This document shows positions 1 through 64,000 of a DNA stretch of 64,000 bases, piece after piece. Position 1 is the first letter of the stretch, and each line of letters begins with the position of its first letter. The notes under the pieces were generated by a model, which was not told the origin of the DNA, did not search any database, and worked only from the letters and a program-made list of their open reading frames with translations. The stretch lies in contig DVIS01000026.1 of the NCBI GenBank assembly GCA_018711135.1, positions 3,172 to 67,171 on the forward strand, read 5' to 3'. A program made the position numbers and the translations under genes. Source of the DNA: Candidatus Onthousia faecavium (GTDB taxonomy: Bacteria; Bacillota_I; Bacilli_A; RF39; UBA660).

Positions 1-729
1 ATTGTTTTATTAGTCTTTATAGGTTTTGCGATTATTGGCTTTTTAGATGACTTTTTATCATTAAGAAAACATCGTAATGAAGGGTTAACGACATATCAAA
101 AGCTATTTGGACAAATTATCATTTCAACAATATTTTTCTATATTTATATGAAAAATGGTGGTCAGACCTCATTTGTAGTAGGAACTTTAGGAATCGATAT
201 CGAATTAACTTGGTTATATGGCTTATTTATTCTCTTTATTTTAATAGGAGCTTCTAATGCCGTTAATTTAACTGATGGCTTAGATGGATTAGCGGGTAGT
301 CTTTCAGCAGTAGCGTTTATTGCTTTTTCCCTTATTTCCTTTATGGTTGGCTTTGAAGACATTGGAATATTCTGTTTAATCTTAGTTGGTTCACTAATTG
401 GTTTTCTTGTCTTCAATACTCATCCTGCTAAAGTGTTTATGGGTGATACAGGATCACTTGCTTTAGGTGGAGTTATGGGAGCTGTTGCGATACTAACACA
501 CCGGGAACTAACTTTATTAGTGGTAGCAGGGGTATTTGTAATTGAAACATTATCAGTTATCTTACAAGTATTTTGGTTAAGAGTTTTTCATAAAAAGTTA
601 TTTTTAATGACGCCACTCCATCATCACTTTGAAAAGTTAGGTTGGCAAGAGACAGATATTGTTAAATTATTTTGCGTCTTTGGTCTATTACTTGCCATGG
701 GTGGTATTATCTTTGGTGTTTGGTTATAA
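1..729 (+). CDS. mraY: phospho-N-acetylmuramoyl-pentapeptide transferase MraY, 5' end outside window
   Basis: Frame 1 is open from base 1 and runs into the 148..729 ORF; motifs NAVNLTDGLDGLA, MGDTGSLALGG and PLHHHFE are MraY hallmarks. Confidence 0.9.
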   Translation: MVLLVFIGFAIIGFLDDFLSLRKHRNEGLTTYQKLFGQIIISTIFFYIYMKNGGQTSFVVGTLGIDIELTWLYGLFILFILIGASNAVNLTDGLDGLAGSLSAVAFIAFSLISFMVGFEDIGIFCLILVGSLIGFLVFNTHPAKVFMGDTGSLALGGVMGAVAILTHRELTLLVVAGVFVIETLSVILQVFWLRVFHKKLFLMTPLHHHFEKLGWQETDIVKLFCVFGLLLAMGGIIFGVWL

Positions 730-744
730 AGAAAGGGGTTATTC

Positions 745-1830
745 ATGAAGAAAAAGGTGGATTTGCCTTTAGTCATAACCGTAATTTTTTTAGTAACATT
801 TGGACTCATAATGATCTATTCTGCTTCGAGTATTTGGGCAGAATATAAGTTTCAAGATAGTTTTCACTATGTGAAACAACAAGCATTATTTACCGTTATA
901 GGATTTGTTATAATGTATATTGTTAGTAAGATAGATTACACGATCTATTTAAAAAAGGCAAATATGATTTTAGGTATTTGCTTTTTATTATTGATTTTAG
1001 TTTTAATACCAGGTATAGGTAGCATTAGAAATGGTAGCAGAAGCTGGTTTGGTATTGGTCCTTTTGGAATTCAGCCTAGTGAGTTTATAAAGATTGCATT
1101 AATTATTTTTACTAGCAAATATCTTGTAAAGAGTAATAAGTTTTTAAAAAGCTACAAAAAAGGGGTTATTCCTATTTTAGGTATCGCTATTATTGCTTTT
1201 GGTCTTATTATGTTACAACCTGATTTAGGTACTGGACTTGTTTTAATGTTAAGTATTATTGCTTTATTATTTGTTGCTGGTGTTAATATGAAATTTTTCT
1301 ATATTTTAGGGGCGATAGGAGTAGTTGGCGTTGTTATTTTAATTGCCATAGCACCTTATAGGATAGATAGGATAACATCATTTATAAATCCTTGGGCTGA
1401 TCCTTTAGGGACAGGATTTCAAATTATTCAGTCACTTTATGCAATTGGTCCAGGTGGGCTCTTGGGTACCGGTTTTTTAAACTCAAGACAAAAGCATTTC
1501 TATTTACCAGAACCTCAAACAGATTTTATCTTTTCGATTATTTGCGAAGAGTTTGGGGTTGTAGGGGCTTTAATTATTGCTTTATTATTTTTTTCTCTAT
1601 TATATCGAGGTCTTAAGATTGCTCTTAATAGTAATGATCTTTTTGCTAAATATCTTTGTTTTGGTTTAATCTTTCAAATGATCTTTCAAGCGGTTATGAA
1701 TTTAGCAGTTGTTATTGGATTAATTCCAGTAACAGGAGTTACTTTACCCTTTTTATCTTATGGTGGCAGTAGTTTATTAATAAGTTTATTAAGTATTGGA
1801 ATTATTCTTAATATTGCTAAAAAAAAATAA
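745..1830 (+). CDS. SEDS-family peptidoglycan polymerase (FtsW/RodA/SpoVE-like)
   Basis: 361 aa polytopic membrane protein directly after mraY; motifs LQPDLGT, QSLYAIGPGGLLGTG, LPEPQTDFIFS and LPFLSYGGSS are typical of FtsW/RodA. Confidence 0.85.
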   Translation: MKKKVDLPLVITVIFLVTFGLIMIYSASSIWAEYKFQDSFHYVKQQALFTVIGFVIMYIVSKIDYTIYLKKANMILGICFLLLILVLIPGIGSIRNGSRSWFGIGPFGIQPSEFIKIALIIFTSKYLVKSNKFLKSYKKGVIPILGIAIIAFGLIMLQPDLGTGLVLMLSIIALLFVAGVNMKFFYILGAIGVVGVVILIAIAPYRIDRITSFINPWADPLGTGFQIIQSLYAIGPGGLLGTGFLNSRQKHFYLPEPQTDFIFSIICEEFGVVGALIIALLFFSLLYRGLKIALNSNDLFAKYLCFGLIFQMIFQAVMNLAVVIGLIPVTGVTLPFLSYGGSSLLISLLSIGIILNIAKKK

Positions 1831-1932
1831 TCAGTAGCCGTGTATTATATAATAGAGGTACAATGTTTTGATATTAAAATTATAACCTCAAAAGGATAAA
1901 CTAGGTATTTAAAATAATATGTATAGAGGGTT

Positions 1933-2088
1933 ATGTTTATAAATGATTTAATAAAAAAAGAAAATCTTAAAATAGAAGATATGATATATGAGCTTAGAGG
2001 TAAACAAGTTCTAGTTGCTAGAGATCTAACAGAGCTATATCATATTGAAACTATGTGTTTTATAATTTTAGTAATTGTCATGGTTTAA
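1933..2088 (+). pseudogene. remnant of an ORF6N/KilA-N-like DNA-binding gene
   Basis: 51-codon ORF; IEDMIYELRGKQVLVARDLTELYHIET resembles the N-terminus of ORF6N-domain proteins, then degenerates. It lies in about 760 bp without long ORFs. Confidence 0.35.
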
Positions 2089-2591
2089 CAAACTCTTGAT
2101 TACCAGGAGACTCAAATACTTGTAGAATTATGATTAAGAACTTTCTTTTTTTAAATAATTGATATATTTAAGGATGAAAACGACTGTAGTGTTATTCTCT
2201 GTGTTAGTAGCGATTGCTTTATTTTGGTAAACGATGTTTTATATATAGATGCTTTCTAATTGTAAAATAATTTTTTCTTATAATATAAGTGACATATTAA
2301 TCTCAGGATAACTCTATAGAGTGGCCTAATCTTGGTAATCGTAATAGTGATTCTAAAGAGAATGGATAAAGATTAATATAAATTCTAACTTAGAATCTGG
2401 TACATACAAGATTATTCAAATAAGTAGTGATTATGATATAGAAGAACAAAGAGTATATAGTATATATTAGTAGTCTTAATGCTGATAGATCTAATACAGT
2501 TGAGATCATCCTTATTCAGCAACTGTTTGTGGAGAAGAATGCATCTTTAAAAGAAATAGAAATACGAAAAAAGGTAATTAATAAAAACAAG

Positions 2592-3071
2592 CTAGGCCTT
2601 TTTACTTAGCTTGTTTTTAAAAAACCGACTAAATATAAATCTTACCAATGGTCCTGCATAAAACAATTGAAAACAAATCGCCATAGGAAAACTTAAGACC
2701 ATTGCTTGTAACCAGCTGGAAATAAAGGTATAAAAGCTTGGACTATTTATAAAAATAGTAGCGATAAGACTCATAATAGGGCACATAAATGATACTATCA
2801 CTATAGAGATACCATAGCTTATAATGATGGTTGGTGTTTTCTTAGAGTCAAGTGCTTTAAAGGTAAGTTTATGAGCGATTTTACCAATTAGAAAGAATTC
2901 TAAAATAATAGCGACTGGCCACATAAGAGGTAATTCTTTAAAAGCTTCGATAAACACAAAATTACTTAAACCACCAGTATGAATAGCAATATTATAACAA
3001 ACCATTGCATATACCATAACAAAAGCCATAATAAGGGTATAGATAAAATCTTGAAATTTTGTTTCTGGCAA
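2592..3071 (-). CDS. small polytopic membrane protein (DUF2798-like)
   Basis: 159 aa with four hydrophobic segments arranged as a two-fold repeat; family assignment is from memory only. Confidence 0.6.
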   Translation of the reverse strand: MPETKFQDFIYTLIMAFVMVYAMVCYNIAIHTGGLSNFVFIEAFKELPLMWPVAIILEFFLIGKIAHKLTFKALDSKKTPTIIISYGISIVIVSFMCPIMSLIATIFINSPSFYTFISSWLQAMVLSFPMAICFQLFYAGPLVRFIFSRFFKNKLSKKA

Positions 3072-3280
3072 AGTTAACCCTCCTTTCTTTCACAATAAAA
3101 AACAGCATCATTTTTCAATGTGTTGTTCGTTTGCATCTAAAAGATGTGTCGTTTCCAATTTAACCATAAATCTGTTTTCTAAAAGATTATATCACATAAT
3201 TAAAAAATATGTAAGAAAAAATTAATTTTTATAGTATTTTATATCAGTTTGTAGTATATTGTCATTAAGGAGGAGTGAAA

Positions 3281-3706
3281 ATGACATTTTTTTGGTTAGG
3301 ATTATTTATTATCTTAGCTATATTTGAACTTATGACAATCAATTTAGTCTCCATTTGGTTTGCTCTTGGGGCTTTAATTACTACTTTTGTATCGCTTATT
3401 ACTGATAATATGATGATTCAATTAGCAGTTTTTACTATTAGTTCTATTCTTTTATTAATTCTAACAAGAAACTTAGCTAAAAAATTAAAAAAGACTAAAG
3501 TTGTACCAACTAACTTAGATCAGGTTATTGGTAAGATTGGAATTGTTACAGAAGATATAGAACAAGATGGAATTGGTGAGGTTAAAGTTCTAGGAAAGAA
3601 ATGGAGTGCATATAGTGATAGAGAAATAAAAAAGGATGAAAAAGTTAAGATTATTTCTATTGAGGGAGTTAAACTTAAAGTAGAAAAAATAAAGGAGAGT
3701 GACTAA
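3281..3706 (+). CDS. NfeD-family membrane protein
   Basis: AAGGAGG 7 nt upstream of ATG 3281 (the track starts at GTG 3275). N-terminal TM helices plus a C-terminal OB-like segment GEVKVLGKKWSAYSD; paired with an SPFH gene as in NfeD-SPFH operons. Confidence 0.8.
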   Translation: MTFFWLGLFIILAIFELMTINLVSIWFALGALITTFVSLITDNMMIQLAVFTISSILLLILTRNLAKKLKKTKVVPTNLDQVIGKIGIVTEDIEQDGIGEVKVLGKKWSAYSDREIKKDEKVKIISIEGVKLKVEKIKESD

Positions 3707-3707
3707 A

Positions 3708-4589
3708 ATGTTTTGGGTAATTTTAATCGTAATTTTAATTGTTATTATCTTAGGGGTAAAAGTTATTCCTCAATCACAAGCGAAAGTTATTGAAAGGTTA
3801 GGGACATATTATAAAACTTTAGGAACAGGACCACATTATGTAATTCCTTTTGTTGATCGTGTTGCTAGTACAGTTAGTTTAAAAGAGATTGTTAAAGACT
3901 TTGCACCACAACCTGTTATTACTAAAGATAATGTTACAATGCAAATAGATACAGTTGTGTATTTTCAAATAACAGATCCTAAGCTTTATACTTATGGAGT
4001 AGAAAATCCAATTAGTGCGATTGAAAATTTAACTGCTACAACTCTTCGTAATATCATTGGAGAACTTGAACTAGATCAAACACTAACTTCTAGAGACATC
4101 ATTAATTCTAAAATGCGTTCAATTTTAGATGAAGCGACTGATCCATGGGGGATTAAAGTAAATAGAGTTGAGGTAAAAAATATTATTCCACCTCGTGATA
4201 TACAAGATGCGATGGAAAAACAAATGCGAGCTGAGCGGGAAAGACGTGAGAAGATTTTACAAGCAGAAGGGGAAAAGAAGGCGGCAGTTCTAATTGCTGA
4301 AGGAGAAAAAGAAAGTACTATTTTACGAGCTGATGCGATGAAAGAAGCAGCAATTAAAAAAGCAGAAGGAGAAGCAGAAGCGATTATTAAAATAAAAAAT
4401 GCGGAAGCTGAAGGAATTAGACTCTTAAAAGAAGCGAAAGCTGATAGTGCAGTATTAAAACTAAAAAGTTATGATGCTATGGTTAATGTGGCAAATGGTC
4501 AAGCAACTAAAATTATTGTTCCTAGTGAATTACAAAATTTAGTAACAGCAGGAACTGTTTTAAGTGAATCATTTAAAGATAAGAAATAA
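3708..4589 (+). CDS. SPFH/band-7 (stomatin/prohibitin-like) protein
   Basis: ATG 3708 follows the NfeD stop (track start GTG 3699). N-terminal TM, SPFH core (VDRVASTVSLKE, TKDNVTMQIDTVVYFQI) and a C-terminal AEGE-rich coiled coil. Confidence 0.9.
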   Translation: MFWVILIVILIVIILGVKVIPQSQAKVIERLGTYYKTLGTGPHYVIPFVDRVASTVSLKEIVKDFAPQPVITKDNVTMQIDTVVYFQITDPKLYTYGVENPISAIENLTATTLRNIIGELELDQTLTSRDIINSKMRSILDEATDPWGIKVNRVEVKNIIPPRDIQDAMEKQMRAERERREKILQAEGEKKAAVLIAEGEKESTILRADAMKEAAIKKAEGEAEAIIKIKNAEAEGIRLLKEAKADSAVLKLKSYDAMVNVANGQATKIIVPSELQNLVTAGTVLSESFKDKK

Positions 4590-4601
4590 TTTACAAAGTA
4601 A

Positions 4602-4643
4602 TTCCTCTTTAGTATAATAACTACTACTAAAGGGGGATTTTTT
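4602..4643 (+). terminator. intrinsic terminator after the SPFH gene
   Basis: 12-bp stem 4602-4613/4626-4637 (two U.G pairs, + sense) followed by TTTTTT 4638-4643. The 3' arm also contains the AGGGGG SD of the next gene. Confidence 0.7.
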
Positions 4644-5420
4644 ATGCTTTTTAGCAAGAAGAAAATTATTGAGAGAGATTTTAAATCATATACAGAACAA
4701 GACTTTATAGAGAAAATTGGTATTACTAAACAACAATATGATGATATTTTGGAAAACTATTTAGTTCTAATGGAAGATGGTTACTATTATCATAAAGAGA
4801 TAGGAGAAGGTATGCTTATTAATGAACTTATAGGAAGATATTTGTGCCATAAAGTTGATCTTGCAACTACTGAGATAGAGATATTAGATGAAAAAGCTTG
4901 TTTCTTTCATATAGTTACGCCTAATTACCGAGAAAAAGGTTTTACCTATTTAGAACCTAAAGATAATTTCGAATATGGAGAAAAGATAAACGATTTTAAT
5001 GATGATTTATTTAAAGATTTACCCTTGTCTTTAAAAATAGATCTTTTCAAACTAACCGCTGTTGACTTAATGATGGAACAGATTGATAGATATGCTAGAA
5101 ATATGGAACTTGCTACTAGTAGAACGATGGAAACAAGATTAGCACCAATAATTGATTTTGAATATGCCTTTGATAAAGAGCGTGATTATAGATATTATAA
5201 TCCTTATTTAGCGCTTGAAAAGAAATCAGAATCGCTTATTAAATTTTGTAATAAGTATCCAGATTTTTATCCTTATGTTTTAAAAACTTTAAGTGTTGAT
5301 AGTGAAGAAATCTTTTCATACTTAAAAAATGCCTATTATTTTGAACCTAGCTTTTTCCCTAGAGAACATATTATAACAACAGTAGATAGAAATCAAAAAA
5401 TCCTCGAAAAAATTCGTTAA
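4644..5420 (+). CDS. hypothetical protein with weak kinase-like motifs
   Basis: 258 aa ORF. IDRYARNMEL and IIDFEYAF lie about 24 residues apart, reminiscent of catalytic-loop and DFG-like motifs; otherwise unrecognised. Confidence 0.6.
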   Translation: MLFSKKKIIERDFKSYTEQDFIEKIGITKQQYDDILENYLVLMEDGYYYHKEIGEGMLINELIGRYLCHKVDLATTEIEILDEKACFFHIVTPNYREKGFTYLEPKDNFEYGEKINDFNDDLFKDLPLSLKIDLFKLTAVDLMMEQIDRYARNMELATSRTMETRLAPIIDFEYAFDKERDYRYYNPYLALEKKSESLIKFCNKYPDFYPYVLKTLSVDSEEIFSYLKNAYYFEPSFFPREHIITTVDRNQKILEKIR

Positions 5421-5477
5421 TTTTCCCTAAAATTCTGATGAAATTTCTTTATACATAGGTTATAATTATAGTAGAAG

Positions 5478-6188
5478 GTGATACTTGTGGCTTATATTAG
5501 TGTTAAAAATTTAACTAAAAAATATCAAATGGGAGAAATAGAGATAAAAGCGCTAGATAATGTTTCTTTTGAAATTGAAAAAGGTGAACTTACGGTTGTC
5601 TTAGGACCAAGTGGAGCAGGTAAGACTACTATATTAAATATCCTTGGAGGTATGGATAAAGCTACTAGTGGTAGTGTAATTATTGATAATGCTGATATTT
5701 CCAAATATAATAACAAAAGATTAACTGATTATAGACGCTATGATATTGGATTTGTCTTTCAATTTTATAATTTGGTTGGTAATCTAACAGCGTTAGAAAA
5801 CGTATCTTTAGCTAGTCAAATATGTAAAAAACCAATGGATGCTAGTGAGGCTTTAAAAAGAGTTGGCTTACTAGATAGAAAAGACCATTTTCCAGCTCAA
5901 TTATCAGGTGGAGAACAACAGCGTGTTTCAATTGCTAGAGCAATTGCCAAAAATCCTAAAATCTTGCTTTGTGATGAACCAACAGGAGCTTTGGATTCTA
6001 AAACTGGTAAGAAAATAATCGAACTATTACAAGATACTTGTCATAAGATGGAGACTACGACCATTATTATTACTCATAATGCTGTTATTGCTGATATTGC
6101 AGATAAAGTAATTAGAGTAAAAAATGGGAAAATAGAAAGTATTACGATTAATAAAAAGCCTAAGCTAGTTAAGGAGATTGATTGGTAA
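5478..6188 (+). CDS. ABC transporter ATP-binding protein (MacB/LolD-type)
   Basis: Walker [11 protein letters not shown]-loop, signature [14 protein letters not shown] and Walker [13 protein letters not shown]. Confidence 0.92.
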
Positions 6189-9100
6189 TGTTAATCTTTA
6201 AAAATAGTTTTCGAAAAATTTGGAAAGCAAAAGGAAGATTTTTATCCTTAATTCTAATTGTTATTTTAGGAACCTCTTTTTTTGCTGGAGTTAGAGAAAC
6301 AGCTAGTGATATGTTAAGAACGCTAGATAATTACTATGATGAAACTAATTTATATGATTTTAAAATAGTAAGTACAATGGGACTAACAGAAGATGATTTA
6401 ATCTCTTTGGAAAATATTGATGGAATAGATAAAGTTGAAGGAGGCTATTCCTTTGATACTTTGATTGATGGTAATGTTGTTAAAATAATATCTTTAACAG
6501 ATATAAATAAAGGAACTTTAGTAACTGGAAGAATGCCTGATAATAATAGTGAATGTTTAGGGGAAAATGGAAAATTTACGCTTGGGGAAGATATTAAGAT
6601 TGATGATGATACCTATCTTAATAATAATACTTGTAAAATTGTAGGAACAATTAATAGTAGTAGTTATATTTATGAAAATAAAGGTATATCAACAGTAGGA
6701 GATGGAAAGCTTGATAGTTTTATTTATGTACCTAAAGATAACTTTAAATTAGATTATTATACCGAAATATATTTAATAGCTGAAGGAACTAAAGAAGAAA
6801 TATCTTATTCTTTAGACTATGATGATATTATTGCCAATGTAAATAAAAGTCTTCAAGAGTTAAAACCATTAAGAGAAACCGCACGATATGAAGAGATACT
6901 TAAAGAAGCAATGGATAAAGTTACCAAAGCAGAAAATGAACTTAATGAAATTAAAATCACTAATGAAGCAAAGTTTAATGAGGCTTTGACAACACTTAAT
7001 TCTAATAAAATCAAATTAGATGAAGCACTATCGTCATATAACAGTAATCTATCCATGTTAAATAGAACAAAAGAAAGTACAGAAACAGAACTTAATAATG
7101 GTTTTACGACATTAAATAGTGCAAAGAATGAGTTTAATAGTGCTCTAGCTAGTGCTAATTTAACGGTCGATTCACTAGAACCAACTTTAGTTACTATAAA
7201 TGCTAATATTAAAGAGATTGAACAGCAACTAGAAAATCTTGATCCAACTAGTAGTTTATATGAGACATTAACAGCTACTTTAAATGAATTAAAACTAAAT
7301 AAAACCAATATAGAAACCTTAATTGATACTAATAAAACACTAATAGAGCAAGAGAATACTTTAAATAACTCTTTGAATACTTGGAATACTGAATATAATA
7401 GAGCTCTTAATGGGCTTAATGAAGCTAAAAAAGAAATAGATAATGGTTATCAAGAATTAGAGGATGGTTATTTAGAATATAATAATAACTATAATCTTTA
7501 TCTTGAACAAATAGCAAACTATGAAGAAGAAATTGCTAGTGCTAAAGAAGAAATTCAAAATATTGAGAAACCAGTTTGGTATTTATTAACAAGAGAAGAT
7601 TTAACTGGTTACACTAGCTTTTATGAAAGTGCTACTAAGGTAGATTCTATAGCAGCAGTTTTTCCGATTTTCTTTATTCTAATTGCCTTCTTAATGGCTT
7701 TTAATACAATGAATAGAATGATAGAAGAAGAGCGTAGTGAGATAGGAGCTTTTATTTCTTTAGGAATTAGTAAAAGTAAAGTGTTTATTAGCTATCTTCT
7801 TTATATTATTATTGCTTGTATTATTGGGCTTATTATAGGCCTAAGTGTTGGTTATACTTTGATACCACGGATTCTTTATACTGTATATGCAGCTTCCTTT
7901 ACAATTCCTTCTTTAACAACTTATGCTAATCCTGTTGCTTGTTTTGTTATTGTCTTTACAACCATTATTCTTATGAGTTTAGTAGCATTACTAAGTCTTG
8001 CCAAAGATTTCAAATTAGCTCCAGCAACAATATTAAGACCTGAAGCACCTAAGAGTGGAAAAAAGATTTTATTAGAAAGATTTACATTGCTCTGGAAACA
8101 TTTATCTTTCTCTTGGAAGATAACGCTTCGTAATTTATTTAGATACAAAAAAAGAATAATTATGACAGTTTTAGGTATAGCAGGATGTACAGCTTTACTC
8201 TTAACCGGTTTTGGTATAAAAGATAGTCTTAGTGATTTATTAACGATTCAATATGATAATATTCAACACTATGATGCAACTTTAGTATTAAATGATGAGG
8301 TAAATAAAGATGAGGTAGTTAAGACTTTAGAAGATAATGAAATAACTAATTATCTTAAAACTAATATTGCTAGTTATACTTTTAAAGCAGATAGTAAAAA
8401 TTTAGATTTTACACTTATAGCTTTTATGGATGATAATACATATGATGAGTATTTAACTTTAAATGATCTTCATGGTAATCCAATTACTCTTAGTGATAAA
8501 GGAGTAGTTATAACAGAGAAAATGGCAGAGTTATTAGATGTTTCTTTGGGCGAAAATATCAGTATTAGAAATAGTGATAATGAGTTATTTATTGTAAGAG
8601 TAACTGGTATTTGTGAAAATTATATTGGTAATTATTTATATATGAATAAAGCCTATTATGAAGCAATATTCTCTGATAGTGATTATAACAGTTTCATTAT
8701 AAATCTTTCTAATGATATTTCTAGAGAAGAATTATCTAATAATTTATTAGAAACTAACTATTTTGCAACGATTCAATACACAACAGATAACATGGAAATG
8801 TTTAATGATATAATAGCAGGCATGAATAATATAGTCTATCTAATTATTGCATTCTCTAGTTTTCTTGCTATAACAGTGCTATATAATTTAACAATAATAA
8901 ATATCAATGAACGTAAAAGAGAAATAGCAACTCTAAAAGTATTAGGTTTTAGAGATAATGAGGTTTCTAGTTATGTTTATAGAGAAACAATTATTATGAC
9001 AATAATAGGAATAATAGTAGGAATATTCTTAGGCTTTTCACTTAATACTTTTATCTTAATGATAGCTGAGACTGATGAGATATTATTCATTAAAACAATT

Positions 9101-9223
9101 AAACCTTTAAGCTATATTCTATCTTTTGTAATTATTATTATCTTTAGTGTAATAGTCCAGATTATAACTTACTTTATCTTAAAGAAAATAGATATGATAG
9201 ATTCTTTAAAATCAGTAGAATAA
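6188..9223 (+). CDS. ABC transporter permease with two FtsX domains and a long coiled-coil extracytoplasmic insert
   Basis: ATG 6188 overlaps the ATPase stop (TAATG). About 1011 aa with TM clusters near residues 500-640 and 880-1010 and a repetitive N/L/E-rich helical region between the first TM and the first FtsX domain. Confidence 0.85.
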   Translation: MLIFKNSFRKIWKAKGRFLSLILIVILGTSFFAGVRETASDMLRTLDNYYDETNLYDFKIVSTMGLTEDDLISLENIDGIDKVEGGYSFDTLIDGNVVKIISLTDINKGTLVTGRMPDNNSECLGENGKFTLGEDIKIDDDTYLNNNTCKIVGTINSSSYIYENKGISTVGDGKLDSFIYVPKDNFKLDYYTEIYLIAEGTKEEISYSLDYDDIIANVNKSLQELKPLRETARYEEILKEAMDKVTKAENELNEIKITNEAKFNEALTTLNSNKIKLDEALSSYNSNLSMLNRTKESTETELNNGFTTLNSAKNEFNSALASANLTVDSLEPTLVTINANIKEIEQQLENLDPTSSLYETLTATLNELKLNKTNIETLIDTNKTLIEQENTLNNSLNTWNTEYNRALNGLNEAKKEIDNGYQELEDGYLEYNNNYNLYLEQIANYEEEIASAKEEIQNIEKPVWYLLTREDLTGYTSFYESATKVDSIAAVFPIFFILIAFLMAFNTMNRMIEEERSEIGAFISLGISKSKVFISYLLYIIIACIIGLIIGLSVGYTLIPRILYTVYAASFTIPSLTTYANPVACFVIVFTTIILMSLVALLSLAKDFKLAPATILRPEAPKSGKKILLERFTLLWKHLSFSWKITLRNLFRYKKRIIMTVLGIAGCTALLLTGFGIKDSLSDLLTIQYDNIQHYDATLVLNDEVNKDEVVKTLEDNEITNYLKTNIASYTFKADSKNLDFTLIAFMDDNTYDEYLTLNDLHGNPITLSDKGVVITEKMAELLDVSLGENISIRNSDNELFIVRVTGICENYIGNYLYMNKAYYEAIFSDSDYNSFIINLSNDISREELSNNLLETNYFATIQYTTDNMEMFNDIIAGMNNIVYLIIAFSSFLAITVLYNLTIININERKREIATLKVLGFRDNEVSSYVYRETIIMTIIGIIVGIFLGFSLNTFILMIAETDEILFIKTIKPLSYILSFVIIIIFSVIVQIITYFILKKIDMIDSLKSVE

Positions 9224-9230
9224 TTGAAAA

Positions 9231-9274
9231 AGTCCTTATACTTATGTTAATCATAAATAATAAGGACTTTTTTC
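9231..9274 (+). terminator. intrinsic terminator after the ABC permease
   Basis: AGTCCTTAT 9231-9239 pairs with ATAAGGACT 9260-9268, followed by a T-run to 9274. Confidence 0.7.
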
Positions 9275-9693
9275 CAACTATAGATAATTCCTTTTAAACG
9301 ATCTATAGCGAGTTTTAAACTGATTCAATTACTACATTTTGTATAATAAACTTATACTATATGTTTAACTGCATAAACCTAGGGTTAAGACCTTATAGTA
9401 AGTCTATTACCTCAGTACTAAATATAAAAGGTATTTAGTTGTAATTGTTCACTATATAAGAGTTTTCTTTCTCGGCTATTTCTTTTTGAGAAATAGTTCC
9501 TCATAGCAAGTGAAGCATTTCAGCAACCAGGCAAGGATAAGGATATTAAAGCTTTTATAAAAGCCCAACTCCTTCCTGCCAAAAAATTGGCAATTAAATT
9601 ATAACAAAAAAAATCGATAAGTTCAAATAGAATGTAGGTAAAGGCCCTTTCTAATGAAAATAACTAGAATAGAATAAAGGGAAGGGAGAAAAT

Positions 9694-10125
9694 ATGAATA
9701 AAGAATTTAACTATAATTATAATTACTATCCTAAATATATGGATAGAGATATGAATGATCCTAAGTTTTTTACTGAAAGTGAAGGCTATTTAAGAGGAAA
9801 TATGTTTAGAAATTTATATAGCCAGTATAAGAATTATCAACCACAAGTTTTAAGACCAACTAATGAACAGGAAGAGATGTTTCTAAGAATGTCAGAAGCA
9901 GAGTTTGCTGCTCATGACCTTAATTTATATTTAGATTTATATCCTAATGATGGCAATGCTTTAGATCTATTTAATAAATATCGAAGAGAAGCGAATAGAT
10001 TGATGATGGAATATGAAGAAAAGTATGGACCAATCCTAACTAGTAGTGATAGTTTAAATACTAGTCCATTCTTATGGCAGACATTGATATTTCCTTGGAA
10101 TATGGAGGGGTTAAGTAATGTTTAA
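9694..10125 (+). CDS. cotJB: spore coat protein CotJB with a CotJA-like N-terminal segment
   Basis: AAHDLNLYLDLYPNDGNALDLFNKYRREANRLMMEYEEKYGP matches the CotJB pattern (LYLDTHP..A...FN.Y). N-terminal EGYLRGNMFRNLYSQY resembles the CotJA GTLFPELY motif. Its stop overlaps the cotJC start. Confidence 0.8.
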   Translation: MNKEFNYNYNYYPKYMDRDMNDPKFFTESEGYLRGNMFRNLYSQYKNYQPQVLRPTNEQEEMFLRMSEAEFAAHDLNLYLDLYPNDGNALDLFNKYRREANRLMMEYEEKYGPILTSSDSLNTSPFLWQTLIFPWNMEGLSNV

Positions 10126-10258
10126 ATATGCTAAAAGATTACAGTATCCTATTAATATTAAGAAAAAAGATATTGGAATGGCTAAACAATTAATTACACA
10201 GTATGGAGGAACTTATAACAAAAGGGACATTAATTGTAATATACCTCTAAAGTATTAG
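10118..10258 (+). pseudogene. cotJC: cotJC 5' segment (codons 1-31 authentic, then read-through into prophage DNA)
   Basis: MFKYAKRLQYPINIKKKDIGMAKQLITQYGG parallels the CotJC/Mn-catalase N-terminus (..KLQYP......LA..L..QYGG). Similarity ends at 10210 and a stop follows at 10256-10258. Confidence 0.85.
10202..10209. repeat. attL core (TATGGAGG)
   Basis: Identical 8-mer at 46291-46298. It encodes Y-G-G of cotJC in the same reading frame at both ends. Confidence 0.85.
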
Positions 10259-11669
10259 TGTTAGAGTCGAATTCTATCTTATTAATTAGTATATGAACTA
10301 TTTCATTTTTTTCTTTTAAAGATATATTTTCGTTATTTAGTATCTCATAAACTTTTTTGCCATTTTCTATAATTTCATGTTTTCTTGTTTCTGCTTTAGG
10401 TTTTTCAGTATTATTAAGTTCTTTTGTTAATCTTTCTTTTTCTTTTGCTAATATATCTTTATTTTCTTTATACTCTTCAAGAGTATCTATTCCATCACGA
10501 TAAGCTTCTTTTATTCTTTTTTCTTTGTCCTTAATCTGTTCTAATTGATGTTTAATAATAGAATATTTATCTGTTTCTTTCTTTTCTTTTTTATTTGGCA
10601 CTATGTGATTAATAGTTCCATTGTTAATGGTATCTTTTATAGTATTTATTACTAATTGATATATTTCTTCAATCGAAAGAGTAGAAGAGTTAGAACATTT
10701 ACCTTTGTTATATCCATTACAACGTAATTTTGTCTTGTTACAAGTTACCATAGTACATCCACACTCTTTACATCTTATTAATCCTTTAGTCCAATGTTTA
10801 GGGTTACTATCAATATGCTGCTTAGGTTTCTTCCATTTATTATTTTTTGTTAGTTTTGTTTGCGTCATATCCCATAGTTCATTTGAAATAATAGGAGTGT
10901 GTTTCCCATTTGTTATAATTGTATTAGGATCATCAAAATTATAAGCGTCTCTTCTCCCTGGTGTATATCTTAATTTTCCTATGTAAACAGGGTTATTAAG
11001 TATATAATATATTGTTCTATTTTCAAATTTATTTCCTCTTTTTGTCTTAATTCCCAATTTGTTAATATTCCTAGCAATTTCCATCATAGGTAGATTGTCT
11101 ATAGCATATTGCTCAAAAATTAGTTTAACAATTTCTGTTTCTTCACTATTAATAACAAGTTTGTTGTCTTCTACATTATATCCAAAAGAAGGATTAGTTT
11201 GTAATTCACCTTCTGAATGTTTTTCAAGTTGTCCTTTTTTTACCTCACTAGATAAGTTTAAAGAATAGTATTCTGCAAATGCTTCAAAAAATGCTTCTAA
11301 AATTACACTGATTTTATCATCTGGATCTAATGGCTCAGATATTGAAATAACATTAATACCATATTCTTTTTTTAATAACGATTTATATACTACAGAATCT
11401 TCTCTATTTCTAGAAAATCTATCAAATTTATGAACTAATATTACATCAAACTTTTTTGCTTTCGCTTGTTTTATCATTTCCATAAATGCAGGCCTTGTTT
11501 TAGCTTTTCTTCCAGATATACCCTCATCAGTAAAAATGTATTGAGGATCTATAAAAATATCATGCTCAGATGCATACTTTTTAATTGCTTTTAATTGTGC
11601 AGATAGAGAATAACCTTCACGAGCTTGTTCATCAGTTGACACTCTTCTGTAAACTGCGCCTATTTTCAT
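10230..11669 (-). CDS. large serine recombinase (phage integrase/excisionase catalytic subunit)
   Basis: 479 aa. N-terminal resolvase domain AVYRRVSTDEQAREGYSLSAQ with DRFSRN, a recombinase domain, the Cys cluster CKECGCTM...CNGYNKGKC and a C-terminal coiled coil; adjacent to attL. Confidence 0.93.
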   Translation of the reverse strand: MKIGAVYRRVSTDEQAREGYSLSAQLKAIKKYASEHDIFIDPQYIFTDEGISGRKAKTRPAFMEMIKQAKAKKFDVILVHKFDRFSRNREDSVVYKSLLKKEYGINVISISEPLDPDDKISVILEAFFEAFAEYYSLNLSSEVKKGQLEKHSEGELQTNPSFGYNVEDNKLVINSEETEIVKLIFEQYAIDNLPMMEIARNINKLGIKTKRGNKFENRTIYYILNNPVYIGKLRYTPGRRDAYNFDDPNTIITNGKHTPIISNELWDMTQTKLTKNNKWKKPKQHIDSNPKHWTKGLIRCKECGCTMVTCNKTKLRCNGYNKGKCSNSSTLSIEEIYQLVINTIKDTINNGTINHIVPNKKEKKETDKYSIIKHQLEQIKDKEKRIKEAYRDGIDTLEEYKENKDILAKEKERLTKELNNTEKPKAETRKHEIIENGKKVYEILNNENISLKEKNEIVHILINKIEFDSNTNTLEVYYN

Positions 11670-11770
11670 TGTAACACTTCCTTTTATTAATATTTTATGT
11701 TACAATAATATAGAAAAACTCCTATATCATTGTATATAGTTTTAGTTGGTAGCTAAGTAGTTTTTCATTT

Positions 11771-11800
11771 GATCTCGTGTTCCAGCACGAGGTCTTTTTT
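11771..11800 (+). terminator. + strand intrinsic terminator facing the host cotJ side
   Basis: 9-bp stem 11771-11779/11786-11794 with one U.G pair that is valid only in + sense, followed by TTTTTT 11795-11800. In - sense there is an A.C mismatch and no U-tract. Confidence 0.55.
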
Positions 11801-12137
11801 ATTTTTCATTTTTATCTATCAGTAAATTAAGTCTATAATTAATAGAACCTAATCCAAATAGTGGAATGCTAGCAAATGCACCACTTGTTAATGAAATAAT
11901 TAATAAATTAATATTAAATACCTCTTCTGTAGTGTCTAAAATAGAATCTCCATTAACTCTTTCAATTTTATATACATTTCCTAGTATAATACCTGAAAAT
12001 AATCCTAAAAGAATAACGCCAATAGCTGCGTACATATATATTTTAGGTGTTCTTTTTCTTCTACAATTAGGACATAAACTTGACAAGCCATTATTTTCAA
12101 ACTTAGTTTTACATTTGTCACACTCTATTTTTGCCAC
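11799..12137 (-). CDS. zinc-ribbon membrane protein (lysogeny-module accessory gene)
   Basis: 112 aa; CDKC...CPNC ribbon followed by two hydrophobic helices. Confidence 0.6.
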   Translation of the reverse strand: MAKIECDKCKTKFENNGLSSLCPNCRRKRTPKIYMYAAIGVILLGLFSGIILGNVYKIERVNGDSILDTTEEVFNINLLIISLTSGAFASIPLFGLGSINYRLNLLIDKNEK

Positions 12138-12201
12138 AATAACATCTCCTTTACTACAATATTATTTATTAAAAGTATCTATACTAGCATACTCTTAAGT
12201 T

Positions 12202-13188
12202 TTAATTTATTTCTATGCTATTAATAATTTCATTAATACTTTGATTAATATTATCTTGTTCACTTTTATTAATACCAATAGTGAAATTATATATGTTATC
12301 ATCATTAAAATTATATAATAAGTATGTATTTATATAATATTCCGAATTATTTATAGTAGAGTAATAAGATACTTTTTTGCATGAAATATTTGCAATATTA
12401 ATATCTTCTATATTTATCAATGTAAAGTCTTGACTTGAACTTTTTATTCCTTCTATAACGTCATTGTACACCTTTTCTGTTTCTATAACTGAAACTCCAG
12501 CAACTTTGGCATTAGCTTTATAATAACTAACATATAATAATTCGTTAGTTTCATAAATATTTGGGTAATGATAATTTCCATTTTCTGCTTCTTGTTGAAA
12601 CCAATTAGAGGGTACTTGGTATTTTATATTTTCTACAGTATATGTAGTCCACTTTTCTTTTTCATCTATGGTATTATCTTTATAATCTAATAAATCATCA
12701 ACATCCATAATTTTAACTTCATTGTTTTTGTCATAATAATTAATTGAGCTAATAACTTGATTATCTGATAAATTAATATCTTCGAGCCATTTTTTATAAG
12801 CTGAATATTGAATTTGTTCATCTTTATCATTATCTTCTATATTTAAAATATCTGCATGAGAATCATTATATGAAGAATTTTGGAAAGTGTATGAGGTTCC
12901 AACGAAATCATTTATTATTTTTTGTATTCTAATATCATCTTCCCTGTCAGTTATAGTAATGTATGTAGTACTAAGTAAATTAGAATACATTGTCTTATCA
13001 TATTTATATCCTAATTTTTCTAAGTATTCTATTATTTCTTTGTCTGTAAAATTTGAAGTATTTACTTTATTATTGGTGCTGCTATATAGCATAATACTAG
13101 TAGTAATTAGAGATGCTAATAGAATCATGCTCATAATAACAACTATAATAAATGTCTTCTTATTAATAACAATATTATTTTTTTTCAT
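12202..13188 (-). CDS. membrane-anchored extracytoplasmic protein (candidate superinfection-exclusion or surface protein)
   Basis: 328 aa; single N-terminal TM FIIVVIMSMILLASLITTSIMLY, N/D/Y-rich remainder, between the repressor and the recombinase. Confidence 0.6.
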   Translation of the reverse strand: MKKNNIVINKKTFIIVVIMSMILLASLITTSIMLYSSTNNKVNTSNFTDKEIIEYLEKLGYKYDKTMYSNLLSTTYITITDREDDIRIQKIINDFVGTSYTFQNSSYNDSHADILNIEDNDKDEQIQYSAYKKWLEDINLSDNQVISSINYYDKNNEVKIMDVDDLLDYKDNTIDEKEKWTTYTVENIKYQVPSNWFQQEAENGNYHYPNIYETNELLYVSYYKANAKVAGVSVIETEKVYNDVIEGIKSSSQDFTLINIEDINIANISCKKVSYYSTINNSEYYINTYLLYNFNDDNIYNFTIGINKSEQDNINQSINEIINSIEIN

Positions 13189-13196
13189 ATTTTCTC

Positions 13197-13850
13197 CTAA
13201 TCAATTTTAGTCCTTTTTTCACGAGCAATACCTACAATTTTTATAGGTAAATTAATAACATCTTCTTTAGAAAACATTCTTATATCATAAGCCATATTAT
13301 ATGCTTGTAATACTATACCTTGTTCATTAATCAACACTTTTTTAAAAGTCGATTCAGTACCATTTATCATGATAGCACAATCTTTGCCATTATAAAGTGC
13401 AGTATCATTAGTCTGTTCGAATATTACTATATCCTCGTCTTGATATTTAGGGAACATAGAATCACCACTTATTTTTAATCCATAAAATTTTTTTCCACCT
13501 TTGGTCCATTCTTTAGGAATATCAATATAATCAATTATATCGGGCTGGCTTTCAATTGGTATTCCAGCTTTTATTGAACCATAAACAGGTATTTTTACTA
13601 TGTTAGAGTTTATATCTATAACACTTGCATTATCGAATGAAAGAGGCGGAAAAAAATCATTAATGGATATATTAAAATAATCAGCTAGTTTAAATAAAAC
13701 AATATTATTTGACTCCAATTTTCCAGACTCGTATCTTGAAATGGTTTGTGATGTTGTTCCTAAATAATCAGCTAGTTCTTGTTGCGTTACATTCTTTCGT
13801 GTCCTATAATATTTAATTTTGTTACCAATATATTTTGAAATTTCCTCCAT
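13197..13850 (-). CDS. CI/LexA-like phage repressor (XRE HTH plus S24 peptidase domain)
   Basis: HTH RKNVTQQELADYLGTTSQTISRYESGK; C-terminal GDSMFPKYQDEDIVIFE and FKKV match the S24 Ser/Lys autocleavage fold. Confidence 0.9.
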   Translation of the reverse strand: MEEISKYIGNKIKYYRTRKNVTQQELADYLGTTSQTISRYESGKLESNNIVLFKLADYFNISINDFFPPLSFDNASVIDINSNIVKIPVYGSIKAGIPIESQPDIIDYIDIPKEWTKGGKKFYGLKISGDSMFPKYQDEDIVIFEQTNDTALYNGKDCAIMINGTESTFKKVLINEQGIVLQAYNMAYDIRMFSKEDVINLPIKIVGIAREKRTKID

Positions 13851-13885
13851 ATAATTTCTCCTTCTTTTTTATTATATCACGTATT

Positions 13886-13899
13886 TACGAAAATGGAAC
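13886..13899. promoter_or_regulatory. operator O1 (TACGAAAATGGAAC) overlapping the leftward repressor promoter
   Basis: One of three copies of TACGAAAATGGWAC. On the - strand an extended -10 TGATATAAT (plus-strand coordinates 13871-13879) lies downstream of it. Confidence 0.6.
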
Positions 13900-13927
13900 A
13901 AAAAGTTATATATTTTACAAAAAGGTA

Positions 13928-13956
13928 TTGACATTGTACGAAAATGGTACTAAACT
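13928..13956 (+). promoter_or_regulatory. rightward early promoter with embedded operator O2
   Basis: TTGACA 13928-13933, a 17-nt spacer containing TGTACGAAAATGGTAC (13935-13950), then TAAACT 13951-13956. Confidence 0.6.
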
Positions 13957-13990
13957 TAAACTATCATTAGAACAGAAAGGAGGTAATAAA

Positions 13991-14221
13991 ATGCAAACAA
14001 AGCTAATTTCTTTAATGAATGATCATAATTTAAAAAATAAAGATATAGCAAGGATATTGGCTATATCTGAAAAGCAAGTTGGTTTAAAAATTAGAGGGAA
14101 AGTGCCATTTAAAGATAGAGAAATGTTTTGTTTAAGCCATTTTTTTAATAAAACAGTAGATGATATTTTTTTAGATCCGATGTACGAAAATGGTACATTA
14201 TCAAATGAAAGAGAGAAATAG
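13991..14221 (+). CDS. Cro/antirepressor-like small HTH protein
   Basis: AAAGGAGG upstream of ATG 13991; NKDIARILAISEKQVGLKIRGK is HTH-like; divergent from the repressor. The track ORF start at 13835 is an upstream extension without an RBS. Confidence 0.7.
   Translation: MQTKLISLMNDHNLKNKDIARILAISEKQVGLKIRGKVPFKDREMFCLSHFFNKTVDDIFLDPMYENGTLSNEREK
14181..14197. promoter_or_regulatory. operator O3 (TGTACGAAAATGGTACA) inside the 3' end of the cro-like gene
   Basis: The 16-mer is identical to O2 and has palindromic ends TGTAC/GTACA. Confidence 0.5.
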
Positions 14222-14342
14222 ATATGGAAGAATTAAAAAAGTATTGATTAAAGATTTAACCGATAAGATAAAAATGCTAGATGGTAAAGATAAAGTTGAG
14301 CTATTAAAACTTATTCTTGAATATGAAAAAGAGAATAAATAG
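14205..14342 (+). CDS. hypothetical small protein (45 aa)
   Basis: ATG-initiated ORF MKERNRYGRIKKVLIKDL... ending just before the GGAGG of the next gene; below the track size cut-off. Confidence 0.3.
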   Translation: MKERNRYGRIKKVLIKDLTDKIKMLDGKDKVELLKLILEYEKENK

Positions 14343-14350
14343 GAGGTTAT

Positions 14351-14533
14351 ATGAGCATAGAAAGTGTGAAAGAAATAAAGGTAATTAAAACAACTGCTAT
14401 TATAGGCGAAGGGACAAAAGAAAATCCAGTAAGAGTAATAACTCAATACTGGGACTTAAAAGGAAAATTACTAGCTACTGTTGATGATTATGTATTAAGT
14501 AAGTCTTCAGCTTCATCAGATACAAGTTCATAA
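14351..14533 (+). CDS. hypothetical small phage protein
   Basis: AGGAGG 6 nt upstream; 60 aa. Confidence 0.5.
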   Translation: MSIESVKEIKVIKTTAIIGEGTKENPVRVITQYWDLKGKLLATVDDYVLSKSSASSDTSS

Positions 14534-15180
14534 GTTATATAACTCACAGTTGCTCTAATAAATCGTTTTAAATCATTTATATCTTTGTCATCAAACTTTT
14601 TAATATAATGTGTTTCATCATTTCCAAGCCATACAGAGACTTTAGCTAATGTTCGAATTTTTGATGTTTCATCTATATAAGTAATGATGACTTGACCTAA
14701 TAATGTAGATTTAATTTTTTCTTCATCATTAGGGTGCTTATAAATGCAAAAATCTTTAATCAGAAATTCAATGGCTTTCCGATAACCAATTCCAGATAGT
14801 TGATCTAATCCATATGTTTCTGATGCAACAGCTTGGTTATATATGTTACAAAATGTAGGAGATAAATTATGAATGCACTCTTCAAATATTGCTTCTTTAG
14901 GTTTAACTGGAAACGACTCCAATAATGTTAGAGAATAATAAGAGTGTTCTTTATAACTTTCAACTTTATATTTTTCATAATTATAATGAGTCAAAAAACT
15001 CTTACCACAAGCAGGACAAGTAAAGAGTATAGATACCAAATTAATATCTATGTTAGCTTTTTCAAATTCATTTATTGGGGAAATATTATTGTTGCATATA
15101 GGACATATTTTTGGACACTCACAAGCAATACGTAAATTAGAATTTCCTCTTAACATTAAATATTGTTTCAAATTTTTCAC
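14488..15180 (-). CDS. zinc-ribbon plus DUF4145-like domain protein, reverse-oriented moron
   Basis: 230 aa. N-terminal CECPKICPICNN...CPACGK; the C-terminal GIGYRKAIEFLIKDF...VWLGNDETHY...DLKRFI pattern matches my recollection of DUF4145. It is the only - strand gene inside the rightward early region. Confidence 0.65.
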   Translation of the reverse strand: MKNLKQYLMLRGNSNLRIACECPKICPICNNNISPINEFEKANIDINLVSILFTCPACGKSFLTHYNYEKYKVESYKEHSYYSLTLLESFPVKPKEAIFEECIHNLSPTFCNIYNQAVASETYGLDQLSGIGYRKAIEFLIKDFCIYKHPNDEEKIKSTLLGQVIITYIDETSKIRTLAKVSVWLGNDETHYIKKFDDKDINDLKRFIRATVSYITYELVSDEAEDLLNT

Positions 15181-15508
15181 CTCACTTTCAATTAATCTAT
15201 TGTAAATGAGGTAATATATAAAATCAATACTAAAGCTACCAACTAAAATATGATGAATAAAATAATATAGGAGGGGAACTTAATGAGTAAGTTAAAAATA
15301 AAAGTAATTAATCCGCCTCAAATAGAACATCAAAAAGAATTAATTAAGCTAGTTAAAGAACATATACAAGAAAATTATTATTAATTTAGAAAGGAAAGGA
15401 GATATGACACTAAATAAAAAAAGAAAGATTAAAGCTCCCCAGCCATTAATCTTCTGTTAAATGAATTAACATCTTTATTTTATCACAAAGTGTCATGAAT
15501 GTAAAATT

Positions 15509-15706
15509 ATGAAGAAGAGAATAGTTTTAAGAAATTGGGTAAGGGTTGCATTATTAGTAATATTAGTAATTATTACAGGAGCTATTATTGCTAAATTAGT
15601 GTGCAACTGTTCTAATAATTTTGACAAATATGCAGATATGTGTGATCAAGAAAAAGGTTCTATTTGTTCTTACTATGAGGTTAGAAATTATATGATAAAA
15701 AAATAA
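15509..15706 (+). CDS. small membrane protein
   Basis: 65 aa with one TM VALLVILVIITGAIIAKLV and a Cys-rich tail. Confidence 0.45.
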   Translation: MKKRIVLRNWVRVALLVILVIITGAIIAKLVCNCSNNFDKYADMCDQEKGSICSYYEVRNYMIKK

Positions 15707-15720
15707 ATTCAGGAGGGCTT

Positions 15721-16395
15721 ATGGTACAAAATAGTTTTGTTTTTTACGACAGTTTCAGGGATTCGGTTGAAGATATGGATGAAAAAGATAGATTAGCTTT
15801 CTATGAGGCAATTATTGATTATTCATTAGATGGCAAGATGCCTGATAGTTTATCTAAAGAATTAACAAGAATGTTTAAGTTGGTTAAACCTCAATTAGAT
15901 GCTAATACTAAGAGAAAAAAAGATGGAAAAAAAGGTGGTAGACCATCTAAAACCGATGAAGAAAGCCTATCTAATAACCATGAAGAAACTATAGTTTCAG
16001 AAAAAGAAAACTATGAAAAAACCACTGGTTTTGAAAATAAAAACCATAGGATAAAAAATAAAAAACCTAATGTAAATGTAAATGATAATGTAAATGTTAA
16101 TGTTAATGCTAATGTTAATGTATTAGAAATTGCTGAAAAAGAATTTGGAAGACCATTATCATCAGCAGAAATTGAATTTATTAATTCATGGGAATACAAT
16201 CCAGAAATTATAGAATTAGCTATTAAAGAAACAGTCCTGAATCAAGTATATAACGTCAAATATACTGATAAAATTCTTTATGAATGGGATAAGGCTAACC
16301 TTAGAGACATTAACTCAATTAAGAGATATTTGAAAAAGAGAAAAGAACAAAAGAATAATGATGAAGAGGAATATCATTACCGGAGGTTAGAATGA
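15721..16395 (+). CDS. phage replisome organiser (DnaD-like C-terminal domain)
   Basis: The C-terminus EFGRPLSSAEIEFINSW...YTDKILYEWDKANL resembles the DnaD domain; central NVNVNDNVNVNVNANVNV linker; precedes the helicase with an ATGA overlap. Confidence 0.7.
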   Translation: MVQNSFVFYDSFRDSVEDMDEKDRLAFYEAIIDYSLDGKMPDSLSKELTRMFKLVKPQLDANTKRKKDGKKGGRPSKTDEESLSNNHEETIVSEKENYEKTTGFENKNHRIKNKKPNVNVNDNVNVNVNANVNVLEIAEKEFGRPLSSAEIEFINSWEYNPEIIELAIKETVLNQVYNVKYTDKILYEWDKANLRDINSIKRYLKKRKEQKNNDEEEYHYRRLE

Positions 16396-17657
16396 CACTA
16401 GGGTTAGAAGAAGAATTAATAGGTTGTTTAATATTAAAACCAGAGAATATTGCTAAGCTAGTAATACCAGAAGAATGTTTCCAAAATAATGAGAACAAAT
16501 TTATTATCAAGTTACTAAAAATTCAGTATGACGATATTAGAAATGTAGATATTGTAGCAATACCAGAAAAATATAAACATCTATTTAATCAACGGTTTAA
16601 CCAAGATATTATAATAAAAAAAATAGTAACTATAATGACTAACTCTCTTGGACATAATTTTGATTACTATCAGGAATTGTTATTTGAAAGATATGTAAAT
16701 AGTTTAATTTTAGATGCAATAGATAAATTTAAAAATAATAATATTTCGCAAGAAGAGTTATTGCAGTACATCCACAAATATGAAGCTATGAACATTAAAA
16801 CTACTGCTAATAAATTAACGGGTGATGAGGTATTCAGGATAATTAATTCTAAGAACAAAAATATCAACTTTAGATTTGAAAAATTATCTAAATATGCAAA
16901 TATTCAAGAGCATGATCTTGTTGTGGTTGCAGCAAGACCAGGAATAGGTAAAACGGGTTTTATATTGAATTTACTTGAGGATTTATCTGATAGATACAAC
17001 TGTGTTTTGTTTAACATGGAAATGAGCGATAAACAAGTTTATCAACGTTTGGTTGCTATAAATACGAAAATACCAATAGGCTATTTTGATAAGCCTGCTA
17101 CTGATTACCAGAAAAAATTATTGGAAGATGGCAGTAAGAAAATTGCTAATAAAAATATTAAAGTTATTAGTAGAAGCCAAACCATTAGCACAATTAGAAA
17201 GCGAATAATAGAAGAAAGCAAACAAACTCATACTTTAGCATTTATAGACTATGTAGGTTTAATCGGTAGCAGTGAAAAGAATAAATCACTGTATGAGAAG
17301 ACAACAGCTATTGTTAAAGAATTAAGACAGATATCCTTAGACTATGACTGCACAATCTTCTTGGTAGCTCAAATAAATAGAAATTCTGAAAATACAAAAG
17401 ATAAAAGACCAAAGATAAGCGATCTTAAAGAAACTGGTGAACTTGAACAGTCTGCTACAACAGTACTAATGCTTCATAATGAAAATTATTACAAAGGCTT
17501 AGAAATGAAAATAGAAGAAATAGAGGTAATAATTGGAAAAAATAGAAATGGGCAGACAGGTATTTTAACTCTTGAATATAATCAAAAGAATCAAAGATTT
17601 GATCCTAAAGGTACTAATGAAAACTATAGTGAACCTAATAATTGGAGAAAGGAATAA
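16392..17657 (+). CDS. DnaB-family replicative helicase
   Basis: Walker A AARPGIGKTGFILNL, FNMEMS, IDYVGLI, FLVAQINR and KNRNGQTG are RecA-like DnaB C-terminal motifs. Confidence 0.9.
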   Translation: MTLGLEEELIGCLILKPENIAKLVIPEECFQNNENKFIIKLLKIQYDDIRNVDIVAIPEKYKHLFNQRFNQDIIIKKIVTIMTNSLGHNFDYYQELLFERYVNSLILDAIDKFKNNNISQEELLQYIHKYEAMNIKTTANKLTGDEVFRIINSKNKNINFRFEKLSKYANIQEHDLVVVAARPGIGKTGFILNLLEDLSDRYNCVLFNMEMSDKQVYQRLVAINTKIPIGYFDKPATDYQKKLLEDGSKKIANKNIKVISRSQTISTIRKRIIEESKQTHTLAFIDYVGLIGSSEKNKSLYEKTTAIVKELRQISLDYDCTIFLVAQINRNSENTKDKRPKISDLKETGELEQSATTVLMLHNENYYKGLEMKIEEIEVIIGKNRNGQTGILTLEYNQKNQRFDPKGTNENYSEPNNWRKE

Positions 17658-17659
17658 AA

Positions 17660-17926
17660 ATGGAGGAAGAATTAAAAGAATTAGAAAGACGGGTTAGTAG
17701 GTTAGAAAAAATAACGGGAAATACATATGATATTTATCTCTGTAATGACTCTTTAAAAATACCAATAGAATTATTTAAAATTTTATTTCCTAGCAATTCT
17801 TATTCAGTGGAAAATGTTGAGTTGCATAAAGAAATAGACAAATTAAGAAATGAGAAAAAGCAATTAGAGAGTTTAGTAACAAACTTGTTGCTTAAATCGG
17901 CTGAAGAGAAAGTAGAGGTTATATGA
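17660..17926 (+). CDS. hypothetical coiled-coil protein
   Basis: ATG 17660 after the helicase stop; 88 aa. Confidence 0.5.
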   Translation: MEEELKELERRVSRLEKITGNTYDIYLCNDSLKIPIELFKILFPSNSYSVENVELHKEIDKLRNEKKQLESLVTNLLLKSAEEKVEVI

Positions 17927-18435
17927 AATTATTGAGTAATAAAAAATACGAAGAACTAATGGAAGAGTTAGAAAGTCGTGATAGAAGAATATTTGACTTG
18001 AATAAGAGATTAGACAAAAAACAACAAGAACTATTAATAGAAAAAAAAGAGAAAGAAAAACTTAATGGAATGTATGAAACTTTAACAACCGAAAAAATAA
18101 AATTATTAAACAAAGTAAAACAGTTTAAAGATAATTTACGAAAAACTAATGGTTCAATTGGAGGATTAACAAAAGAAAATGCTAAATTAAAAAGCAGAAT
18201 AGAAGAGATTTCTGCAGACAGGGAAATGATTGTTGAAAGCAATAAAAAAATCAGTAAAATAAACAGAGTTTTATCAGAAGAAAAAGCTAAACTATCACAG
18301 GAATTGAGTCAAGTTAATGTAGAAAAAATTCAATTACAAAAATCATTAATTCAGCTTAATGAGAAGAATAAAATTCTATCAAGTAAGAAAAATCAAAAAG
18401 GATATTTAAGAAGAGAGGAAGGAAAGAAGAAATAA
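17923..18435 (+). CDS. hypothetical coiled-coil protein
   Basis: 170 aa, K/E/L-rich heptad-like sequence, ATGA overlap with the upstream gene. Confidence 0.55.
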   Translation: MKLLSNKKYEELMEELESRDRRIFDLNKRLDKKQQELLIEKKEKEKLNGMYETLTTEKIKLLNKVKQFKDNLRKTNGSIGGLTKENAKLKSRIEEISADREMIVESNKKISKINRVLSEEKAKLSQELSQVNVEKIQLQKSLIQLNEKNKILSSKKNQKGYLRREEGKKK

Positions 18436-18683
18436 TGAGAGTAACAAGTGTTAATTTAAGAAAGATTGAAGATAAAGGAAATATAAAGGCTTATGCAACT
18501 ATTATCTTAGATGATTGCTTAGCAATTCATGGAATTAAGCTAATTAAAGGTAAAGAAAGAGACTTTATAGCATTTCCAAATGAAAAAGGGAAGGATGGAA
18601 AATATTATGATCATGTTCATCCTATAGTTTCTAGTTTAAGAGATGAAATAGAAACTGCTATTTTACAGAAATATAACAGCTAA
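18435..18683 (+). CDS. spoVG: SpoVG-family protein (phage-encoded)
   Basis: MRVTSVNLRKIEDKGNIKAYATIILDDCLAIHGIKLIKGKERDFIAFPNEKGKDGKYYDHVHPI is colinear with bacterial SpoVG (MEVTDVRLRRV...KA.ASIT.D..FV.HDI.VI.G..GLFVAMPS....G...D..HPI). Confidence 0.8.
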   Translation: MRVTSVNLRKIEDKGNIKAYATIILDDCLAIHGIKLIKGKERDFIAFPNEKGKDGKYYDHVHPIVSSLRDEIETAILQKYNS

Positions 18684-18819
18684 TAATAATTTATTAAAAA
18701 GTAAGAAAGAAACACCATAAGTTCTGTTGTTACCTTTCGTCTCCTTAAAATCTTTACGTTGTGCAGGCGAGTTTGACTTACTGAGTTTGGCCTTGCATAT
18801 TTTGAAAGGGGTTAGTAAT

Positions 18820-19650
18820 ATGGGAGATTTATTGAACAAATTAGATGAATTTGTCTTAAGTTTAAAAGAAAATGAGAAAGCTGATAAAACAATAAAAAAA
18901 TATAAAACCAATATAAAAGCTTTTATCGATTTTTCAAAAGATAAAGAATTAAATAAAGAGACAGTAATTAAATTTAAAGATAAATTGGATACTGTTGATG
19001 AGTATATGCCTAATACAACTAATAATTATTTAGTTGTACTTAACAAATTTTTTAAATTTATAGGAAGAGAAGATTTATGTGTAAAGATAATAAAACAGCA
19101 AATAAAATTTTCGTTGGATTATTCTTTAAGTAAATCTGATTATCATAGATTATTAAGAACAGCTAAGAAATACGAAGAAGAAGATAATTATATTATCTTA
19201 AGAATATTAGCAGAAACTGGTATTCGTATCTCTGAGTTGTCTTTTTTTAAAATTGAAGATTTATCAAAAACTATGAAGATAAGAAAAAAAGGTAAAGTAA
19301 GGGAAATACCTGTCAAGATAGATCTATTAAGAGCAATAAGAAAATATTGTCGTGATAAAAAAATAAAAGAAGGCCCAGTAATATTTAATCCTAAGACTGG
19401 CAAACCTTATGTTGATTCTACTATTTGGAGAAGATTAAAAAAGATAGCAGGAAGAGCAAGAATAAGCAAAAATGCAGTGCATCCACATGCTTTTAGACAT
19501 TATTTTGCTAAATGTTATTTAGAGACTTATCCAAATGATATAGCAGGTCTGGCTGACATATTAGGGCATAGCTCGTTAGAAACGACGAGAATATATACCA
19601 AACTAACAAACAAAGAAAAAGAGCTAAAAATAAGAAATATTAAGTTTTAG
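18820..19650 (+). CDS. tyrosine recombinase (XerC/D- or Cre-like), internal to the prophage
   Basis: ATG 18820 (the track ORF starts upstream). N-terminal SAM-like core-binding domain; catalytic signature ETGIRISEL, HPHAFRHYFA, LGHSSLETTRIY. Confidence 0.88.
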   Translation: MGDLLNKLDEFVLSLKENEKADKTIKKYKTNIKAFIDFSKDKELNKETVIKFKDKLDTVDEYMPNTTNNYLVVLNKFFKFIGREDLCVKIIKQQIKFSLDYSLSKSDYHRLLRTAKKYEEEDNYIILRILAETGIRISELSFFKIEDLSKTMKIRKKGKVREIPVKIDLLRAIRKYCRDKKIKEGPVIFNPKTGKPYVDSTIWRRLKKIAGRARISKNAVHPHAFRHYFAKCYLETYPNDIAGLADILGHSSLETTRIYTKLTNKEKELKIRNIKF

Positions 19651-19664
19651 AAGGAGGAATAGAA

Positions 19665-19979
19665 ATGACTTATATTTTAAAAAAAGGAGATTTATTTGTA
19701 ATTGGTTATGATTTAACAGAAGAGGAAGGAAAATTACCAGAACTTACTAGAGTAACATTGTCAAAAAGATATGCAATGAGAATGTCTTATGATATAGCAA
19801 GAATTATTTCAGATAGTATTAATGCAGAGGCATTAGCAGTAGAAGACAGTCCAAAGTTAGAAGAATTAAATAAATTCTTAACCCAGAGGGAAAATAAATT
19901 ACAAAAGATAGAGCAGATGTTTAAAAATGGGGTAGTTGATCTAGAAGCACTAGCCAAGTTAGTAAAGGAGGATAAATAG
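19665..19979 (+). CDS. hypothetical protein
   Basis: 104 aa; AGGAGG upstream. Confidence 0.5.
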   Translation: MTYILKKGDLFVIGYDLTEEEGKLPELTRVTLSKRYAMRMSYDIARIISDSINAEALAVEDSPKLEELNKFLTQRENKLQKIEQMFKNGVVDLEALAKLVKEDK

Positions 19980-19980
19980 T

Positions 19981-20172
19981 ATGAAATATTTTCTAAGTAT
20001 CATGAAATATGTGTCTTTAGCTACATTAATGTTTAATACATGCTTGATAGTTTATTATTTCTTTTTTGGAGATTTAATTACTACAATTACAGTTATTATC
20101 GCTGAATTTGGTTTGTTTATCGCAACTTATTTATTAAATGTTTTTTCAGAAGAAGCTTGGATTTGTTGTTGA
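19981..20172 (+). CDS. small membrane protein
   Basis: 63 aa, two hydrophobic helices. Confidence 0.45.
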   Translation: MKYFLSIMKYVSLATLMFNTCLIVYYFFFGDLITTITVIIAEFGLFIATYLLNVFSEEAWICC

Positions 20173-20326
20173 ATTGGATTAAATAATAGAAAATAAATTT
20201 AGTTCATAATAGCTCTTTTCAAGGTAAATAATACTGTTAAAAAATGAGCTAAAAAATGTCAAAAGTATTTTAAGAAGAAAAAGTAGATTTAATACTTATA
20301 GAGTAAAGGAAAAATAGCAATTAGAT

Positions 20327-20359
20327 TTGTGCAAGATAATAAAAGATTATCTTGCACAA
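20327..20359. promoter_or_regulatory. perfect 14-bp inverted repeat with 5-bp spacer (operator or lox-like site)
   Basis: TTGTGCAAGATAAT aaaag ATTATCTTGCACAA, ending 3 nt before the AAGGAGG of the AbrB-like gene. Confidence 0.6.
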
Positions 20360-20375
20360 AATAAGGAGGTTAGAA

Positions 20376-20609
20376 ATGACGAGAAAGATGGATGAATTAG
20401 GCAGATTAGTTATACCTAAAGAAATGAGAGAGCAATTAGAAATTGATAAAAATACTATTCTAAAGATAGAGCTAGAAGATAATAGAATAGTTATTTCTAA
20501 AGATGATAGTGACTATAGTAAAATGCTTTATGCTAACGAAGAATTAACAAGAAAAGTTATGTATTATGAAAGATTACTAGAAGAAAATAATATAAGTTAT
20601 TTAAAATAG
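20376..20609 (+). CDS. AbrB/SpoVT-family swapped-hairpin DNA-binding protein
   Basis: ATG 20376 with AAGGAGG upstream. MTRKMDELGRLVIPKEMREQLEI matches the AbrB N-terminal domain (D.LGRVVIPKE.R..L.I). Confidence 0.8.
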   Translation: MTRKMDELGRLVIPKEMREQLEIDKNTILKIELEDNRIVISKDDSDYSKMLYANEELTRKVMYYERLLEENNISYLK

Positions 20610-20622
20610 TTGGAGGAAATAA

Positions 20623-20808
20623 ATGGAAAATTGGAGAGTAGCAATACTTAGTTCTGCTATTACTGTAGCAGTGATATTAATAATAGTATTAATTAATTTA
20701 TTTATACAATCAGGGATAATTGATGTTATAAAAGAAGATTTAATAAATGACTACTGTAGTAGTATTCCTTTGAGTGAGGCTAGAGAATTGGAGGTTTGTA
20801 ATGAATAA
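20623..20808 (+). CDS. small membrane protein
   Basis: 61 aa, one TM. Confidence 0.45.
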   Translation: MENWRVAILSSAITVAVILIIVLINLFIQSGIIDVIKEDLINDYCSSIPLSEARELEVCNE

Positions 20809-21010
20809 GAGTGCTAAAGAGATGTTTGAAGAATTGGGATTAAGTTATTCAAATAATGGTTATCAAATATGCTATTATAATGATTTTGAAGATAAGTATA
20901 TATGGTTTTTCACCGAAACACAAACAATAGAAATTAATTTTGACATTAACGTTAACTATTTGCAAGCAATAAATCAACAGTGTAAAGAATTGGGGTGGTT
21001 TAATGAATGA
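20801..21010 (+). CDS. hypothetical protein
   Basis: ATG 20801 after GGAGG; 69 aa. Confidence 0.5.
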   Translation: MNKSAKEMFEELGLSYSNNGYQICYYNDFEDKYIWFFTETQTIEINFDINVNYLQAINQQCKELGWFNE

Positions 21011-21314
21011 AATAACTGGTGAAGCATTGCTAAAGCAGATGATAGAGCTAGATCCTAGTAATCTAGACGAAAATACTCGAAAATTATTTTATAAAATTAT
21101 GGAGGTTATTGATGAGAGAGATAGTTTGCTTAAAGAAAATCAAGAATTAAGAATACAAATTAGCGCAAGGGAAGAGGTTGCTAATCAGTATAAAGAGAGA
21201 ATTGATAAATTAAGTAAGATTATTTATGAAATAAAAGAACTTACGGAAGAAACAGGTGGATATCCTAGTAATTATATAGATAATTTACTAGACATATTAA
21301 AAGAGGGGGAATAA
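21003..21314 (+). CDS. hypothetical protein
   Basis: 103 aa, overlapping start/stop with neighbours. Confidence 0.5.
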   Translation: MNEITGEALLKQMIELDPSNLDENTRKLFYKIMEVIDERDSLLKENQELRIQISAREEVANQYKERIDKLSKIIYEIKELTEETGGYPSNYIDNLLDILKEGE

Positions 21315-21836
21315 ATGAGCAACGAAATGTATGATTATCTTAATGAACACAATTATATTTCAAGAAATAAAAATAAAGATCCTTTAAAGCAGCAAGAATT
21401 ATCAAAAGAAAGAGCAGATGCTATTGCCAATAAGTATGAACAGTTAGTTAAAGAATTGAAACAAGAAAATCAAGAATTAAAACAAAAAATAAATACATAC
21501 GAAAATCCTAATGATTTAACTTTAATGTTTATGTATTGTAACGAAAAAGCAAGAGATATGATTGAAGAATTAAAAAAGGAACTTAAAGAAAAAGATGATT
21601 TCATAAATAAATTACAAGCAACGAAAGATAGGCTTGATAAATATGATTATGAAAGAACTAATCAACAAAAAGAGTTTATAGAGTATTTAGAATGCGAAAT
21701 CGACTACTGGGGAAAACAAAAAGAAGAATGGATAAAATTAGGCTTTGTGAAAATTGGTGGAGAGGCATGTTTTGAAATAATATATCGAAAAATTTTATCG
21801 AAATATAAAGAAATAACAGGTATAAAAAATGAGTAG
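21315..21836 (+). CDS. hypothetical protein
   Basis: 173 aa with a central coiled coil. Confidence 0.5.
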   Translation: MSNEMYDYLNEHNYISRNKNKDPLKQQELSKERADAIANKYEQLVKELKQENQELKQKINTYENPNDLTLMFMYCNEKARDMIEELKKELKEKDDFINKLQATKDRLDKYDYERTNQQKEFIEYLECEIDYWGKQKEEWIKLGFVKIGGEACFEIIYRKILSKYKEITGIKNE

Positions 21837-22050
21837 AACTTACAAAGATAGAAATAAACAATGGCGAGTTATAAGAAATTCTAAAATTAAAAAGGTACTA
21901 GAATGTTATAGCGATGACATTGTTGTTGGAAAAAGGAAAGATAGAAGATTAAGCCGAAAGTTAAGAAAAAGGCTTAAAAGAATAGATAACAAAGAAATAA
22001 TAGGAGTTAAAGAATACAAAAACAATTGGAGAGGAGAAAGTAGAAAATGA
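21829..22050 (+). CDS. hypothetical basic protein
   Basis: 73 aa, K/R-rich. Confidence 0.45.
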   Translation: MSRTYKDRNKQWRVIRNSKIKKVLECYSDDIVVGKRKDRRLSRKLRKRLKRIDNKEIIGVKEYKNNWRGESRK

Positions 22051-22226
22051 ATAAAGAAGAAAAAGATACATTAATTGCAGGGTATTGGTTAAAATTTGTT
22101 ACTTTGTTTAATAACATAGAAAAAGATAATTTACAAAATACTAAAGATGTTAAAAAGTTGTTATTAGATGGTATTGAAATAATAGATAAGATAATTGAAT
22201 TAGAGGACGATAATGAAAGTATTTAG
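22047..22226 (+). CDS. hypothetical small protein (59 aa)
   Basis: ATGA overlap with the upstream stop; fills the gap between track ORFs; just below the track size cut-off. Confidence 0.4.
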   Translation: MNKEEKDTLIAGYWLKFVTLFNNIEKDNLQNTKDVKKLLLDGIEIIDKIIELEDDNESI

Positions 22227-22626
22227 ATTTATGTCAAAGAAAGAATATGAAAAATTAATTAAAGGGGAAAAGTTAGTTAACAGAGCAAGACATATTGCTC
22301 ATACAACATCAATTGGCTTTTGCTTTATGGACTTAAAAGATAATCCACCTGAGGTAGCTTTCCATTATCTAATTGGTCTCGTATGTCCTGAGGTTTGTGT
22401 GATATTTAATGTTAAAAATAAGAATGTCTTGAGTAAAGGTTATGGTAGATATACTGATATTAATAGTGAAAACTTTTTTGCTAGATGTATAAGAGAAGAA
22501 TACTATACCACTCAGTATAGTAGAGAAGATTTAGAGCCTATTATGGTATCTAAAAAAATAGATCTTAATTTGAATGATTTTGGTTACATATTTAATTGGA
22601 ATGAGGTAGAAAATGTTAAAGATTAA
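22213..22626 (+). CDS. hypothetical protein
   Basis: 137 aa. Confidence 0.5.
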   Translation: MKVFRFMSKKEYEKLIKGEKLVNRARHIAHTTSIGFCFMDLKDNPPEVAFHYLIGLVCPEVCVIFNVKNKNVLSKGYGRYTDINSENFFARCIREEYYTTQYSREDLEPIMVSKKIDLNLNDFGYIFNWNEVENVKD

Positions 22627-22879
22627 AGAAAATGTAGATTTAAAAGAGTTAGGGAAAGAATTTAACCTAGAATTGTATGAGTATGAAGAATCAGGATTAA
22701 GATATGAGTCATTAATGTTAGATAATGATAGTACACAAATAGTTGTATTAGATGAAATAGATAACGAGCCTATTGGAATAATAACTAATCCAGAAGAATA
22801 TGCAATTGGATATGATGCTTGGGATAAAATATACGATTTAATCAAAGCAGACGTAGTAGAGAAAGTAGAGGATAAGTAA
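22613..22879 (+). CDS. hypothetical acidic protein
   Basis: 88 aa. Confidence 0.5.
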   Translation: MLKIKENVDLKELGKEFNLELYEYEESGLRYESLMLDNDSTQIVVLDEIDNEPIGIITNPEEYAIGYDAWDKIYDLIKADVVEKVEDK

Positions 22880-23157
22880 TGATTAATAAAGAAAGTATGA
22901 TTTGCCCATACTGTCGAGGAGAAAATGAGGAAATAAGAGGTAAGACATTTCGTACTGATGATTTTAAAAAAACTGCTGGATATTCAGAACCAACATACAG
23001 AGATCATTTAGAAATGTTTATTTTGAAAAGTAAAAATGATAAGTACGCAGGATTAATGATAGAAAATATAAATGGTGCTAGATATATTGATATTAGATAC
23101 TGCCCATTCTGTGGCAGAAAATTATATAAAAGTGATATAAAAAGAGGTGATAAGTAA
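22879..23157 (+). CDS. zinc-ribbon protein
   Basis: 92 aa; CPYC near the N-terminus and CPFC near the C-terminus. Confidence 0.55.
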   Translation: MINKESMICPYCRGENEEIRGKTFRTDDFKKTAGYSEPTYRDHLEMFILKSKNDKYAGLMIENINGARYIDIRYCPFCGRKLYKSDIKRGDK

Positions 23158-23558
23158 TGGAATTAAAAGTAGGTATGTATGTTAGAACTAAATTAAATGA
23201 TTTTTGCAATATGGTTGCTATAAGAAAAATAGAAGAAATAGACGAAGATGATGATAATAAGTTTTGGATTGATGATTATATTATGGACACCTTTGGAGAT
23301 GAACAAAATAAGTTAAGTGAAGAAGATGTCGATAAAGCAAGTGATGATATTACCGAATTAATAAAAGCAGGTGATGTTATTGAAACTCCAAAAGGAGTAT
23401 TTAAAGTTGGTTATATTGAAAATAATGTTATTTATACTGATGATAGTAAAGTTATTGCTTGTTTAAGAAAAGACGAACATCTTTGCTTTGAAAATACTAC
23501 GATTATATCAATAGTAACAAAAGAGATGTTCGATTCTGTAAAGTATGAGGTGGGATAA
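23157..23558 (+). CDS. hypothetical protein
   Basis: 133 aa. Confidence 0.5.
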   Translation: MELKVGMYVRTKLNDFCNMVAIRKIEEIDEDDDNKFWIDDYIMDTFGDEQNKLSEEDVDKASDDITELIKAGDVIETPKGVFKVGYIENNVIYTDDSKVIACLRKDEHLCFENTTIISIVTKEMFDSVKYEVG

Positions 23559-23786
23559 ATGAGTGCATATGAAACAACAATTAGCAATCCTAAAAAACAA
23601 TTAGAATTTTATAAAGATTTATCAGAACAATTACAACAAGAAAATCGAGAACTAAAAAACTCTATCAATAAAGCGGCCGAAATAATAAAAAATGACCGAA
23701 ACTATGACGATAATGACTTTGAAGGTCGTATATTTCAAAAAGATATTTTAAATGCACTGGGGGTTGATTATGATGAGTGTATATAA
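23559..23786 (+). CDS. hypothetical protein
   Basis: 75 aa. Confidence 0.5.
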   Translation: MSAYETTISNPKKQLEFYKDLSEQLQQENRELKNSINKAAEIIKNDRNYDDNDFEGRIFQKDILNALGVDYDECI

Positions 23787-23943
23787 AGAACTAAATAGAG
23801 CAGTTACTGGAAATAATTTTGTTGATAAAAACGAAGATGAGTACATTTATGCTAGTTTAAGTCAACCACCAATTAAGATAGTTGATAAAAATGGTAGTGA
23901 TGATAGGTTTGATTATACTGTTGAATGTCCTAATTGTCATTGA
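23770..23943 (+). CDS. hypothetical protein ending in a CPNC knuckle at an in-frame TGA (possibly split ORF)
   Basis: ATG 23770 after a G-rich RBS. The same frame stays open after TGA 23941-23943 to 24051 and supplies a second Cys knuckle, CSNEDC. Confidence 0.45.
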   Translation: MMSVYKELNRAVTGNNFVDKNEDEYIYASLSQPPIKIVDKNGSDDRFDYTVECPNCH

Positions 23944-24043
23944 CACGTTAATTATGGAGAAGAAATATTTATGATAAGTGGTCATCTATATTGTTCTAAT
24001 GAAGATTGTAGAAATGAAATGTTTAAGAAAGTGGGGTATGAAA

Positions 24044-24280
24044 ATGAGTGAAGAAATAGAAAAATTAATAAAAATTCAAAATAGCTTAAATAAAAATAAA
24101 TATCATTTATTTATTCAAACAAATTTAGATAATGAATATAGATGGGAGTTGTTTTTATATAATCCTGACATTGAATATTACCTTAGTAGTAATAACAGAT
24201 TTATATTAGATAGTGAAAGAGCAACTCTTGATGAATTAGAAGAATACTTAAAAAAATATAATGGCTTTGATAGGTGGTAA
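24044..24280 (+). CDS. hypothetical protein
   Basis: MSEEIEKLIKIQ...; an upstream extension of the track ORF is unlikely. Confidence 0.5.
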   Translation: MSEEIEKLIKIQNSLNKNKYHLFIQTNLDNEYRWELFLYNPDIEYYLSSNNRFILDSERATLDELEEYLKKYNGFDRW

Positions 24281-24281
24281 A

Positions 24282-24557
24282 ATGATAGAACTTAAATTAG
24301 ATTATGTGTTAAGAGATATGATCATATCAGCATTAAGATACGCATTAGGTAGAAGAACTTATATATCTGCTGAAACATCAGAATTTATTGTAGAGAATAA
24401 AGATATTATAGATGGTCGTATGAAACAAGTTATGTTATCAGATTTACAACATTATTTAGAAAGAAGAAAAGAAGGTTTTATAACTGATGATAGATGTGAT
24501 TATGATACTTGGGTAAACTTATATAATTGGTTAGATGAATTGGAGGTAGAAGAATGA
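24282..24557 (+). CDS. hypothetical protein
   Basis: ATG 24282 after AGGTGG; 91 aa. Confidence 0.5.
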   Translation: MIELKLDYVLRDMIISALRYALGRRTYISAETSEFIVENKDIIDGRMKQVMLSDLQHYLERRKEGFITDDRCDYDTWVNLYNWLDELEVEE

Positions 24558-24874
24558 AAAATATACCATTTAAGCAATTTATTAATTGCTTTAATTTTAG
24601 AACTTTTACTAACGGCGTTGGCAATAAAACAAATGAAGATACTACAATTATAAGAATATATTTGCCTTATAGTGATTCTATAAACTCTGATAAAGAATGG
24701 TTTGAATTTGGTATGTACGATTTTTGGGATAAAAGTAAAGATAAAATTAGATTATTAGAAAAAATACTTTCTAAAAATGTACTTAACTCTTATGTTACTG
24801 ATATTGAATACAATGATGGTGACGATAATGTTATTTATATATATTTATCAGATAAACAAGAAGGAGATTATTAA
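24554..24874 (+). CDS. hypothetical protein
   Basis: 106 aa, ATGA overlap. Confidence 0.5.
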   Translation: MKNIPFKQFINCFNFRTFTNGVGNKTNEDTTIIRIYLPYSDSINSDKEWFEFGMYDFWDKSKDKIRLLEKILSKNVLNSYVTDIEYNDGDDNVIYIYLSDKQEGDY

Positions 24875-24876
24875 TT

Positions 24877-25233
24877 ATGAGTGGAATTGAACTATTACAA
24901 ATGATTAAAAATAATGAAATAGAAGAAGGCACAGAAATTAATGTTTTAAGAGATAACGAAGAGTGTAACTGCTATGATGTAGTAGCTAAGCTTAAATACG
25001 TTAACGATGATTTGTTTTGGCCTTCAGGAACATTTAGAAGCTTTATGTTGTGGGATAGTGATTATTCATTTGAAATTATTGGAGGAAAAATAAAAGAAAG
25101 ATATCAATATAGTTTAATACCTCCTTATTGTAAAGATGAGGAGTTAATTGGAATAGTTAACAGAAATTTTGAACAACACCAAAAAGCAATAGATGATTTA
25201 ACAGATGCAGTTAATTATTTACTCAATAAATAA
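24877..25233 (+). CDS. hypothetical protein
   Basis: 118 aa. Confidence 0.5.
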   Translation: MSGIELLQMIKNNEIEEGTEINVLRDNEECNCYDVVAKLKYVNDDLFWPSGTFRSFMLWDSDYSFEIIGGKIKERYQYSLIPPYCKDEELIGIVNRNFEQHQKAIDDLTDAVNYLLNK

Positions 25234-25272
25234 TATGTTAGAAATTTGTAAAATAAGGAGGGAAAATATAAT

Positions 25273-25470
25273 ATGAAAACAAACGAACAGTTTTTTATCG
25301 ATAAAATTATTGATGCATTTAAAGAAGATTATCAAGGAAGTACGGCTGATGATAAAACTTTAATGATAAAAATAAGAAATAAAACTATAGAAATAGATGA
25401 TTATAATGACATGGACTTTAATGAACTTGTAAATGTAATTAAGGAGGAAATTAGTGATGAGAATAATTAA
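25273..25470 (+). CDS. hypothetical acidic protein
   Basis: 65 aa; AAGGAGGG upstream. Confidence 0.5.
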   Translation: MKTNEQFFIDKIIDAFKEDYQGSTADDKTLMIKIRNKTIEIDDYNDMDFNELVNVIKEEISDENN

Positions 25471-25627
25471 ATTATCAAGTTTATTAGGTGATAGAATATA
25501 CAAAATGAAAGAAAAAAGGAGTAGAAGAAGAAGGATAGCACAAAGAGAGTTTGAAAAGGTTGGCGAACTTATGGATAGCAATGCAAAAATAATAACAATG
25601 GGCGGGGTAAGTAGTAATAAAGAATAA
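25457..25627 (+). CDS. hypothetical small basic protein (56 aa)
   Basis: AAGGAGG at 25441-25447, ATG 25457; MRIIKLSSLLGDRIYKMKEKRSRRRR...; below the track cut-off. Confidence 0.35.
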   Translation: MRIIKLSSLLGDRIYKMKEKRSRRRRIAQREFEKVGELMDSNAKIITMGGVSSNKE

Positions 25628-25640
25628 ATTTGGAGGTACT

Positions 25641-26783
25641 ATGAAGAGAAAAAAGCTAATTCTTTATCATACTAATCCATTACAATTTGGAGGAGTAGAT
25701 ACATTTGATTATAATTTCTGTAAAAAAATGCGAGATAAATATAATATTTTATTTCTGTATAAAGATGGAAATTTAGATACTATAAGAAGACTGCAAAAGT
25801 TAAATATTGAGGTTGAAAAATATAATAGTAATAAAAAATATGTTTGTGATATTTGTCTCTTAGCAAGTGCTTGGGGAGGTTATCCTGAAACTGTTATTGC
25901 AAAAACTGGTAGATATATACAGATGATTCATGCTGACTATATAAGAGCAAAAGAAACAGGCTTTGTTTATGAAAAATGGTCTAAAACGACTGAATACGTA
26001 GCAGTAGGAAAACACGTTACATCAGTTTTTAAAAAACTTTATCCTAAAGAAAAGGTAACAACTATTTATAATATATTAGATGATAGACAAGAAACACATC
26101 ATGTATTAAAACTAATATCAGCGACTAGAGTCTCAAAAGAAAAAGGCTACGATAGAATGTTAAAATTAGCTCAAGCTCTAAAAGAACATAACATAAAATT
26201 CAGATGGATTATCTTTACCGATTTAGAACTTTATCAGCAAAAACCTTTTGATTTGGAAGAAATAGTTTATATGAAACCATCACATGATATATTTGATTAT
26301 ATAGTTGAAGCCGATTACGGAGTGCAACTATCAGATACAGAAGGTTACTGTTATTTTGTTAATGAGTGCTTACAATATGGTACACCAGTTATTTCTACTA
26401 ATTATCCGAGTAGTTATGAATCTATTGAGGACGGTGTTAATGGTTATTTATTAGATATGGATTTATCTAATTTAGATATAGATAAAATTGTAAATAGTAT
26501 TCCTAATAGATTTAATTATATTGAAAAAGGTAATACTACTGATTGGACTAAGTTATTCAATAAGAGAGTATATATACCTAAAATAAAATATGAGATTATA
26601 GCTTTAAAAGATTATATTGATAAAAGGCCAGAACTTATAATTGATGATGCATTTGAACATAATGATGCAGGAAATGCTATAATAAGAAAAAATAATATTT
26701 ATTATTTATATGACAAAGAAAGAGCTAAAGAATTGTTAGATACAGGATATGTAAAAATAGAAAAGATTAAGGAGGGTAAATGA
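25641..26783 (+). CDS. GT-B fold glycosyltransferase (group 1 / GT4-like)
   Basis: 380 aa. ISATRVSKEKGYDRMLKLA, then SDTEGYCYFVNECLQYGTPVISTNYPSSYESIEDGVNGYL, matches the C-terminal nucleotide-sugar binding half of group-1 glycosyltransferases. Confidence 0.75.
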   Translation: MKRKKLILYHTNPLQFGGVDTFDYNFCKKMRDKYNILFLYKDGNLDTIRRLQKLNIEVEKYNSNKKYVCDICLLASAWGGYPETVIAKTGRYIQMIHADYIRAKETGFVYEKWSKTTEYVAVGKHVTSVFKKLYPKEKVTTIYNILDDRQETHHVLKLISATRVSKEKGYDRMLKLAQALKEHNIKFRWIIFTDLELYQQKPFDLEEIVYMKPSHDIFDYIVEADYGVQLSDTEGYCYFVNECLQYGTPVISTNYPSSYESIEDGVNGYLLDMDLSNLDIDKIVNSIPNRFNYIEKGNTTDWTKLFNKRVYIPKIKYEIIALKDYIDKRPELIIDDAFEHNDAGNAIIRKNNIYYLYDKERAKELLDTGYVKIEKIKEGK

Positions 26784-27223
26784 AATATAGTGTTATAAGG
26801 AAATTAAAAAATGATCAAACATTATATGAAAAAACTTACAAACTTTTAAATGAAAGGATACAACTAAAAATAGAAGAAACTCTGGGATTACATGGTTTTA
26901 CATTCGATGAGGTTAAAGTTCAACATGAAAAACATCCAGATAAATACACAACAACTTTTGCTGAACTTGAAGAACTTGATAAAAGCAGAACTTTAGTAAA
27001 AAAAGAACGGGATAAAATAAATGATTATTTCAATGAAATAGATAGAGATATAGAAGCTATGTCTGAAATGGAAAAGAAAGTCTTTAAGGCAAAATATTTA
27101 TATGGTCTATCTCATGCTGATATTGCTGCTAAACTTGATTGTTCTGAAAAAACTATTCAAAGAATTATAAAAGAAATAAATGATGATAAAACAGTTGATG
27201 AAGAAATTAAAGAAAATTCATAA
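26780..27223 (+). CDS. late-gene transcriptional activator (sigma-70 region-4-like HTH; RinA/ArpU-type by position)
   Basis: The C-terminus EKKVFKAKYLYGLSHADIAAKLDCSEKTIQRIIKE is a region-4 type HTH. It is the last gene before the packaging module. Confidence 0.65.
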   Translation: MKYSVIRKLKNDQTLYEKTYKLLNERIQLKIEETLGLHGFTFDEVKVQHEKHPDKYTTTFAELEELDKSRTLVKKERDKINDYFNEIDRDIEAMSEMEKKVFKAKYLYGLSHADIAAKLDCSEKTIQRIIKEINDDKTVDEEIKENS

Positions 27224-27242
27224 ATGTCCAGACAATGTCCAG
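27223..27242 (+). repeat. direct repeat AATGTCCAG x2 with 11-bp register
   Basis: Copies at 27223-27231 and 27234-27242, immediately after the activator stop codon. Confidence 0.6.
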
Positions 27243-27301
27243 TAATATATGCTATAGTGCAGTTGGATGATTAGCTAATAAACTAATCTATTCCACGTAA
27301 A

Positions 27302-27330
27302 GGAATATAGAAATATATTCTTTTATTTAT
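27302..27330 (+). terminator. weak AT-rich terminator after the activator gene
   Basis: GGAATATA-GAAA-TATATTCT hairpin 27302-27321 followed by a T-rich run. Confidence 0.4.
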
Positions 27331-27332
27331 TA

Positions 27333-27555
27333 TAATAATAGTTTTAAAACGTGGGTTTGCCAGGGACAATGACAATGCAAACATCTAGCCCTAGTGCACG
27401 CCTGATGAGGATGCTGACTACATCCGAAACATACTAGGAGATGAGAGTAATTAACTCATTGAGTTTTATGAATGTCAACTAGCGTGTAGCGTGGAGTCTT
27501 CCGACTAGGGGAATAACTGAAGACCTAGATGTCCCATGTTTTAAGACTATTATTA
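27333..27555 (+). ncRNA. rod-like structured RNA element enclosing the hammerhead
   Basis: 23 contiguous pairs 27333-55/27533-55, where the only two departures from Watson-Crick are G.U (27351.27537, 27343.27545). There is also an 8-bp helix 27381-88/27525-32 and a hairpin 27356-60/27377-81. Confidence 0.65.
27389..27510 (+). ncRNA. hammerhead self-cleaving ribozyme, stem I open (type I topology)
   Basis: CUGAUGA 27402-27408; stem II GGAUG/CAUCC 27409-13/27421-25 with a G10.1-C11.1 closing pair; GAA 27426-28. Stem III ACAUACUAG/CUAGCGUGU 27429-37/27479-87 starts with A15.1-U16.1. Cleavage triplet GUA, cut after 27488. Stem I is 27397-401/27489-93 plus 27389-95/27504-10. Confidence 0.8.
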
Positions 27556-27574
27556 AAGTGAGGAGAGAATCAAT

Positions 27575-27784
27575 ATGAAAGTAATTGCTATTATAAAATT
27601 TAATGATTTAGAGTCTAATAAGATTAGAGAAGTAAATGATGTATTTGATGTTTCCAAAGAAAGAGCTAAAGTTCTTCTTGAAAAAAAATATGTAAAAGAA
27701 GTAGTAGAGACTGCCACATTAGATAATGATGTAGAGAAAGCTACTATTAAATCTACTAAAGTTAAAAAGAATGCAAAGAAATAA
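27575..27784 (+). CDS. hypothetical protein, first ORF of the late operon
   Basis: GAGGAG RBS; 69 aa. Confidence 0.5.
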   Translation: MKVIAIIKFNDLESNKIREVNDVFDVSKERAKVLLEKKYVKEVVETATLDNDVEKATIKSTKVKKNAKK

Positions 27785-28061
27785 TCCTAAGGTTGATAAG
27801 TTCTATCACAGTAAGGCTTGGAAAGAAACTAGTAAGGCATATATGAGTAGTAAATATTATATATGTGAAAGATGTGATAGTTCAGCAACCATTTGTCATC
27901 ATAAAGAATACATAACTATAGACAATGTAGATAACCCCGATATCACTTTGAATTGGGATAACTTAGAAGCCTTGTGCATAGATTGTCACAACAAAGAACA
28001 TTTTAAAAAGGAAGATAATTATTACTTTGATGATGATGGAAATATAGTAGTGAGAATGTAA
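27771..28061 (+). CDS. HNH endonuclease (terminase-associated)
   Basis: CERC...CHHK...NLEALCIDCHNKEH is an HNH/zinc-finger signature; positioned just upstream of cos/TerS as in HK97-like cos phages. Confidence 0.85.
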   Translation: MQRNNPKVDKFYHSKAWKETSKAYMSSKYYICERCDSSATICHHKEYITIDNVDNPDITLNWDNLEALCIDCHNKEHFKKEDNYYFDDDGNIVVRM

Positions 28062-28127
28062 TCTGAGTGATAAAAATAATAGTAGTTTTAATTGTATAAG
28101 CTGCATATATTTTATTATTTTAATGCG

Positions 28128-28316
28128 TTTTTTTGCTAAAAAAGCGGCAAAAAGTAGCAAAAAACACTAAAAAATGTCGCTTTTTTAATCGTCTTTAATA
28201 AAAATAGTATCCCCCATATTAGCCCTAGATCCCTTTTATATAAACAACGGGTGCTGGGCCTTCGAAAATTGCGCAGGCCATTTCGCGTGAGGGGTGTGGT
28301 GTCAGGAGGTGTAATA
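28128..28316. other. probable cos/packaging-initiation region
   Basis: Four A5-6 tracts starting at 28138, 28149, 28159 and 28169 (10-11 bp phase), flanked by T-tracts. They are followed by a locally GC-rich island, 28211-28310, between HNH and TerS. Confidence 0.5.
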
Positions 28317-28778
28317 ATGCAAGTGGAAGAACCCATGATAACAACTAATGATAATATTGAAGAGTTAACAGAAGAACAGATAGCTGAGCTTGAAAGACAA
28401 AAGGAAGAAAAACTGGCAGAAGAAATTTCAAAGGAGAGAAACAAAGAAATAACTCGGCAACGGAATAAACTCAGAAAATTATTCCCAGATATTAATTTCA
28501 AAAAAGATACGAATACATTATTAGCTAACTTAATTGATGAGGCTAGTTTTATGTATGTAACCTTGAAACATTTAAAAGAGGTTATAAATAAAAATGGAGT
28601 TAAGGAAAAATATCTTAATGGTAATAATCAGTATGGATATAAAGATTCTGTTGAAGCCAAAACTTATAATGCCATGATAAAAAATTACATCTCAATTATA
28701 AGACAGCTAAATGAAGAATTACCTAAAAACAAGAAAATTAATCCAGAAGATGAGTTTGACCAATTTAATAATATATAA
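28317..28778 (+). CDS. terminase small subunit (P27-family-like)
   Basis: ATG 28317 after AGGAGGTG (the track start at 28251 lies inside the GC-rich cos island); 153 aa; ATAATG overlap with TerL. Confidence 0.7.
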   Translation: MQVEEPMITTNDNIEELTEEQIAELERQKEEKLAEEISKERNKEITRQRNKLRKLFPDINFKKDTNTLLANLIDEASFMYVTLKHLKEVINKNGVKEKYLNGNNQYGYKDSVEAKTYNAMIKNYISIIRQLNEELPKNKKINPEDEFDQFNNI

Positions 28779-30478
28779 TGACATACATTGAAGAATATAA
28801 TAATTGGATTAAAAATAATCCCAATAAAGTTAATAAGAAAATTAAAATAATGTATAACAAATTAGTTGATGATATTGTTAATCCTAAAACAGTATCATTT
28901 TTTAATGAATTAACTGAGGAGGAAGAAACTCATACCTATATTTTCGATGAAAGAAAAGCAAATAGACCTATAGAGTTTATCGAAAGATTTTGTAAACATT
29001 CTAAAGGTAAGTGGGCTGGGAAGCCTGTAACTTTGGAATTGTGGCAAAAAGCTTTTATTCAAGCTTTATATGGTTTTGTTGATATAGAAACTGGATTAAG
29101 AAAGTATCAGAAATCAGTCTTATTTGTTGCTAGAAAAAATGGTAAATCAACTCTTGCAGCAGGTCTTGGTTTATATATGCTTACGAGTGCAGGTGAAGGC
29201 GGTGCAGAGGTTTATTCTGTAGCTACAAAAAAGGAACAAGCAAAAATTGTTTGGGAGGAAGCTAAGCGAATGGTTAAAAAATCGCCAGCTTTATTCAGAA
29301 GGATACGTACTCTAATCAATGGTCTCTTTTATGATAATACTGAAAGCTTCTTTAAAGCCTTAGCAAGTGATAGTAATTCATTGGATGGATTAAATTCATT
29401 TTTTGTAATTGCAGATGAGATACATGCTTGGAAAGATAAAAACTTAGTTGATGTTATGTATGACTCTATGAGTGGTAGAGAAGAGCCAATATTTTCAGAA
29501 TTCTCTACAATGGGTACAGTTAGAGAAAATGTTTTTGATAATGAGTATGAATATGGTTTAGACTTAATAGAAACATTTGAAAAAACTGGAGTTATGAAAG
29601 ATGAGAGATTATTGCCCATTATCTATGAGTTAGATAGTCCTAAAGAGATGGAAAAAGAGGAATGCTGGTATAAAGCTAATCCTGGATTAGGAACAATAAA
29701 AAACGTCAATATATTAAGAGATAAAGTAAAAACAGCAAATAATAATCCTAGTGAATTACCAAATTTACTATGTAAAGACTTTAATATAAGACAAAATGAC
29801 CAAGATAAATGGTTAACTTATGAGATTATCAATAATCCTGCTACATTTACTGATGATGAAATATATGACACTTATGCGATTGGTGGTGTAGATTTATCGA
29901 GTACTACTGATTTAACATGTGCTACTCTCATAGTGGTAAGAAATGGAATAAGGTACATAAAACAACAGTACTTTATACCTACACAAAAGCTAGAATATAA
30001 AATTAATGACGATAAGATACCTTATGATAAGTGGGAGAAAAGAGGATTAGTAACATTATGTGATGGAGCAAAAATAGATTACTGCGATGTAACACAATGG
30101 TTTTTAAAAATGCAAGATGATCTAAAAATAAATACTTTATGGGTAGGATATGATCCTTGGAATACTCAATACTGGGTAGAAGAAATGAAAAATTATGGAT
30201 TTGAAATGTTTGAGGTGCGACAAGGTGCTAAAACTATGAGTAATCCAATGAAACAATTAGAAGCAGACTTAATGGATAAGATAGTTAATTACAATAATAA
30301 TCCTATTCTTAAATGGTGTTTATTAAATACATCAGTAAAAAGAGATGATAATGACAATATTAGACCAGTTAAAGGTCAAAAACAAAGAGCAAGAATCGAT
30401 GGTGCAGTTAGTTTGATAATAGCTTACTGTGTAATGTATGAAAAATACAATGATTATATGGCAATTGTGGAGGGATAG
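28778..30478 (+). CDS. terminase large subunit
   Basis: 566 aa. Walker A-like ARKNGKST, Walker B FFVIADEIH and a C-terminal RNaseH-like nuclease region (GGVDLSSTTDLT ... DGAVSLIIA). Confidence 0.9.
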   Translation: MTYIEEYNNWIKNNPNKVNKKIKIMYNKLVDDIVNPKTVSFFNELTEEEETHTYIFDERKANRPIEFIERFCKHSKGKWAGKPVTLELWQKAFIQALYGFVDIETGLRKYQKSVLFVARKNGKSTLAAGLGLYMLTSAGEGGAEVYSVATKKEQAKIVWEEAKRMVKKSPALFRRIRTLINGLFYDNTESFFKALASDSNSLDGLNSFFVIADEIHAWKDKNLVDVMYDSMSGREEPIFSEFSTMGTVRENVFDNEYEYGLDLIETFEKTGVMKDERLLPIIYELDSPKEMEKEECWYKANPGLGTIKNVNILRDKVKTANNNPSELPNLLCKDFNIRQNDQDKWLTYEIINNPATFTDDEIYDTYAIGGVDLSSTTDLTCATLIVVRNGIRYIKQQYFIPTQKLEYKINDDKIPYDKWEKRGLVTLCDGAKIDYCDVTQWFLKMQDDLKINTLWVGYDPWNTQYWVEEMKNYGFEMFEVRQGAKTMSNPMKQLEADLMDKIVNYNNNPILKWCLLNTSVKRDDNDNIRPVKGQKQRARIDGAVSLIIAYCVMYEKYNDYMAIVEG

Positions 30479-30479
30479 T

Positions 30480-31709
30480 ATGGCAAAAGAAAGAAGAAGC
30501 TTTTTTGATAAACTCTTAAATGGTAAAAATAACAATTTAGTGCAAAAAACACTTTTAAAACTAGTTAGTGGCTTTAATGCTAGTTTTAGTACTGTAAATA
30601 AAAATATAACACTGAATGATACTGTTGCAATATGCGTTGATACTATTGCCAAACATTGTGCTAAATTTGAACCTAGACACTATAAAATTGTTAATGGTCA
30701 AAGAGTTTACATTAATGGAGATATCAATTATTTGTTATCCAATCAGCCTAATCCTGTTATGACTACTTATGATTTTATATATAGAATCATTTCACTGCTT
30801 TACTTACAAAATAATGTTTTTGTGTATATAGACAAAGATGATAAAGGTTTTATTATAGGATTCTATCCAATTAATTACAGTACAGCAGAATGGCAGAAGG
30901 ATTTTGATAATAATTTATATCTTAAATTTTGGCTTTCTAATGGTAAATGTTACATATTACCATATGGAGATTTAATACATTTAAGAAGATTTTATAACGA
31001 TGATGATTTAATAGGAAGCAGTAATAGAGCTTTAATGCCTGCTTTACAAAATCAAGTAACAGCAGAGGAAGGGATTAGTAATGCTATAAAAGTATCTAAT
31101 TCTTTAAGAGGTGTATTAAAATTTACACAAAACTTAAAAGATGAAGACATAGAAAAAAATAAAAAAAGGTTTGTCGATTCATTTATTAATTCGACTGATA
31201 ATGATGGTATAGCAGCAATTGATAATAAAACAGATTTTAAAGAATTAAATATAAAACCAATAACTTTAGATAAAGACCAGTTAGAGCATGTTGACCAGAG
31301 GGTTCTTAATTATTTTAATCTTAATAAATCTATAATCTCCGGAGATTTTACTCCGACACAATGGAATGCATTTTATGAGACTGTTTTAGAGCCATTGGCT
31401 ATTTATTTAGAACAGTCTTTTAAAATGAAAATATTTTCTAAAAAAGCAGTTAAAGAAGGCAATAGCATTTCTTTCTCTGTTAATAGAGTTCAATATGCTT
31501 CATTAGAGGAAAAAGTTAAATTAGTAAAAGAGGTTGGAGCAATGGGGCTATTAACAGTAGATCAAGCATTAATGATTTTAGATTTAGCTCCTATTGGAGG
31601 AGAAGAAGGAAAGAAAAGAATGCAATCACTTAATTATATTAATGCAGAGATTGCTGATGTATATCAGTTAAGTAGAAGAATAAAGGATGGTGATGATAAC
31701 AATGATTAA
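30480..31709 (+). CDS. portal protein (HK97 family)
   Basis: ATG 30480 after GGAGGG; 409 aa; position and size typical; follows TerL. Confidence 0.85.
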   Translation: MAKERRSFFDKLLNGKNNNLVQKTLLKLVSGFNASFSTVNKNITLNDTVAICVDTIAKHCAKFEPRHYKIVNGQRVYINGDINYLLSNQPNPVMTTYDFIYRIISLLYLQNNVFVYIDKDDKGFIIGFYPINYSTAEWQKDFDNNLYLKFWLSNGKCYILPYGDLIHLRRFYNDDDLIGSSNRALMPALQNQVTAEEGISNAIKVSNSLRGVLKFTQNLKDEDIEKNKKRFVDSFINSTDNDGIAAIDNKTDFKELNIKPITLDKDQLEHVDQRVLNYFNLNKSIISGDFTPTQWNAFYETVLEPLAIYLEQSFKMKIFSKKAVKEGNSISFSVNRVQYASLEEKVKLVKEVGAMGLLTVDQALMILDLAPIGGEEGKKRMQSLNYINAEIADVYQLSRRIKDGDDNND

Positions 31710-32286
31710 GAAAGAAAAAGAGGTTAGGCTTTTTAATACAGATTTAGAGTGTAGAAATTTAGAAGATAAAATGATTATTGAAGGTTATGCAGTTGTATTT
31801 GAAAGTCCAGCTACTCATTATGGTTTTACAGAAATAATTGATAAAAATGCTTTTAATGGTGCCGATATGAGAGATGTTATTCTAAGGTATAACCACGATG
31901 ATAGTCATCCGTTGTTGGCACGAACTCGCAACAATTCTTTACAGCTTACAATAGATGATAAAGGATTGTTTATTCATGCTGAATTAATTGATACAACAAG
32001 TAATAGAGATATATATAAAGCAATTCAAGCTAAACTCTTAGATAAGATGAGTGTTGCTTTTACTGTAGAATCAGAAGAAAACGATTACGAAACAGATACA
32101 CGAAGAATTTTACAGTTTGATAAGATTTTCGATGTATCTATTGTAGATGTACCATTTTATGATACTACAGAGGTATTTGCTAGAAATCTAGAAAAAAGTG
32201 AATCTAGGTTTTTAGAAGGTAAGAAAAAGTATGATGAGTTAAAGCTTGAAAAGGAAAAATTATCAACAATACTTGAATGTATATAA
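31702..32286 (+). CDS. prohead serine protease (HK97 family)
   Basis: IIEGYAVVFESPA...EIIDKNAFNGA...RYNHD pattern of HK97-type proteases. Confidence 0.85.
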   Translation: MIKKEKEVRLFNTDLECRNLEDKMIIEGYAVVFESPATHYGFTEIIDKNAFNGADMRDVILRYNHDDSHPLLARTRNNSLQLTIDDKGLFIHAELIDTTSNRDIYKAIQAKLLDKMSVAFTVESEENDYETDTRRILQFDKIFDVSIVDVPFYDTTEVFARNLEKSESRFLEGKKKYDELKLEKEKLSTILECI

Positions 32287-32294
32287 TCCCGACA

Positions 32295-32325
32295 AGGACA
32301 TTTCTGTGAGAGAGTGTCTTTTTTT
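32295..32325 (+). terminator. intercistronic hairpin plus U7 between the protease and capsid genes
   Basis: AGGACA 32295-32300 pairs with TGTCTT 32315-32320 (one G.U), followed by a T-run to 32325. Confidence 0.45.
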
Positions 32326-32400
32326 CTGTGAGAGAAAAATAGGGCTAATTATAGAACTGCGTGAGGCAGTATAAAACAAATAAAAAATAGGAGGAAAATA

Positions 32401-33603
32401 ATGAATAAAGAAGAGTTAATGAAAAAGATTAAGGAAGCTAAAACTATGGAAGAGGTTGAAGAGCTTCGTTCACAAGTTGCAGCTTTAGAAATTGAAAAGA
32501 AAAAAGAAGAATTAGAAAAAGAGTTGTCTGATGATAGTTCTATTTCTAAAGAAGAAGAAAGAAAACTTATAAGAGAAACAGATCCAAATGAAAAAGAGGA
32601 AAGAAAATTTGTAAAAGTAGAAAAGAAAGGTGATGAAGAAATGAACGAAGAAAAAAGAAGCCTAGAAGAGGTATTAAAATCAGAAGAATATCGTTCAGCT
32701 TGGGCTAAAAGCTTAATGGGTAGAACTGATTTAACAGAAAAAGAAAAAAGAGCCTTAGGAGATGCTATTACAACAACATCAACTACATTTGTTGCAAGTG
32801 ATGCAGATACTCAAGGCATCAACAATGGAGGTTTATTTATTCCAACTAATGTTAGATTAGATATGCTAAATATTATTGAAAAAACCTCTCCGTTTTTAAG
32901 AGATGTAAAAAAGGTTTATGTTGCAGGAAACATTGATTTCCCATATTTAAACTCAGCTGATGATGCAAACTGGACAGTTGAGCTTACTGATACTAAAAAT
33001 GAAGGTCAAGAATACAAAGCTCTAAAACTAACTGGAAATGAGTTAGCAAAACAAGTTGAAATCACTTGGAAATTAGAAGCTATGGCTGTGGATGAATTTA
33101 TTAGTTTTATAACAACTGAATTAGCAAATAAAATGGGTAGAGCTTTAGCAAATGCAGTAATTTATGGTACTGGAACTAATCAACCTACTGGTGCATTAAA
33201 TAGTCTAAGTGCTGTAGAAGGAGATAATGTTATTGATGCAGTTTTAAATGCTTATAAATCATTAGGTGAAGATTTTAGAATTGGAGCTAAATCTTATATT
33301 TCAAGTTCTTATGCTATTGATTTAGTTGGTTATAAAGATGCAAATGGTAACTATCCATTCCTACAAGGGTTAAGATCAACAGATGTTATTTCTATTGAGG
33401 AAGATCCATATCTAAAATCAACAGATATTTTAGTAGGTAATCCAGCTAATTATGTACTAAATACTGTAGAAGATATCAGTATTACAAGAGAAACAAAAGT
33501 TACCGCTAGAAGAAATATTTATGCGTCTTATGCTATTTATGATGGTAAACCAATGCCTAATGCATTTGCAAAAGGTACAGTTGCATCTATTCCATCAGTA
33601 TAG
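32401..33603 (+). CDS. major capsid protein (HK97 fold) with N-terminal delta/scaffold domain
   Basis: 400 aa. E/K-rich coiled-coil N-terminal third, then a conserved capsid body (GGLFIP..., YGTGTNQPTG). Confidence 0.9.
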   Translation: MNKEELMKKIKEAKTMEEVEELRSQVAALEIEKKKEELEKELSDDSSISKEEERKLIRETDPNEKEERKFVKVEKKGDEEMNEEKRSLEEVLKSEEYRSAWAKSLMGRTDLTEKEKRALGDAITTTSTTFVASDADTQGINNGGLFIPTNVRLDMLNIIEKTSPFLRDVKKVYVAGNIDFPYLNSADDANWTVELTDTKNEGQEYKALKLTGNELAKQVEITWKLEAMAVDEFISFITTELANKMGRALANAVIYGTGTNQPTGALNSLSAVEGDNVIDAVLNAYKSLGEDFRIGAKSYISSSYAIDLVGYKDANGNYPFLQGLRSTDVISIEEDPYLKSTDILVGNPANYVLNTVEDISITRETKVTARRNIYASYAIYDGKPMPNAFAKGTVASIPSV

Positions 33604-33624
33604 TAAGTTAGAAGGAGGTAGACT

Positions 33625-33942
33625 ATGGATAATCTATTAAAACAAGCTAAACAGTTCTTAAGTATAGTAGAAACGTCTACATTAAAAGATGAAGAGATAA
33701 AACTTTTAATAAGTTCAGCCATTTTAGAGCTTGAACGTAGTGGTATTGATACTGAATACAATTATTCAAAAGACGATGAAAAGTATGATGATTTAATCAC
33801 TACTGCTATTATGTTTTATGTTAAATCTAATTTTGGAAATGTAGATATTAAAGAAAAAGAATATGCTTTAAGAACTTTTAATACTTTAGAGCAAAGTCTA
33901 TCTTTATCAGGTGGATATAGAAAGAAGAGTGAAAGTCTATGA
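33625..33942 (+). CDS. head-tail connector (gp6-like)
   Basis: 105 aa, position after the capsid gene. Confidence 0.6.
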   Translation: MDNLLKQAKQFLSIVETSTLKDEEIKLLISSAILELERSGIDTEYNYSKDDEKYDDLITTAIMFYVKSNFGNVDIKEKEYALRTFNTLEQSLSLSGGYRKKSESL

Positions 33943-34262
33943 TTGCAGTAGAATTAACTCTTCTTTCTTTTTCTATTTCTAAAGATGAAATAGGACAAGA
34001 AAGAAAAAAAGAAATTAGAAAAGTTATTCCAATAATAAAGCAAAATTCTATTATGTTTGAAGAGTTCTATGAAGCTAATGAACAAGGTATTAGACCAGAA
34101 ATTAAGTTTGTTATTTCATCATTAAACTATAACAGAGAACAAGAACTAGAATATATGGGCGAAAGGTACAAAATTGTAAGAACCACATCAACTAATCCTG
34201 ATGAGGTTTCTTTAATTTGTGAACATAGAGTTGGCAACGTCAAAGACAGTAACAGCGGATAA
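33939..34262 (+). CDS. head closure / head-tail adaptor protein
   Basis: 107 aa, ATGA overlap; assigned by position. Confidence 0.55.
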   Translation: MIAVELTLLSFSISKDEIGQERKKEIRKVIPIIKQNSIMFEEFYEANEQGIRPEIKFVISSLNYNREQELEYMGERYKIVRTTSTNPDEVSLICEHRVGNVKDSNSG

Positions 34263-34620
34263 TCTTGCTAACGAAATAGCGAATATTCTAACAGAATATA
34301 AAGATGATCTTGATGATCTAGTTGTAGATATAACTGATGAGGTAGTAAAAGAAGCAAGAGATGAGCTTAAAATTATTAGTCCTGTTGGAGAGACAGGTGA
34401 ATATAGGGATGGTTGGACTATTAGTGTTAGACAAAAGGGTATTAATTTTTTCTCTAAAGCAGTATGGAATAAAAAACATTACAGATTAACTCATTTATTA
34501 GAATTTGGTCATGCCACCAAAAACGGTGGACATACTACAGCACAACCACATGTGCGACCAACAGAACAAAAATATAAGGAAAAATTTGTTGATGAGTTTG
34601 AAAGGAGAGTTAAACGATGA
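34219..34620 (+). CDS. HK97 gp10-family tail-completion protein
   Basis: LEFGHATKNGGHTTAQPHVRPT matches the gp10 family motif (G....A.P...P); start uncertain (GTG 34219 or TTG 34231). Confidence 0.7.
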   Translation: MNIELATSKTVTADNLANEIANILTEYKDDLDDLVVDITDEVVKEARDELKIISPVGETGEYRDGWTISVRQKGINFFSKAVWNKKHYRLTHLLEFGHATKNGGHTTAQPHVRPTEQKYKEKFVDEFERRVKR

Positions 34621-34934
34621 AATTAAGCGAATTAGACGATTTATGCAAAAGTCTTAATATTTTATATGCTTATGGTAGTTTTACAGAGCCAATATCTCCA
34701 CCACATTTAATAGGAACCATTGTAGATACAGATAATTTTAGTGCTGATAATAAGGTTTATTACAAAAATTGTAATTTCAGATTGGAACTTACAACTACAA
34801 AAAAAGATTTAAACCTTGAAAAAAAAATAGAAACTGAATTGCTTAAAGATGTTTATTGGAATAAGACAGAAAATCGAATAGAAGATGAGGGTGTTTATAA
34901 CATTTCTTATTTTTTTTATATAGAGGAGGAATAA
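34617..34934 (+). CDS. tail terminator/neck protein
   Basis: 105 aa; assigned by position. Confidence 0.5.
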   Translation: MKLSELDDLCKSLNILYAYGSFTEPISPPHLIGTIVDTDNFSADNKVYYKNCNFRLELTTTKKDLNLEKKIETELLKDVYWNKTENRIEDEGVYNISYFFYIEEE

Positions 34935-34937
34935 AAA

Positions 34938-35510
34938 ATGAATAAAGTAAAATTTGGATTAAGTAATGTATATTACTCAGTTAAGTCAGTGTCAGAAGAA
35001 GGAGAGGTATCTTATGCTACACCAGTAAGAATACCAGGAGCTGTAAATCTTTCTTTGGATCAAGAAGGAGAAATAACACCATTTTATGCAGATAACATTG
35101 CTTACTACTCTGCAAGCAATAACAATGGATATAGTGGTTCTTTAGAAATAGCAGATATTCCAGAATCATTTCAAAAAGATGTATTAGGTTATACAGTTGA
35201 TAATAATGGAGCTTTAATAGAAAATGCCGATGCTACAATTAAACCTTTCGCTTTATTATATGAGGTTAAGGGTGATGAAAAACCTAGAAGAGCAGTTCTA
35301 TATAATTGTATGGTAACAAGACCATCAACAGAAGCTTCTACTACAGAGGATACAACATCTCCACAGACAGATACATTAAACATTACTGCAACACCAAGAG
35401 AAGATAATAAAAATGTTAAAGCAGTTATGACTTTATCAGATACTAATTCGACTGCATTTAATAGTTTCTTTACAAATGTTTATGAGCCATCTACAATTCC
35501 ATCAGTATAG
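34938..35510 (+). CDS. major tail protein
   Basis: 190 aa; N-terminal VKFGLSNVYYS...PGAVNLSLDQEGE...FYADN typical of phi13-type major tail proteins. Confidence 0.8.
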   Translation: MNKVKFGLSNVYYSVKSVSEEGEVSYATPVRIPGAVNLSLDQEGEITPFYADNIAYYSASNNNGYSGSLEIADIPESFQKDVLGYTVDNNGALIENADATIKPFALLYEVKGDEKPRRAVLYNCMVTRPSTEASTTEDTTSPQTDTLNITATPREDNKNVKAVMTLSDTNSTAFNSFFTNVYEPSTIPSV

Positions 35511-35517
35511 GTTTTAA

Positions 35518-35910
35518 ATGAAGACAATTAAAATAGGTTCACAAGAATTTAATATTTCTTGTCATGCCTCTACATATAGAGATTATGCAGATATTTTTGA
35601 TAGAAATATCATGAAAGATTTGCAAACAGCACAAAATTTCGTAAGAAAAGAAATAAAATCTTTAGAAAAACATAAAGAAGATATGCCAAATGCTTCAGTC
35701 CAAGAAATTCAAGAAATGATTTTTGAGGATACTTTGGATGATTTAAACGATTTTATTGATTGTATCACACGAATGTGTTGGATATGCATTTATGATAACA
35801 ATAAGGATATTGATTGCTATGAGGAATGGTATAACTCATTAGAAAGATTATCTTTATCTGATAACTGGATTATGGAGGTAATGGCACTTTGTGCCGATTG
35901 CTTTCGTTGA
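35518..35910 (+). CDS. tail assembly chaperone (G-like)
   Basis: 130 aa between the major tail and tape measure genes. Confidence 0.7.
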   Translation: MKTIKIGSQEFNISCHASTYRDYADIFDRNIMKDLQTAQNFVRKEIKSLEKHKEDMPNASVQEIQEMIFEDTLDDLNDFIDCITRMCWICIYDNNKDIDCYEEWYNSLERLSLSDNWIMEVMALCADCFR

Positions 35911-36145
35911 TAATAAGTTAATAGAAGCATTAAAGACTATTGAAGGAAATAATTCAAATGAACCTGTTTATTTTCCTGCCCATACATTTGAAGCTTCATG
36001 CTTAAGAGCAGGAATATCATTAAGTGATTTAGAGAAGAGGACTTATGTTTCAATCATGAAAGTTCTCTTCTCTTTTTTAAAATCTAATAAAAAAGAGGGA
36101 ACAAAGATGGCAACCCAACAAGATATAGATAAATTTATGAGTTAG
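35891..36145 (+). CDS. tail assembly chaperone extension (T-like), in the +1 frame relative to the G-like ORF
   Basis: This frame opens only at 35882, so any fusion must occur within 35882-35907. Independent initiation at GTG 35891 is also possible. Confidence 0.55.
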   Translation: MPIAFVDNKLIEALKTIEGNNSNEPVYFPAHTFEASCLRAGISLSDLEKRTYVSIMKVLFSFLKSNKKEGTKMATQQDIDKFMS

Positions 36146-36155
36146 GAGGGTAATA

Positions 36156-39100
36156 ATGGCAAGTAGTAAGAAGATAAGAGGTTTACTAGTTGAAATTGGA
36201 GGAGATACTACTAAGCTTCAAACTGCTCTAAAAGATGTAGATAAATCCACTAATAGTCTTAGTAAAGAATTAAGAGGTATAAATACTTTACTAAAGTTTG
36301 ATCCTTCTAATACAACACTGTTAAGTCAAAAGACAGAGGTCTTGGCAGAAAATATTAAAGAAACAGAAAAAAGATTAAATGCTTTGCAACAAGCTCAAAA
36401 TAAATTAGATGATTCTGGAGTTGATAAACATAGTGCAGAATATAGAGATTTACAAAGAGAAATAGAATCTACTACACAAAAATTATCTGATCTAAAAAAT
36501 GAAACATCTAATTTCACTAAAGCTGGTAAAGAAATAGAAAAAGTTGGAACTACAATATATAATTTAGGTAATACTGTTGATAATGTAGGAAACAAATTAA
36601 CAACAGGACTAACTTTACCGATAGTTGCATTAGGTACTTATTCAGTTAAAGCGGCAATGGACTTTGAAAGTGCTTTTGCTGGTGTTAGAAAAACAGTTGA
36701 TGCTACCGAGGAAGAATATAGTGAATTTAGAGAAGGTATTTTAGAGATGTCAAAACAATTACCTGCTAGTGCTGAGGAAATTGCAGCTGTAGCGGAAGCA
36801 GCAGGACAATTGGGTATTCAAAAAAGTGCCTTATTAGATTTCACTAAAACAATGATCGATTTAGGAGAAGCTTCTAACATGACATCAGACGAAGCTGCAA
36901 CAGCCTTAGCAAGATTTGCCAATATTACTCAAATGGATCAAAGTGAATTTTCTAAATTAGGTTCAGTTGTAACTGATTTAGGAAATAAATTAGCTTCAAC
37001 AGAGTCTGAAATTGTAGAAATGGGATTAAGATTAGCTGGAGCTGGTGCACAAGTAGGAATGACAGAAGACCAAATATTGTCATTTGCAGGTGCTTTATCA
37101 TCAGTTGGAATTGAAGCAGAAGCAGGAGGTTCTGCGTTCTCTAAAGTAATGGTTCAAATGCAGTTAGCGATAGAAAAAGGGGATGAACAATTAACTCAAT
37201 TTGCTCAAGTAGCTGGAATGACTGCTGATCAATTTAAAATAGCATTTAAAGAAGATGCTGCAGGTGCTATTATTGCATTTATAAATGGTTTATCTAACCT
37301 AGATGGAACTGGTAAATCAGCAATTGGTGTACTTGACGAGATGGGATTAAGTGAAATAAGAGTAAGAGATACTCTATTACGTGCTAGTGGTGCTGCTGAT
37401 TTGTTTAATGAATCATTAGAAATAGGAGCAAAAGCTTGGCAAGAGAATACTGCTCTTACTAAAGAAGCAAATGAGAGATATAAAACATCAGAATCACAAT
37501 TAAATATGGCTCAAAATAAGGCCAAAGCCTTAGCTATTACTATGGGAGACGAATTGTTACCACACGTTAATGATTTATTAGATTTCTTAGGTGATTTGGC
37601 AGAAAGCTTTGCTGATATGAGTGATGAAGAACAACAAGCTGTTTTGAAAACGGCTGCTTTAGTAGCAGGTTTAGGTCCTGCTTTAAAAATAGCTGGTAAT
37701 CTAGGAAAGGTATTAGGAACAACAACTAAAGGAATTGGAACATTTACTAAAGCTGTAGGATTAATGAAAAACGGTATTGGTACTGCGACTGGTTCAGCGG
37801 CAAATTTAGCAAAAATCTTAAGTGCTGCCACTAGTCCAATTGGTTTATTAACAACAGCAATAGTAGGATTGACTGTTGCAGGAGTTGCATTGGCGAGTCA
37901 ACAATCAGAGGAAGAGAAGAGAATTGAAGCTTTAAACAAAAAAATTAAGGAACAAACAACAGCTAGAAAAGAATTGTACAAAGAAAGACAATTAGAGGTT
38001 GAATCATCCCTTAGAGAAATAGACAATGTAGAAGCTTTAGTAAATGAGCTTGGTTTACTAGTTGATACTAATGGAAAAGTAAAAGATGGATATGAAGAAA
38101 GAGTTTCATTCATCCTTGGCGAATATAATGAAGCGATGGGGACAGAATATCAACTAATAGATGGTGTTATACAAAAATATGATGATTTATCTGATAGTTT
38201 AGAATTAGCTCTTGCTAAAAAAAGAGCAGAAGTAATATTGGGTGCTCAAGAACAAGATTATAAGGATGCACAAGATAATATTGATGAATATACACAAAGT
38301 TTAATTGATGCAGAAAAAGAACAAGAGAATGCCCAAAAGGCTTATGAAAAAGCCCAAGCTAACTATGAAGCAAATAAAGGAATTTCAATTTCTTTATCTA
38401 GACAACTAGCACAATTACGTGATGAAGCAAAAAAAGATTTAGATGAAGCTAATAGTAGTTTAAAGGATGCTCAATCTAATTATGACTCTGCAATGAGTGC
38501 CATAACAACTTATGAAACAAATTCATTAAGAATGCAAACTGATGACATAAATGAACTAAATAAAATCTTTTCAACAAATACAAGAATTATAGATGAAAAT
38601 GGAAAGATTAAAAAAGAAGCTTTTGCAGTTGAACTTGAGAGTCAAATAAGGCAAACAGAAACAATAAAAAATGAATATAGCAAGAGAATAAAAAATGCTG
38701 ATGACTATGAAAAACAAGTTTTAGAATCTAATCGTAGGATGCATCAACAAGCTTTAGAAACTACCATTTCAACTTTAATTTTACAAACGTCTGCAATTAA
38801 TGAGAATACTCCTGCTGTAAAAGAGGCGTGGAAAACCTTGGCAGAATCATCATTAGAACAGTATCAGGCAATGTTAGCAACATTACCAGAAAATGTAAGA
38901 AATACAGTAGAAAAAATGACAGATGTTACTTACAATCAGACAGAAGGTGTTGCCTTAGCTTGGGCTAATATGGCTTTGACATCAGAACAAGAGTTTAAAA
39001 ATAATATATCTACGTTAAGTCCTGCAATGCAAGAAGAAATATTGAATTTAGCATCTGTTATTAATAATAATGGAGGAACAGTTACAGAGGAAGCAAAAAC

Positions 39101-39593
39101 TTTAGCAGATAAAGTTATTAGTGAGTTAAATAAGCAAGATGTAGCTCAAGTAGCAGGAATCAATATTATTAAAGGATATGATTCTGGATTGCGTAATGAA
39201 GCCGCACTTAAATCTATGGAAACAGCAGTTATTAATATGGCGAATAGGACACTCGAAAGTTTGCGAAAAGCTTTAGGGGAACATAGTCCTTCTAAGAAAG
39301 CCCGTAATTCTGGTATAAACTTTGGTAAGGGTTTTACATTAGGAATTATAGATGAAGAAGATAATGCTGTAAAAGCTGCTCAACAATTGAGTAAAAAAGC
39401 TTTAAATGCTCTTAATTATTCTGATTCTTTTACAAACGGTACATTTGATGCAAATATTAATAGGCAAATAACTGATGCTACTAAGACGATATTTACAACA
39501 CCAAATATTCAGTTTAATGTTCAAACATTAAATAAAGAAAACTTAGATTTAGCTTTTAATTATATTAATAAAAAATTTGGAAGCCAGTATTAG
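36156..39593 (+). CDS. tail tape measure protein
   Basis: 1145 aa. TP901-type core (AFAGVRKTVDAT..., QLPASAEEIAAVAEAAGQLGI), Gly/Ala-rich hydrophobic segment and long coiled coils. Confidence 0.92.
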   Translation: MASSKKIRGLLVEIGGDTTKLQTALKDVDKSTNSLSKELRGINTLLKFDPSNTTLLSQKTEVLAENIKETEKRLNALQQAQNKLDDSGVDKHSAEYRDLQREIESTTQKLSDLKNETSNFTKAGKEIEKVGTTIYNLGNTVDNVGNKLTTGLTLPIVALGTYSVKAAMDFESAFAGVRKTVDATEEEYSEFREGILEMSKQLPASAEEIAAVAEAAGQLGIQKSALLDFTKTMIDLGEASNMTSDEAATALARFANITQMDQSEFSKLGSVVTDLGNKLASTESEIVEMGLRLAGAGAQVGMTEDQILSFAGALSSVGIEAEAGGSAFSKVMVQMQLAIEKGDEQLTQFAQVAGMTADQFKIAFKEDAAGAIIAFINGLSNLDGTGKSAIGVLDEMGLSEIRVRDTLLRASGAADLFNESLEIGAKAWQENTALTKEANERYKTSESQLNMAQNKAKALAITMGDELLPHVNDLLDFLGDLAESFADMSDEEQQAVLKTAALVAGLGPALKIAGNLGKVLGTTTKGIGTFTKAVGLMKNGIGTATGSAANLAKILSAATSPIGLLTTAIVGLTVAGVALASQQSEEEKRIEALNKKIKEQTTARKELYKERQLEVESSLREIDNVEALVNELGLLVDTNGKVKDGYEERVSFILGEYNEAMGTEYQLIDGVIQKYDDLSDSLELALAKKRAEVILGAQEQDYKDAQDNIDEYTQSLIDAEKEQENAQKAYEKAQANYEANKGISISLSRQLAQLRDEAKKDLDEANSSLKDAQSNYDSAMSAITTYETNSLRMQTDDINELNKIFSTNTRIIDENGKIKKEAFAVELESQIRQTETIKNEYSKRIKNADDYEKQVLESNRRMHQQALETTISTLILQTSAINENTPAVKEAWKTLAESSLEQYQAMLATLPENVRNTVEKMTDVTYNQTEGVALAWANMALTSEQEFKNNISTLSPAMQEEILNLASVINNNGGTVTEEAKTLADKVISELNKQDVAQVAGINIIKGYDSGLRNEAALKSMETAVINMANRTLESLRKALGEHSPSKKARNSGINFGKGFTLGIIDEEDNAVKAAQQLSKKALNALNYSDSFTNGTFDANINRQITDATKTIFTTPNIQFNVQTLNKENLDLAFNYINKKFGSQY

Positions 39594-39603
39594 AGGTGAT
39601 CGT

Positions 39604-40470
39604 ATGATGAATAAAGTGAGAGAATTCAATCTTGTTAATGAAAAAGGTCAGATTTTTTCATTAATGGATATCGAAAATTATACGTTGTTAACAGATCCTG
39701 ATGGACTTGGCTATTCTTATTCTAATTCTTATACAAAAGTTGGAGATGTCTTTGTAAATAATTTGAGTGAACAAGAGCAGACTCAAATTACTGGAATATG
39801 TAATTTTTTATTTTATGAAAATTATACTAATTTAGTTAATTTTATAGAAAATTCTCAACAACTAAAGTTAAATTATAAAATTCCACTTAGAAATGGTTCA
39901 CAGAATGAATATTTTAAGAATGTTAAAATTCAATCTCTTGGAAAAACCGAAAAAGATACAAATGGAATACTTAGTTGTCCTATAATATTAGATATGACCT
40001 CTCTCTGGTATGAACAAAAAGAATATACTTATGATATGTCAGCTGGTTCAAATGAGGTTAGATGGAATTTTAAATGGGGTGCTAGATTTGCAAATTATAA
40101 TTCTAGAAAATTAGAGTTTAACAATACTGGTCATACTTTAGCACCAATTTATTTAGAAATAGACGGGGCAGTTAAAAATCCAGAGATAATTGTTACTGAT
40201 TCTAACAATAATATTCTATTTAACCTGTTGATTGAAATAGAAATAGACCAATATGAAAAGTTTATATATAGTTCTATAGATGGCGATATTAAAATAATGA
40301 AGCAGAATGTTGATGGAACTTATGAAAGTTTATTTAAACAAGCTTATATAAATATTGAAAATAATAATATCTATAAGCTTCCTTTAGGTACATCAAATAT
40401 TACAATACAAGCTGATAATGAAATCACATCTGCAAGACTTAATATATATCCATATTATAGATCTATTTAG
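39604..40470 (+). CDS. distal tail protein (Dit)
   Basis: ATG 39604 after GAGGTG; 288 aa immediately after the tape measure gene. Confidence 0.7.
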   Translation: MMNKVREFNLVNEKGQIFSLMDIENYTLLTDPDGLGYSYSNSYTKVGDVFVNNLSEQEQTQITGICNFLFYENYTNLVNFIENSQQLKLNYKIPLRNGSQNEYFKNVKIQSLGKTEKDTNGILSCPIILDMTSLWYEQKEYTYDMSAGSNEVRWNFKWGARFANYNSRKLEFNNTGHTLAPIYLEIDGAVKNPEIIVTDSNNNILFNLLIEIEIDQYEKFIYSSIDGDIKIMKQNVDGTYESLFKQAYINIENNNIYKLPLGTSNITIQADNEITSARLNIYPYYRSI

Positions 40471-40478
40471 GAGAAAAC

Positions 40479-41735
40479 ATGGAAGATACTGTAAAAATAA
40501 TATTAGATGATCAAGAGTATGTTCTGATATATAATGAACAAACTGAATTATATGAATTATCTTTGACGGCACCTACAGTTACAGGTTTACATGTTATAGA
40601 TGTTATATATAGTTCAGGTGATGAGACAGCTATAGATGATGTTGATTTAGTTGTCTTAAAAAAAGAGGAACCAGTGTATTTATATGAAGAAACTATCGCT
40701 TATTTTTTAGATAAAAAAACATTTGAAATTTTAGATGCTGTTCAACTTAATATTCAGGAGATTAATCGTGACCTTGAAACAAATGGTAATTCAATTTTTA
40801 TTAGTTTTAAAGAACTTTCTATAGAAGAAGGCGATTTTATCTATTTAAAGAAAAACGATAAAATGTCTTTTCTTGGAATTGTTCAAAACCAGGAGCAAAC
40901 ACAGAATAGTAATTCATATACAATTACATGTAAAGATGTTCTTTCCTTATTTGATGTAGATATGTTTGTTGAAAATGAAGATGTTATTTCTAGTATAGGA
41001 ATTGAGGATTTTATAAAAGAAACTATAGAAAATGAGTTTATTAATAATACTGATACGTTTGTTAATAGAAGCTTTTTTTCGGTAGAAGCTTTAACTCATA
41101 CTAAAAAAAATATAAGTGTTGGCAGTATTGTAACTGTATCAAATAACATTTATAACTTATTAACTTTCATAAACAATGCAATCCAAAAATATGACTTGGA
41201 TTTTGATTTTATATTAAATGGTAGTACATTGAAATTACAAATATCTACTAGGACAGAAGACAAAATGCTAATTGATACAACAACAAGTGATATAACAAAC
41301 TATAGTGAGGTATTCTCTTTATCATATACTGCCAAGGTTGAGGTGTATATAAATGCTACTAAATCAAAATATTATAGATATCTTTTGAATGACAGAACTA
41401 CTACGACAGATAAAACAAATCCAAATCGTGTTTATGGGAAGACAGAAAAGATAACTGTTGAGGATGCTGCTGATGCAGAACAAGCTTCTTTAGATGTTTT
41501 TAAGGGTAATTCTTATAAGCATAATATTACTTTTGAGATTTTAAAAACATCTAAATTATATGATATTTCAAAAATAAAATTAGGTACACCTGTTTTAATA
41601 AAAACAAAGAATAATATAGTCCAAAATACTTATATATCTAAAATAGTTGATGCTAATCAAAACTATTTAACGATTAGTTGTGGGAATATAAGAGTTGACT
41701 ATATTGATAAATTTTTACAGGAAAGGAGAAATTAA
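40479..41735 (+). CDS. tail-associated/baseplate hub protein (Tal-like)
   Basis: 418 aa following Dit. Confidence 0.6.
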   Translation: MEDTVKIILDDQEYVLIYNEQTELYELSLTAPTVTGLHVIDVIYSSGDETAIDDVDLVVLKKEEPVYLYEETIAYFLDKKTFEILDAVQLNIQEINRDLETNGNSIFISFKELSIEEGDFIYLKKNDKMSFLGIVQNQEQTQNSNSYTITCKDVLSLFDVDMFVENEDVISSIGIEDFIKETIENEFINNTDTFVNRSFFSVEALTHTKKNISVGSIVTVSNNIYNLLTFINNAIQKYDLDFDFILNGSTLKLQISTRTEDKMLIDTTTSDITNYSEVFSLSYTAKVEVYINATKSKYYRYLLNDRTTTTDKTNPNRVYGKTEKITVEDAADAEQASLDVFKGNSYKHNITFEILKTSKLYDISKIKLGTPVLIKTKNNIVQNTYISKIVDANQNYLTISCGNIRVDYIDKFLQERRN

Positions 41736-41736
41736 A

Positions 41737-42384
41737 ATGTTAAAAGGACACTCATATAATGATCAGATATACTATTCAGTTGCTGATAGACTTATTAATA
41801 ATACTTTTCTTAATGGTACAAATGGAATCTTTCAAAATGAAGGTTCTGGTTGTTCACTATCAAACACTAGCAATTCCGTTACAATAAGTGACGGTTTTTT
41901 TATTGTTCAAGGAGGATTAACAGAAATTGTTAATTCAGAAACATTACAAGTTGTCTTAGATGGCTCATATTGCGTTTTAGTATATGAATTAGATATGTCT
42001 AAAGATAATACAGACACTAGCTTTGTTCAAGGCCAATTTAAAGTATTAACTGGTCAAAGTTCTTATCCTGCTTTAACTAAGCAAAAATTAACAGAAAATA
42101 CAGGAATTTATCAGTATGAATTTGCTAGATTTAGAGCTTTAACTACTGGTATAACAGACTTTGTAGATAATAGAACTTTCTTAGATTATAATTCGATTTT
42201 TGAATATATACAAAGCCAAATAGAGTTGATAGAAGATAATGGTTTATATGTTCCAAAAACTGAATTTGATCCAGTAAAGGAAAAAGTAGCAGAATTAGAT
42301 AGCAATCCTAAATTAGTAGTATCAGACACTCAACCTACACCAATATCAAATAAGACGATAGTCTGGATAAAGCCAAAGGAGTAA
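41737..42384 (+). CDS. baseplate/tail fibre-associated protein
   Basis: ATG 41737 after AAGGAG; 215 aa. Confidence 0.5.
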   Translation: MLKGHSYNDQIYYSVADRLINNTFLNGTNGIFQNEGSGCSLSNTSNSVTISDGFFIVQGGLTEIVNSETLQVVLDGSYCVLVYELDMSKDNTDTSFVQGQFKVLTGQSSYPALTKQKLTENTGIYQYEFARFRALTTGITDFVDNRTFLDYNSIFEYIQSQIELIEDNGLYVPKTEFDPVKEKVAELDSNPKLVVSDTQPTPISNKTIVWIKPKE

Positions 42385-42390
42385 TGATAT

Positions 42391-43134
42391 ATGAATGAGT
42401 TTGCAAGAGTCGGATTTAATTATGGCTCTTTTTATTATGCATATATTTTAAAATGGCAATTGTTAAACCAGGATAAAATAAATAACAGATCTACTATTAG
42501 AGTACAAGCTAGTATTTATGTTGACGCCAATAATATTAGTTGGTCAAGAGGTTCTGCTTCACTTTATAACACGTCGTTTGGCTTAGCAAATACTTATTAT
42601 AGAGGGGAAACAGTTGTTAATACTCAAGACATCACAGTTAATCATGATTCAAATGGTAATGCTTCTATTTATATAGGTGGTTCTATTAATACCACTTTTG
42701 TTATGAGTGGTAATTGTGGTGGAACAATAAATTTACCTCAAATTGATAGAAATGCACCATCTATTAGCTTGTCTATAAAAAACATTGAAGAAGAAACCGC
42801 TACTTTTAACTATTCAACTAATAGTACTCTTGATAGTCTTCAAGGAAGATTAAATGGTGGTAATTGGCAAAATATATCAATGTCTAATCCAATTACTCTA
42901 TCTGGCTTAGCAGATGATACCAATTATACGTACCAAATTAGAGGAAAGAAAACAAGTAATCAAATGTGGGGTAGTAGTAATACTATTTCTTTTAAAACTA
43001 TTGCTGGTACTTTTGCTATGGTTTCTATCAATGGAGCAGATTTTAAAGATGCAGAGGTCTATATAGTGACTGAAAGTGTAGTAGAAAAAATTTCTAAGGA
43101 TCAATATGAAATTATAGAAGGTGATGATAATTGA
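42391..43134 (+). CDS. tail protein with C-terminal FN3-like module
   Basis: 247 aa. PSISLSIKNIEEETATFNYS...DTNYTYQIRGKK looks like a fibronectin type III repeat. Confidence 0.55.
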   Translation: MNEFARVGFNYGSFYYAYILKWQLLNQDKINNRSTIRVQASIYVDANNISWSRGSASLYNTSFGLANTYYRGETVVNTQDITVNHDSNGNASIYIGGSINTTFVMSGNCGGTINLPQIDRNAPSISLSIKNIEEETATFNYSTNSTLDSLQGRLNGGNWQNISMSNPITLSGLADDTNYTYQIRGKKTSNQMWGSSNTISFKTIAGTFAMVSINGADFKDAEVYIVTESVVEKISKDQYEIIEGDDN

Positions 43135-43307
43135 TAAGAATAGATGAGGTAAGATTAAGTCCACAAAAAGTTTATCAGTCTGAAAGTTTTACAATTCAGG
43201 TAAAGGTTTCTAAAGATGAAAAAGCATTAAATAAATTGCCTTTTAAATTATCTAGTAAATTGGGAGGAGGAATAAAAAATGGAGGGGCAACAAAATCTAA
43301 AAACTGA
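43131..43307 (+). CDS. hypothetical small tail-module protein (58 aa, TTG start)
   Basis: ORF LIRIDEVRLSPQKVYQSESFTIQVKV... fills the gap between track ORFs; start codon uncertain. Confidence 0.3.
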   Translation: MIRIDEVRLSPQKVYQSESFTIQVKVSKDEKALNKLPFKLSSKLGGGIKNGGATKSKN

Positions 43308-43998
43308 TTATCAAGACTATACCTATGTTGGTAATAAAAAATTTAACTTAATTAATAATTCTGACGGTACTATTTCACTTGAAGATGTAACAGACTATGA
43401 AATTGAGGGTGACGATTTTGGAGCGAATGATATTAATGCTACTAATCAAAGAATTAATGAAATGTATAATTTTATTTATCCAGTAGGAGCAATAATAATA
43501 TCTTCTAATTCTAACTTTAATCCAAATACTGTTTATGGAGGAACCTGGGAGTTAATTGACAAAGAATTTGTATCTGCGGCTAGCAGCAATTTAAGTTTTA
43601 ATGCCTTTACACCTAATTCTGATTTTATAACTCAATCAGATGACAATTTAAGTTGTTACGTGTCAAAAAACGGACACTGCATGAACATAGAATTTTCATT
43701 TAAAACAAATAAAGCAGTAACTGATAGCGGAGGAGTTCTAGGTACATTTAATTTTGATAATCTGGGCATTTCAAGATTTACAAATAGTATGCGTTTCGTA
43801 GGATGTTCTGATGGGTCTAATGTCGATATAATGTTTTATATAAATGCTTCAACTGGAGAATTACAAATTTTAGATATTGTAGGTGCAGATGAGCTTAAGG
43901 CTGGCGATACAGCTTATTTTTATTTAACAGTTTCTGTTAATGAAACACAAATGTTAGATTCTGCTTGTGATAAATTCTTTTGGAGAAGAACAGCTTAA
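43279..43998 (+). CDS. putative receptor-binding/tail fibre protein
   Basis: 239 aa. IYPVGAIIISSNSNFNPNTVYGGTWELIDKEF resembles a motif recurrent in Gram-positive phage fibre tips. Confidence 0.55.
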   Translation: MEGQQNLKTDYQDYTYVGNKKFNLINNSDGTISLEDVTDYEIEGDDFGANDINATNQRINEMYNFIYPVGAIIISSNSNFNPNTVYGGTWELIDKEFVSAASSNLSFNAFTPNSDFITQSDDNLSCYVSKNGHCMNIEFSFKTNKAVTDSGGVLGTFNFDNLGISRFTNSMRFVGCSDGSNVDIMFYINASTGELQILDIVGADELKAGDTAYFYLTVSVNETQMLDSACDKFFWRRTA

Positions 43999-43999
43999 C

Positions 44000-44611
44000 A
44001 TGATAAATGAGATAATAGAAACTGCTAAAGAGTTTGGAATATTTATAGCAGAGATAGTAGTAGCGCTATATGCGTGTAAAAAGTATCTAAACCAATATTT
44101 TAAAAAAACAAATGTAGGTAAGATGTTGACTAGGCAGAATAAGTTAGATTTAGAAATACTTAATAAATTGGAATATGTAAAAGAGATTCTAAATGCTGAT
44201 AGAATTCACGTTTACGAATTTCATAATGGGGAACATTATTCTGATTATAGGTCGGCATATAAATTCTCTTGCACGTACGAGGTTTTTAAAGCAGGTAATC
44301 AGCCAGTACAACAGCGATGTATTAATTTACCAACGAACTGTATGCCACAATTTATACACAGAATTACAGAAGATGGCAAGTTTGTTTGTGAAGACTTGGA
44401 AGAACTAAAAACATCTATGCCTAGTACTTATAATTTTAAAAAGAGTATAGATGTAGCTTCTTTCTACGATATAGCAATACATAACAGAGAGGGTAATATC
44501 ATTGGTTTTATTGCTATTCATTGGTTTAACAAAGAAAACATGAAAGTAGATAAAGATGCAATTAATCAACTCGTTTGGTACGTTGAAGAGCATCTTATTA
44601 ATTCAAAGTAA
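44000..44611 (+). CDS. membrane-anchored protein with possible GAF-like sensor fold
   Basis: ATG 44000; N-terminal TM FGIFIAEIVVALYAC. The C-terminal 160 aa (ADRIHVYEFHNG...NREGNIIGFIAIHW) is weakly GAF-like. Sits just upstream of the holin. Confidence 0.5.
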   Translation: MINEIIETAKEFGIFIAEIVVALYACKKYLNQYFKKTNVGKMLTRQNKLDLEILNKLEYVKEILNADRIHVYEFHNGEHYSDYRSAYKFSCTYEVFKAGNQPVQQRCINLPTNCMPQFIHRITEDGKFVCEDLEELKTSMPSTYNFKKSIDVASFYDIAIHNREGNIIGFIAIHWFNKENMKVDKDAINQLVWYVEEHLINSK

Positions 44612-44629
44612 GAAAGGAAGTAGATAAAA

Positions 44630-44878
44630 ATGGAAATAACTTATGTAGTAATTATAGCAATAGTTGCTTACATTTTAGGAGCTATTACAAAAATATTTAT
44701 TGATAGTGTACCTAACAAGTATATTCCAATTCAGAATGTAATTGTAGGTATTATCAGCGCATTAATTTGCTATTTTACTGGTGTTGAGCCTAATTTACTA
44801 CAGGCATTAGTATTGTGCCTTGTTGCGACTATGGGTGCTGGTGGTTTGGCAGATTTAATTAATATTAAAAATAAATAA
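44630..44878 (+). CDS. holin
   Basis: 82 aa, two or three TM helices, charged C-terminus; upstream of the endolysin. Confidence 0.7.
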   Translation: MEITYVVIIAIVAYILGAITKIFIDSVPNKYIPIQNVIVGIISALICYFTGVEPNLLQALVLCLVATMGAGGLADLINIKNK

Positions 44879-44910
44879 GATATTAAAATAGTTATAAAGG
44901 AGATGTTAAA

Positions 44911-45183
44911 ATGGTCAATAATGAAATGTTAGATTTATGCAAAGAAACAGTAGTTAATTACTTTAATGAAAATGTTGATAAAACTGATGGATTAAAAATA
45001 AACAAAGATAATGTCTTTATTGTATGGTTTAGTAAAACATTACAAAACTTTAAAGCACTAGTAAGCACTACCGTTTCAGATGGTATGTACTATGAACTTA
45101 CCTATAATGGGGATAAGAAAGAGCTTTATTTAGATGCTTACAAAAAGTGGGAAAATAAATGTATTAAAGTGGAGGAGAAATAA
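44911..45183 (+). CDS. hypothetical protein in the lysis cassette
   Basis: 90 aa. Confidence 0.5.
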   Translation: MVNNEMLDLCKETVVNYFNENVDKTDGLKINKDNVFIVWFSKTLQNFKALVSTTVSDGMYYELTYNGDKKELYLDAYKKWENKCIKVEEK

Positions 45184-45186
45184 TAT

Positions 45187-45288
45187 ATGGCAACAATAAA
45201 AGAAGATAAAACTCTTCCAAAAGAAGAAGCTAGTCTAGAAAAAGTAGAAAACGGAATAACAGAAGATGGAAAAGGAAGGGATGAGTAA
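45187..45288 (+). CDS. hypothetical small acidic protein (33 aa)
   Basis: ATG 45187; TAATG overlap with the endolysin start. Confidence 0.3.
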   Translation: MATIKEDKTLPKEEASLEKVENGITEDGKGRDE

Positions 45289-46184
45289 TGAAAATAATCG
45301 AAATGTTGGCTCCACTTGGTTACAGTTGTAGACCAGGTATATCAAGAACTGGTTTCAAAGGTATAACTATCCATAACACATCAAACAATAATAAAGGTGC
45401 TAATGCAATAGCTCACGCCAACCTTTTAAGAGGTTCTTGGAAGAATGTAACTACATCATGGAATTACGTTGTAGATCAAGATAGAGCGGTTAGGTGTGTT
45501 CCAGAAAATGAGGTAGCTTGGTGCCAAGGTGATGGTAGAGGCGATGGAAATATGAAAACTATCTCTATTGAAATATGCGATAATTCTGATGGAGATATTA
45601 AGAAAGCTACTGATAATGCAGTAGAACTATCTGCAGAGATATTAAAAAGATATGGTGTTACAAATGCCAGTAGTTACTTATTTCAGCACAACCATTGGAC
45701 TGGGAAAGACTGTCCTTACGATATAAGACGTGGTAATCCTTATGATTGGGATACTTTTGTTTCTAAAGTTCAAGAAAAATTAAACGGTAGTGGTTCTAGT
45801 TCTACAACTCCAGCAGACCAAGTATTAAAAGTTGGTTCAAAGGTAAAGTTTAATGGTGTATTTAAAGTAAATGAAATAATATTGCCTAATAGCAAATATC
45901 CTAATGGTGCTATCGGATGCTATGATACTTGCTATGGTTCTCCATGTGGAATAAATGATTACATTCCTAGTGGTCCACTTGCTAAATGTAATTCTGATGG
46001 AAGCAGTGCTAATTACAATGCAATTTTAAATGTTGGTGACTACTGGAAATGTGACAATACTTTTACTGTAATAGGTGTTGAACTCCCAACCACTTATTTA
46101 AAAAATGGTGTAGCAATTCTAGAAGCTGATGGAGTTCAGTTTAGATGTGATTGTGGGCCTTTATACGAAGTAGCTAATAATTAA
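45288..46184 (+). CDS. endolysin: N-acetylmuramoyl-L-alanine amidase (Amidase_2/PGRP) plus C-terminal wall-binding region
   Basis: ITIHNTSN...AHANLL...SWNYVVD...EVAWCQGDG...ISIEICDN...HNHWTGKDCP are Amidase_2 zinc-site and fold motifs. A GSGSSS linker precedes a roughly 110-aa C-terminal domain. Confidence 0.88.
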   Translation: MKIIEMLAPLGYSCRPGISRTGFKGITIHNTSNNNKGANAIAHANLLRGSWKNVTTSWNYVVDQDRAVRCVPENEVAWCQGDGRGDGNMKTISIEICDNSDGDIKKATDNAVELSAEILKRYGVTNASSYLFQHNHWTGKDCPYDIRRGNPYDWDTFVSKVQEKLNGSGSSSTTPADQVLKVGSKVKFNGVFKVNEIILPNSKYPNGAIGCYDTCYGSPCGINDYIPSGPLAKCNSDGSSANYNAILNVGDYWKCDNTFTVIGVELPTTYLKNGVAILEADGVQFRCDCGPLYEVANN

Positions 46185-46189
46185 TAAAA

Positions 46190-46225
46190 GGTAGAGTCTT
46201 AATTTTGGCTCTACCTATTTTTTTA
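46190..46225 (+). terminator. intrinsic terminator after the endolysin gene
   Basis: GGTAGAG 46190-96 pairs with CTCTACC 46209-15, followed by TATTTTTTT. Confidence 0.75.
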
Positions 46226-46290
46226 TAATAGTTTTTTCAGTAAATTTAGTATCTTTAAGTTCTTAGTTTATATAAGTGTCCCTTTTGTAA

Positions 46291-46298
46291 TATGGAGG
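46291..46298. repeat. attR core (TATGGAGG)
   Basis: Direct repeat of 10202-10209. It is preceded by an in-frame TAA (46288-46290) and followed by the colinear CotJC sequence. Confidence 0.85.
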
Positions 46299-46773
46299 TA
46301 GTAATGGAGAATTAGCAGCAGCACTAAGATATTTAAATCAAAGATATACAATGCCTGATCAAAAAGGTCAAGCCTTGTTAACTGATATTGGGACTGAAGA
46401 ATTAGCTCATGTAGAAATGATTTCTACAATGGTGTATCAATTATTAAAAGGTGCAACGGTTGAAGAATTAAAAGCTGCTGGTCTTGCTTCTCATTATGCA
46501 GAACATAAAAAAGCTTTATATCCAACTGATGCTAACGGTGTTCCTTTTACAGTTACTTATTTTGCTACGACTGGAGATCCTTTAGCAGACATTATGGAAG
46601 ATATGGCCGCAGAACAAAAGGCAAGAGCTGTTTATGAGAACTTAATAGAGCTTACTGATGATCCTGATGTTATTGGACCACTTTTATGGTTAAGACAAAG
46701 AGAAATAGTTCATTATAATGCTTTTGAAGACTTATTCAATTATTATGATAAAATGTTAAATAATAAAAGCTAA
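46291..46773 (+). CDS. cotJC: cotJC 3' segment (manganese-catalase-family spore coat protein, residues about 29-188)
   Basis: In frame from the att core: YGGSNGELAAALRYLNQRYTMPDQKGQALLTDIGTEELAHVEMI...EDMAAEQKARAVYE...LRQREIVH is colinear with CotJC. The track ORF 46351..46773 is its Met-initiated part. Confidence 0.9.
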   Translation, partial: YGGSNGELAAALRYLNQRYTMPDQKGQALLTDIGTEELAHVEMISTMVYQLLKGATVEELKAAGLASHYAEHKKALYPTDANGVPFTVTYFATTGDPLADIMEDMAAEQKARAVYENLIELTDDPDVIGPLLWLRQREIVHYNAFEDLFNYYDKMLNNKS

Positions 46774-46804
46774 GAACTGTAAATATTTTATGATAAGAGT
46801 AGAC

Positions 46805-46824
46805 GCAAAAGTGTTTGCTTTTTT
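46805..46824 (+). terminator. weak terminator after cotJC
   Basis: GCAAA-AGTG-TTTGC hairpin followed by TTTTTT. Confidence 0.45.
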
Positions 46825-47014
46825 CTTTTATAAAATAAATTGTTTGAAAATAAAACATAAAAAAAGTTATTATGAAAGTATAAATAACAATACATAAACT
46901 TATTATTTTGGTACTGGCCTTATTTTGTAATATAAACCTTGTAATTACAAGAAAAAATCTTGTCTTGGAGCTTAATATTTGTTAAAATGATAAAAGTAGA
47001 GAGTGGTGTTTTAA

Positions 47015-49960
47015 ATGTACTTGAAAGAAATAGTAACTAATGGATTTAAATCTTTTGCAGATAAGATGGAAATAAAATTAGATGATTCTATTACTTGTAT
47101 TGTTGGACCTAATGGTAGTGGTAAAAGTAATGTTGTTGATGCGGTAAGATGGGTTTTAGGTGAACAATCAGTTAAAAACTTACGTGGTGAAGGTAGCATG
47201 AGTGATGTTATTTTTGCAGGAAGCGACTCTAGAAAACCAAAGAATCAAGCAAGTGTTGAACTTATCTTTGATAATAGTGATCATTATCTAAACATTGATT
47301 ACAATGAGGTTAGTATTAAGCGAAGAATATATCGTAGTGGAGAGAATGAATATTTCCTTAATAACAATAAATGTCGTCTTAAAGATATTACCGATTTGTT
47401 TTTAGATAGTGGAGTGTCAAAAGAATCATTTAATATTATATCTCAAGGAGAGGTTGCAAGAATACTAAGTGAAAGTAAAGATGATAGACGGCTTGTCTTT
47501 GAAGAAGCAGCAGGTATTTTAAAATATAAAAAAAGAAAAGAAGAAGCTTTGAAAAAACTTGCGAAAACAAATGAAGCGATGGCTAGAGTTGAAGATATAA
47601 TTAGTGAGCTAGAAATGCAAGTTAATCCTTTGAAAGAACAAAGTAAAAAAGCACTTCAATATAAAAATACGAAAGAAGCTTTAGAAAAACTTGAAATAGC
47701 TTTGATTGCTTATGATATTTATAACTTATCAAGTGAAGAAGAAATACTTAAAGAAAAGAAAGATAATTTAATAAAAGAAATTACAACTATCAAAAGTCAA
47801 AGTAATCTTGATAGTAGTTCAACTTTAAAAAATAAAACAGATTTGTTAACAAAAGAAAAAGATTTAGAGTTTGTTCAAAAAGAACTACTTAATATTACAG
47901 AGAGTTTGGGATCATTAAATCTTGATTTAAATCTCTTAAAAGAAAATAGGAAAAATAAAAATCAAACTGATAGGGAAGCCACACTTAGAACTTTATATGA
48001 GACTAAAGTTAATCTAAATAAAGAAATAGAGCTATTAGAAGAAGAAATAAAAATAACTGATGAAGAAATCCTCAATATTAATAAAGACTTAGAAGCTCAT
48101 CAAAATAATCTTAACAATTTAAAAATTAGACTTAAAGATTATGAACAAACATATAGTAAGCAGGATAGGGATATTTTATCTACTAAACATAAGATAGAAT
48201 TACTAAAATTAGAAGCTGAAAGAGGTAGTGCTCTTCCAGATACAGTTAAGAAGATTTTAAATACAGATACTTTAAGAGGAATATATGATATTATTGGTAA
48301 CGTTATAAGTACAAAAGAAGAATATACTAGATGTTTAGATGTTGCTATAAGTAGTAGTAAAAACTTTATTATAACTAAAGATGAAGAAACAGCCAAAGAA
48401 GCAGTTAGATATTTAAAGCATAATAACTTAGGAAGAGCTACATTCTTTCCTTTAGATGTTATAAAGAAACGTTATGTAGATAAAGAAAGTATAAATCTTT
48501 TAAATAATCAAGATGGCTATGTTGGAGTTTTAGCTGATTTAGTTGCAACAGATGAAAAATATAAAAATATTATCTATAATCAATTAGGTCTAGTTTTAAT
48601 AGCAACTGACTTGGATACAGCAACAATAATTAGTAAAAAAATTAATAGACGTTATAAAGTAGTTACCTTAGCAGGTGATGTAATTAATGTAGGGGGATCA
48701 TTAACAGGTGGATCTAACTATAAAGGTAGAAGTAGAGTTATTATTAATCAGGAAATTACTAATCTTACTAATCTTGTTACAAGTTTAACGGAAACAAATA
48801 AGAAAATCGTGTTAGACATTAATGATACAAGAAGCGATATGAAAAAACTAGAAGATAAAGTATATGAATTTGAGAAGAATTTAAAACTATTGACGGAGGG
48901 TAATGACCAGAAGAATAACTCCTTAAAAGATAAGAAGAAAGACCTAGAAAGTATTCTTAAAAATATTGCTAATTATGAAGGTAGTACAGAAGAGTTTGAT
49001 GATAAAGAAATAACTTTATTAGAACAAATAAGTAAATCTAGTACTTATAAAGAAAAATTAGAATTAAAATTAACAACCTTAAAGAAAGAGATAGGCATAT
49101 TAAAAGAAAAGATAGATGAAGAAGAGAGTAATAGTAGATATCAAAATAATTTAGTTAGAAAAAAAGAAGAAGAGAAAGTTTCTTTGGAAATAAAACTTAG
49201 TAGAATTGATGTTAAATTAGATACATTATTAAATACTTTAAATAGTGAATATGCTATTACTTATGAAAAAGCCAGAGAAAGTTATTCTTTAGATGAAGAG
49301 GTTGAAGAAGCAAGATATAAGGTTAATAATTATAAAGCGGTTATTAAAAGTTTAGGAATGGTTAATTTAGCAGCGATAGAAGAATATGAAAGAGTAAGTA
49401 CTAGATATGAGTTCCTTTTACATCAAAAAGAAGACTTAGAAAAAGCTGAAGCCACACTTATGGAAATAATGCGGGAAATGGATGAGGTTATGAAGAGTGA
49501 ATTCTTAAAGACTTTTGAACAGATAAGAAGCGAATTTAAACAAGTATTTAAAGAATTATTTCATGGTGGTCATGCTGATTTAAAATTAACTGATGATGAT
49601 ATTTTAACAACAGGAATTGAAATAACTGCTTGTCCTCCAGGTAAAAAGTTAACGACAATTAGTCTTTTATCAGGAGGAGAGAAGACTTTAACAGCGATTA
49701 GTTTATTATTTGCTATTATAAATATTAGAACTATTCCTTTTTGTATCTTTGATGAGGTAGAGGCAGCATTAGATGAAGCGAATGTTATTGAATTTGGTAA
49801 TTACTTAGCTAATTATAAGAATAAAACGCAGTTTCTAATTATAACCCATAAAAAGAAGACTATGGAGTTTGCTGATACATTATATGGTATTACGATGCAA
49901 GAGTCTGGAGTATCAAAGTTAGTTAGTGTAAAACTAACAGGTCATGAAGAACTTATTTAG
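47015..49960 (+). CDS. smc: chromosome condensation protein Smc
   Basis: 981 aa. N-terminal Walker A GPNGSGKSNVVDAVRWVLGEQS, long coiled coils with a hinge (about residues 420-530), C-terminal LSGGEKTLTAISLLFAI and Walker B FCIFDEVEAALD. Confidence 0.92.
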   Translation: MYLKEIVTNGFKSFADKMEIKLDDSITCIVGPNGSGKSNVVDAVRWVLGEQSVKNLRGEGSMSDVIFAGSDSRKPKNQASVELIFDNSDHYLNIDYNEVSIKRRIYRSGENEYFLNNNKCRLKDITDLFLDSGVSKESFNIISQGEVARILSESKDDRRLVFEEAAGILKYKKRKEEALKKLAKTNEAMARVEDIISELEMQVNPLKEQSKKALQYKNTKEALEKLEIALIAYDIYNLSSEEEILKEKKDNLIKEITTIKSQSNLDSSSTLKNKTDLLTKEKDLEFVQKELLNITESLGSLNLDLNLLKENRKNKNQTDREATLRTLYETKVNLNKEIELLEEEIKITDEEILNINKDLEAHQNNLNNLKIRLKDYEQTYSKQDRDILSTKHKIELLKLEAERGSALPDTVKKILNTDTLRGIYDIIGNVISTKEEYTRCLDVAISSSKNFIITKDEETAKEAVRYLKHNNLGRATFFPLDVIKKRYVDKESINLLNNQDGYVGVLADLVATDEKYKNIIYNQLGLVLIATDLDTATIISKKINRRYKVVTLAGDVINVGGSLTGGSNYKGRSRVIINQEITNLTNLVTSLTETNKKIVLDINDTRSDMKKLEDKVYEFEKNLKLLTEGNDQKNNSLKDKKKDLESILKNIANYEGSTEEFDDKEITLLEQISKSSTYKEKLELKLTTLKKEIGILKEKIDEEESNSRYQNNLVRKKEEEKVSLEIKLSRIDVKLDTLLNTLNSEYAITYEKARESYSLDEEVEEARYKVNNYKAVIKSLGMVNLAAIEEYERVSTRYEFLLHQKEDLEKAEATLMEIMREMDEVMKSEFLKTFEQIRSEFKQVFKELFHGGHADLKLTDDDILTTGIEITACPPGKKLTTISLLSGGEKTLTAISLLFAIINIRTIPFCIFDEVEAALDEANVIEFGNYLANYKNKTQFLIITHKKKTMEFADTLYGITMQESGVSKLVSVKLTGHEELI

Positions 49961-50088
49961 TGTATATATATTATAAATTTACTCTGTGTTATTGCTGTTA
50001 GTATTAAAATATGTTAGACTTGTAGTGAGTAAATAATAGAAAGAAGGTATGAAAATGAGAACTAGCACCCGTTTACAAAAAGTTACCT

Positions 50089-50097
50089 GGGGGGGGG
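50089..50097 (+). repeat. homopolymeric G9 tract
   Basis: Nine consecutive G residues in an otherwise AT-rich intergenic leader, about 100 nt upstream of the 50195 gene. Confidence 0.9.
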
Positions 50098-50137
50098 TAC
50101 TTTAGAAGCTTAAGTACTTTCTTTAAGCATACAATAA

Positions 50138-50167
50138 GAGCAGGATAGGTGTATTCTGTTCTTTTTT
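50138..50167 (+). terminator. intrinsic terminator/attenuator in the leader of the 50195 gene
   Basis: 10-bp stem 50138-47/50152-61 with two G.U pairs (+ sense only), a GGTG loop and U6 at 50162-67; ends 12 nt before the GAAGGGAG RBS. Confidence 0.6.
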
Positions 50168-50194
50168 ATGGTTAAATGAAGGGAGTAATACAAA

Positions 50195-51970
50195 GTGAAA
50201 AAAATATTATTAAATACTAAACTATCAAAGATATATGTTTTAGGTTCAATATTAATTAGTTTCTTACTATTAGCAAGTTACTTTTCTTATGCCATGTTTA
50301 CAGTAAGTAAGGAAAAAAGTAATGCGATAAGTATCGTCACGGGAAATTTAACTTATGACTTAAAAGTAGATGGAGAAGAAGGAAATACTTTAACTGTTCC
50401 TAGTGGAACATCTATTGAGTTTATAGTTACTTTAAGTAATCCTAATGAGAGAATAGCAAGATTTAACTTTTATTATTTAGATGAAATACCAGCAAATGTA
50501 AATGTTGGTTATATTACAGATTGTGAAACAAATCCTTTACCAGGAGCGACAGGTGTTAATTTAGAAAGTAGTGAATCTATAGGTAGTAGTAATAAATATA
50601 AAATAATGGTAGAAAATAATTCTAGTAATGAGGTAGTAATAGAGTTAGGAGTACGAGTAGGACTAGATTATAATGATTTAAGTTTACCAAGTAATGGTCA
50701 TTTATTTACAGAATATACAAATGAACCAAATGCTCCAGAACTAGATACCAATATGATTGCTGTGAAATATGAAAATAATAATTGGGTAAAAGCAGATATA
50801 AGTAATGCTAATAATGATTGGTATAACTATAATGAACAGAAATGGGCCAATGCTGTAACTGTCAGTAGTAGTACAAGGGAAAGTTATAAAAATGCTTCTA
50901 TAGGAACCATAGTAAATATAAATGATATAGAAACCATGTGGGTATGGATACCAAGATACAGTTATAGTATTGCAAGTGAAGATGGAACTAATTATTATGG
51001 ACGAAAGGGGTGTTATTTAGAAAGTGAACCAACTTTAGCTTTACCAGGAGAAATAGATATTAGATTTGTAAGTAATGATATAAAAGATAGAGGTAATGCA
51101 AAATACATAACAACAGGAGCAAGAGAGTATTATACTCCAGACGCCTTTGCCTTTGGTGACGAAGAACTAAGTGGAATTTGGGTAGGCAAGTTTGAGACAA
51201 GTAGTTCTAACCCAGATGCTAGTTATGGTGGAGGAAATACCACAGAGTTAGATGCCATGATAAAGCCAAATGTCACAAGTTGGAGAAATATAAATGTAAG
51301 TAATGCTTTTAATGTAAGTTTAAAAATGAATGATGAAGGAAATAGATATGGTTTAAGTAGTACTGTTGATACACATATGATGAAGAATAGCGAGTGGGCA
51401 GTAGTAGCTTACTTATCACAAAGTCGGTATGGTAAGCTAGGAAATGAAAATTTCACAGGTGTAAATAAAGAGATATATCAGAACAAGAGTAATCAATTCA
51501 TAACAGGATGTAGTTATGGAAACCCGAGTAATGAAAATACAGATTATGGATGTCAATATACTTATGATATAGACATAAATGGAACAGGAGCTAGTACAAC
51601 TGGGACAATTTATGGTGTTTATGATATGAGTGGAGGAGCTTTTGAGATTGTAATGGGAATTTACAATAATAATTTAGGCAATTCAGGATTTATAACAATG
51701 CCTGAGGTTAGATATTATGATAAGTATACAGATACTAATATAAGCTTAGCATGTAATAATAGAGAATGTTTAAGCCATGGTTTAGGTGAGATAGCAGGAT
51801 GGTATAATGATGCCAAAAATATGATAACTGTTACATCTCCGTGGGTTGCTAGTAGTGGTTATTATTATGATACTACTGATGCAGGTGTATTTTATTTTGG
51901 TAGGAGTAATGCAGATGCTAGTATCTACGGTTCTTTTCGCTTATCTTTAAATTTAGGTACAATTAATTAA
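50195..51970 (+). CDS. large secreted/cell-surface protein of unknown function
   Basis: 591 aa, GTG start. N-terminal signal anchor IYVLGSILISFLLLASYFSYAMF; no catalytic motif recognised. Confidence 0.7.
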   Translation: MKKILLNTKLSKIYVLGSILISFLLLASYFSYAMFTVSKEKSNAISIVTGNLTYDLKVDGEEGNTLTVPSGTSIEFIVTLSNPNERIARFNFYYLDEIPANVNVGYITDCETNPLPGATGVNLESSESIGSSNKYKIMVENNSSNEVVIELGVRVGLDYNDLSLPSNGHLFTEYTNEPNAPELDTNMIAVKYENNNWVKADISNANNDWYNYNEQKWANAVTVSSSTRESYKNASIGTIVNINDIETMWVWIPRYSYSIASEDGTNYYGRKGCYLESEPTLALPGEIDIRFVSNDIKDRGNAKYITTGAREYYTPDAFAFGDEELSGIWVGKFETSSSNPDASYGGGNTTELDAMIKPNVTSWRNINVSNAFNVSLKMNDEGNRYGLSSTVDTHMMKNSEWAVVAYLSQSRYGKLGNENFTGVNKEIYQNKSNQFITGCSYGNPSNENTDYGCQYTYDIDINGTGASTTGTIYGVYDMSGGAFEIVMGIYNNNLGNSGFITMPEVRYYDKYTDTNISLACNNRECLSHGLGEIAGWYNDAKNMITVTSPWVASSGYYYDTTDAGVFYFGRSNADASIYGSFRLSLNLGTIN

Positions 51971-52012
51971 TAAAATTTTAAAATAAAACCTCTAACTAAA
52001 TTGTTAGAGGTT

Positions 52013-52708
52013 TTAAAGAGCTATAATTGATAGGATAATTAATACTGTATTATGAAGAGCATGCATACAAATAGATGGGAAAATACTTTTTGTTTCATAG
52101 AATGTTAGAGCAAAGAAGAATCCTAAACTACCATACGGAATAATATAAAGATACTCTAAAATGTTACTACTACCTATAACGTGTAAGAGTCCAAAGACAA
52201 ATCCTGAGGCAAAACAGTAAAGCCATTTATTTTTAAATATCTTAGCAAAACCACTTCTAAAAGTAATCTCTTCAGCAATAGGTGCTAATATTCCTGCTGT
52301 TAAAATCATTAAATATGGGGTGGTACTGATTAATCCTTGTACCGCTTGTTCATTAGAAGATGTTCCTAAACTTGTTACAATACCAATAATAATATTAGAT
52401 ACACACATAATAACTAAACCAACTATCCAATACTTTAAAGCTATATCTAGGAAAGACTTATAATTCTTTTTAAAGCTTTTAAATTGTTCTTTTAAATCCT
52501 TAAAATAAAGAATTACTAAAATAATAACTAATAAAGCTTCACAAAAAGCATTTACAATAGATAAATCAGTCGCTGTATAATTATTCCGGTCAATACCAAA
52601 TAAAAGTATTGGAATAACTACTAAATAACTACTAAAATAAAATATGACAAAAGTAAGTATTCCTTTTAAGATTTCTAAAATTCTTGTTTTATTCATTATC
52701 ATCACCAT
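52013..52708 (-). CDS. CPBP-family intramembrane glutamic endopeptidase (CAAX protease-like)
   Basis: EEITFRSGF, FGLLH and HALHN motifs in a polytopic membrane protein; the true start may be ATG 52696. Confidence 0.85.
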   Translation of the reverse strand: MVMIMNKTRILEILKGILTFVIFYFSSYLVVIPILLFGIDRNNYTATDLSIVNAFCEALLVIILVILYFKDLKEQFKSFKKNYKSFLDIALKYWIVGLVIMCVSNIIIGIVTSLGTSSNEQAVQGLISTTPYLMILTAGILAPIAEEITFRSGFAKIFKNKWLYCFASGFVFGLLHVIGSSNILEYLYIIPYGSLGFFFALTFYETKSIFPSICMHALHNTVLIILSIIAL

Positions 52709-52841
52709 TAATAATTATACACTAAAAATATAATCGTTAAAATATATTTTTGACAAAAACTAAATAATAGGTTATACTTATAGACAAGAAAGGAGTGGGA
52801 AATAAAATACCCACTCTTTAGTTTTTGTTAAAGGAGGTATT

Positions 52842-53102
52842 ATGGAAGAGAAAGTAAAAGAACTTGTAGATCCAAGTATTAAAGACTTAGACCTTTATGT
52901 TAGTAGTGTTTATTACAGCAAAGAAGAAGGAGTTAAGACTTTAAATGTTGAACTTGATAGTTCTAATACCATTGATGTTAACTTAATAACAGAAGCGACG
53001 AAAATTATTAATCCTATTATGGATGATAATGGCTTTTGTGATGATATCGAGGTTTTAGACATACATTCTAAAAGTAAGGGAGATGAGCAAGATGAACAGT
53101 AA
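52842..53102 (+). CDS. rimP: short RimP-like ribosome maturation factor (N-terminal domain only)
   Basis: 86 aa immediately upstream of nusA; VDPSIKDLDLYV...LNVELD resembles the RimP N-domain. About half the usual length. Confidence 0.55.
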   Translation: MEEKVKELVDPSIKDLDLYVSSVYYSKEEGVKTLNVELDSSNTIDVNLITEATKIINPIMDDNGFCDDIEVLDIHSKSKGDEQDEQ

Positions 53103-54285
53103 AGAGTTTTTAATGGCTGTAGATAATATAGTAAAAGAAAAAAATATTGATAAAAGTATTGTCTATGATGCGATGCGAGGAGCTTTAACTAGTGCTTATA
53201 AGAAAAATGCAAAGACAAAAAATAATAATGTTAAAGTTTTAATTAATGAAGAGACAGGGGAAATAAAAGTATATTCCTTTTTAACAGTTGTTCCTGATGA
53301 CAAAATGACTAAAGAAGAATATGAAGACTACTTATTTGAACATTATACTGATGAAGATGAGGAAGAAGAGGAAGATACTGTTACTGAAGAAGAGGATAAA
53401 GAAGAGAAAGAAAAAATTAGTTTCTTTAATCCTGAATGTGAAATTAAATTAAGTGATGCTAGAAAAATAGATAAATCACTTAATATTGGAGATACTATTG
53501 ATACTGAGGTTACACCTAAAGACTTTGGTAGAGTTGCAGCATCTACTGCTAAACAAGTGGTTATTCAAAAAATTAGAGAAGCTGAACGTAATAGTATTAC
53601 TGAAGAATTTGGAGATAAACAAGATGAATTACTTGTTGGAACTGTAGCTTTAGAAGATACAGATAACTACTTTATTGATCTTGGACGTACTAATGGAATC
53701 TTACCTAAAAAAGATATTATTCCTGGTGAGAAGATTAAAATGGGTAGTACAATTAAAGTCTATGTAAGTAAAGTAGATAATAATGGACGTAACCTTTTAG
53801 TGCTTCTTAGTAGAAGACATTATGGATTTGTTAAAAGATTATTTGAACATGAAATACCAGAGTTAGCTGATGGAACCGTCCTTTTATATAGTGTAGCTAG
53901 AGAAGCAGGGGTTAGAAGTAAAGTGGCTGTATATTCAGAAAATCCTAAAGTAGATCCTATTGGAGCTTGTATTGGTGAAAAGGGAAGCCGGATTGCTAAT
54001 ATTATTACTGAGTTAAATGGAGAGAAAATAGATATCGTTAAATACGATAATGATCCTGCTACTTTTATCGCTAATGCCTTGTCACCTGCTAAAGATGTAA
54101 CGGTTTTAGTTACTGATGTTAAGAAAAAAGAAGCTTTAGTAATAGCTGATGGAGATAATTTCTCTTTAGCAATAGGGAAAAAAGGTCTTAATGCTCGCCT
54201 TGCAACGAAGCTTACTAAATATAAACTAGATATTAAAACAAGTGAACAAGCGAAAGAATTAGGTATTTCAATTAAATCAGAATAG
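53083..54285 (+). CDS. nusA: transcription termination/antitermination factor NusA
   Basis: NSKEFLMAVDNIVKEKNI, an S1 domain (GTVALED..YFIDLG) and KH domains (DPIGACIGEKGSRI; LAIGKKGLNARLA). An acidic insertion lies at residues about 90-110; the start could be ATG 53092. Confidence 0.92.
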   Translation: MSKMNSKEFLMAVDNIVKEKNIDKSIVYDAMRGALTSAYKKNAKTKNNNVKVLINEETGEIKVYSFLTVVPDDKMTKEEYEDYLFEHYTDEDEEEEEDTVTEEEDKEEKEKISFFNPECEIKLSDARKIDKSLNIGDTIDTEVTPKDFGRVAASTAKQVVIQKIREAERNSITEEFGDKQDELLVGTVALEDTDNYFIDLGRTNGILPKKDIIPGEKIKMGSTIKVYVSKVDNNGRNLLVLLSRRHYGFVKRLFEHEIPELADGTVLLYSVAREAGVRSKVAVYSENPKVDPIGACIGEKGSRIANIITELNGEKIDIVKYDNDPATFIANALSPAKDVTVLVTDVKKKEALVIADGDNFSLAIGKKGLNARLATKLTKYKLDIKTSEQAKELGISIKSE

Positions 54286-54293
54286 GAGGGTAT

Positions 54294-54557
54294 ATGAAAC
54301 AAAGAAAGATTCCTCTTAGAACTTGTGTAGTGACAGGAGAACAGTTTCCTAAGAAAGAACTACTTAGAATTGTAAAAGATAAAGAAGGAAATGTTTTTGT
54401 TGATGAAACAGGTAAAAAAAATGGGCGTGGTGCATATATTAAAAAAGATATAAATGTATTAGAGCTAGCTATAAAAAAGAAAAGTTTAGAAAAACGCCTA
54501 GAAACTACTATTCCAAGTGAGGTATATGATGAAATAAGAAAAATAATAGAAAATTAA
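54294..54557 (+). CDS. ylxR: YlxR/RnpM-family RNA-binding protein (DUF448)
   Basis: RTCVVTGEQFPKKELLRIV...GRGAYI motif; between nusA and infB. Confidence 0.88.
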   Translation: MKQRKIPLRTCVVTGEQFPKKELLRIVKDKEGNVFVDETGKKNGRGAYIKKDINVLELAIKKKSLEKRLETTIPSEVYDEIRKIIEN

Positions 54558-54564
54558 GAAAGAG

Positions 54565-56700
54565 GTGAATGATATGACAATAAAAGAATACGCCATTGAC
54601 GTAAATAAAAGTATCGATGAGGTCATTAAACATATGGAGAGGCTTTCTATGGACTATAGTGACCTAGAGAGAATTTTAAGCGATGATGAGATCATTCTTT
54701 TAGATAATTCCATTCAAGATGAAGAAGACTATGTGGAAGAATCACCTGATGAAGAATTAGTTAAAGATATAGCTTTAGATGAAAAAGCAGAACAAATTGC
54801 TTATGATAGTAATTTGGATCATGATAATAAAATTAAAGTTACGAAAGTAAAAAATAAAGGCAGTAAAGTTAAAGATAAAAAAGAAGAATATCGGCAAGAG
54901 AGAAAAAATATTTATAAACATAAAGAGAAATTACAAAGTAATGAACAAGAAATAGATAAAGATGTAATCCTTTATAAGGAAGGAATGACAGTAGCAGATT
55001 TAGCTTCTAGTTTAGGAGAAGGAGTAAATAAACTTATTATGAAATTAATGAGTTTAGGAATTATGGCTACTGCTAATAATTCTCTAAGTTATGATGATGT
55101 AGAGGTTATAGCTTTAGAATATAATAAAACTTTAAAGAAAGAAGAAGCAGTGGATATTTCTAATTTTGAAAATTATGAAATAAAAGATAAAGAAGAAGAT
55201 TTAGTTCCAAGGCCTCCTGTGGTTACAATTATGGGACATGTTGATCATGGTAAAACAACACTTCTAGATGCTATTAGAAAGACTAATGTAGCTAGTGGGG
55301 AAGCTGGAGGTATTACCCAAGCGATTGGGGCTTATCAAGTAGAGGTTAAAGATAAAAAGATAACCTTTATAGATACTCCAGGACATGCAGCTTTTACAGA
55401 AATGAGAGCAAGAGGTGCTAGTGTTACTGATATAGTTATTATTATTGTGGCTGCTGATGATGGAGTGATGCCACAAACTAGGGAAGCAATTGACCATGCG
55501 AAAGCAGCAAAAGTACCAATTATCGTTTGTATTAATAAAATAGATAAACCAGAAGCTAATATAGAAAGAACCATGACGGGACTTGTAGAAGCTGGTCTTA
55601 CTCCAGAAGAATGGGGAGGAGATATAATTGTTAGTAAAATATCTGCTGTTACGGGAGAAGGTATTGAAGAATTATTAGAGAATATTCTTTTAGTAGCAGA
55701 GATGTGTGAGTTAAAAGCTAATCCTAATCGTTATGCAACAGGAGTAGTACTTGAAAGTAAGATGGATAAACATGTAGGTCCGATTGCAACTTTATTAATC
55801 CAGAATGGTACTTTAAGATTAGGAGATCCTATTGTAGTAGGAACAAGTTTTGGTAAAGTTAGAACTTTAAAAAATGATTTAGGTAAAGATATTGTGGAAG
55901 CACCACCATCAATGCCAGTTTCTGTTACAGGATTGTCTACTGTTCCTGATGCTTCGTCTAAGTTTATGGCTTTTGAGACAGAAAAACAAGCAAGAGGAAT
56001 TGCTCATGATAGAGAGCTTAGAGAAAAAGTTGCAGATACTAATAGAACAGGTATGAGTCTTGATGAATTATTTGGACAGATTAATGAAGGACTTAAAGAG
56101 ATTAATATCATCTTAAAGACAGATGTTAATGGTAGTTTAGAAGCAGTTAGAAGCTCTTTAGAGAAGATAAATGTAGAAGGAGTTAAAATCAATATTATTA
56201 GAGGTGCTGTTGGTGCGATTACAGAAAGCGATATTGTCTTAGCACAAGCATCTAATGCGATTATTATAGGTTTTAATGTAAGAGGTAACAGTAAAGTCCT
56301 TGATTTAGCTAAAGAATATGGTGTAGAAATAAGACTATACGATATTATCTATAAAGTAGTTGAAGATATGGAAAATGCGATGAAAGGTATGCTTGAACCT
56401 GTTTATGAAGAAGAGATAACGGGAACAGTTGAGGTTAGACAACTATTTAAATTCTCTAAAGTTGGAATGATAGCTGGATGTCATGTTTTATCTGGTAGTG
56501 TAAAAATAAATGATAAAGCAAGAGTAGTTAGAGATGGTATTGTTATCTATAATGGGGCAATTAAATCTTTACAACATGAAAAAGATACGGTTAAAGAAAT
56601 AACTAAAGATCATGATTGTGGTCTAACGTTAGAAAATTTCCAAGATTATAAAGAGAATGATTTAATTGAGGTTTATAAATTAGTAGAGATAAAAAGATAA
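54565..56700 (+). CDS. infB: translation initiation factor IF-2
   Basis: GTPase motifs GHVDHGKTTLLD, DTPGH and NKID; C-terminal IF-2 domains. The start is GTG 54565 or ATG 54574. Confidence 0.95.
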   Translation: MNDMTIKEYAIDVNKSIDEVIKHMERLSMDYSDLERILSDDEIILLDNSIQDEEDYVEESPDEELVKDIALDEKAEQIAYDSNLDHDNKIKVTKVKNKGSKVKDKKEEYRQERKNIYKHKEKLQSNEQEIDKDVILYKEGMTVADLASSLGEGVNKLIMKLMSLGIMATANNSLSYDDVEVIALEYNKTLKKEEAVDISNFENYEIKDKEEDLVPRPPVVTIMGHVDHGKTTLLDAIRKTNVASGEAGGITQAIGAYQVEVKDKKITFIDTPGHAAFTEMRARGASVTDIVIIIVAADDGVMPQTREAIDHAKAAKVPIIVCINKIDKPEANIERTMTGLVEAGLTPEEWGGDIIVSKISAVTGEGIEELLENILLVAEMCELKANPNRYATGVVLESKMDKHVGPIATLLIQNGTLRLGDPIVVGTSFGKVRTLKNDLGKDIVEAPPSMPVSVTGLSTVPDASSKFMAFETEKQARGIAHDRELREKVADTNRTGMSLDELFGQINEGLKEINIILKTDVNGSLEAVRSSLEKINVEGVKINIIRGAVGAITESDIVLAQASNAIIIGFNVRGNSKVLDLAKEYGVEIRLYDIIYKVVEDMENAMKGMLEPVYEEEITGTVEVRQLFKFSKVGMIAGCHVLSGSVKINDKARVVRDGIVIYNGAIKSLQHEKDTVKEITKDHDCGLTLENFQDYKENDLIEVYKLVEIKR

Positions 56701-56722
56701 GAAGGCTTAGGGCTTTCTTTTT
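56700..56722 (+). terminator. intrinsic terminator after infB
   Basis: GAAGGC-TTAGG-GCTTTC hairpin (one G.U) followed by TTTTT. Confidence 0.55.
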
Positions 56723-56871
56723 GTTTGCAAAAAGAAAAAAAGGGATTGACAAACATTTGTTTTGCATGATAAGCTTTGGTTGTTGATAGATATTAGGTTA
56801 TTTTTTTAATGAGATTAGGGTGGTGTTTTAAGTTTTATTCTATCACAATAGGTCTTTACTAGGAGGTACTC

Positions 56872-57987
56872 ATGAAAATATTACATACAAGTGATTTGCA
56901 TTTAGGAAAAAGTTTATTAGAAGAATCGCTTTATGAAGATCAAAAAGAAATGTTACAGCAATTAATAAATATTATTACAAATAATCAAGTTGATGTTCTT
57001 ATGATACCAGGTGATATTTATGATAAGAGTATTCCTTCAACTGATGCGGTTAACTTGTTTAATAGCTTTTTAGAATCTTTAGCAGCTTTAAAAGTAGATG
57101 TTTTAATAACAAGTGGTAATCATGATTCTAGGGATAGATTATCGTTTGGTTCTAATATCTTTAATAAGTTAAATATTCATATTGTTACGGAATATAATGG
57201 AGAAATATATAAGTTTTGTAAAGATGACGTTGTCTTTTATATGTTACCATTTATTAAACCATTTCATCTTAAACATATTGTTAATGAAGAAACTTATGAA
57301 AAGATTACGAATTCTAATGAAATGATGAAATGGATACTTGCTAGAGAAAAGTTTGATGAAAGTAAGAAGAATATTTTACTTGCTCACCAATTTGTTATAA
57401 ATAAAGGTGAAGATATAGTTTTTTCTGATTCAGAAAGTGCTACTAATGTTGGGACGATTGATGCGATTGATGTTAATTTGTTAGATAAATTTGATTATGT
57501 AGCTTTAGGGCATATTCATCGAGCACAAAAGGTGAAAAGAGAAACTATAAGGTATTCAGGGACACCATTAAAATATTCTTTTAGCGAAGCGAATGATAAT
57601 AAGAGTGTGGTTCTTATAGATACAAATGATATGAGTTTAGAGTTTATTCCTATTTCTCCTTTAAGAAAACTTAGAGTTATTACAGGTACTTTTGATAGTA
57701 TTATGAAGATGGAGGCAAGTGAAGATATTATTAAAGTAATTTTAGAGGATAATATGCCATTAATTTCTCCAATGGATGAGATTAAAAAGAGATTTCCTAA
57801 TGCTTTGTCTTTAAGTTTTGCTAATAGGGATGATTCTATCCTTAATAATTTAAATAATGTTGATATTAGTAAAGAAGCTTCTCCTTTAGAGTTATTTAAT
57901 GATTTTTTTAAGTCGCAACACGATAGAGATCTTATTTTAGATGAACAGAAATATTTAGAAAGTTTAATTAATAATTTGGAGGAGTAG
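56872..57987 (+). CDS. sbcD: exonuclease SbcD (Mre11-like)
   Basis: MKILHTSDLHLGK, GDIYD, GNHD and GHIH phosphoesterase motifs. Confidence 0.92.
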   Translation: MKILHTSDLHLGKSLLEESLYEDQKEMLQQLINIITNNQVDVLMIPGDIYDKSIPSTDAVNLFNSFLESLAALKVDVLITSGNHDSRDRLSFGSNIFNKLNIHIVTEYNGEIYKFCKDDVVFYMLPFIKPFHLKHIVNEETYEKITNSNEMMKWILAREKFDESKKNILLAHQFVINKGEDIVFSDSESATNVGTIDAIDVNLLDKFDYVALGHIHRAQKVKRETIRYSGTPLKYSFSEANDNKSVVLIDTNDMSLEFIPISPLRKLRVITGTFDSIMKMEASEDIIKVILEDNMPLISPMDEIKKRFPNALSLSFANRDDSILNNLNNVDISKEASPLELFNDFFKSQHDRDLILDEQKYLESLINNLEE

Positions 57988-57991
57988 TAAT

Positions 57992-60562
57992 ATGCAATTA
58001 AAAAAATTAACAATGCAAGCTTTTGGTCCCTTTAAAGATAAAGTAGAGATTGATTTTGAAAAAGCTAAAATTGATCGGGGATTGCTATTAATAACTGGTG
58101 ATACAGGAGCAGGAAAAACAACAATCTTTGATGCTATCTGTTATGCTTTATATGGTGAGTCATCTGGAACAACTAGAAAAACAAATTCTCTTAGAAGCGA
58201 TTTTTCTTCACCTGATACGGAAACATATGTAAAGTTAGAATTTTATCATAACAATAAAGAGTATTCTGTTAGAAGAAGCCCTGAGTATATGCGGAAGAGT
58301 AAAAGAGGAAATGGAGAAACAAAACAACCAGCGACAGCAGAGTTTGAAATTAATGGGCGGATGGAGACAAAAACAAATGTTGTTACTAAAGAAATTGAAT
58401 CCTTAATTGGGCTTGATTTTAAACAATTTAGGCAAGTAGCGATGTTATCACAAGGAGAATTTACTAAGTTTTTATTAGCATCATCTGATGAGAAAACCTC
58501 AATCTTTAGAAAAATATTCAATACAGATATTTATAGTAATATTACTTTAAAATTAAAGGAAGATTTGGTTTTAAAAGAACAAAAGTATAAGCGGACAAAA
58601 GAAGAAATAGAAAAAGAGAAAAATAAAATTACTGACTTTAATTTCTCTAATTTGACTAATGATCAGTTAAGTAAATATTTAGAAGAGAAAATTATTAGTG
58701 ATGAAAAGGCTTTAGAGGAAAAGAAAAAAGTAGTAGATAAATTAAATGAGAAAATAACAACTAAAAAAGTAGAATTAGAAAAAATAGAGGAAACAAATAG
58801 GAAAATAAAGGAACTTGAAAATAGTAAAGAGAAATTACAATTATTGCAAAAAAATAACGTAATGATTGAAAAAGAGAAAGGTATTCTTGACTATAACCTT
58901 CATAAAGCACCTAAAATAAGTAATTTATTAAACTTAATTAATAAAGAACAAAATAACCTTAAAGATACTACAAAGAGTCTTAATACAAGTAAGGAAAAAT
59001 TAACTGCTTTAAAACTTTTATATGATAAAAATAAAGAAATTTATGCTGACTTAGATAAATATGGTGATAGAGTAACAGATATAAATAAGAAAATTGTTAG
59101 TACAAAAGAAAAACTAAAGAATTTGATTAAGTTTAAAGAGTTAAATAATTCCTTAATAATAAATGAAGCTAAATTAAAAGAAATATTAGATGAGGAAACT
59201 TTAGAACATAATAAATACAATCAATTAAGTAGAAATTATTACTTAAATGAAGCTTTTATCTTGGCAGAAACATTAGAAGATAATATGCCATGTCCTGTTT
59301 GTGGTTCATATGATCATCCCCATAAAGCTTTGAAAAACGATTATAGTATTACAAAGGAAGATTTAGAAAAGCAAAATGAAATCCTTAGTAAGATTATCGA
59401 TACTAGAAAGACTCATGAGTCTAAAATAGATTCGTTAAAACAAAATATTAAAGAGCTAAATTTAGATAGTTATACTGATGTTGATACTACTATAGATGAA
59501 TTGAATACTTTACTTGATAGTTTAAATAATAAGTTAAAAGAGATAAAAGATAGTTATAATAAACTCTTGAAAGAGAAAACAGATTTGACTACTGATATAA
59601 GTAAAGGTGAAAGGGAGATTGAACTATATAATGATACTATTCTTAAATCTAATGCTGATTTAGGGAAATATACTAAAGACTTAAATGACTTATATATTAA
59701 ATTAAATACATCATATGAAGATTTTGAACAGAAGAAGATAACACAATCTGAGTTAAATACCTTAAGTACTAAAATTAAAGCTTATGATACTGAGTATAAT
59801 AAATATATGACAACAATTGAATTATATACTAAAGAGGTAGGAACTAAAGAAATAATAAATATAGATGATAAAGTAGAAGAATTAAATAAAAATATTTCTT
59901 CCTGTGAATTATTAAATAGTGAATACAATGATTTTTATGCGGTTTTAAAGAAAGAAAAAGAGGTTGCTAACAATATAAAAGTTTATATCGGTAATCTAAA
60001 AAGAGAAGAGAAAGAGTATTTAACAGTTAAGTTATTAAGTGATACTGCTAATGCGAAATTAATTAGAAAACAGAGAATTACTTTTGAAAATTATGTCCAG
60101 TCATATTATTTAAATAACGTTTTAGTTGAAGCTAATAAAAGATTAATTAAAATGACTGATGGAAGATATGATCTAAGAAAAAAAGAGGTTTCTAGTTCTT
60201 TAACAGAGAAAATGGGGTTAGAGTTTTCTATCTTTGACTCTTATACAGGTAAAGAAAGGGAGGTCTCATCATTATCAGGGGGAGAAAAGTTTAAAGCGGC
60301 TTTAGCACTAGCTTTAGGTTTAAGTGATGTTATAAGTATGTTTGCAGGAGGAATTAAAATGGATGCTCTCTTTATTGATGAAGGTTTTGGTTCTTTGGAT
60401 CAGGAGTCATTAAATCAAGCTTTAAATACTTTGTCAGATTTAGTAGATGATGATAAATTAGTGGGTATTATCTCTCATGTATCAGAATTAATATCTAGAA
60501 TAGATAAGAAAATAGTGGTTAAAAAGAATAATAATGGTAGTTATATTCAAATTGAAAGTTAG
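57992..60562 (+). CDS. sbcC: exonuclease SbcC (Rad50-like ATPase)
   Basis: Walker A GDTGAGKTTIFDAI, long coiled coil with the CPVCGS zinc hook, LSGGEKF signature and Walker B LFIDEGFGSLD. Confidence 0.92.
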   Translation: MQLKKLTMQAFGPFKDKVEIDFEKAKIDRGLLLITGDTGAGKTTIFDAICYALYGESSGTTRKTNSLRSDFSSPDTETYVKLEFYHNNKEYSVRRSPEYMRKSKRGNGETKQPATAEFEINGRMETKTNVVTKEIESLIGLDFKQFRQVAMLSQGEFTKFLLASSDEKTSIFRKIFNTDIYSNITLKLKEDLVLKEQKYKRTKEEIEKEKNKITDFNFSNLTNDQLSKYLEEKIISDEKALEEKKKVVDKLNEKITTKKVELEKIEETNRKIKELENSKEKLQLLQKNNVMIEKEKGILDYNLHKAPKISNLLNLINKEQNNLKDTTKSLNTSKEKLTALKLLYDKNKEIYADLDKYGDRVTDINKKIVSTKEKLKNLIKFKELNNSLIINEAKLKEILDEETLEHNKYNQLSRNYYLNEAFILAETLEDNMPCPVCGSYDHPHKALKNDYSITKEDLEKQNEILSKIIDTRKTHESKIDSLKQNIKELNLDSYTDVDTTIDELNTLLDSLNNKLKEIKDSYNKLLKEKTDLTTDISKGEREIELYNDTILKSNADLGKYTKDLNDLYIKLNTSYEDFEQKKITQSELNTLSTKIKAYDTEYNKYMTTIELYTKEVGTKEIINIDDKVEELNKNISSCELLNSEYNDFYAVLKKEKEVANNIKVYIGNLKREEKEYLTVKLLSDTANAKLIRKQRITFENYVQSYYLNNVLVEANKRLIKMTDGRYDLRKKEVSSSLTEKMGLEFSIFDSYTGKEREVSSLSGGEKFKAALALALGLSDVISMFAGGIKMDALFIDEGFGSLDQESLNQALNTLSDLVDDDKLVGIISHVSELISRIDKKIVVKKNNNGSYIQIES

Positions 60563-60661
60563 AAAATGAAGAGTGTTTAGAAGAAATACAAAATTAAAAA
60601 AATATCTATTAAGTAATTAAAATATATGTTAAGATAAATTAATAAAGAAAGGTGTGAGATT

Positions 60662-61012
60662 ATGGGTAATACAAATATAAAAATAGAAAGAATTAACCAT
60701 ATGATTATGGAAGAGGTTAGTAAAATACTAATGCTAGAAATAAAAGATGAAGATATTAGATTTGTTACTGTTACTGACTGTGATACTGCTCTTGATTTAA
60801 GTGTGGCGAAAATATATGTAACAATATTAGATAAAGATAATAAAGATGAAATTTTGGCTTCATTAAATAAAGCTAGTAGTTTTATAAGAGGTGAATTAGC
60901 TAAGAGAATTGAAATTAGACATACGCCAGAGTTAAGATTTCTTTATGATAATTCTATCGCTTATGGTGAACATATTGATAAGGTTATTGATAGGATTAAT
61001 GAGGAAAAATGA
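60662..61012 (+). CDS. rbfA: ribosome-binding factor A
   Basis: RINHMIMEEVSKIL...VTVTDCDTALDLSVAKIYV...TPELRFLYD matches RbfA. Confidence 0.92.
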   Translation: MGNTNIKIERINHMIMEEVSKILMLEIKDEDIRFVTVTDCDTALDLSVAKIYVTILDKDNKDEILASLNKASSFIRGELAKRIEIRHTPELRFLYDNSIAYGEHIDKVIDRINEEK

Positions 61013-62412
61013 ATTATAAAATACTAGTTAATAAAAATAATCCTTATCAAGAATCTTTACTACAAAATAGAAATTTAAAAAGAATTGTTACAGGGTCTAA
61101 AGAAGAATTTTACTTAGAAAGTAAAACTTTGAAAGCTTATTTAGACTTAAAAAAAACTTTAGAGAAAATAAATATTTATATTACTCTTGTTAGTGGTTAT
61201 AGGAGTGTAGAAGAGCAAGCAAGTCTTAGATTAGAATATGAGCAAAAGTATGGTCTTGATTATACTAATAATTATGTAGCACTCCCTTCATTTAGTGAAC
61301 ATCATACAGGTCTTTGTTTTGATATTTCTTTAGTTATAGATGGTAAAGTTAGTGAGGAGAATGACTTAACTGCGAGGGAAGAAGCAATCTTTAGAAAAAT
61401 ACATCCACTATTAAGTTCGTTTGGTTTAATTTTAAGATATCCTAAAGATAAAGAAGAAATAACTGGTTATAGTTATGAAGCTTGGCATTTTCGTTATGTT
61501 GGAAAAAAGACAGCTCATATTATTATGGAAAATAATTTAACTTTAGAAGAGTATGATAATCTTTATAATAAATCTGGAGTTTTAGTCGTTAATAAACCAT
61601 CAATGTTAACCTCACGTGATGTTGTTAATAAAATAAGTAATATTTTTGATACTAAGAAAGTTGGACATAATGGGACACTTGATCCTTTAGCAGAAGGGGT
61701 ACTTGTTGTTACTATCAATAAAGCGACGAAAATTAATGAATTGTTGATTAGTACAGAAAAAGAATATATTGCAACTGTTAGAATGGGACTCAAGACAGAT
61801 ACTTTAGATATAACAGGAATGATTCTTGCTACTAGTAATTTAAGGACCACGAAAGATGAATTAGAAAATTTATTTCAGAAATTTCCAAGAGAGTATTTTC
61901 AAGAGGTACCAAAGTATTCTGCTGTTAAAATAGAAGGAAAAAAATTATATGAATATGCTAGAGAAAATAAAGAGATAGAATTACCAAAGAGATTAGTTAC
62001 TATAAAAGAGTTAGAACTATTGGATTTTAGGGAAGATACTTTTACTTTTAGAACGGTAGTATCTAAGGGAACTTATATTAGAAGCCTTATTAATGATATT
62101 GGAGAAATTCTTGCTGTACCATGTACGATGGAAAAACTGATTAGAACAAGACAAGGTAATTTTAGTATTAAAGAAGCGATAGAACTTGATGATGTTAAGA
62201 TAAATAGTAAGTTAATATCTATTGCTGAAGCTTTAAATATACCTGTGAAAGAGGTTTTAAAAGAAGACAGTAAATTAGTGAAAAATGGAGGGGTAGTCAG
62301 TAATAAATATCAAATAAAAGATAGAGTATTATTTAAAGAACATGATAAAGCGCTAGCCATTTATCAAGTTTCTTTCCATAATAAATTAGAATGTTTTAAA
62401 ATGTTAACATAA
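61009..62412 (+). CDS. truB: fusion protein: VanY-type M15 D,D-carboxypeptidase domain plus tRNA pseudouridine-55 synthase TruB
   Basis: Single 467-aa ORF. Residues about 1-190 carry SGYRSVEEQ, SEHHTGLCFDI and EAWHFRYVG (VanY/M15B). From about residue 190, GVLVVNKPSMLTSRDVV...GHNGTLDPLAEGVLVV is the TruB catalytic core. Confidence 0.85.
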   Translation: MNYKILVNKNNPYQESLLQNRNLKRIVTGSKEEFYLESKTLKAYLDLKKTLEKINIYITLVSGYRSVEEQASLRLEYEQKYGLDYTNNYVALPSFSEHHTGLCFDISLVIDGKVSEENDLTAREEAIFRKIHPLLSSFGLILRYPKDKEEITGYSYEAWHFRYVGKKTAHIIMENNLTLEEYDNLYNKSGVLVVNKPSMLTSRDVVNKISNIFDTKKVGHNGTLDPLAEGVLVVTINKATKINELLISTEKEYIATVRMGLKTDTLDITGMILATSNLRTTKDELENLFQKFPREYFQEVPKYSAVKIEGKKLYEYARENKEIELPKRLVTIKELELLDFREDTFTFRTVVSKGTYIRSLINDIGEILAVPCTMEKLIRTRQGNFSIKEAIELDDVKINSKLISIAEALNIPVKEVLKEDSKLVKNGGVVSNKYQIKDRVLFKEHDKALAIYQVSFHNKLECFKMLT

Positions 62413-62429
62413 TTTGGGGAGGTTTAAAA

Positions 62430-63191
62430 GTGCATAAAAAAGAAGAACTAAAAGAAACATTGAAAATGTATAAAGGAATATTAACGAATCCTATTGCGGA
62501 TTATTTAAATTCGTTGTTAGAATTAGAGTTTTCAGTTGTTAGAGATTATATTGATGATACTAATAGAAGTACTTTAGCTAATCTAGATATATATATAAGA
62601 ATTGCTCAATATAACATTTATATTAGAGCTTTAAATATAATGGGAGAAAATGGATTAAGTTATAAGAAGAAAGATGAAAATAATATTTTAAGTATTTTTG
62701 CTTCTTTAGAATTTAAAGATATTGAACTATTTGCTTTCGATTATAGTAATGGGTTAGATAATTTATCTATTGTTCAAGAAGGAGTTGTAACTAAAAGAAT
62801 AGGTGATATCTTTTTATATCAGGTCGTGAAGGATGAAGAATTCAGAGAAAAAGAATTAGAAAAAGCAATGTATAAGCTAGAGAGTTTATGTAATGCTAAA
62901 AATCCATATAGGTTAAACCCATATACTTGTGGTGGACCAGCTTCTTACTGGGAGATAAAAAGAGAACGTGAAATAAGAAAATATGAAACATTACGGAAGG
63001 AACTTGAGCATCAGAAAGAACTTAATGATGATGAGAAAAAGGAAATAGAAATAACAAATAAAGTTTATGAGATGTTATTAGAAGATTATGGCTTGACAAA
63101 TAATTTTAAAAATGAAGAAATTAGTGAAGATAAGAAACTAGTCAAAAGAATGCCAAATTTAAATATTATTACTAAGGTTAAACGTATATAA
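62430..63191 (+). CDS. hypothetical protein (occupies the usual ribF position)
   Basis: 253 aa, GTG start after GGGGAGG; no motif recognised. Confidence 0.6.
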   Translation: MHKKEELKETLKMYKGILTNPIADYLNSLLELEFSVVRDYIDDTNRSTLANLDIYIRIAQYNIYIRALNIMGENGLSYKKKDENNILSIFASLEFKDIELFAFDYSNGLDNLSIVQEGVVTKRIGDIFLYQVVKDEEFREKELEKAMYKLESLCNAKNPYRLNPYTCGGPASYWEIKREREIRKYETLRKELEHQKELNDDEKKEIEITNKVYEMLLEDYGLTNNFKNEEISEDKKLVKRMPNLNIITKVKRI

Positions 63192-63244
63192 AAAGATAGA
63201 AATTTATAGACAAAATAATAATTTTATAGTATAGTAATAGCGTT

Positions 63245-63297
63245 ACCAATTCTTAGTGAGAGGAGTTCTTCCTTATACCTTTTACCAAGAATTAGGT
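63245..63297 (+). promoter_or_regulatory. structured rpsO leader (possible S15 autoregulatory element)
   Basis: Helix 63245-54/63287-97 with a single bulged A, enclosing a small internal hairpin, about 30 nt upstream of the rpsO start. Confidence 0.35.
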
Positions 63298-63326
63298 GAA
63301 TTAAAGATAAGAAAGGAAGATTAAAA

Positions 63327-63596
63327 ATGGCTTTAACAAAGAGTGAAAAAGAAAAATTAGTTAAAGAATTCGGTAAAGATGCTAATGATACTGGATCTGT
63401 TGAAGTGCAAATTGCTATTTTAACAAAAGAAATAGATAATTTAACAGAGCACTTAAAAGAACATATCCATGATCATCATTCGCGTCGTGGTCTTTTAATG
63501 AAAGTTGGAAGACGCCGTAATATGCTTAATTATTTAGCAAGAACTGATATTACTAGATATCGTGAGGTTGTTAAAAAATTAGGATTAAGAAAATAG
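63327..63596 (+). CDS. rpsO: 30S ribosomal protein S15
   Basis: [36 protein letters not shown] is the S15 signature. Confidence 0.95.
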
Positions 63597-63618
63597 AACT
63601 CATAAAGAGTTCTTTTTC
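63595..63618 (+). terminator. intrinsic terminator after rpsO
   Basis: AGAACTC-ATAAA-GAGTTCT followed by TTTTC. Confidence 0.7.
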
Positions 63619-63766
63619 TTTCGTTAAAAACTAAGAAAGAGTAGAATTTTTTTGTTTTTTCTGTTATTCTATTAGTAGCTTTACGTTCTTTACGTTTTTA
63701 TAGGTTTATGGAGAACAAAGACTAATGGATTCGTTTTAAAGATGTATAGAGAAAGAAGGAAATATA

Positions 63767-64000
63767 ATGGTTAAGAAAGTATTTGAATATGATTTTTATG
63801 GAAAGAAAATAATTGTTGAACATGGAGAACTTGCGAAACAAGCGAGTGGATCTGTTTTAGTTAGATATAATGATACAGTTATTTTAACAGCTACAGTTAT
63901 TAACAAGAAAGCTAACTTGTTAAGTGATTTTTTTCCACTAACAGTTAATTATCAAGAAAAACTTTATTCAGTAGGGAAAATACCAGGTGGTTTTATAAAA
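63767..64000 (+). CDS. pnp: polyribonucleotide nucleotidyltransferase (PNPase), 3' end outside window
   Basis: ATG 63767. [25 protein letters not shown]...[22 protein letters not shown] is the PNPase N-terminus; the ORF runs to the window edge. Confidence 0.9.

Follow-up and report, generated by a model that had tools for sequence, protein, structure and literature searches.

The spore-coat gene cotJC of a gut bacterium is split by a 36.1 kb prophage that appears to have entered the gene by means of its own large serine recombinase (LSR). The window, a 64,000-nucleotide stretch of contig DVIS01000026.1 of Candidatus Onthousia faecavium, comes from a host that probably belongs to the uncultured, small-genome gut Bacilli of the order RF39 (relatives of Ca. 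Onthousia and 'Mycoplasma sp. CAG:877'). Gene-splitting elements such as skin and SPbeta are an already known class. What is new is this host, an uncharacterised LSR family that seems tied to the cotJC site or a matching attP in the contexts inspected and, among relatives, a species whose site is empty in one genome and filled in another, as well as one identical integrase found both with attP and integrated. The reading we favour, to which we give about an even chance, is that a functional-looking siphovirus sits in the cotJC attB by way of its own LSR and would excise, like SPbeta, both on SOS induction and in the sporulating mother cell.

In the cotJ operon, cotJB (9694-10125, plus strand; Pfam CotJB 1.5e-19) lies upstream, and its stop codon overlaps the cotJC ATG at 10118. 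Codons 1-31 of cotJC (10118-10209, plus strand, assigned from the sequence) read MFKYAKRLQYPINIKKKDIGMAKQLITQYGG, after which the frame continues into phage-derived TYNKRDINCNIPLKY and stops at 10256-10258, an open frame with a 46-aa product. Codons 32-188 and the stop codon follow 36.1 kb of phage DNA (46299-46773, plus strand, assigned by sequence, Pfam and PDB alignment): an in-frame TAA at 46288-46290 precedes YGGSNGELAAALRYLNQRYTMPDQKG, and the frame then runs to a stop at 46771-46773. All of the metal-ligand helices lie in this 3′ fragment, which lacks its own start codon and RBS. Phage-specific DNA occupies 10210-46290, which gives a phage genome of 36,089 bp with one copy of the core counted.

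The two pieces meet the phage at a direct repeat, TATGGAGG, an 8-bp core with copies at 10202-10209 and 46291-46298. The sequence-only reading had given the same split, stop codons and shared 8-mer, and each of its coordinates held to the base. Taken alone, the 8-mer is weak evidence: being RBS-like, it has 7 copies in the window, where 1.3 are expected. By contrast, the 12-bp inverted arms, TGTCCCTTTTGT, are perfect and lie at 10218-10229 (minus strand) and 46277-46288 (plus strand); they are found only twice in the window, each time adjoining a junction copy of the core. Alignment to intact attB resolves attL (10182-10229) into the host B arm, the core and the phage P′ arm AACTTATAACAAAAGGGACA (10210-10229), and attR (46277-46320) consists of the phage P arm TGTCCCTTTTGTAA (46277-46290), the core and the host B′ arm. 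Within cotJC, attB falls on the codons for Q-Y-G-G, and the predicted crossover is the GG at the end of TATGGNGG. The predicted attP is a 42-bp quasi-palindrome with its symmetry centre on this GG, the same layout as an attP observed in a relative.

Joining 10118-10209 to 46299-46773 yields 567 nt and 188 codons. As expected from the sequence-only reading, which had taken the two pieces for one CotJC gene, the rebuilt 188-aa protein matches Pfam Mn_catalase (3e-57 over residues 1-175) colinearly across the junction, and uninterrupted orthologues 94-96% identical to it over residues 1-187 occur in >20 species-level genomes. Residues 1-178 align across the junction with the solved Mn catalases 6j42 and 1jku. 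The protein thus has the features of CotJC: an Mn_catalase fold over the whole length, the ~189 aa size class and a position directly after cotJB. Against the NCBIfam manganese catalase equivalog NF052557 it scores 113.6 bits, below the cutoff of 350, and covers profile positions 1-186 out of 268, as a member of the short CotJC subgroup would; on this comparison we refrain from naming it a genuine manganese catalase. Spore-coat location is established for B. subtilis CotJC only. The frames of the split cotJC copies have stayed open, and their dN/dS relative to intact orthologues is 0.02-0.07; by this measure cotJC in the clade is under strong purifying selection. The recent insertion of an active phage would explain the absence of decay equally well.

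Judged by its genes, the insert is a complete, functional-looking temperate prophage of the siphovirus type, with roughly 60 ORFs and a full gene set by Pfam and PHROGs, which agrees with the earlier description of a complete-looking phage between the cotJC pieces. Its lysogeny region includes two genes without a Pfam or PHROG family, for a 112-aa zinc-ribbon/membrane protein and a 328-aa protein (11799-13188, minus strand), and a CI/LexA-like repressor (13197-13850, minus strand; Pfam HTH_3 and Peptidase_S24 domains, GDSM motif) that looks SOS-cleavable. An early region on the plus strand (13991-17657) encodes a cro-like HTH protein, small ORFs, a DnaD-like loader (15721-16395) and a DnaB helicase (16392-17657), and contains a 230-aa gene on the minus strand (14488-15180). 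Early/middle genes follow on the plus strand (17642-27223), among them a SpoVG-like gene (18435-18683), an Xer-like tyrosine recombinase (18727-19650), an AbrB-like gene (20352-20609) and a sigma region-4-like regulator (26780-27223). The packaging and morphogenesis genes (27771-44611, plus strand) comprise HNH, TerS, TerL, portal, protease, major capsid, adaptor/neck, tail terminator, major tail and tail/baseplate genes as well as a 1145-aa tape measure (36156-39593, plus strand). The lysis module (44630-46184, plus strand) consists of a holin (44630-44878), an ORF (44911-45183) and an Amidase_2 endolysin (45288-46184). No module is missing: lysogeny, replication, packaging, head, tail and lysis functions are each represented by intact long ORFs, the tape measure included. 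In addition, related phages are found as contigs of ~37 kb in the attP form. Both observations speak against a domesticated, defective skin-like element that makes no virions and is kept solely as a developmental switch. Skin, vfbin and vrin are elements of that kind, but we consider it highly improbable here.

The terminal phage gene encodes the 479-aa integrase (10230-11669, minus strand), and its stop codon abuts the P′ arm at attL. Its domains (Resolvase PF00239 1.5e-29, Recombinase PF07508 4.2e-22, Zn_ribbon_recom PF13408 2.8e-07) and the att layout identify it as a large serine recombinase of the phage type, as the sequence-only reading had proposed; the serine-nucleophile motif YRRVSTDEQ of its N-terminal catalytic domain occupies residues 7-15. 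Counted over every integrase context inspected, nine different integrases, namely that of the window and eight relatives at 64-97% identity, lie beside a cotJB/cotJC fragment or with a matching attP, and they are spread over at least 5 different host backgrounds. The window LSR is a member of a large, previously uncharacterised family apparently tied to the cotJC site. Of the deposited phage integrases, only that of bajarodcaudo virus 3 reaches 40% identity to it, the others staying <30%; we set this one aside after seeing no cotJC-like attP downstream of its int. A megablast of 10100-22000 against deposited phages gave no match, and in IMG/VR neither an exact search for the predicted attP nor a peptide-seeded search for integrase relatives found any.

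Relatives capture the site in its different states. Within one species, the cotJC site is empty in one genome (L060, Mycoplasma sp. CAG:877) and occupied in another (L082); the flank of the latter is 95.6% identical to the former over 3970 nt, and the junction falls directly after TATGGTGG. An identical integrase (P0018) occurs with an intact attP, TGTCCCTTTTGTGA-TATGGTGG-AGGATATTGTTAAAGGGACA, in three contigs (L097-L099) and joined to the 3′ part of cotJC in a fourth (L100). In three further species-representative GTDB genomes (L065, L070 and L078), cotJC is split at the same base, with the attR junction of the window. The orientation of the phage within cotJC flips between close relatives, both between the window and L078 (96.7%) and between P0043 and P0018 (90%). 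Taken at the level of sequence, phages with related integrases appear to occupy, and in nature to leave, exactly this site. For the window itself, the rebuilding of an intact cotJC ORF has been carried out in silico, and the natural empty sites and attP forms are those of the relatives.

These relatives also bear on whether the arrangement is an artefact, either a chimeric assembly or an integration by the Xer-like tyrosine recombinase at 18727-19650 instead of the LSR. A metagenome assembly is the probable source of the window, and that second recombinase is indeed encoded by the phage. However, the same attL recurs with a 96% identical integrase and a related host in an independent assembly (L081, Logan SRR28284263), and attR recurs in the three GTDB genomes. 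The Xer-like protein was rejected as the integrase since only the LSR recurs at the cotJC site in phages that otherwise differ, and the att sites are, by their sequence, short quasi-palindromes of the serine-integrase type. An artefact of either kind we regard as the least probable of all the explanations weighed here.

So, is the prophage a developmental switch? In the scheme we favour, the phage LSR inserted the genome into the conserved attB inside cotJC, and neither piece of the split gene can yield active protein. The reversal, attL by attR, would restore the intact 188-codon cotJC and a 42-bp attP, probably with the help of a phage-encoded recombination directionality factor (RDF) as excision cofactor. 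DNA damage would lead to self-cleavage of the LexA-like repressor, excision and lytic growth. In sporulating cells, excision in the terminally differentiating mother cell would rebuild cotJC for the coat, and the forespore would keep the prophage. Sporulation is predicted for RF39, the apparent order of the host (PMC10868615), and a host gene scores above the NCBIfam spoVE cutoff. We know of no observation of sporulation in this RF39-type lineage. The timing of excision is argued from skin, SPbeta, vfbin, vrin, gin and yin, and may be similar here.

The strongest rival is an ordinary lysogen, for which the Q-Y-G-G-x-N-G-E stretch of cotJC is merely an extremely conserved, vegetatively silent and dispensable landing pad; such a phage would excise only on SOS induction, and spores would form without CotJC. 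We hold this to be quite plausible, if somewhat short of an even chance. The attB is nearly invariant among 72 intact cotJC orthologues, which alone would explain both the choice of target and a broad host range, and the LexA-like repressor, the unconstrained orientation of insertion and a prophage that is polymorphic within one species, as expected of a recent active phage, all fit. Permanent disruption may also cost little because spores are reported to form without cotJC-like genes in both B. subtilis and C. difficile (PMC11222575, PMC12122855). On the other side, the examined elements that split mother-cell sporulation genes in this way are excised during sporulation, with growth-phase-dependent excision in yin (PMC4191935, PMC5595907, PMC5025042, PMC10747680), and the strong purifying selection on cotJC implies that its loss should carry a cost, one that a phage inside the spore would share.

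Searches for excision signals are in keeping with the ordinary lysogen. Matches to sigmaE/sigmaK consensus sequences in the prophage number 4, 1 and 3, compared with 4.6, 0.7 and 4.9 expected, and there is none upstream of int. The host cotJ upstream region likewise has no match of the B. subtilis type, so the consensus may not transfer to the RF39-type lineage. A PHROGs search returned no excisionase/RDF family, and conservation beside int pointed to no RDF, the int-adjacent genes not being conserved between family members. Readthrough from host cotJ across attL, antisense to int up to a terminator at 11771-11794, was also considered as a general control of excision and rejected: close relatives are inserted in the opposite orientation, so host cotJ transcription cannot be the general trigger. 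The sequence-only reading had proposed a cotJC-splitting, skin- or SPbeta-like element excised under sporulation control in the mother cell. Its structural half stands; the regulatory half found no backing in a sigmaE/sigmaK promoter or an RDF, and the repressor is LexA-like.

A different kind of control may lie in the leader of the integrase gene. This conserved non-coding region (11670-11800, minus strand) can fold into either of two covarying hairpins that exclude each other; in one of them, the int start codon is paired. The terminator at 11771-11794 (plus strand), inside the leader region, is the only one returned by a sigma70/terminator scan, in which promoters were not enriched. No Rfam family reached the gathering threshold anywhere in the window, and matches to the int leader stayed at chance level (E above 1). 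The 16-mer ATAGGAGTTTTTCTAT occurs in 61 IMG/VR contigs, about the chance number by a rough estimate, and just one of them (L139) also carries the longer leader motif. A more speculative extension, which we think rather unlikely as it stands, is that a large, hitherto uncharacterised family of gut phages turns cotJC of RF39-type Bacilli into a reversible developmental switch, with integrase output gated by a conserved bistable leader RNA. The upstream arm and the start-codon region would compete for one middle segment, and phage mobility would then be set by which promoter makes the transcript.

Should excision prove to be timed by sporulation, phage switches acting on sporulation genes would occur not just in cultured Bacillus and Clostridium but also in uncultured, abundant commensals of the gut, and in a coat enzyme as well as in regulators. 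Regardless of timing, the purifying selection on cotJC, together with phages that target it and rely on the spore for their transmission, lends indirect support to a working spore coat programme in RF39-type bacteria. The junction sequences are simple, and reads from gut metagenomes already available or from spore-enriched fractions could serve to measure excision. The new serine integrase family, with attB and attP mapped precisely and natural variants of both polarities, is useful material for genome engineering.

How does the element compare with known systems? It has the features of the skin/SPbeta class: a split sporulation gene, its own recombinase beside the att site, and direct and inverted repeats. 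Skin in sigK of B. subtilis and C. difficile, and PhiS63 in sigK of C. perfringens, the latter a functional phage, are likewise serine-recombinase elements in a mother-cell sporulation gene (PMC3442830, PMC5025042). SigK is a regulator, and its interruption therefore gates a developmental programme, whereas CotJC is a coat protein with a structural or enzymatic role, so that at most coat composition would be affected. In vfbin (spoVFB), vrin (spoVR), gin (gerE) and yin (yabG), a split gene is also rejoined by a serine recombinase (PMC5595907, PMC10747680), but those elements are defective or non-viral and the cotJC element is a complete phage.

A cotJC-targeting element is not new in principle, since a 2021 preprint names cotJC as an integration target, citing Abe et al. 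2013 (Mol Microbiol 90:415), with examples that lie outside the B. subtilis clade (bioRxiv 10.1101/2021.11.22.469490). In C. difficile R20291, the functional prophage phi027 has its attR directly upstream of cotG, which encodes a CotJC-like Mn catalase, and curing it altered the initiation of sporulation (PMC12122855, PMC11222575). Unlike the present element, phi027 is described as adjoining the gene rather than lying inside it. In the active lysogeny of Listeria, reversible excision of phi10403S from comK restores the host gene, and phage production is not necessary; host and target differ from ours and there is no sporulation context. A close parallel is SPbeta in spsM of B. subtilis (SprA integrase, SprB RDF), also a complete, active-looking prophage with its LSR gene beside att, which splits a late mother-cell spore-envelope gene and rebuilds the ORF by precise excision (PMC4191935, PMC5499854). 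The prophage described here differs in its target, cotJC, in its uncultured RF39-like host and in its distant integrase, and by analogy with SPbeta it may share developmental excision as well.

The cotJC gene starts at 10118, overlapping the end of cotJB (9694-10125) by 8 nt, and its 5' frame reads MFKYAKRLQYPINIKKKDIGMAKQLITQYGG before running into unrelated DNA and a stop at 10258. On the far side, an in-frame TAA (46288-46290) is followed by YGG-SNGELAAALRYLNQRYTMPDQKG... and a stop at 46773, and the 8-mer TATGGAGG occurs at both junctions (10202-10209 and 46291-46298). With 10118-10209 joined to 46299-46773, the frame is 567 nt (188 codons) long. The particulars put forward in the sequence-only reading as evidence of a gene split by a prophage were thus confirmed in the window. 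The rebuilt product, for which comparison with a Mn-catalase/CotJC profile had been proposed, matches Pfam Mn_catalase (3e-57, residues 1-175), and residues 1-178 align with solved Mn catalases, with the motif Q-[FY]-G-G-x-x-G-E-L-[AS]-A-A-L crossing the join without a break. Judged from sequence, the rebuilt protein behaves as that of a single gene. The cut falls just ahead of the first predicted metal ligand, E35, so the 5' product would lack ligands; the 3' part has no start codon or ribosome-binding site, and its first ATG is codon 48. The interval 9224-9693, which separates cotJB from the ABC permease gene, has no cotJA-like ORF of at least 30 aa.

Used as query against one genome per species, the rebuilt protein returned 549 relatives. 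Nearly all of the best 80 come from MAGs of uncultured gut bacteria labelled 'Bacilli' or 'Tenericutes', among them Candidatus Onthousia species, 'Mycoplasma sp. CAG:877' and a closed MAG of 1.5 Mb, and the uninterrupted cotJC expected in related genomes is present at 72 of the 80 loci under a strict ORF filter. The top 23 relatives are 91-96% identical across residues 1-183 or more. GTDB genus CAG-877 has been assigned to order RF39, family CAG-611 (PMC8035907), and spore formers within RF39 have been predicted from gene content (PMC10868615). In the window, a gene beside mraY (745-1830, +) scores above the NCBIfam spoVE cutoff (455.8 versus 448.8 bits), a match that supports a predicted sporulation capacity in a lineage labelled 'Tenericutes' or 'Mycoplasma' in databases.

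Pfam and PHROG matches and gene order agree with the earlier description of the insert as a complete-looking phage with a terminal large serine recombinase (LSR). The phage-specific DNA (10210-46290) is a complete-looking prophage of siphovirus type. Its left end carries, on the - strand, the LSR (479 aa; Resolvase, Recombinase and Zn_ribbon_recom domains; motif YRRVSTDEQ), its stop codon immediately next to the arm of attP (the phage site), then two genes of unassigned function and a repressor of CI/LexA type (HTH_3 and Peptidase_S24 domains). Along the + strand, genes for a cro-like HTH protein, a DnaD-like loader and DnaB helicase come first. Next come those for an HNH endonuclease, TerS and TerL; portal, protease and major capsid protein; adaptor, neck, tail-terminator and major tail proteins; the tape measure (1145 aa) and tail proteins; and a holin and an Amidase_2 endolysin. 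A megablast of 10100-22000 gave no DNA-level match to any deposited phage, and the nearest deposited phage integrase is 40% identical to that of the window, all others being below 30%.

Several other phage genes deserve mention. A second recombinase, of Xer-like tyrosine type (18727-19650, +; PHROG integrase 3e-36; NCBIfam XerA/XerD-like, below cutoff), is encoded midway through the replication region and is also present in L081, an independent assembly; dimer resolution is one possible role. Homologues of the host's developmental regulators are encoded on the + strand at 18435-18683 (SpoVG-like; NCBIfam 3.9e-25, below cutoff), 20352-20609 (AbrB/SpoVT-domain) and 26780-27223 (a small sigma-70 region-4-like protein); they may serve the phage as ordinary regulators, or may disturb sporulation control in the host. 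In or beside the lysogeny region, in repressor-like orientation, are genes for a 230-aa protein (14488-15180, -; PHROG 1305, 'DNA binding protein', 9e-42) and a 328-aa protein that has a membrane anchor at its N-terminus and matches no family (12202-13188, -), both candidates for lysogenic conversion or defence.

Taken alone, the RBS-like TATGGAGG is unremarkable, with 7 copies in the window. A third copy (10101-10108) is the cotJC ribosome-binding site, 94 nt upstream of the core of attL, the left prophage-host junction, and is probably coincidental, since its flanks have no similarity to the att arms. What marks the junctions specifically is TGTCCCTTTTGT, a perfectly inverted 12-bp pair that sits beside both junction copies of the 8-mer and occurs only twice in the window (10218-10229, -, and 46277-46288, +). 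We infer a 42-bp attP, TGTCCCTTTTGTAA-TATGGAGG-AACTTATAACAAAAGGGACA, with its symmetry centre at the GG that ends the 8-mer. The empty host site, attB, is CA(A/G)TATGGNGGN..AATGGNGA, nearly invariant across the 72 intact cotJC genes among the best 80 of 549 relatives because it encodes QYGGxNGE.

Use of this site extends well beyond the window. Three species-representative genomes (L065, L070 and L078) match the rebuilt CotJC at residues 29-187 only and share the junction ...TGTC(C/T)CTTTTGTAA-TATGG(A/T)GG, which leads into the 3' part of cotJC. Relatives of the window integrase in public metagenomes form more than 100 protein clusters (64-96% identity, about 481 aa), and we inspected the genomic context of seven of these together with L078 and the window. 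P0001 (96% to the window integrase) occurs in the same host type with the same attL (L081). P0043 (77%; listed in 57 blocks of the assembly collection, with contigs up to 1.19 Mb) adjoins cotJB in a second host, flanked there by folD and VWA, and P0082 (70%) adjoins cotJB in a third, while P0089 (68%) and P0119 (64%) are each followed by a cotJC 3' fragment on the same strand. Contigs of P0027 (75%) and P0018 (77%) carry an intact attP after the integrase gene, int, with convergent lysin and holin genes beyond it in the case of P0018; both attP sites read TGTCCCTTTTGTGA-TATGGTGG-AGGATATTGTTAAAGGGACA. An identical P0018 protein is also joined to cotJC 3' (L100: ...TGTGATATGGTGG|ATCAAACGGAGAAATGGCC...), and for this one integrase both attP and attR are thereby known from nature. 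Across 3970 nt, the host DNA flanking the P0043 lysogen shares 95.6% identity with HF992498 of 'Mycoplasma sp. CAG:877', where cotJC is intact, and the two part directly after TATGGTGG: an occupied and an empty site in one species. Together, the attP/attR pair, the empty and occupied pair and the recurrent site show a reversible, site-specific relationship between phage and attB that has persisted while integrases diverged to 64% identity.

The insertions occur in both orientations. In the window, L081, L082 (the P0043 lysogen) and L090, int lies beside the cotJC 5' fragment, and in L078, L088, L093 and L100 it lies beside the 3' fragment, on the same strand. Opposite orientations are found between close relatives, the integrases of the window and L078 being 96.7% identical and those of P0043 and P0018 90%. 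We compared the window attL and attR (right junction) with L078 5860-6030, L093 5430-5560, L088 5440-5480 and L097 4440-4500. The two orientations share one inverted repeat (TGTCCCTTT...AAAGGGACA) as the outer part of each attP arm; what is flipped relative to int is only the inner segment of ~24 nt, with its asymmetric core. In L078 and L093, a remnant arm lies beside int and a second, functional arm ~90 bp further downstream. The change of orientation would be accounted for if the attP core had inverted between the inverted arms that flank it.

A conserved non-coding leader of ~130 nt lies upstream of int (11670-11800, - strand, int sense). It travels with int while the neighbouring gene varies among phages, and is also present in L081, L082, L088, L090, L093, L094, L097, L078, L100, L139 and L163-L167. 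In int sense it forms a 12-14-bp hairpin with loop GAGUUUUU, whose 3' arm is shared with a second, mutually exclusive helix that pairs with the start-codon region. Pairing in both helices is kept through differing sequences across phages, and in well-paired sequences the positions that depart from Watson-Crick pairing are nearly always G-U wobbles in int sense, where the opposite strand would have A-C mismatches. Folding gives z-scores of about -4.6, and Rfam has no match. Possibly, the leader is bistable and gates integrase translation. The sole terminator-like site in 9200-16000 (11771-11794, +) faces int from the opposite strand, and positions that would mismatch on the - strand are wobble-paired in its + strand stem; it could end an antisense RNA or halt host cotJ read-through entering via attL. 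Some family members carry an HNH (NUMOD4/HNH_3) endonuclease gene between leader and int, overlapping the int start (L097 2570-3004, L078 about 4019-4453, L163 6437-6880, L100 137-571), which looks like a mobile homing-type insertion; the leader precedes such HNH-plus-LSR cassettes in L097, L078, L100, IMG/VR and metagenome contigs.

Is excision timed to sporulation? We give SPbeta-like dual excision behaviour an even chance. In its favour we counted those published elements of the same architecture whose reports were consulted, of which skin, SPbeta, vfbin, vrin and gin excise during sporulation and yin in a growth-phase-dependent manner (PMC4191935, PMC5595907, PMC5025042, PMC10747680), and the consideration that a phage inherited through the spore shares any cost of a defective coat. 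Counted as against or neutral were a repressor whose domains look SOS-cleavable, the unconstrained orientation in cotJC, and the reported dispensability of cotJC-like genes for spore formation in model species (PMC11222575, PMC12122855). Plain insertional inactivation of cotJC is a slightly less likely alternative. All split copies retain open frames, with dN/dS of 0.02-0.07 against the nearest intact orthologues, and so give no sign of decay, which is compatible with continued use through reconstitution and equally with recent insertion. Also on the against-or-neutral side, matches to the B. subtilis sigmaE/sigmaK consensus occur in the prophage at chance level, with none ahead of int; the region upstream of host cotJ lacks a match as well, and this consensus may therefore simply not apply to the host lineage. 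Likewise, no recombination directionality factor (RDF, the excision cofactor) was recognised in the prophage by PHROGs or by conservation beside int.

The proposed skin/SPbeta-type architecture holds, with every structural feature of membership present, and by mechanism and architecture, as read from the DNA, this is an SPbeta-like gene-intervening prophage. The likeness is structural; the two functional traits that define the SPbeta/skin class, excision timed to sporulation and a recombinase or RDF under mother-cell control, would be expected here by analogy. In the passage of bioRxiv 10.1101/2021.11.22.469490 that cites Abe et al. 2013, cotJC is already named among sporulation genes frequently used for integration, and phi027 of C. 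difficile differs in lying just upstream of a CotJC-like gene (PMC12122855, PMC11222575). New here are the host lineage, an integrase family with mapped att sites, and its wide spread.

Follow-up and report, generated by a model that had tools for sequence, protein, structure and literature searches.

Type I hammerhead ribozymes of bacteria and phages, pseudoknot-stabilized forms among them, were described by Perreault et al. in 2011 (PMC3088659), and the role of hammerheads in these organisms has been open since their first discovery there (PMC3088659, PMC8782182). HDV-like theta ribozymes adjoin phage tRNA genes (Kienbeck et al. 2024, PMC10879173), and the lariat-capping ribozyme GIR1 is found upstream of homing-endonuclease mRNAs (PMC2219692). 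The locus analyzed here lies in a 64,000-nt stretch of DNA from Candidatus Onthousia faecavium, referred to below as the window, in the leader of phage late genes. Functional analogies to it are the tRNA punctuation of polycistronic transcripts and the RNase III stems of T7 mRNAs. On balance, we favor a reading in which a conserved phage RNA module carries a type I hammerhead as a catalytic insert in its loop L1, the module being exchangeable cargo that would act as a self-processing punctuation mark.

The initial annotation of this DNA had placed a canonical hammerhead at 27389–27510, and every base that it named was found where it had put it. A descriptor scan (hammerhead core plus three helices of at least four pairs) over both strands of the whole window returned this site only, compared to a chance expectation of 0.017 sites per window (300 dinucleotide-preserving shuffles). 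The parts of the predicted ribozyme are the following:

27397–27401, + strand: 5′ strand of hammerhead stem I (CACGC), paired with GCGTG at 27489–27493.
27402–27408, + strand: hammerhead core C3–A9 (CUGAUGA), a direct sequence match.
27409–27425, + strand: stem II, GGAUG/CAUCC (27409–27413/27421–27425) with loop CUGACUA, covarying in the family.
27426–27428, + strand: core G12-A13-A14, invariant in an unbiased 49-member set.
27429–27487, + strand: stem III, 27429–27437 paired with 27479–27487 and enclosing a 41-nt insert, with family covariation.
27488–27489, + strand: predicted scissile bond between A27488 (N17) and G27489 (1.1), consistent with the N17 pattern in 95 members.
27489–27495, + strand: GCGUGGA, at once the 3′ strand of stem I and the invariant CGYGGA motif of the scaffold described below, kept in hammerhead-less members.

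Stem III was confirmed as a helix of seven Watson–Crick pairs, one G·U and one A·C, with A15.1–U16.1 formed by A27429 and T27487. The A·C mismatch of the window is an A–U pair in the relatives L082 and L084, and the insert holds a small hairpin and a conserved run, AUGAAUGUCAA. The 10.1–11.1 pair that closes stem II is a canonical G–C (G27409–C27425). The description of the region as free of ORFs and locally GC richer also held, as no ORF of at least 40 amino acids was found across the hammerhead region and its GC content is 45.7%, compared to 28.5% for the whole window. The minimum-free-energy fold of 27389–27510 lacks stem II, and a fold that accommodates the hammerhead is less favorable by 2.1 kcal/mol.

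The family was sampled as 164 unique relatives from viral and metagenome contigs, 95 of them hammerhead bearing. Core C3–A9 reads CUGAUGA in 51 of these 95, CUGACGA in 30, CUGAAGA in 11 and CUGAGGA in one and is degenerate in two; N7 is any of the four bases and the remaining core is intact in 93. N17 is C in 57 members, A in 35, U in three and G in none. The A15.1–U16.1 pair is present in all 95, while the 2.1–1.1 pair covaries (G–C 44, C–G 40, A–U 8 and U–A 2), as do stem II (GAAAG/CUUUC, GAUUG/CAAUC, GAGUG/CACUC and others) and pairs 3, 4 and 5 of stem III counted from the core, pairs 1 and 2 being constant. The 10.1–11.1 pair is G–C in 54 members, A·A in 25 and U·U in 11. G12-A13-A14 is invariant among 49 hammerhead-bearing members recovered through 3′-domain patterns without the core; the corresponding count in the 95 is not independent evidence, because GAA served as the search anchor. 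The covariation score of the hammerhead stems is 0.558, compared to 0.162 for shuffled alignments (reached in 0 of 500) and at most 0.166 when the partners were slid. Intact cores in 93 of 95 members, variation limited to N7 and an N17 that is never G are, at the level of sequence, the signature of selection for catalysis. Core, N17 and the covariation of all three stems agree on a type I hammerhead on the late-gene strand with a predicted bond after A27488. The identity of the hammerhead given by the initial annotation was therefore upheld, whereas its free-standing status, the anatomy of its stem I, the expected Rfam match and the severing of transcripts were not.

These cores also bear on the proposal that the hammerhead is an inactive relic, or that the whole element acts as DNA in the form of a recombination or packaging site. 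Such a reading could draw on the lack of an Rfam match in the window, on the degenerate cores of two members and on the behavior of the element as an indel close to packaging genes. It is opposed by the constraint on core and N17, by strand-specific G·U pairs and pseudoknot covariation that mark a folded sense-strand RNA, by the constant co-orientation with neighboring tRNAs and by members located far from packaging genes. The strand-specific G·U pairs rule out a DNA-level element, and the proposal as a whole is very improbable.

No Rfam hammerhead model matched the window at the gathering threshold or at E ≤ 10, and the compact member L177 likewise had no Rfam hammerhead match. Hammerhead_1 (RF00163) scored 24.7 bits (E = 5e-4) on L223, a compact homolog from an E. 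coli prophage, compared to a gathering score of 34. The shortfall lies with the Rfam models and not with the ribozyme class. Like the type I hammerheads of RF00163, the window copy has the identical catalytic core, a three-helix junction with an open stem I, H17 before the scissile bond and a phage intergenic location. It differs from them in the missing Rfam match, in the 41-nt extension of stem III and in belonging to a family in which 41 of 95 members (43%) have a non-Watson–Crick 10.1–11.1 pair and the ribozyme is an optional loop insert. Moreover, its stem I is more than a simple helix: the 3′ strand doubles as an invariant motif in a larger RNA with two pseudoknots.

This RNA, the scaffold, is ~110 nt long. 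H1 and H2 form pseudoknot 1, H3 and H4 form pseudoknot 2, which is closed by H5, and H0 encloses all of them; the strands follow in the order H1-5′, H2-5′, H1-3′, H3-5′, H4-5′, H3-3′, H4-3′ and H2-3′. In the window its parts are located as follows:

27331–27557, + strand: whole RNA module (H0, double-pseudoknot scaffold and embedded hammerhead); the homolog alignment spans the same range.
27331–27350, + strand: 5′ strand of H0, TATAATAATAGTTTTAAAAC, paired with 27538–27557 (complementary at 18 of 20 positions).
27350–27354, + strand: 5′ motif CGUGG, start of the scaffold; among 52 distinct sequences C, G, G and G are invariant and U is kept in at least 90%.
27355–27360, + strand: 5′ strand of H1, GTTTGC, paired with 27377–27382; five of six pairs compensatory, 98.4% of cells paired.
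27363–27369, + strand: 5′ strand of H2, GGGACAA, within the H1 loop, paired with 27529–27535 to form pseudoknot 1.
27370–27376, + strand: conserved loop L2, UGACAAU (family consensus YUGACAN).
27377–27382, + strand: 3′ strand of H1, GCAAAC, covarying with 27355–27360.
27385–27388, + strand: 5′ strand of H5, CUAG, paired with 27525–27528; 97.6% of cells paired.
27389–27395, + strand: 5′ strand of H3, CCCUAGU, paired with 27504–27510; seven of seven pairs compensatory.
27496–27501, + strand: 5′ strand of H4, GUCUUC, paired with GAAGAC at 27519–27524 to form pseudoknot 2 across H3.
27504–27510, + strand: 3′ strand of H3, ACUAGGG, covarying with 27389–27395.
27511–27518, + strand: A-rich loop, GAAUAACU; AATAACT invariant, leading G in at least 90%.
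27519–27535, + strand: continuous 3′ strand of H4 (27519–27524), H5 (27525–27528) and H2 (27529–27535), placed by scaffold covariation.
27538–27557, + strand: 3′ strand of H0, GUUUUAAGACUAUUAUUAAA, complementary to 27331–27350.

Across the 30 pairs of the scaffold, 95.9% of cells are paired and 21 pairs have compensatory changes, with a covariation score of 0.609 compared to 0.167 for shuffled alignments (0 of 500) and mutual information of up to 1.79. In H2 all seven pairs are compensatory (mutual information up to 1.71), and in H4 100% of cells are paired and both variable pairs are compensatory. H5 is weakly supported because its sole variation is A–U versus G·U; the G·U pairs, present in 32 of 52 sequences, would be A·C on the other strand, which makes the sense strand the folded one. 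H4, H5 and H2 presumably stack coaxially. Helices of the H0 type, joining flank to flank with unrelated sequences, recur in L090, L094, L096, L139, L149, L158, L172 and L191. About 45 scaffold positions are invariant or nearly so in phages of Bacillota, Actinomycetota, Pseudomonadota and cyanobacteria.

Parts of this scaffold had previously been read as hammerhead. The supposed distal stem I (27389–27395/27504–27510) is helix H3, and the supposed 10-nt internal loop (27494–27503) is a pseudoknot strand whose GTCTTC (27496–27501) pairs with 27519–27524, beyond the range first proposed. The scaffold strand CGYGG at 27490–27494 is also the 3′ strand of hammerhead stem I, and the conserved unit reaches beyond that range by ~60 nt on its upstream side and by ~45 nt on its downstream side. 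A free-standing canonical hammerhead that only severs the activator transcript, its conservation being due to a long stem I whose loop makes tertiary contacts, would account for the core and the three stems, and stem I internal loops do make tertiary contacts in natural type I hammerheads (PMC3088659). However, the loop has a covarying partner, the conserved unit exceeds the claimed range on both sides, a conserved promoter-like site separates the activator gene from the element, and hammerhead-less and permuted members contradict the idea directly; we give it hardly any credence.

Several further assignments were considered and ruled out. The scaffold is not an HDV fold, as it has no P3/L3. 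L2 is too variable (UUGCAA, CGAACA and AGACUAU) for an anticodon-like loop, and its TTGACA is not a −35 box, given this variation and the lack of a −10 element at constant distance. Pairing of the 5′ GUGGG with CCCAY after H2 was rejected because 27534 varies freely yet pairs in H2. L2 is complementary to 27473–27477 of the stem III insert only in the subgroup of the window, and a kissing contact between them was rejected as confined to that subgroup and lacking covariation. A tertiary contact between elements of stems I and II, in contrast, may exist: the CUGACUA of loop II lies opposite the H4/L1 region, and UGAC is a possible pairing partner of the stem III insert, although neither contact showed covariation.

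Searches of the scaffold against Rfam 15, using hammerhead-less members at the gathering threshold and at E ≤ 10 and the permuted member as well, identified no family, the only matches in those members being tRNA, tmRNA, GOLLD and a sub-threshold hammerhead. Near and distant BLAST searches of the window sequence against deposited phages returned no true homolog, a plasmid search gave no match to the element, and full-text literature searches turned up no description of the scaffold. The host range in bacterial genomes is documented here from E. coli and the phage collections.

The relationship between scaffold and ribozyme is apparent from the content of L1. Of the members with the standard strand order, 92 have a hammerhead in L1, 38 have an empty L1 and 19 have some other insert there; L131 and L172 are examples of hammerhead-less members. 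Members without an insert amount to about one quarter, and plain hairpins occupy L1 in 13%. No separate or trans hammerhead was found within 400 nt on either side of hammerhead-less members, and no CUGANGA was found near the hairpin-insert members. Enterobacterial phages carry a circularly permuted form in which the same helices are retained, and Mycobacterium phage Gaia has a degenerate hammerhead core, UUGAUAA. In place of a free-standing ribozyme, the hammerhead is an optional L1 insert of a conserved double-pseudoknot RNA. Cleavage is not essential to the role of the scaffold, because insert-less, hairpin and degenerate (Gaia) members exist.

A further possibility is that the scaffold is itself catalytic, as a new class that cuts its own 5′ boundary in the way of the HDV-like theta ribozymes beside phage tRNAs, or that it senses a ligand and, as an aptamer, controls the hammerhead embedded in it, the two together making a natural allosteric ribozyme. 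The double pseudoknot with its many invariant unpaired bases and the onset of conservation 1 nt past a tRNA discriminator base would suit either role, the shared stem I strand means that scaffold folding could control the ribozyme, and self-cleaving ribozymes cluster in phage-like regions (PMC10085705, PMC8782182). On the other hand, the topology has no HDV-like P3/L3/P1.1, no Rfam ribozyme or riboswitch family matches, a riboswitch among tRNA genes would have no obvious target, and the plain hairpins in L1 speak against an obligatory coupled ribozyme. Nor do members have the consistent 5′ leader placement of a riboswitch, many being located between tRNA genes without a downstream ORF. We regard this alternative as improbable.

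The genomic settings of the family were compared. At tRNA-adjacent loci, the element abuts the tRNAs and is co-oriented with them in 26 of 26 cases; in the arrays, conservation begins abruptly 1 nt past the discriminator base of the upstream tRNA, and the element exactly fills the spacer between tRNAs. In lambdoid prophages it lies 3′ of the terminator in the Q-to-holin leader, and in a T7-like phage it follows the capsid-gene terminator. Terminase or HNH genes are found downstream in L082, L090, L092, L096 and phage Constance, with HNH genes in Constance, L092, L096 and the window itself. In E. coli prophages whose flanks are 97–98% identical, the same site instead carries tRNA-Asn and tRNA-Thr. 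The permuted form in Pectobacterium phage Pappous has the predicted hammerhead cut at one boundary and, at the other, a tRNA-Met that starts 6 nt downstream.

These settings speak for a different alternative, in which the scaffold works in trans as an independent small RNA, effectively the product of a phage RNA gene, without a role in late-mRNA expression, and the hammerhead only opens L1 or makes the permuted 5′ end. Cleavage of H0 or the processing of flanking tRNAs would free such an RNA from long transcripts, and its work as a decoy or cofactor could lie, for example, in tRNA metabolism, RNA repair or anti-defence. It would share the niche of tRNA genes, as the exactly filled spacers and the allelic tRNA-Asn and tRNA-Thr indicate, and the boundaries of the Pappous form also fit. 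Retention of the scaffold without a hammerhead fits as well, and ~45 near-invariant positions across four host groups suggest a universally conserved partner. Against this, many members are located 5–50 nt before a ribosome-binding site, as a leader would be, and the repeated post-terminator position suits a cis role equally. We consider the trans-acting alternative rather unlikely.

In the window, the module is part of a late leader. The family covariance model R1 matched 27350–27404 (33.6 bits) and 27442–27538 (36.3 bits) and detected no second copy elsewhere in the window. Three further features of the locus are relevant:

27225–27258, + strand: direct repeat ATGTCCAG-ACA-ATGTCCAG overlapping a promoter-like site, CAGACA-18-TGcTATAGT, found by consensus scan.
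27302–27330, + strand: AU-rich hairpin GAATATA-GAAA-TATATTC followed by a U-run, terminator-like and just 5′ of H0, read from the sequence.
27352–27559, + strand: 208-nt segment missing from the closest relative (L001/L002, flanking proteins 85–86% identical).

At the L001 junction lacking the element, ...AGTTTTAAACCG is fused straight to AGGAGGGAATCAATGTG, and the element was not present at 23 loci of HNH relatives. The absence of the entire element from the closest relative phage makes the module accessory. The AU-rich hairpin was missed by a terminator scan because that scan needs three G–C pairs; the order of terminator and then element is shared with the E. coli and T7-like phage members. 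No tRNA adjoins the window copy, and only 2 nt separate the end of the H0 3′ strand from the Shine–Dalgarno sequence of orf69. The site at 27225–27258, between the activator gene and the element, is presumably the late promoter; its sequence is kept in L001, although matches of the consensus scan are not enriched over shuffles.

Self-cleavage had been proposed to sever the early, activator transcript from the late mRNA. With a conserved promoter-like site in between, the cut is more likely to trim the leader of the late transcript itself, and severing is too simple because ~36 bp (H2, H3, H5 and H0) would hold the pieces together after the cut. Under our preferred reading of a hammerhead inserted into an RNA module, the late leader would be transcribed past the AU-rich hairpin and its U-run, the module would fold, and the hammerhead would cut between A27488 and G27489. 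The 5′ piece, consisting of leader, scaffold 5′ domain and ribozyme, would end in a 2′,3′-cyclic phosphate, and the 3′ piece, consisting of the scaffold 3′ domain and the orf69-HNH-terminase mRNA, would start with a 5′-OH. Held by those helices, the pieces would form a nicked, compact knot as the 5′ end of the late mRNA, and the module would probably shield the RNA ends that it defines. It counts against this reading that tRNA arrays, where many members reside, offer no mRNA end for shielding. More generally, heavily transcribed phage regions, the niche of phage tRNA genes, would carry the module as accessory RNA cargo that can be exchanged, and it would act as a self-processing punctuation mark that defines RNA ends without host RNases.

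Like theta ribozymes, the family combines a predicted self-cleaving RNA beside tRNAs in phage arrays with a nested pseudoknot and a conservation onset directly past the tRNA 3′ end; unlike them, its catalytic motif is a hammerhead, the scaffold has no P3/L3/P1.1 (only 7 nt at the place of P3/L3) and no Rfam HDV match, and the window copy is not tRNA adjacent. Like GIR1, it would be a double-pseudoknot ribozyme that forms the 5′ end of the nuclease mRNA downstream of it and guards that end, but it would do so by hammerhead transesterification instead of branching, without sequence or Rfam similarity and outside an intron. By analogy with tRNA punctuation and RNase III stems, it would be a structured intercistronic RNA that defines RNA ends: it is swappable with tRNA genes at one prophage locus, and its long flank-to-flank helix H0 resembles a processing stem. 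It differs from both in that the predicted cut is made by the module RNA itself.

The position of the hammerhead in one loop, the fixed place of the module in late leaders and tRNA arrays and its replacement by tRNAs at one E. coli prophage locus together give a defined, testable setting and point to RNA-end definition as the job of the ribozyme. This whole branch of hammerheads is overlooked by the present Rfam models. With ~45 near-invariant bases, two pseudoknots and natural circular permutation, the scaffold is a candidate new structured RNA class, and the chances seem about even that it represents an undescribed class of phage functional RNA that spans phages of at least four bacterial phyla, occupies the tRNA-gene niche, exists in permuted form and uses the hammerhead as a processing device. 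The scaffold might then act as a ribozyme of a new kind, or else interact with a host machine that is universally conserved, either as its cofactor or as a decoy. If this holds, phage hammerheads would gain a first concrete biological setting, as self-cleaving punctuation that can take the place of tRNAs. Cultured carriers include E. coli lambdoid prophages, Mycobacterium phage Gaia, Arthrobacter phage Constance and a T7-like Enterobacter phage.

The initial annotation placed a canonical hammerhead ribozyme at 27389-27510 on the + strand, in the leader of the phage late/packaging operon, and every base it described there is present. A descriptor comprising the core and three helices of at least four pairs each matched this one site in the window, against a chance expectation of 0.017 sites per window (300 dinucleotide-preserving shuffles). 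The 10.1-11.1 pair is the canonical G-C. The segment is also locally GC-richer, as claimed (45.7% versus 28.5% GC for the window), and no ORF of at least 40 aa spans it. Cleavage is predicted at 27488/27489.

Hammerhead features in the window
27402-27408, +: hammerhead core, CTGATGA
Stem II, +: GGATG/CATCC with loop CTGACTA
27426-27428, +: G12-A14, GAA
27429-27437 with 27479-27487, +: stem III, carrying a 41-nt insert
27488, +: N17, the nucleotide 5' of the predicted scissile bond, A
Stem I, +: CACGC/GCGTG, with a further 7-bp pairing 27389-27395/27504-27510

Covariance models, proposed as a check with background scores counting against the ribozyme, did not recover it: at the gathering threshold Rfam 15 was silent across the window, and its hammerhead models gave no match at E ≤ 10 in 27300-27600. 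Since this silence would count against the annotation by its own standard, homologues were sought. Pattern scans of viral contigs recovered homologues and a metagenome scan gave more, for a total of at least 164 unique members; two of the scans relied on the element's 3' part alone, so the hammerhead core could not bias them. Among the 95 unique hammerhead-bearing members listed, C3-A9 reads CUGAUGA (51), CUGACGA (30), CUGAAGA (11) or CUGAGGA (1) and is degenerate in 2. Every one of the 95 has A15.1-U16.1; N17 is mostly C (57) or A (35), rarely U (3) and never G; and the 2.1-1.1 pair beside the cut is G-C (44), C-G (40), A-U (8) or U-A (2). The family is odd in that 10.1-11.1 is G-C in just 54. 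In 49 members, found by searches that made no use of the core, G12-A13-A14 is invariant. The sequences of stems II and III are wholly different among members, yet pairing is kept, with a hammerhead-stem covariation score of 0.558 (trimmed alignment) versus 0.162 in shuffles (0 of 500 reach it) and at most 0.166 for slid partners. The Rfam type I hammerhead model matches a compact E. coli prophage member (24.7 bits, E = 5e-4); the 41-nt stem III insert and unusual stem I are probably why the window copy escapes the models. Judged by this conservation and covariation, the hammerhead is real and under purifying selection.

The hammerhead occupies loop L1 of a larger RNA whose layout is common to all members: 5' CGUGGG - H1 - CA - H2 - YUGACAN - H1' - AU - CURG - H3 - L1 insert - NCGYGGA - H4 - CN - H3' - GAAUAACU - H4' - CUAG - H2' - AY.

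Helices of the scaffold in the window
27331-27350 with 27538-27557, +: H0, closing helix formed by the flanks, 18 of 20 positions complementary
27355-27360 with 27377-27382, +: H1
27363-27369 with 27529-27535, +: H2
27385-27388 with 27525-27528, +: H5
27389-27395 with 27504-27510, +: H3
27496-27501 with 27519-27524, +: H4

Because H2 crosses H1 and H4 crosses H3, the scaffold contains two pseudoknots. The helices were scored on 52 distinct sequences: 95.9% of cells are paired, compensatory change occurs at 21 of the 30 pairs, and the covariation score of 0.609 exceeds both that of shuffles (0.167; 0 of 500 reach it) and that of slid partners (no more than 0.11). The annotated stem I accordingly divides: its proximal part, CACGC/GCGTG, stands, the supposed distal part is scaffold helix H3, and the 10-nt 'internal loop' contains the 5' strand of H4, a pseudoknot strand. 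GCGUG, the 3' strand of hammerhead stem I, itself belongs to the scaffold's invariant CGYGGA. H0 has quite different sequences in other members and is absent where tRNAs flank the element. The covariation shows, at the level of sequence, that the hammerhead sits inside a double-pseudoknot RNA. Searches with hammerhead-less and permuted members matched no Rfam family for the scaffold, and no description of it was found in the literature searched.

Comparison of loci also shows the module to be modular, permutable and accessory. Of the standard-order members listed, 92 have a hammerhead in L1, 38 have no insert there and 19 carry something else, either plain hairpins or a UGAGAUACC motif; no hammerhead core was found within 400 nt of hammerhead-less members. 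One locus (L340, ~787, reverse strand) has a 66-nt L1 insert that is neither hammerhead nor simple hairpin. A circular permutation, in which the hammerhead comes first and is followed by the 3' domain, a hairpin-closed H0 and the 5' domain, occurs in Enterobacterial, Pectobacterium and Dickeya phages and in E. coli prophages. The closest relative phage (L001/L002), with flanking proteins 85-86% identical, is without exactly 27352-27559. No upstream hammerhead was seen at any of 80 loci found via the HNH protein, and the scaffold covariance model found 0 copies in 23 loci of HNH relatives. An unrelated, compact, canonical-looking hammerhead without scaffold lies on the reverse strand of L089 (~1221-1253; CCACCC-CUGAUGA-GCUC..GAGC-GAA-ACAUACAAGCUUGUAUGU-C-GGGUG). 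Members without a hammerhead show that the scaffold does something in its own right; the chief competitor to a role of the module at RNA ends is a small RNA acting in trans.

In the window, the element lies between regulatory and packaging genes.

Features upstream of the element
25641-26783: glycosyltransferase gene
26780-27223: gene with a sigma-70 region-4 domain
27225-27258: direct repeat ATGTCCAG-ACA-ATGTCCAG, directly after the sigma-70 region-4 gene and kept in L001
27268-27330: leader hairpins, GATTAGCTAATAAACTAATC and an AU-rich GAATATA-GAAA-TATATTC with a U-run

The interval from the regulator gene to the element contains a promoter-like site (27229-27258; extended -10 TGcTATAGT, weak consensus match) that overlaps the ATGTCCAG repeat; its sequence is conserved in the nearest relative, and it may be the late promoter or activator-binding site. 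The AU-rich hairpin and U-run (27302-27330) are terminator-like, and both leader hairpins are retained in L001, which is without the ribozyme module. On the downstream side, orf69 and an HNH gene are followed by a 175-aa ORF occupying the small-terminase position (without a Pfam match), then by TerL and a portal gene. This TerL shares no more than 51% identity with its counterparts in phages of Bacillus, Caldibacillus, Terrisporobacter and Clostridioides. A 190-nt non-coding gap (28062-28250) separates the HNH gene from the ORF in the small-terminase position; in HNH-dependent cos phages the cos site usually lies in the gap between these genes. The group-1 glycosyltransferase directly upstream of the late regulator is possibly a moron, and in L100 a putative glycosyltransferase-like ORF, judged from sequence only, directly follows the element.

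Among the matches listed from 50,697 deposited phage records, about nine distinct phages carry the element. At least 15 of 5,426 E. coli genomes also have it; no copy was found in plasmids. The niche is shared with tRNA genes and lies after terminators. In tRNA arrays the element begins 1 nt past the tRNA that precedes it and extends to the one that follows, and it has the orientation of the neighbouring tRNAs in 26 of 26 tRNA-adjacent loci. In lambdoid prophages it comes after a tR'-like terminator, in the interval from Q to the holin gene; at this site prophages 97-98% identical in the flanks have tRNA-Asn and tRNA-Thr instead, and one has a 38-nt cargo. Other placements are the start of packaging or late modules and, in a T7-like phage, a position past the capsid-gene terminator. 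With the scaffold covariance model each locus yields a single copy, except L119 (237-444), the sole multi-copy locus, where two hammerhead-less copies lie in tandem.

Several individual loci are of interest. The closing stem AAGAGCATTG/CAGTGCTCTT holds a permuted hammerhead-scaffold in E. coli WCHEC4533; in NT1W22 (L224, ~440-480) it encloses the 38-nt cargo, AACCCGCAGACCTCGCGGAATTGGTGAAAGGTGCCGCG. Scaffold-carrying phage tRNA arrays also contain a GOLLD RNA (L206, 632-1115) and tmRNA genes (L172, 3523-3882; L149, 12665-13142). In Arthrobacter phage Constance (L217, 2440-2720) unannotated tRNA-like sequences flank the element, and in Mycobacterium phage Gaia (L218, 2501-2647) the hammerhead core is degenerate (UUGAUAA); the small annotated ORFs Constance gp67/gp68 and Gaia gp147, overlapping the RNA or its tRNA-like flank, are probably spurious. 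Streptomyces phage phiSASD1 (L221, 2001-2040) has the scaffold 5' domain alone directly after a tRNA-like 3' end, an apparent decayed copy.

As self-cleaving punctuation, the module would define and shield RNA ends. The cleaved halves would remain associated through about 36 bp, and in the permuted form the predicted cut would put the whole scaffold at the new 5'-OH end.

Follow-up and report, generated by a model that had tools for sequence, protein, structure and literature searches.

Stems formed from flanking sequence are cut by RNase III in the rRNA leader-trailer helices, the B. subtilis scRNA precursor and the intergenic hairpins of phage T7. Small ribozymes are known in several circular permutations, among them hammerhead types I-III and the P1, P3 and P5 forms of twister, and target-site duplication is a feature of the hammerhead-bearing retrozymes. 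Retrozymes are eukaryotic elements of 600-1000 nt whose terminal direct repeats contain hammerheads; they propagate by way of circular RNA and reverse transcription (PMC4918200). Type I hammerheads (RF00163; PMC3088659) occur in phage intergenic regions, a location common to many bacterial hammerheads. GOLLD and ROOL (PMC5737381) and the theta ribozymes (PMC10879173) are structured phage-borne RNAs from diverse hosts that often lie on the same strand beside or between tRNA genes.

Here, we analyse a hammerhead-bearing RNA encoded at 27333-27555 on the plus strand of a 64,000-nt stretch of DNA from Candidatus Onthousia faecavium (hereafter the window), and find that it is one member of a conserved and widespread family of structured phage RNAs. 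The window copy shares with type I hammerheads the catalytic core, the three stems, the NUH triplet, ends that leave via stem I and the intergenic location. It differs in that stem I extends into a double-pseudoknot domain of ~100 nt that exists also without the ribozyme, and in a stem III of 59 nt. As in the RNase III precursors, a helix of ~20 bp and variable sequence, formed from the flanks, encloses a structured RNA, with the cleavage here predicted from sequence; in enterobacterial phages one conserved stem bears different tips, whereas half of the family has no such stem. The phage setting, host range and tRNA neighbourhood recall GOLLD, ROOL and theta ribozymes, but the RNA is much smaller than the first two and, unlike the HDV-like theta ribozymes, has another fold and an optional ribozyme. 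Like retrozymes, the element is non-coding, carries a hammerhead and is variably present, but it has a single hammerhead and no repeats and resides in a DNA phage. Finally, two permutations are found in the family, with the opening at P1 (the window copy) or beside stem I; in contrast to the permuted small ribozymes, scaffold and ribozyme are here permuted as a whole rather than the ribozyme alone.

A folded RNA in a late operon leader

The element lies between the gene for a 147-aa protein with a sigma-70 region 4 domain, which ends at 27223, and a 69-aa ORF followed by genes for an HNH endonuclease, the terminase large subunit, a portal protein and a prohead protease. From these flanking genes we place it in the leader of the late operon, which encodes packaging and structural functions. 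The element is richer in GC (42.6%) than its flanks (27-29%), and it contains no ORF longer than 41 codons. The features discussed below are collected in Table 1.

Table 1. Features of the element and its surroundings, in window coordinates
Feature	Position	Strand	Remarks
Conserved late leader	27223..27330	+	AATGTCCAG x2; extended -10-like TGcTATAGT 27250-58; hairpin 27269-88; AU-rich terminator-like hairpin 27302-20, then U run
Closing stem, 5' arm	27333..27353	+	Family P1 'GUG' plus variable extension; kept up to 27351 in phages without the element
CGUGGG, nearly invariant 5' motif	27350..27355	+	Family alignment
Presence/absence segment, 209 nt	27352..27560	+	Boundary ambiguous by 1 nt
Hairpin b, GUUUGC 27355-60 / GCAAAC 27377-82	27355..27382	+	Loop CAGGGACAAUGACAAU: pseudoknot 5' strand plus family UGACA loop motif
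Pseudoknot c, 5' strand GGGACA	27363..27368	+	Pairs with UGUCCC 27530-35
Helix d, 5' strand (family ACAUCUNG)	27381..27388	+	Pairs with 27525-32; family core 5 bp, 27384-88/27525-29
Helix e (distal stem I), 5' strand CCCUAG	27389..27394	+	Pairs with CUAGGG 27505-10
Hammerhead stem I, 5' strand CACGC	27397..27401	+	Pairs with GCGUG 27489-93
Hammerhead core C3-A9, CUGAUGA	27402..27408	+	Sequence and motif scan
Hammerhead stem II GGAUG/CAUCC (27409-13/21-25), loop CUGACUA	27409..27425	+	Loop conserved in window-type subgroup
Hammerhead core G12 A13 A14	27426..27428	+	Sequence and motif scan
Long stem III, ACAU.ACUAG 27429-37 / CUAG.GUGU 27479-87	27429..27487	+	Interior with conserved GAGUAAUUAAC and UUAUGAAUGUCAAC
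Cleavage triplet GUA 27486-88; predicted scissile bond between A27488 and G27489	27486..27489	+	Register and relatives' alignment
Family signature block GGAGUCUUCCGACUAGGGGAAUAACUG, 27 nt	27493..27519	+	Fits the pattern matching at least 120 viral loci
Pseudoknot helix g, GUCUUC 27496-501 / GAAGAC 27519-24	27496..27524	+	Crosses helix e
Helix d, 3' strand CUAGAUGU	27525..27532	+	Inverted repeat, relatives
Pseudoknot c, 3' strand UGUCCC	27530..27535	+	Overlaps 8-bp helix and inner end of 23-bp helix
Closing stem, 3' arm	27535..27555	+	Inside the 209-nt presence/absence segment
RBS GAGGAG 27560-65 and ATG 27575 of first late ORF (69 aa)	27560..27577	+	RBS 4 nt past 3' arm

The original prediction described a rod closed by a 23-bp helix, and this helix is real. 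The two 23-nt arms, 27333-27355 and 27533-27555, are inverted repeats with 91% complementarity, and their two mismatches, G27351.U27537 and U27343.G27545, can form wobble pairs only in plus-strand RNA, as the prediction had claimed and the sequence confirms. None of 300 dinucleotide-preserving shuffles of 27200-27700 (501 nt) yielded a 23-nt inverted repeat with two or fewer mismatches, the longest reaching 19 nt. The minimum free energy (MFE) fold of the plus strand of 27333-27555 includes the entire helix (-71.2 kcal/mol, z = -5.6); that of the minus strand is weaker (-62.1 kcal/mol, z = -4.8). We calculated -28.1 kcal/mol for the closing stem, which comprises 21-23 bp including the two wobble pairs. 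The inverted repeat stands far above chance and is best read as an RNA helix.

Both inner elements of the predicted rod, a hairpin (27356-60/27377-81) and an 8-bp helix (27381-88/27525-32), were recovered by the inverted-repeat search and by the MFE fold. They are thus present, but a conserved pseudoknot, GGGACA/UGUCCC, competes with three base pairs each of the 8-bp and the 23-bp helix. On the side of the closing stem these are its inner two to three pairs (GGG 27353-55 / CCC 27533-35), and on the other side the three pairs that the 8-bp helix adds to the 5-bp helix d of the family. The competition in the window is read by analogy with the family architecture. In the predicted fold the two halves left by ribozyme cleavage stay joined by more than 40 bp, in line with the earlier expectation.

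The type I hammerhead core is complete, with three helices and an NUH triplet directly 5' of stem I, and the equivalent of the A15.1-U16.1 pair is formed by A27429 and U27487. The combination of CUGAUGA, stem II GGAUG/CAUCC and GAAA occurs once in the 64 kb, where 0.04 occurrences are expected by chance. A hammerhead-compatible fold lies only 2.8 kcal/mol above the MFE when the helices are enforced and the pseudoknots left uncounted. Cleavage should occur after A27488 (GUA, followed by G), as this is the sole register in which stem I adjoins the core and the alignment to relatives is free of gaps. A GUC at 27474-76 (followed by A) was rejected as cleavage site because the sequence next to it has no pairing partner in the bases 5' of the core, which leaves the core without an adjoining stem I. 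A tandem UAGCGUG repeat (x2, 27480-93) supplies first the 3' strand of stem III and then that of stem I. The Rfam hammerhead models gave no score on the window copy even at E <= 10, probably because of the long stem III. No hammerhead model attained its gathering threshold on a tested copy; on one family member (L011), Hammerhead_1 (RF00163) reached 28.7 bits (E = 5.5e-4) against a threshold of 34.

A scaffold shared by phages of many hosts

A scan with stem II of the window returned a single viral contig of high GC content, L003. The two loci have CGUGGGUU, AACAUCU, GGAGU and GGGGAAUAACUG in common beyond the bases used for the search, and they align without gaps from the cleavage site onward. 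The exact 17-base pattern GGAGT-N8-12-GGGGAATAACTG matched at least 120 loci in viral contigs, and their alignment defines an invariant block, GGAGU-N10-GGGGAAUAACUG. The family core spans ~100 nt and runs from CGUGGG through hairpin b, ACAUCUNG, helix e and an optional insert to GGAGU and helix g; there follow the 3' strand of helix e, GAAUAACU, the 3' strands of g and d, a tail pairing with the loop of hairpin b, and CAC. Helices e and g form an H-type pseudoknot around the invariant block. The hammerhead is inserted into the loop between helix e and GGAGU, and its stem I therefore continues through e, d, c and P1 into the closing stem.

The window copy carries the signature block with its fixed spacing, CGUGGG, b, ACAUCUNG, d, e and g in order, and the loop-tail pseudoknot. 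The nesting of hairpin, inner helix and distal stem I set out in the original prediction is the consensus layout of the family. Each position of helices e and g is paired in 96-100% of 78 copies, with three to five pair types at variable positions. At least six contiguous complementary nucleotides join the hairpin b loop and the tail in 97.5% of copies, compared with 21% of cross-member controls; this pseudoknot has 6 bp in the window and a family median of 8 bp.

The scaffold can be recognised apart from the ribozyme. In an alignment of 12 insert-free copies, 95.7% of positions assigned to helices are paired and 10 pairs are changed on both sides, a level of pairing equalled by none of 500 shuffles and by no slid control. 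A covariance model (R1) built from these 12 hammerhead-less copies only, with the window excluded, found nothing in the 64 kb but the window element, as two segments flanking the ribozyme (27350-27405, E = 2e-4; 27442-27539, E = 5e-6).

Rfam 15 at gathering thresholds matched only tRNAs on the window and 12 family loci, and at E <= 10 gave only chance matches, none to an aptamer model, on the window element and one hammerhead-less copy. With the window region as query, blastn returned no match among 50,697 phage records, and the covariance model found nothing in phage PaP3, the source of a hammerhead assayed by Perreault et al. We found no description of the scaffold in the searchable literature; it may have been described elsewhere, under a name that neither Rfam 15 nor these papers contain. 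As far as these two sources show, the window copy is a new member of an unnamed family built around a known ribozyme, the type I hammerhead.

The ribozyme is an optional part of the RNA. The 82 distinct unpermuted copies fall into three groups: an intact type I hammerhead core is seen in 62, a degenerate or unrelated insert in 7, and the other 13 lack any insert. The cleavage triplets of the intact copies are all NUH (GUC in 33, GUA in 23, other NUH in 6). All scaffold helices and the invariant block are retained in the 13 insert-free and 7 degenerate-insert copies, and since the scaffold persists without the ribozyme we infer that it, and not the hammerhead, is the functional part. E. coli prophages, for example that of strain CFSAN061763, contain circularly permuted copies: a loop closes P1, and the opening of the RNA lies beside hammerhead stem I.

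Outside CGUG...CAC, 45 of 81 copies have an ungapped closing stem of 12-33 bp (median 17 bp), and the stem sequences are unrelated, differing at every locus. The argument from strand asymmetry, originally made from two positions, holds over these 45 stems, in which transition mismatches are G.U in 53 cases and A.C in 19 (p = 8e-5). The 23-bp helix of the window is the closing stem of a folded RNA of ~200 nt that bears a hammerhead, and it is maintained by pairing rather than by sequence. The absence of a closing stem showed no significant correlation with a flanking tRNA (stems in 4 of 10 copies with a tRNA and 41 of 71 without, p = 0.33), and as about half of the family lacks a stem, the idea of an excision stem is not general.

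The family is found in cultured phages of Enterobacter, Mycobacterium, Arthrobacter and Microcystis, where it is always unannotated. A T7-like Enterobacter phage and lambdoid prophages of E. coli carry near-identical elements (94-99%); in the prophages a family copy lies between the Q antiterminator and holin genes. Of 5,426 complete E. coli genomes, 370 gave a match to a 351-nt query that includes the element. In this species the two arms move together with the element. The enterobacterial stem also surrounds different tips in two phages, IME11 and phiKDA1, and in strains K-12 and p11B its tip is short and possibly decayed. About a third of copies have a tRNA gene on the same strand within 400 nt, one copy exactly fills the spacer between two tRNAs, and neighbouring tRNAs are always on the element's strand. 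HNH and terminase genes lie downstream at several loci; clustering of the neighbouring proteins revealed no consistent partner beyond these occasional genes. Terminator-like hairpins are only about threefold enriched on either side of copies (13-14% versus 4%).

Related phages with and without the element

We identified seven relatives of the window phage, all from uncultured Bacilli genomes: five by a scan with the conserved leader and two through their proteins. Counting the window, the element is present in three of the eight phages (the window, L131 and L132) and missing from five (L001, L002, L133, L134 and L135). The original prediction proposed comparing related phages for presence or absence of the whole 223-bp unit. 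Five of the eight indeed have no unit, but what comes and goes is a segment of 209 nt rather than the 223-nt rod, and the 5' arm stays behind: the empty site reads ...AGTTTTAAAACG joined directly to AGGAGG.... Neither a target-site duplication nor slippage repeats were found at the 209-nt junctions, which show only 1 nt of homology.

Comparison of the three filled phages revealed that 97.9% of pairs hold and that eight pairs are changed on both sides. Two of the eight are in the closing stem, where A27338-U27550 and A27349-U27539 are each G-C in L132; one is in hammerhead stem I, where the 1.1-2.1 pair G27489-C27401 is A-U in L131; two each are in stem II and helix e, and one is in hairpin b. 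In addition, the wobble U27343.G27545 is C-G in L131. The covariation sought in the closing helix is thus present, and two compensatory A-U to G-C changes together with one U.G to C-G change speak for the selection on an RNA helix that the prediction had proposed. The L132 closing stem also contains one C.A mismatch. The stem II covariation is seen in L132; in L131 two stem II pairs are broken, for which reason the ribozyme may be decaying in that lineage.

By flank identity the filled phages do not form a group, and a tight cluster of empty phages is nested among filled lineages; the element and its flanks have diverged to a similar extent. Given this nesting, loss by deletion appears at least as likely as gain to explain the pattern. 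The empty phage L134 shares the 5'-arm variant of L132 (G at the position of 27338), and L132 has the matching C. Because the five relatives without the element retain the leader and the RBS, these alignments mark it as an accessory cassette, dispensable for late gene expression.

Possible roles of the RNA

Our preferred reading, to which we assign a probability of about 0.6, is that the element is a phage structured RNA with an optional hammerhead and closing stem, which yields a nicked and processed accessory RNA. The whole stem would be transcribed from the conserved upstream promoter, and the domain would fold as a unit insulated by the stem from the AU-rich mRNA. The hammerhead would then cut between A27488 and G27489, leaving a 2',3'-cyclic phosphate and a 5'-OH, and the late message would begin with a nicked RNA in two pieces, joined through stem I, helices d and e, the pseudoknot and the closing stem. 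The stem of ~20 bp would be a likely site for a double-strand-specific RNase such as RNase III, freeing a discrete stable RNA; its geometry, nearly continuous dsRNA of ~20 bp or more formed from the flanks, fits that of an RNase III-type substrate. Copies between tRNA genes would be released by tRNA-processing enzymes. The scaffold, and not the hammerhead, would carry the main function. Self-cleavage, the fold, RNase III cutting and a discrete RNA in cells are all predicted here from sequence.

The outcome of cleavage may also be different. With more than 40 bp joining them, the cleaved pieces might simply religate. A 5'-OH end is also able to recruit RNase J1 in Bacilli, as with glmS, and cleavage could for this reason destabilise the late mRNA instead of protecting it.

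More tentatively, and at somewhat less than even odds, we propose that the scaffold represents an undescribed, phage-specific and cross-phylum class of non-coding RNA, with a double-pseudoknot core of ~100 nt, two circular permutations and an optional hammerhead. Such an RNA would have a biochemical function of its own, for example in binding a universally conserved host component or in catalysis, and the hammerhead and stem would serve only to mature it.

We consider it unlikely that the element is instead a hammerhead acting purely in cis, which would process the mRNA and set the stability or translation of the late message, with the scaffold as a tertiary stabiliser of stem I and no separate functional RNA. 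Natural hammerheads make contacts between stem I and loop II 4-5 bp from the core, and the GGAGU bulge lies at just this position, 4-5 bp from the core. The placement in an operon leader 4 nt from the RBS and the intact core in most copies are further points for such a role, which has been proposed for prophage hammerheads that flank genes and may process long phage transcripts (PMC3088659). However, the ribozyme-free and degenerate copies keep the complete scaffold and invariant block, many copies lie between tRNA genes or before terminators rather than upstream of ORFs, and the cut halves remain paired, so that cleavage alone cannot separate transcripts.

An allosteric ribozyme responsive to a ligand or factor, in which the double-pseudoknot scaffold is an aptamer that gates cleavage and hence late expression, seems quite improbable. 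Ligand-linked ribozymes have precedents in glmS and in the pairing of a c-di-GMP-II aptamer with a group I intron, the hammerhead is fused directly to a scaffold helix, and both the cross-phylum conservation and the H-type pseudoknot with its A-rich crossing strand resemble riboswitch aptamers. Yet the copies in tRNA arrays and those without a ribozyme have no obvious expression platform, no gene class is consistently associated, and the Rfam aptamer models are silent on the element.

The original prediction had raised a mobile, retrozyme-like insertion, but every testable defining feature speaks against it: the 64 kb contain one hammerhead motif, the junctions show no direct repeats or duplication, and the unit is 209 nt long. 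A transposon with terminal inverted repeats or a MITE was likewise rejected, as the arms are unrelated between loci, there is no duplication and the empty site keeps one arm. A broader version, in which an RNA-mediated or target-pairing element inserts where its 3' end pairs with 18-19 nt of the native 5' flank, like a retrozyme or an intron guide, we regard as very unlikely. It would account for the 5' arm that empty sites keep through 27351 while the 3' arm belongs to the 209-nt unit, for the arm variant that L134 shares with L132, and for near-identical copies in unrelated phage types. Against it stand junctions with 1 nt of homology and no target-site duplication, a single hammerhead with neither long direct repeats nor a reverse transcriptase nearby, and the E. 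coli copies, in which the two arms either move along with the element or remain in place around a decayed tip. The nested empty cluster is explained at least equally well by deletion, and the element is about as diverged as its flanks.

Even less credible is a folding switch on the first late ORF, in which transcripts from a late promoter in the 5' arm would carry a truncated stem and read-through transcripts the full one. The hexamer TATAAT at 27331-36, with TAGAAA 17 nt upstream, does give a promoter score of 10 out of 12, and the original prediction built its model of two RNA species on it. But the hexamer is not conserved: relatives have TCTAAT, TACAAT or TGTAAT, so that the key A at its second position varies, and promoter-like matches in the region (6) do not exceed those expected from shuffles (7.1). 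Five relatives, moreover, have the same operon without the element. Comparison of the relatives instead revealed an invariant promoter-like block containing two copies of AATGTCCAG and TGcTATAGT (27250-58), ~80 nt upstream of TATAAT, which leaves the model of two RNA species without a basis; the terminator-like AU-rich hairpin of the leader is weak. Late transcripts most likely start at this upstream block and so contain the whole stem.

We give almost no credence to a DNA-level inverted repeat (transposon ends, a cruciform, a protein-binding or packaging site): the locus does lie just upstream of HNH and terminase genes, a frequent cos location, but the mismatches are strand-asymmetric, no recombinase could recognise arms that are unrelated between copies, the interior covaries as RNA including its pseudoknots, and the element is always on the strand of neighbouring tRNAs.

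Taken as a whole, the earlier interpretation is thus partly supported. If the scaffold is undescribed, its presence at no fewer than 120 loci and in 370 of 5,426 E. coli genomes would place it among the more abundant unannotated phage RNAs. Nucleotides that are invariant in phages of Proteobacteria, Actinobacteria, Cyanobacteria and Firmicutes imply a partner common to these hosts or a self-contained activity. The family offers a natural case of a self-cleaving ribozyme as an optional module of a larger RNA, which bears on the role of bacterial and phage hammerheads. For annotation, it accounts for a class of long intergenic regions that seem empty, located in the tRNA arrays and late leaders of phages. 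Even the prophages of E. coli, including strain K-12, contain copies or remnants, and the family is directly testable in E. coli prophages.

The late leader and the end of the early region

Upstream of the element, the late leader carries a direct repeat of AATGTCCAG (two copies), an extended −10-like TGcTATAGT, a hairpin (GAUUAG/CUAAUC), and, just ahead of a U run, a second, AU-rich hairpin that looks like a terminator; all of these are almost unchanged among the eight related phages. This segment, lying 3' of the sigma-like gene (a 147-aa protein with a sigma-70 region 4 domain), is probably the late promoter or activator site combined with a leader terminator. The early region closes with this regulator, and the gene immediately before it encodes a group 1 glycosyltransferase that may be a moron.

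Coordinates of the leader, the element interior and related structures
Feature	Locus	Positions	Remark
Glycosyltransferase gene	window	25641-26783	
Late leader upstream of element	window	27223-27330	nearly invariant across eight related phages
Stem III interior	window	27445-27479	
Full family copy	L086	8477-8624	
Partial family copy	L086	about 13360-13470	
Stem with short tip	L136 (E. coli K-12)	340-417	lambdoid late leader, antiterminator-holin interval
Stem with short tip	L137	251-328	lambdoid late leader, antiterminator-holin interval
Stem with differing tip	L125 (phage IME11)	1610-1700	
Stem with differing tip	L128 (phage phiKDA1)		
Apparently complementary segments	L126	2950-3120 vs 3300-3420	far outside element
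Stem-closed structures	L138 (Mycobacterium phage phiGD24-3)	563-716; 1024-1120	other spacers, same tRNA array

Stem III interior and a partial duplicate

Within the long hammerhead stem III, GAGUAAUUAAC and UUAUGAAUGUCAAC are conserved in the hammerhead subgroup found in the window and also at loci L009, L040, L111, L119, L131, and L132. The AGUA/GAA combination in this stem is similar to motifs of the loop E or sarcin-ricin type. A separate locus, L086, contains a full family copy and, 4.8 kb away, a partial copy consisting of only the 3' ~110 nt, terminator included; the arrangement is like that of attL/attR sites on either side of an element that had inserted itself into the RNA gene. The stem-closed structures in the phiGD24-3 tRNA array are not members of the scaffold family.

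The enterobacterial stem around other tips

In the K-12 locus and L137, the stem CACAACAGGTAAGAGCATTG/CAGTGCTCTTTCCGTTGTG encloses a 37-nt tip in which CGTGAAGAGTC looks like a hammerhead-core remnant, and a boxA-like UGCUCUUUCC lies inside the 3' arm. The enterobacterial stem also surrounds differing short tips in one N4-like phage (IME11) and one T7-like phage (phiKDA1); CGTGGGTT and GGAGTCCC, both present in the IME11 tip, look like family fragments.

In some E. coli prophages and IME11, apparent complementarity of GATGATGTTGTTCTGATGGCGGCG with CGTCATCGCCGCC..AGCAACAGCAC extends to sequences far outside the element. It suggests an even larger structured RNA within the ~1-kb gap between the antiterminator gene Q and holin.
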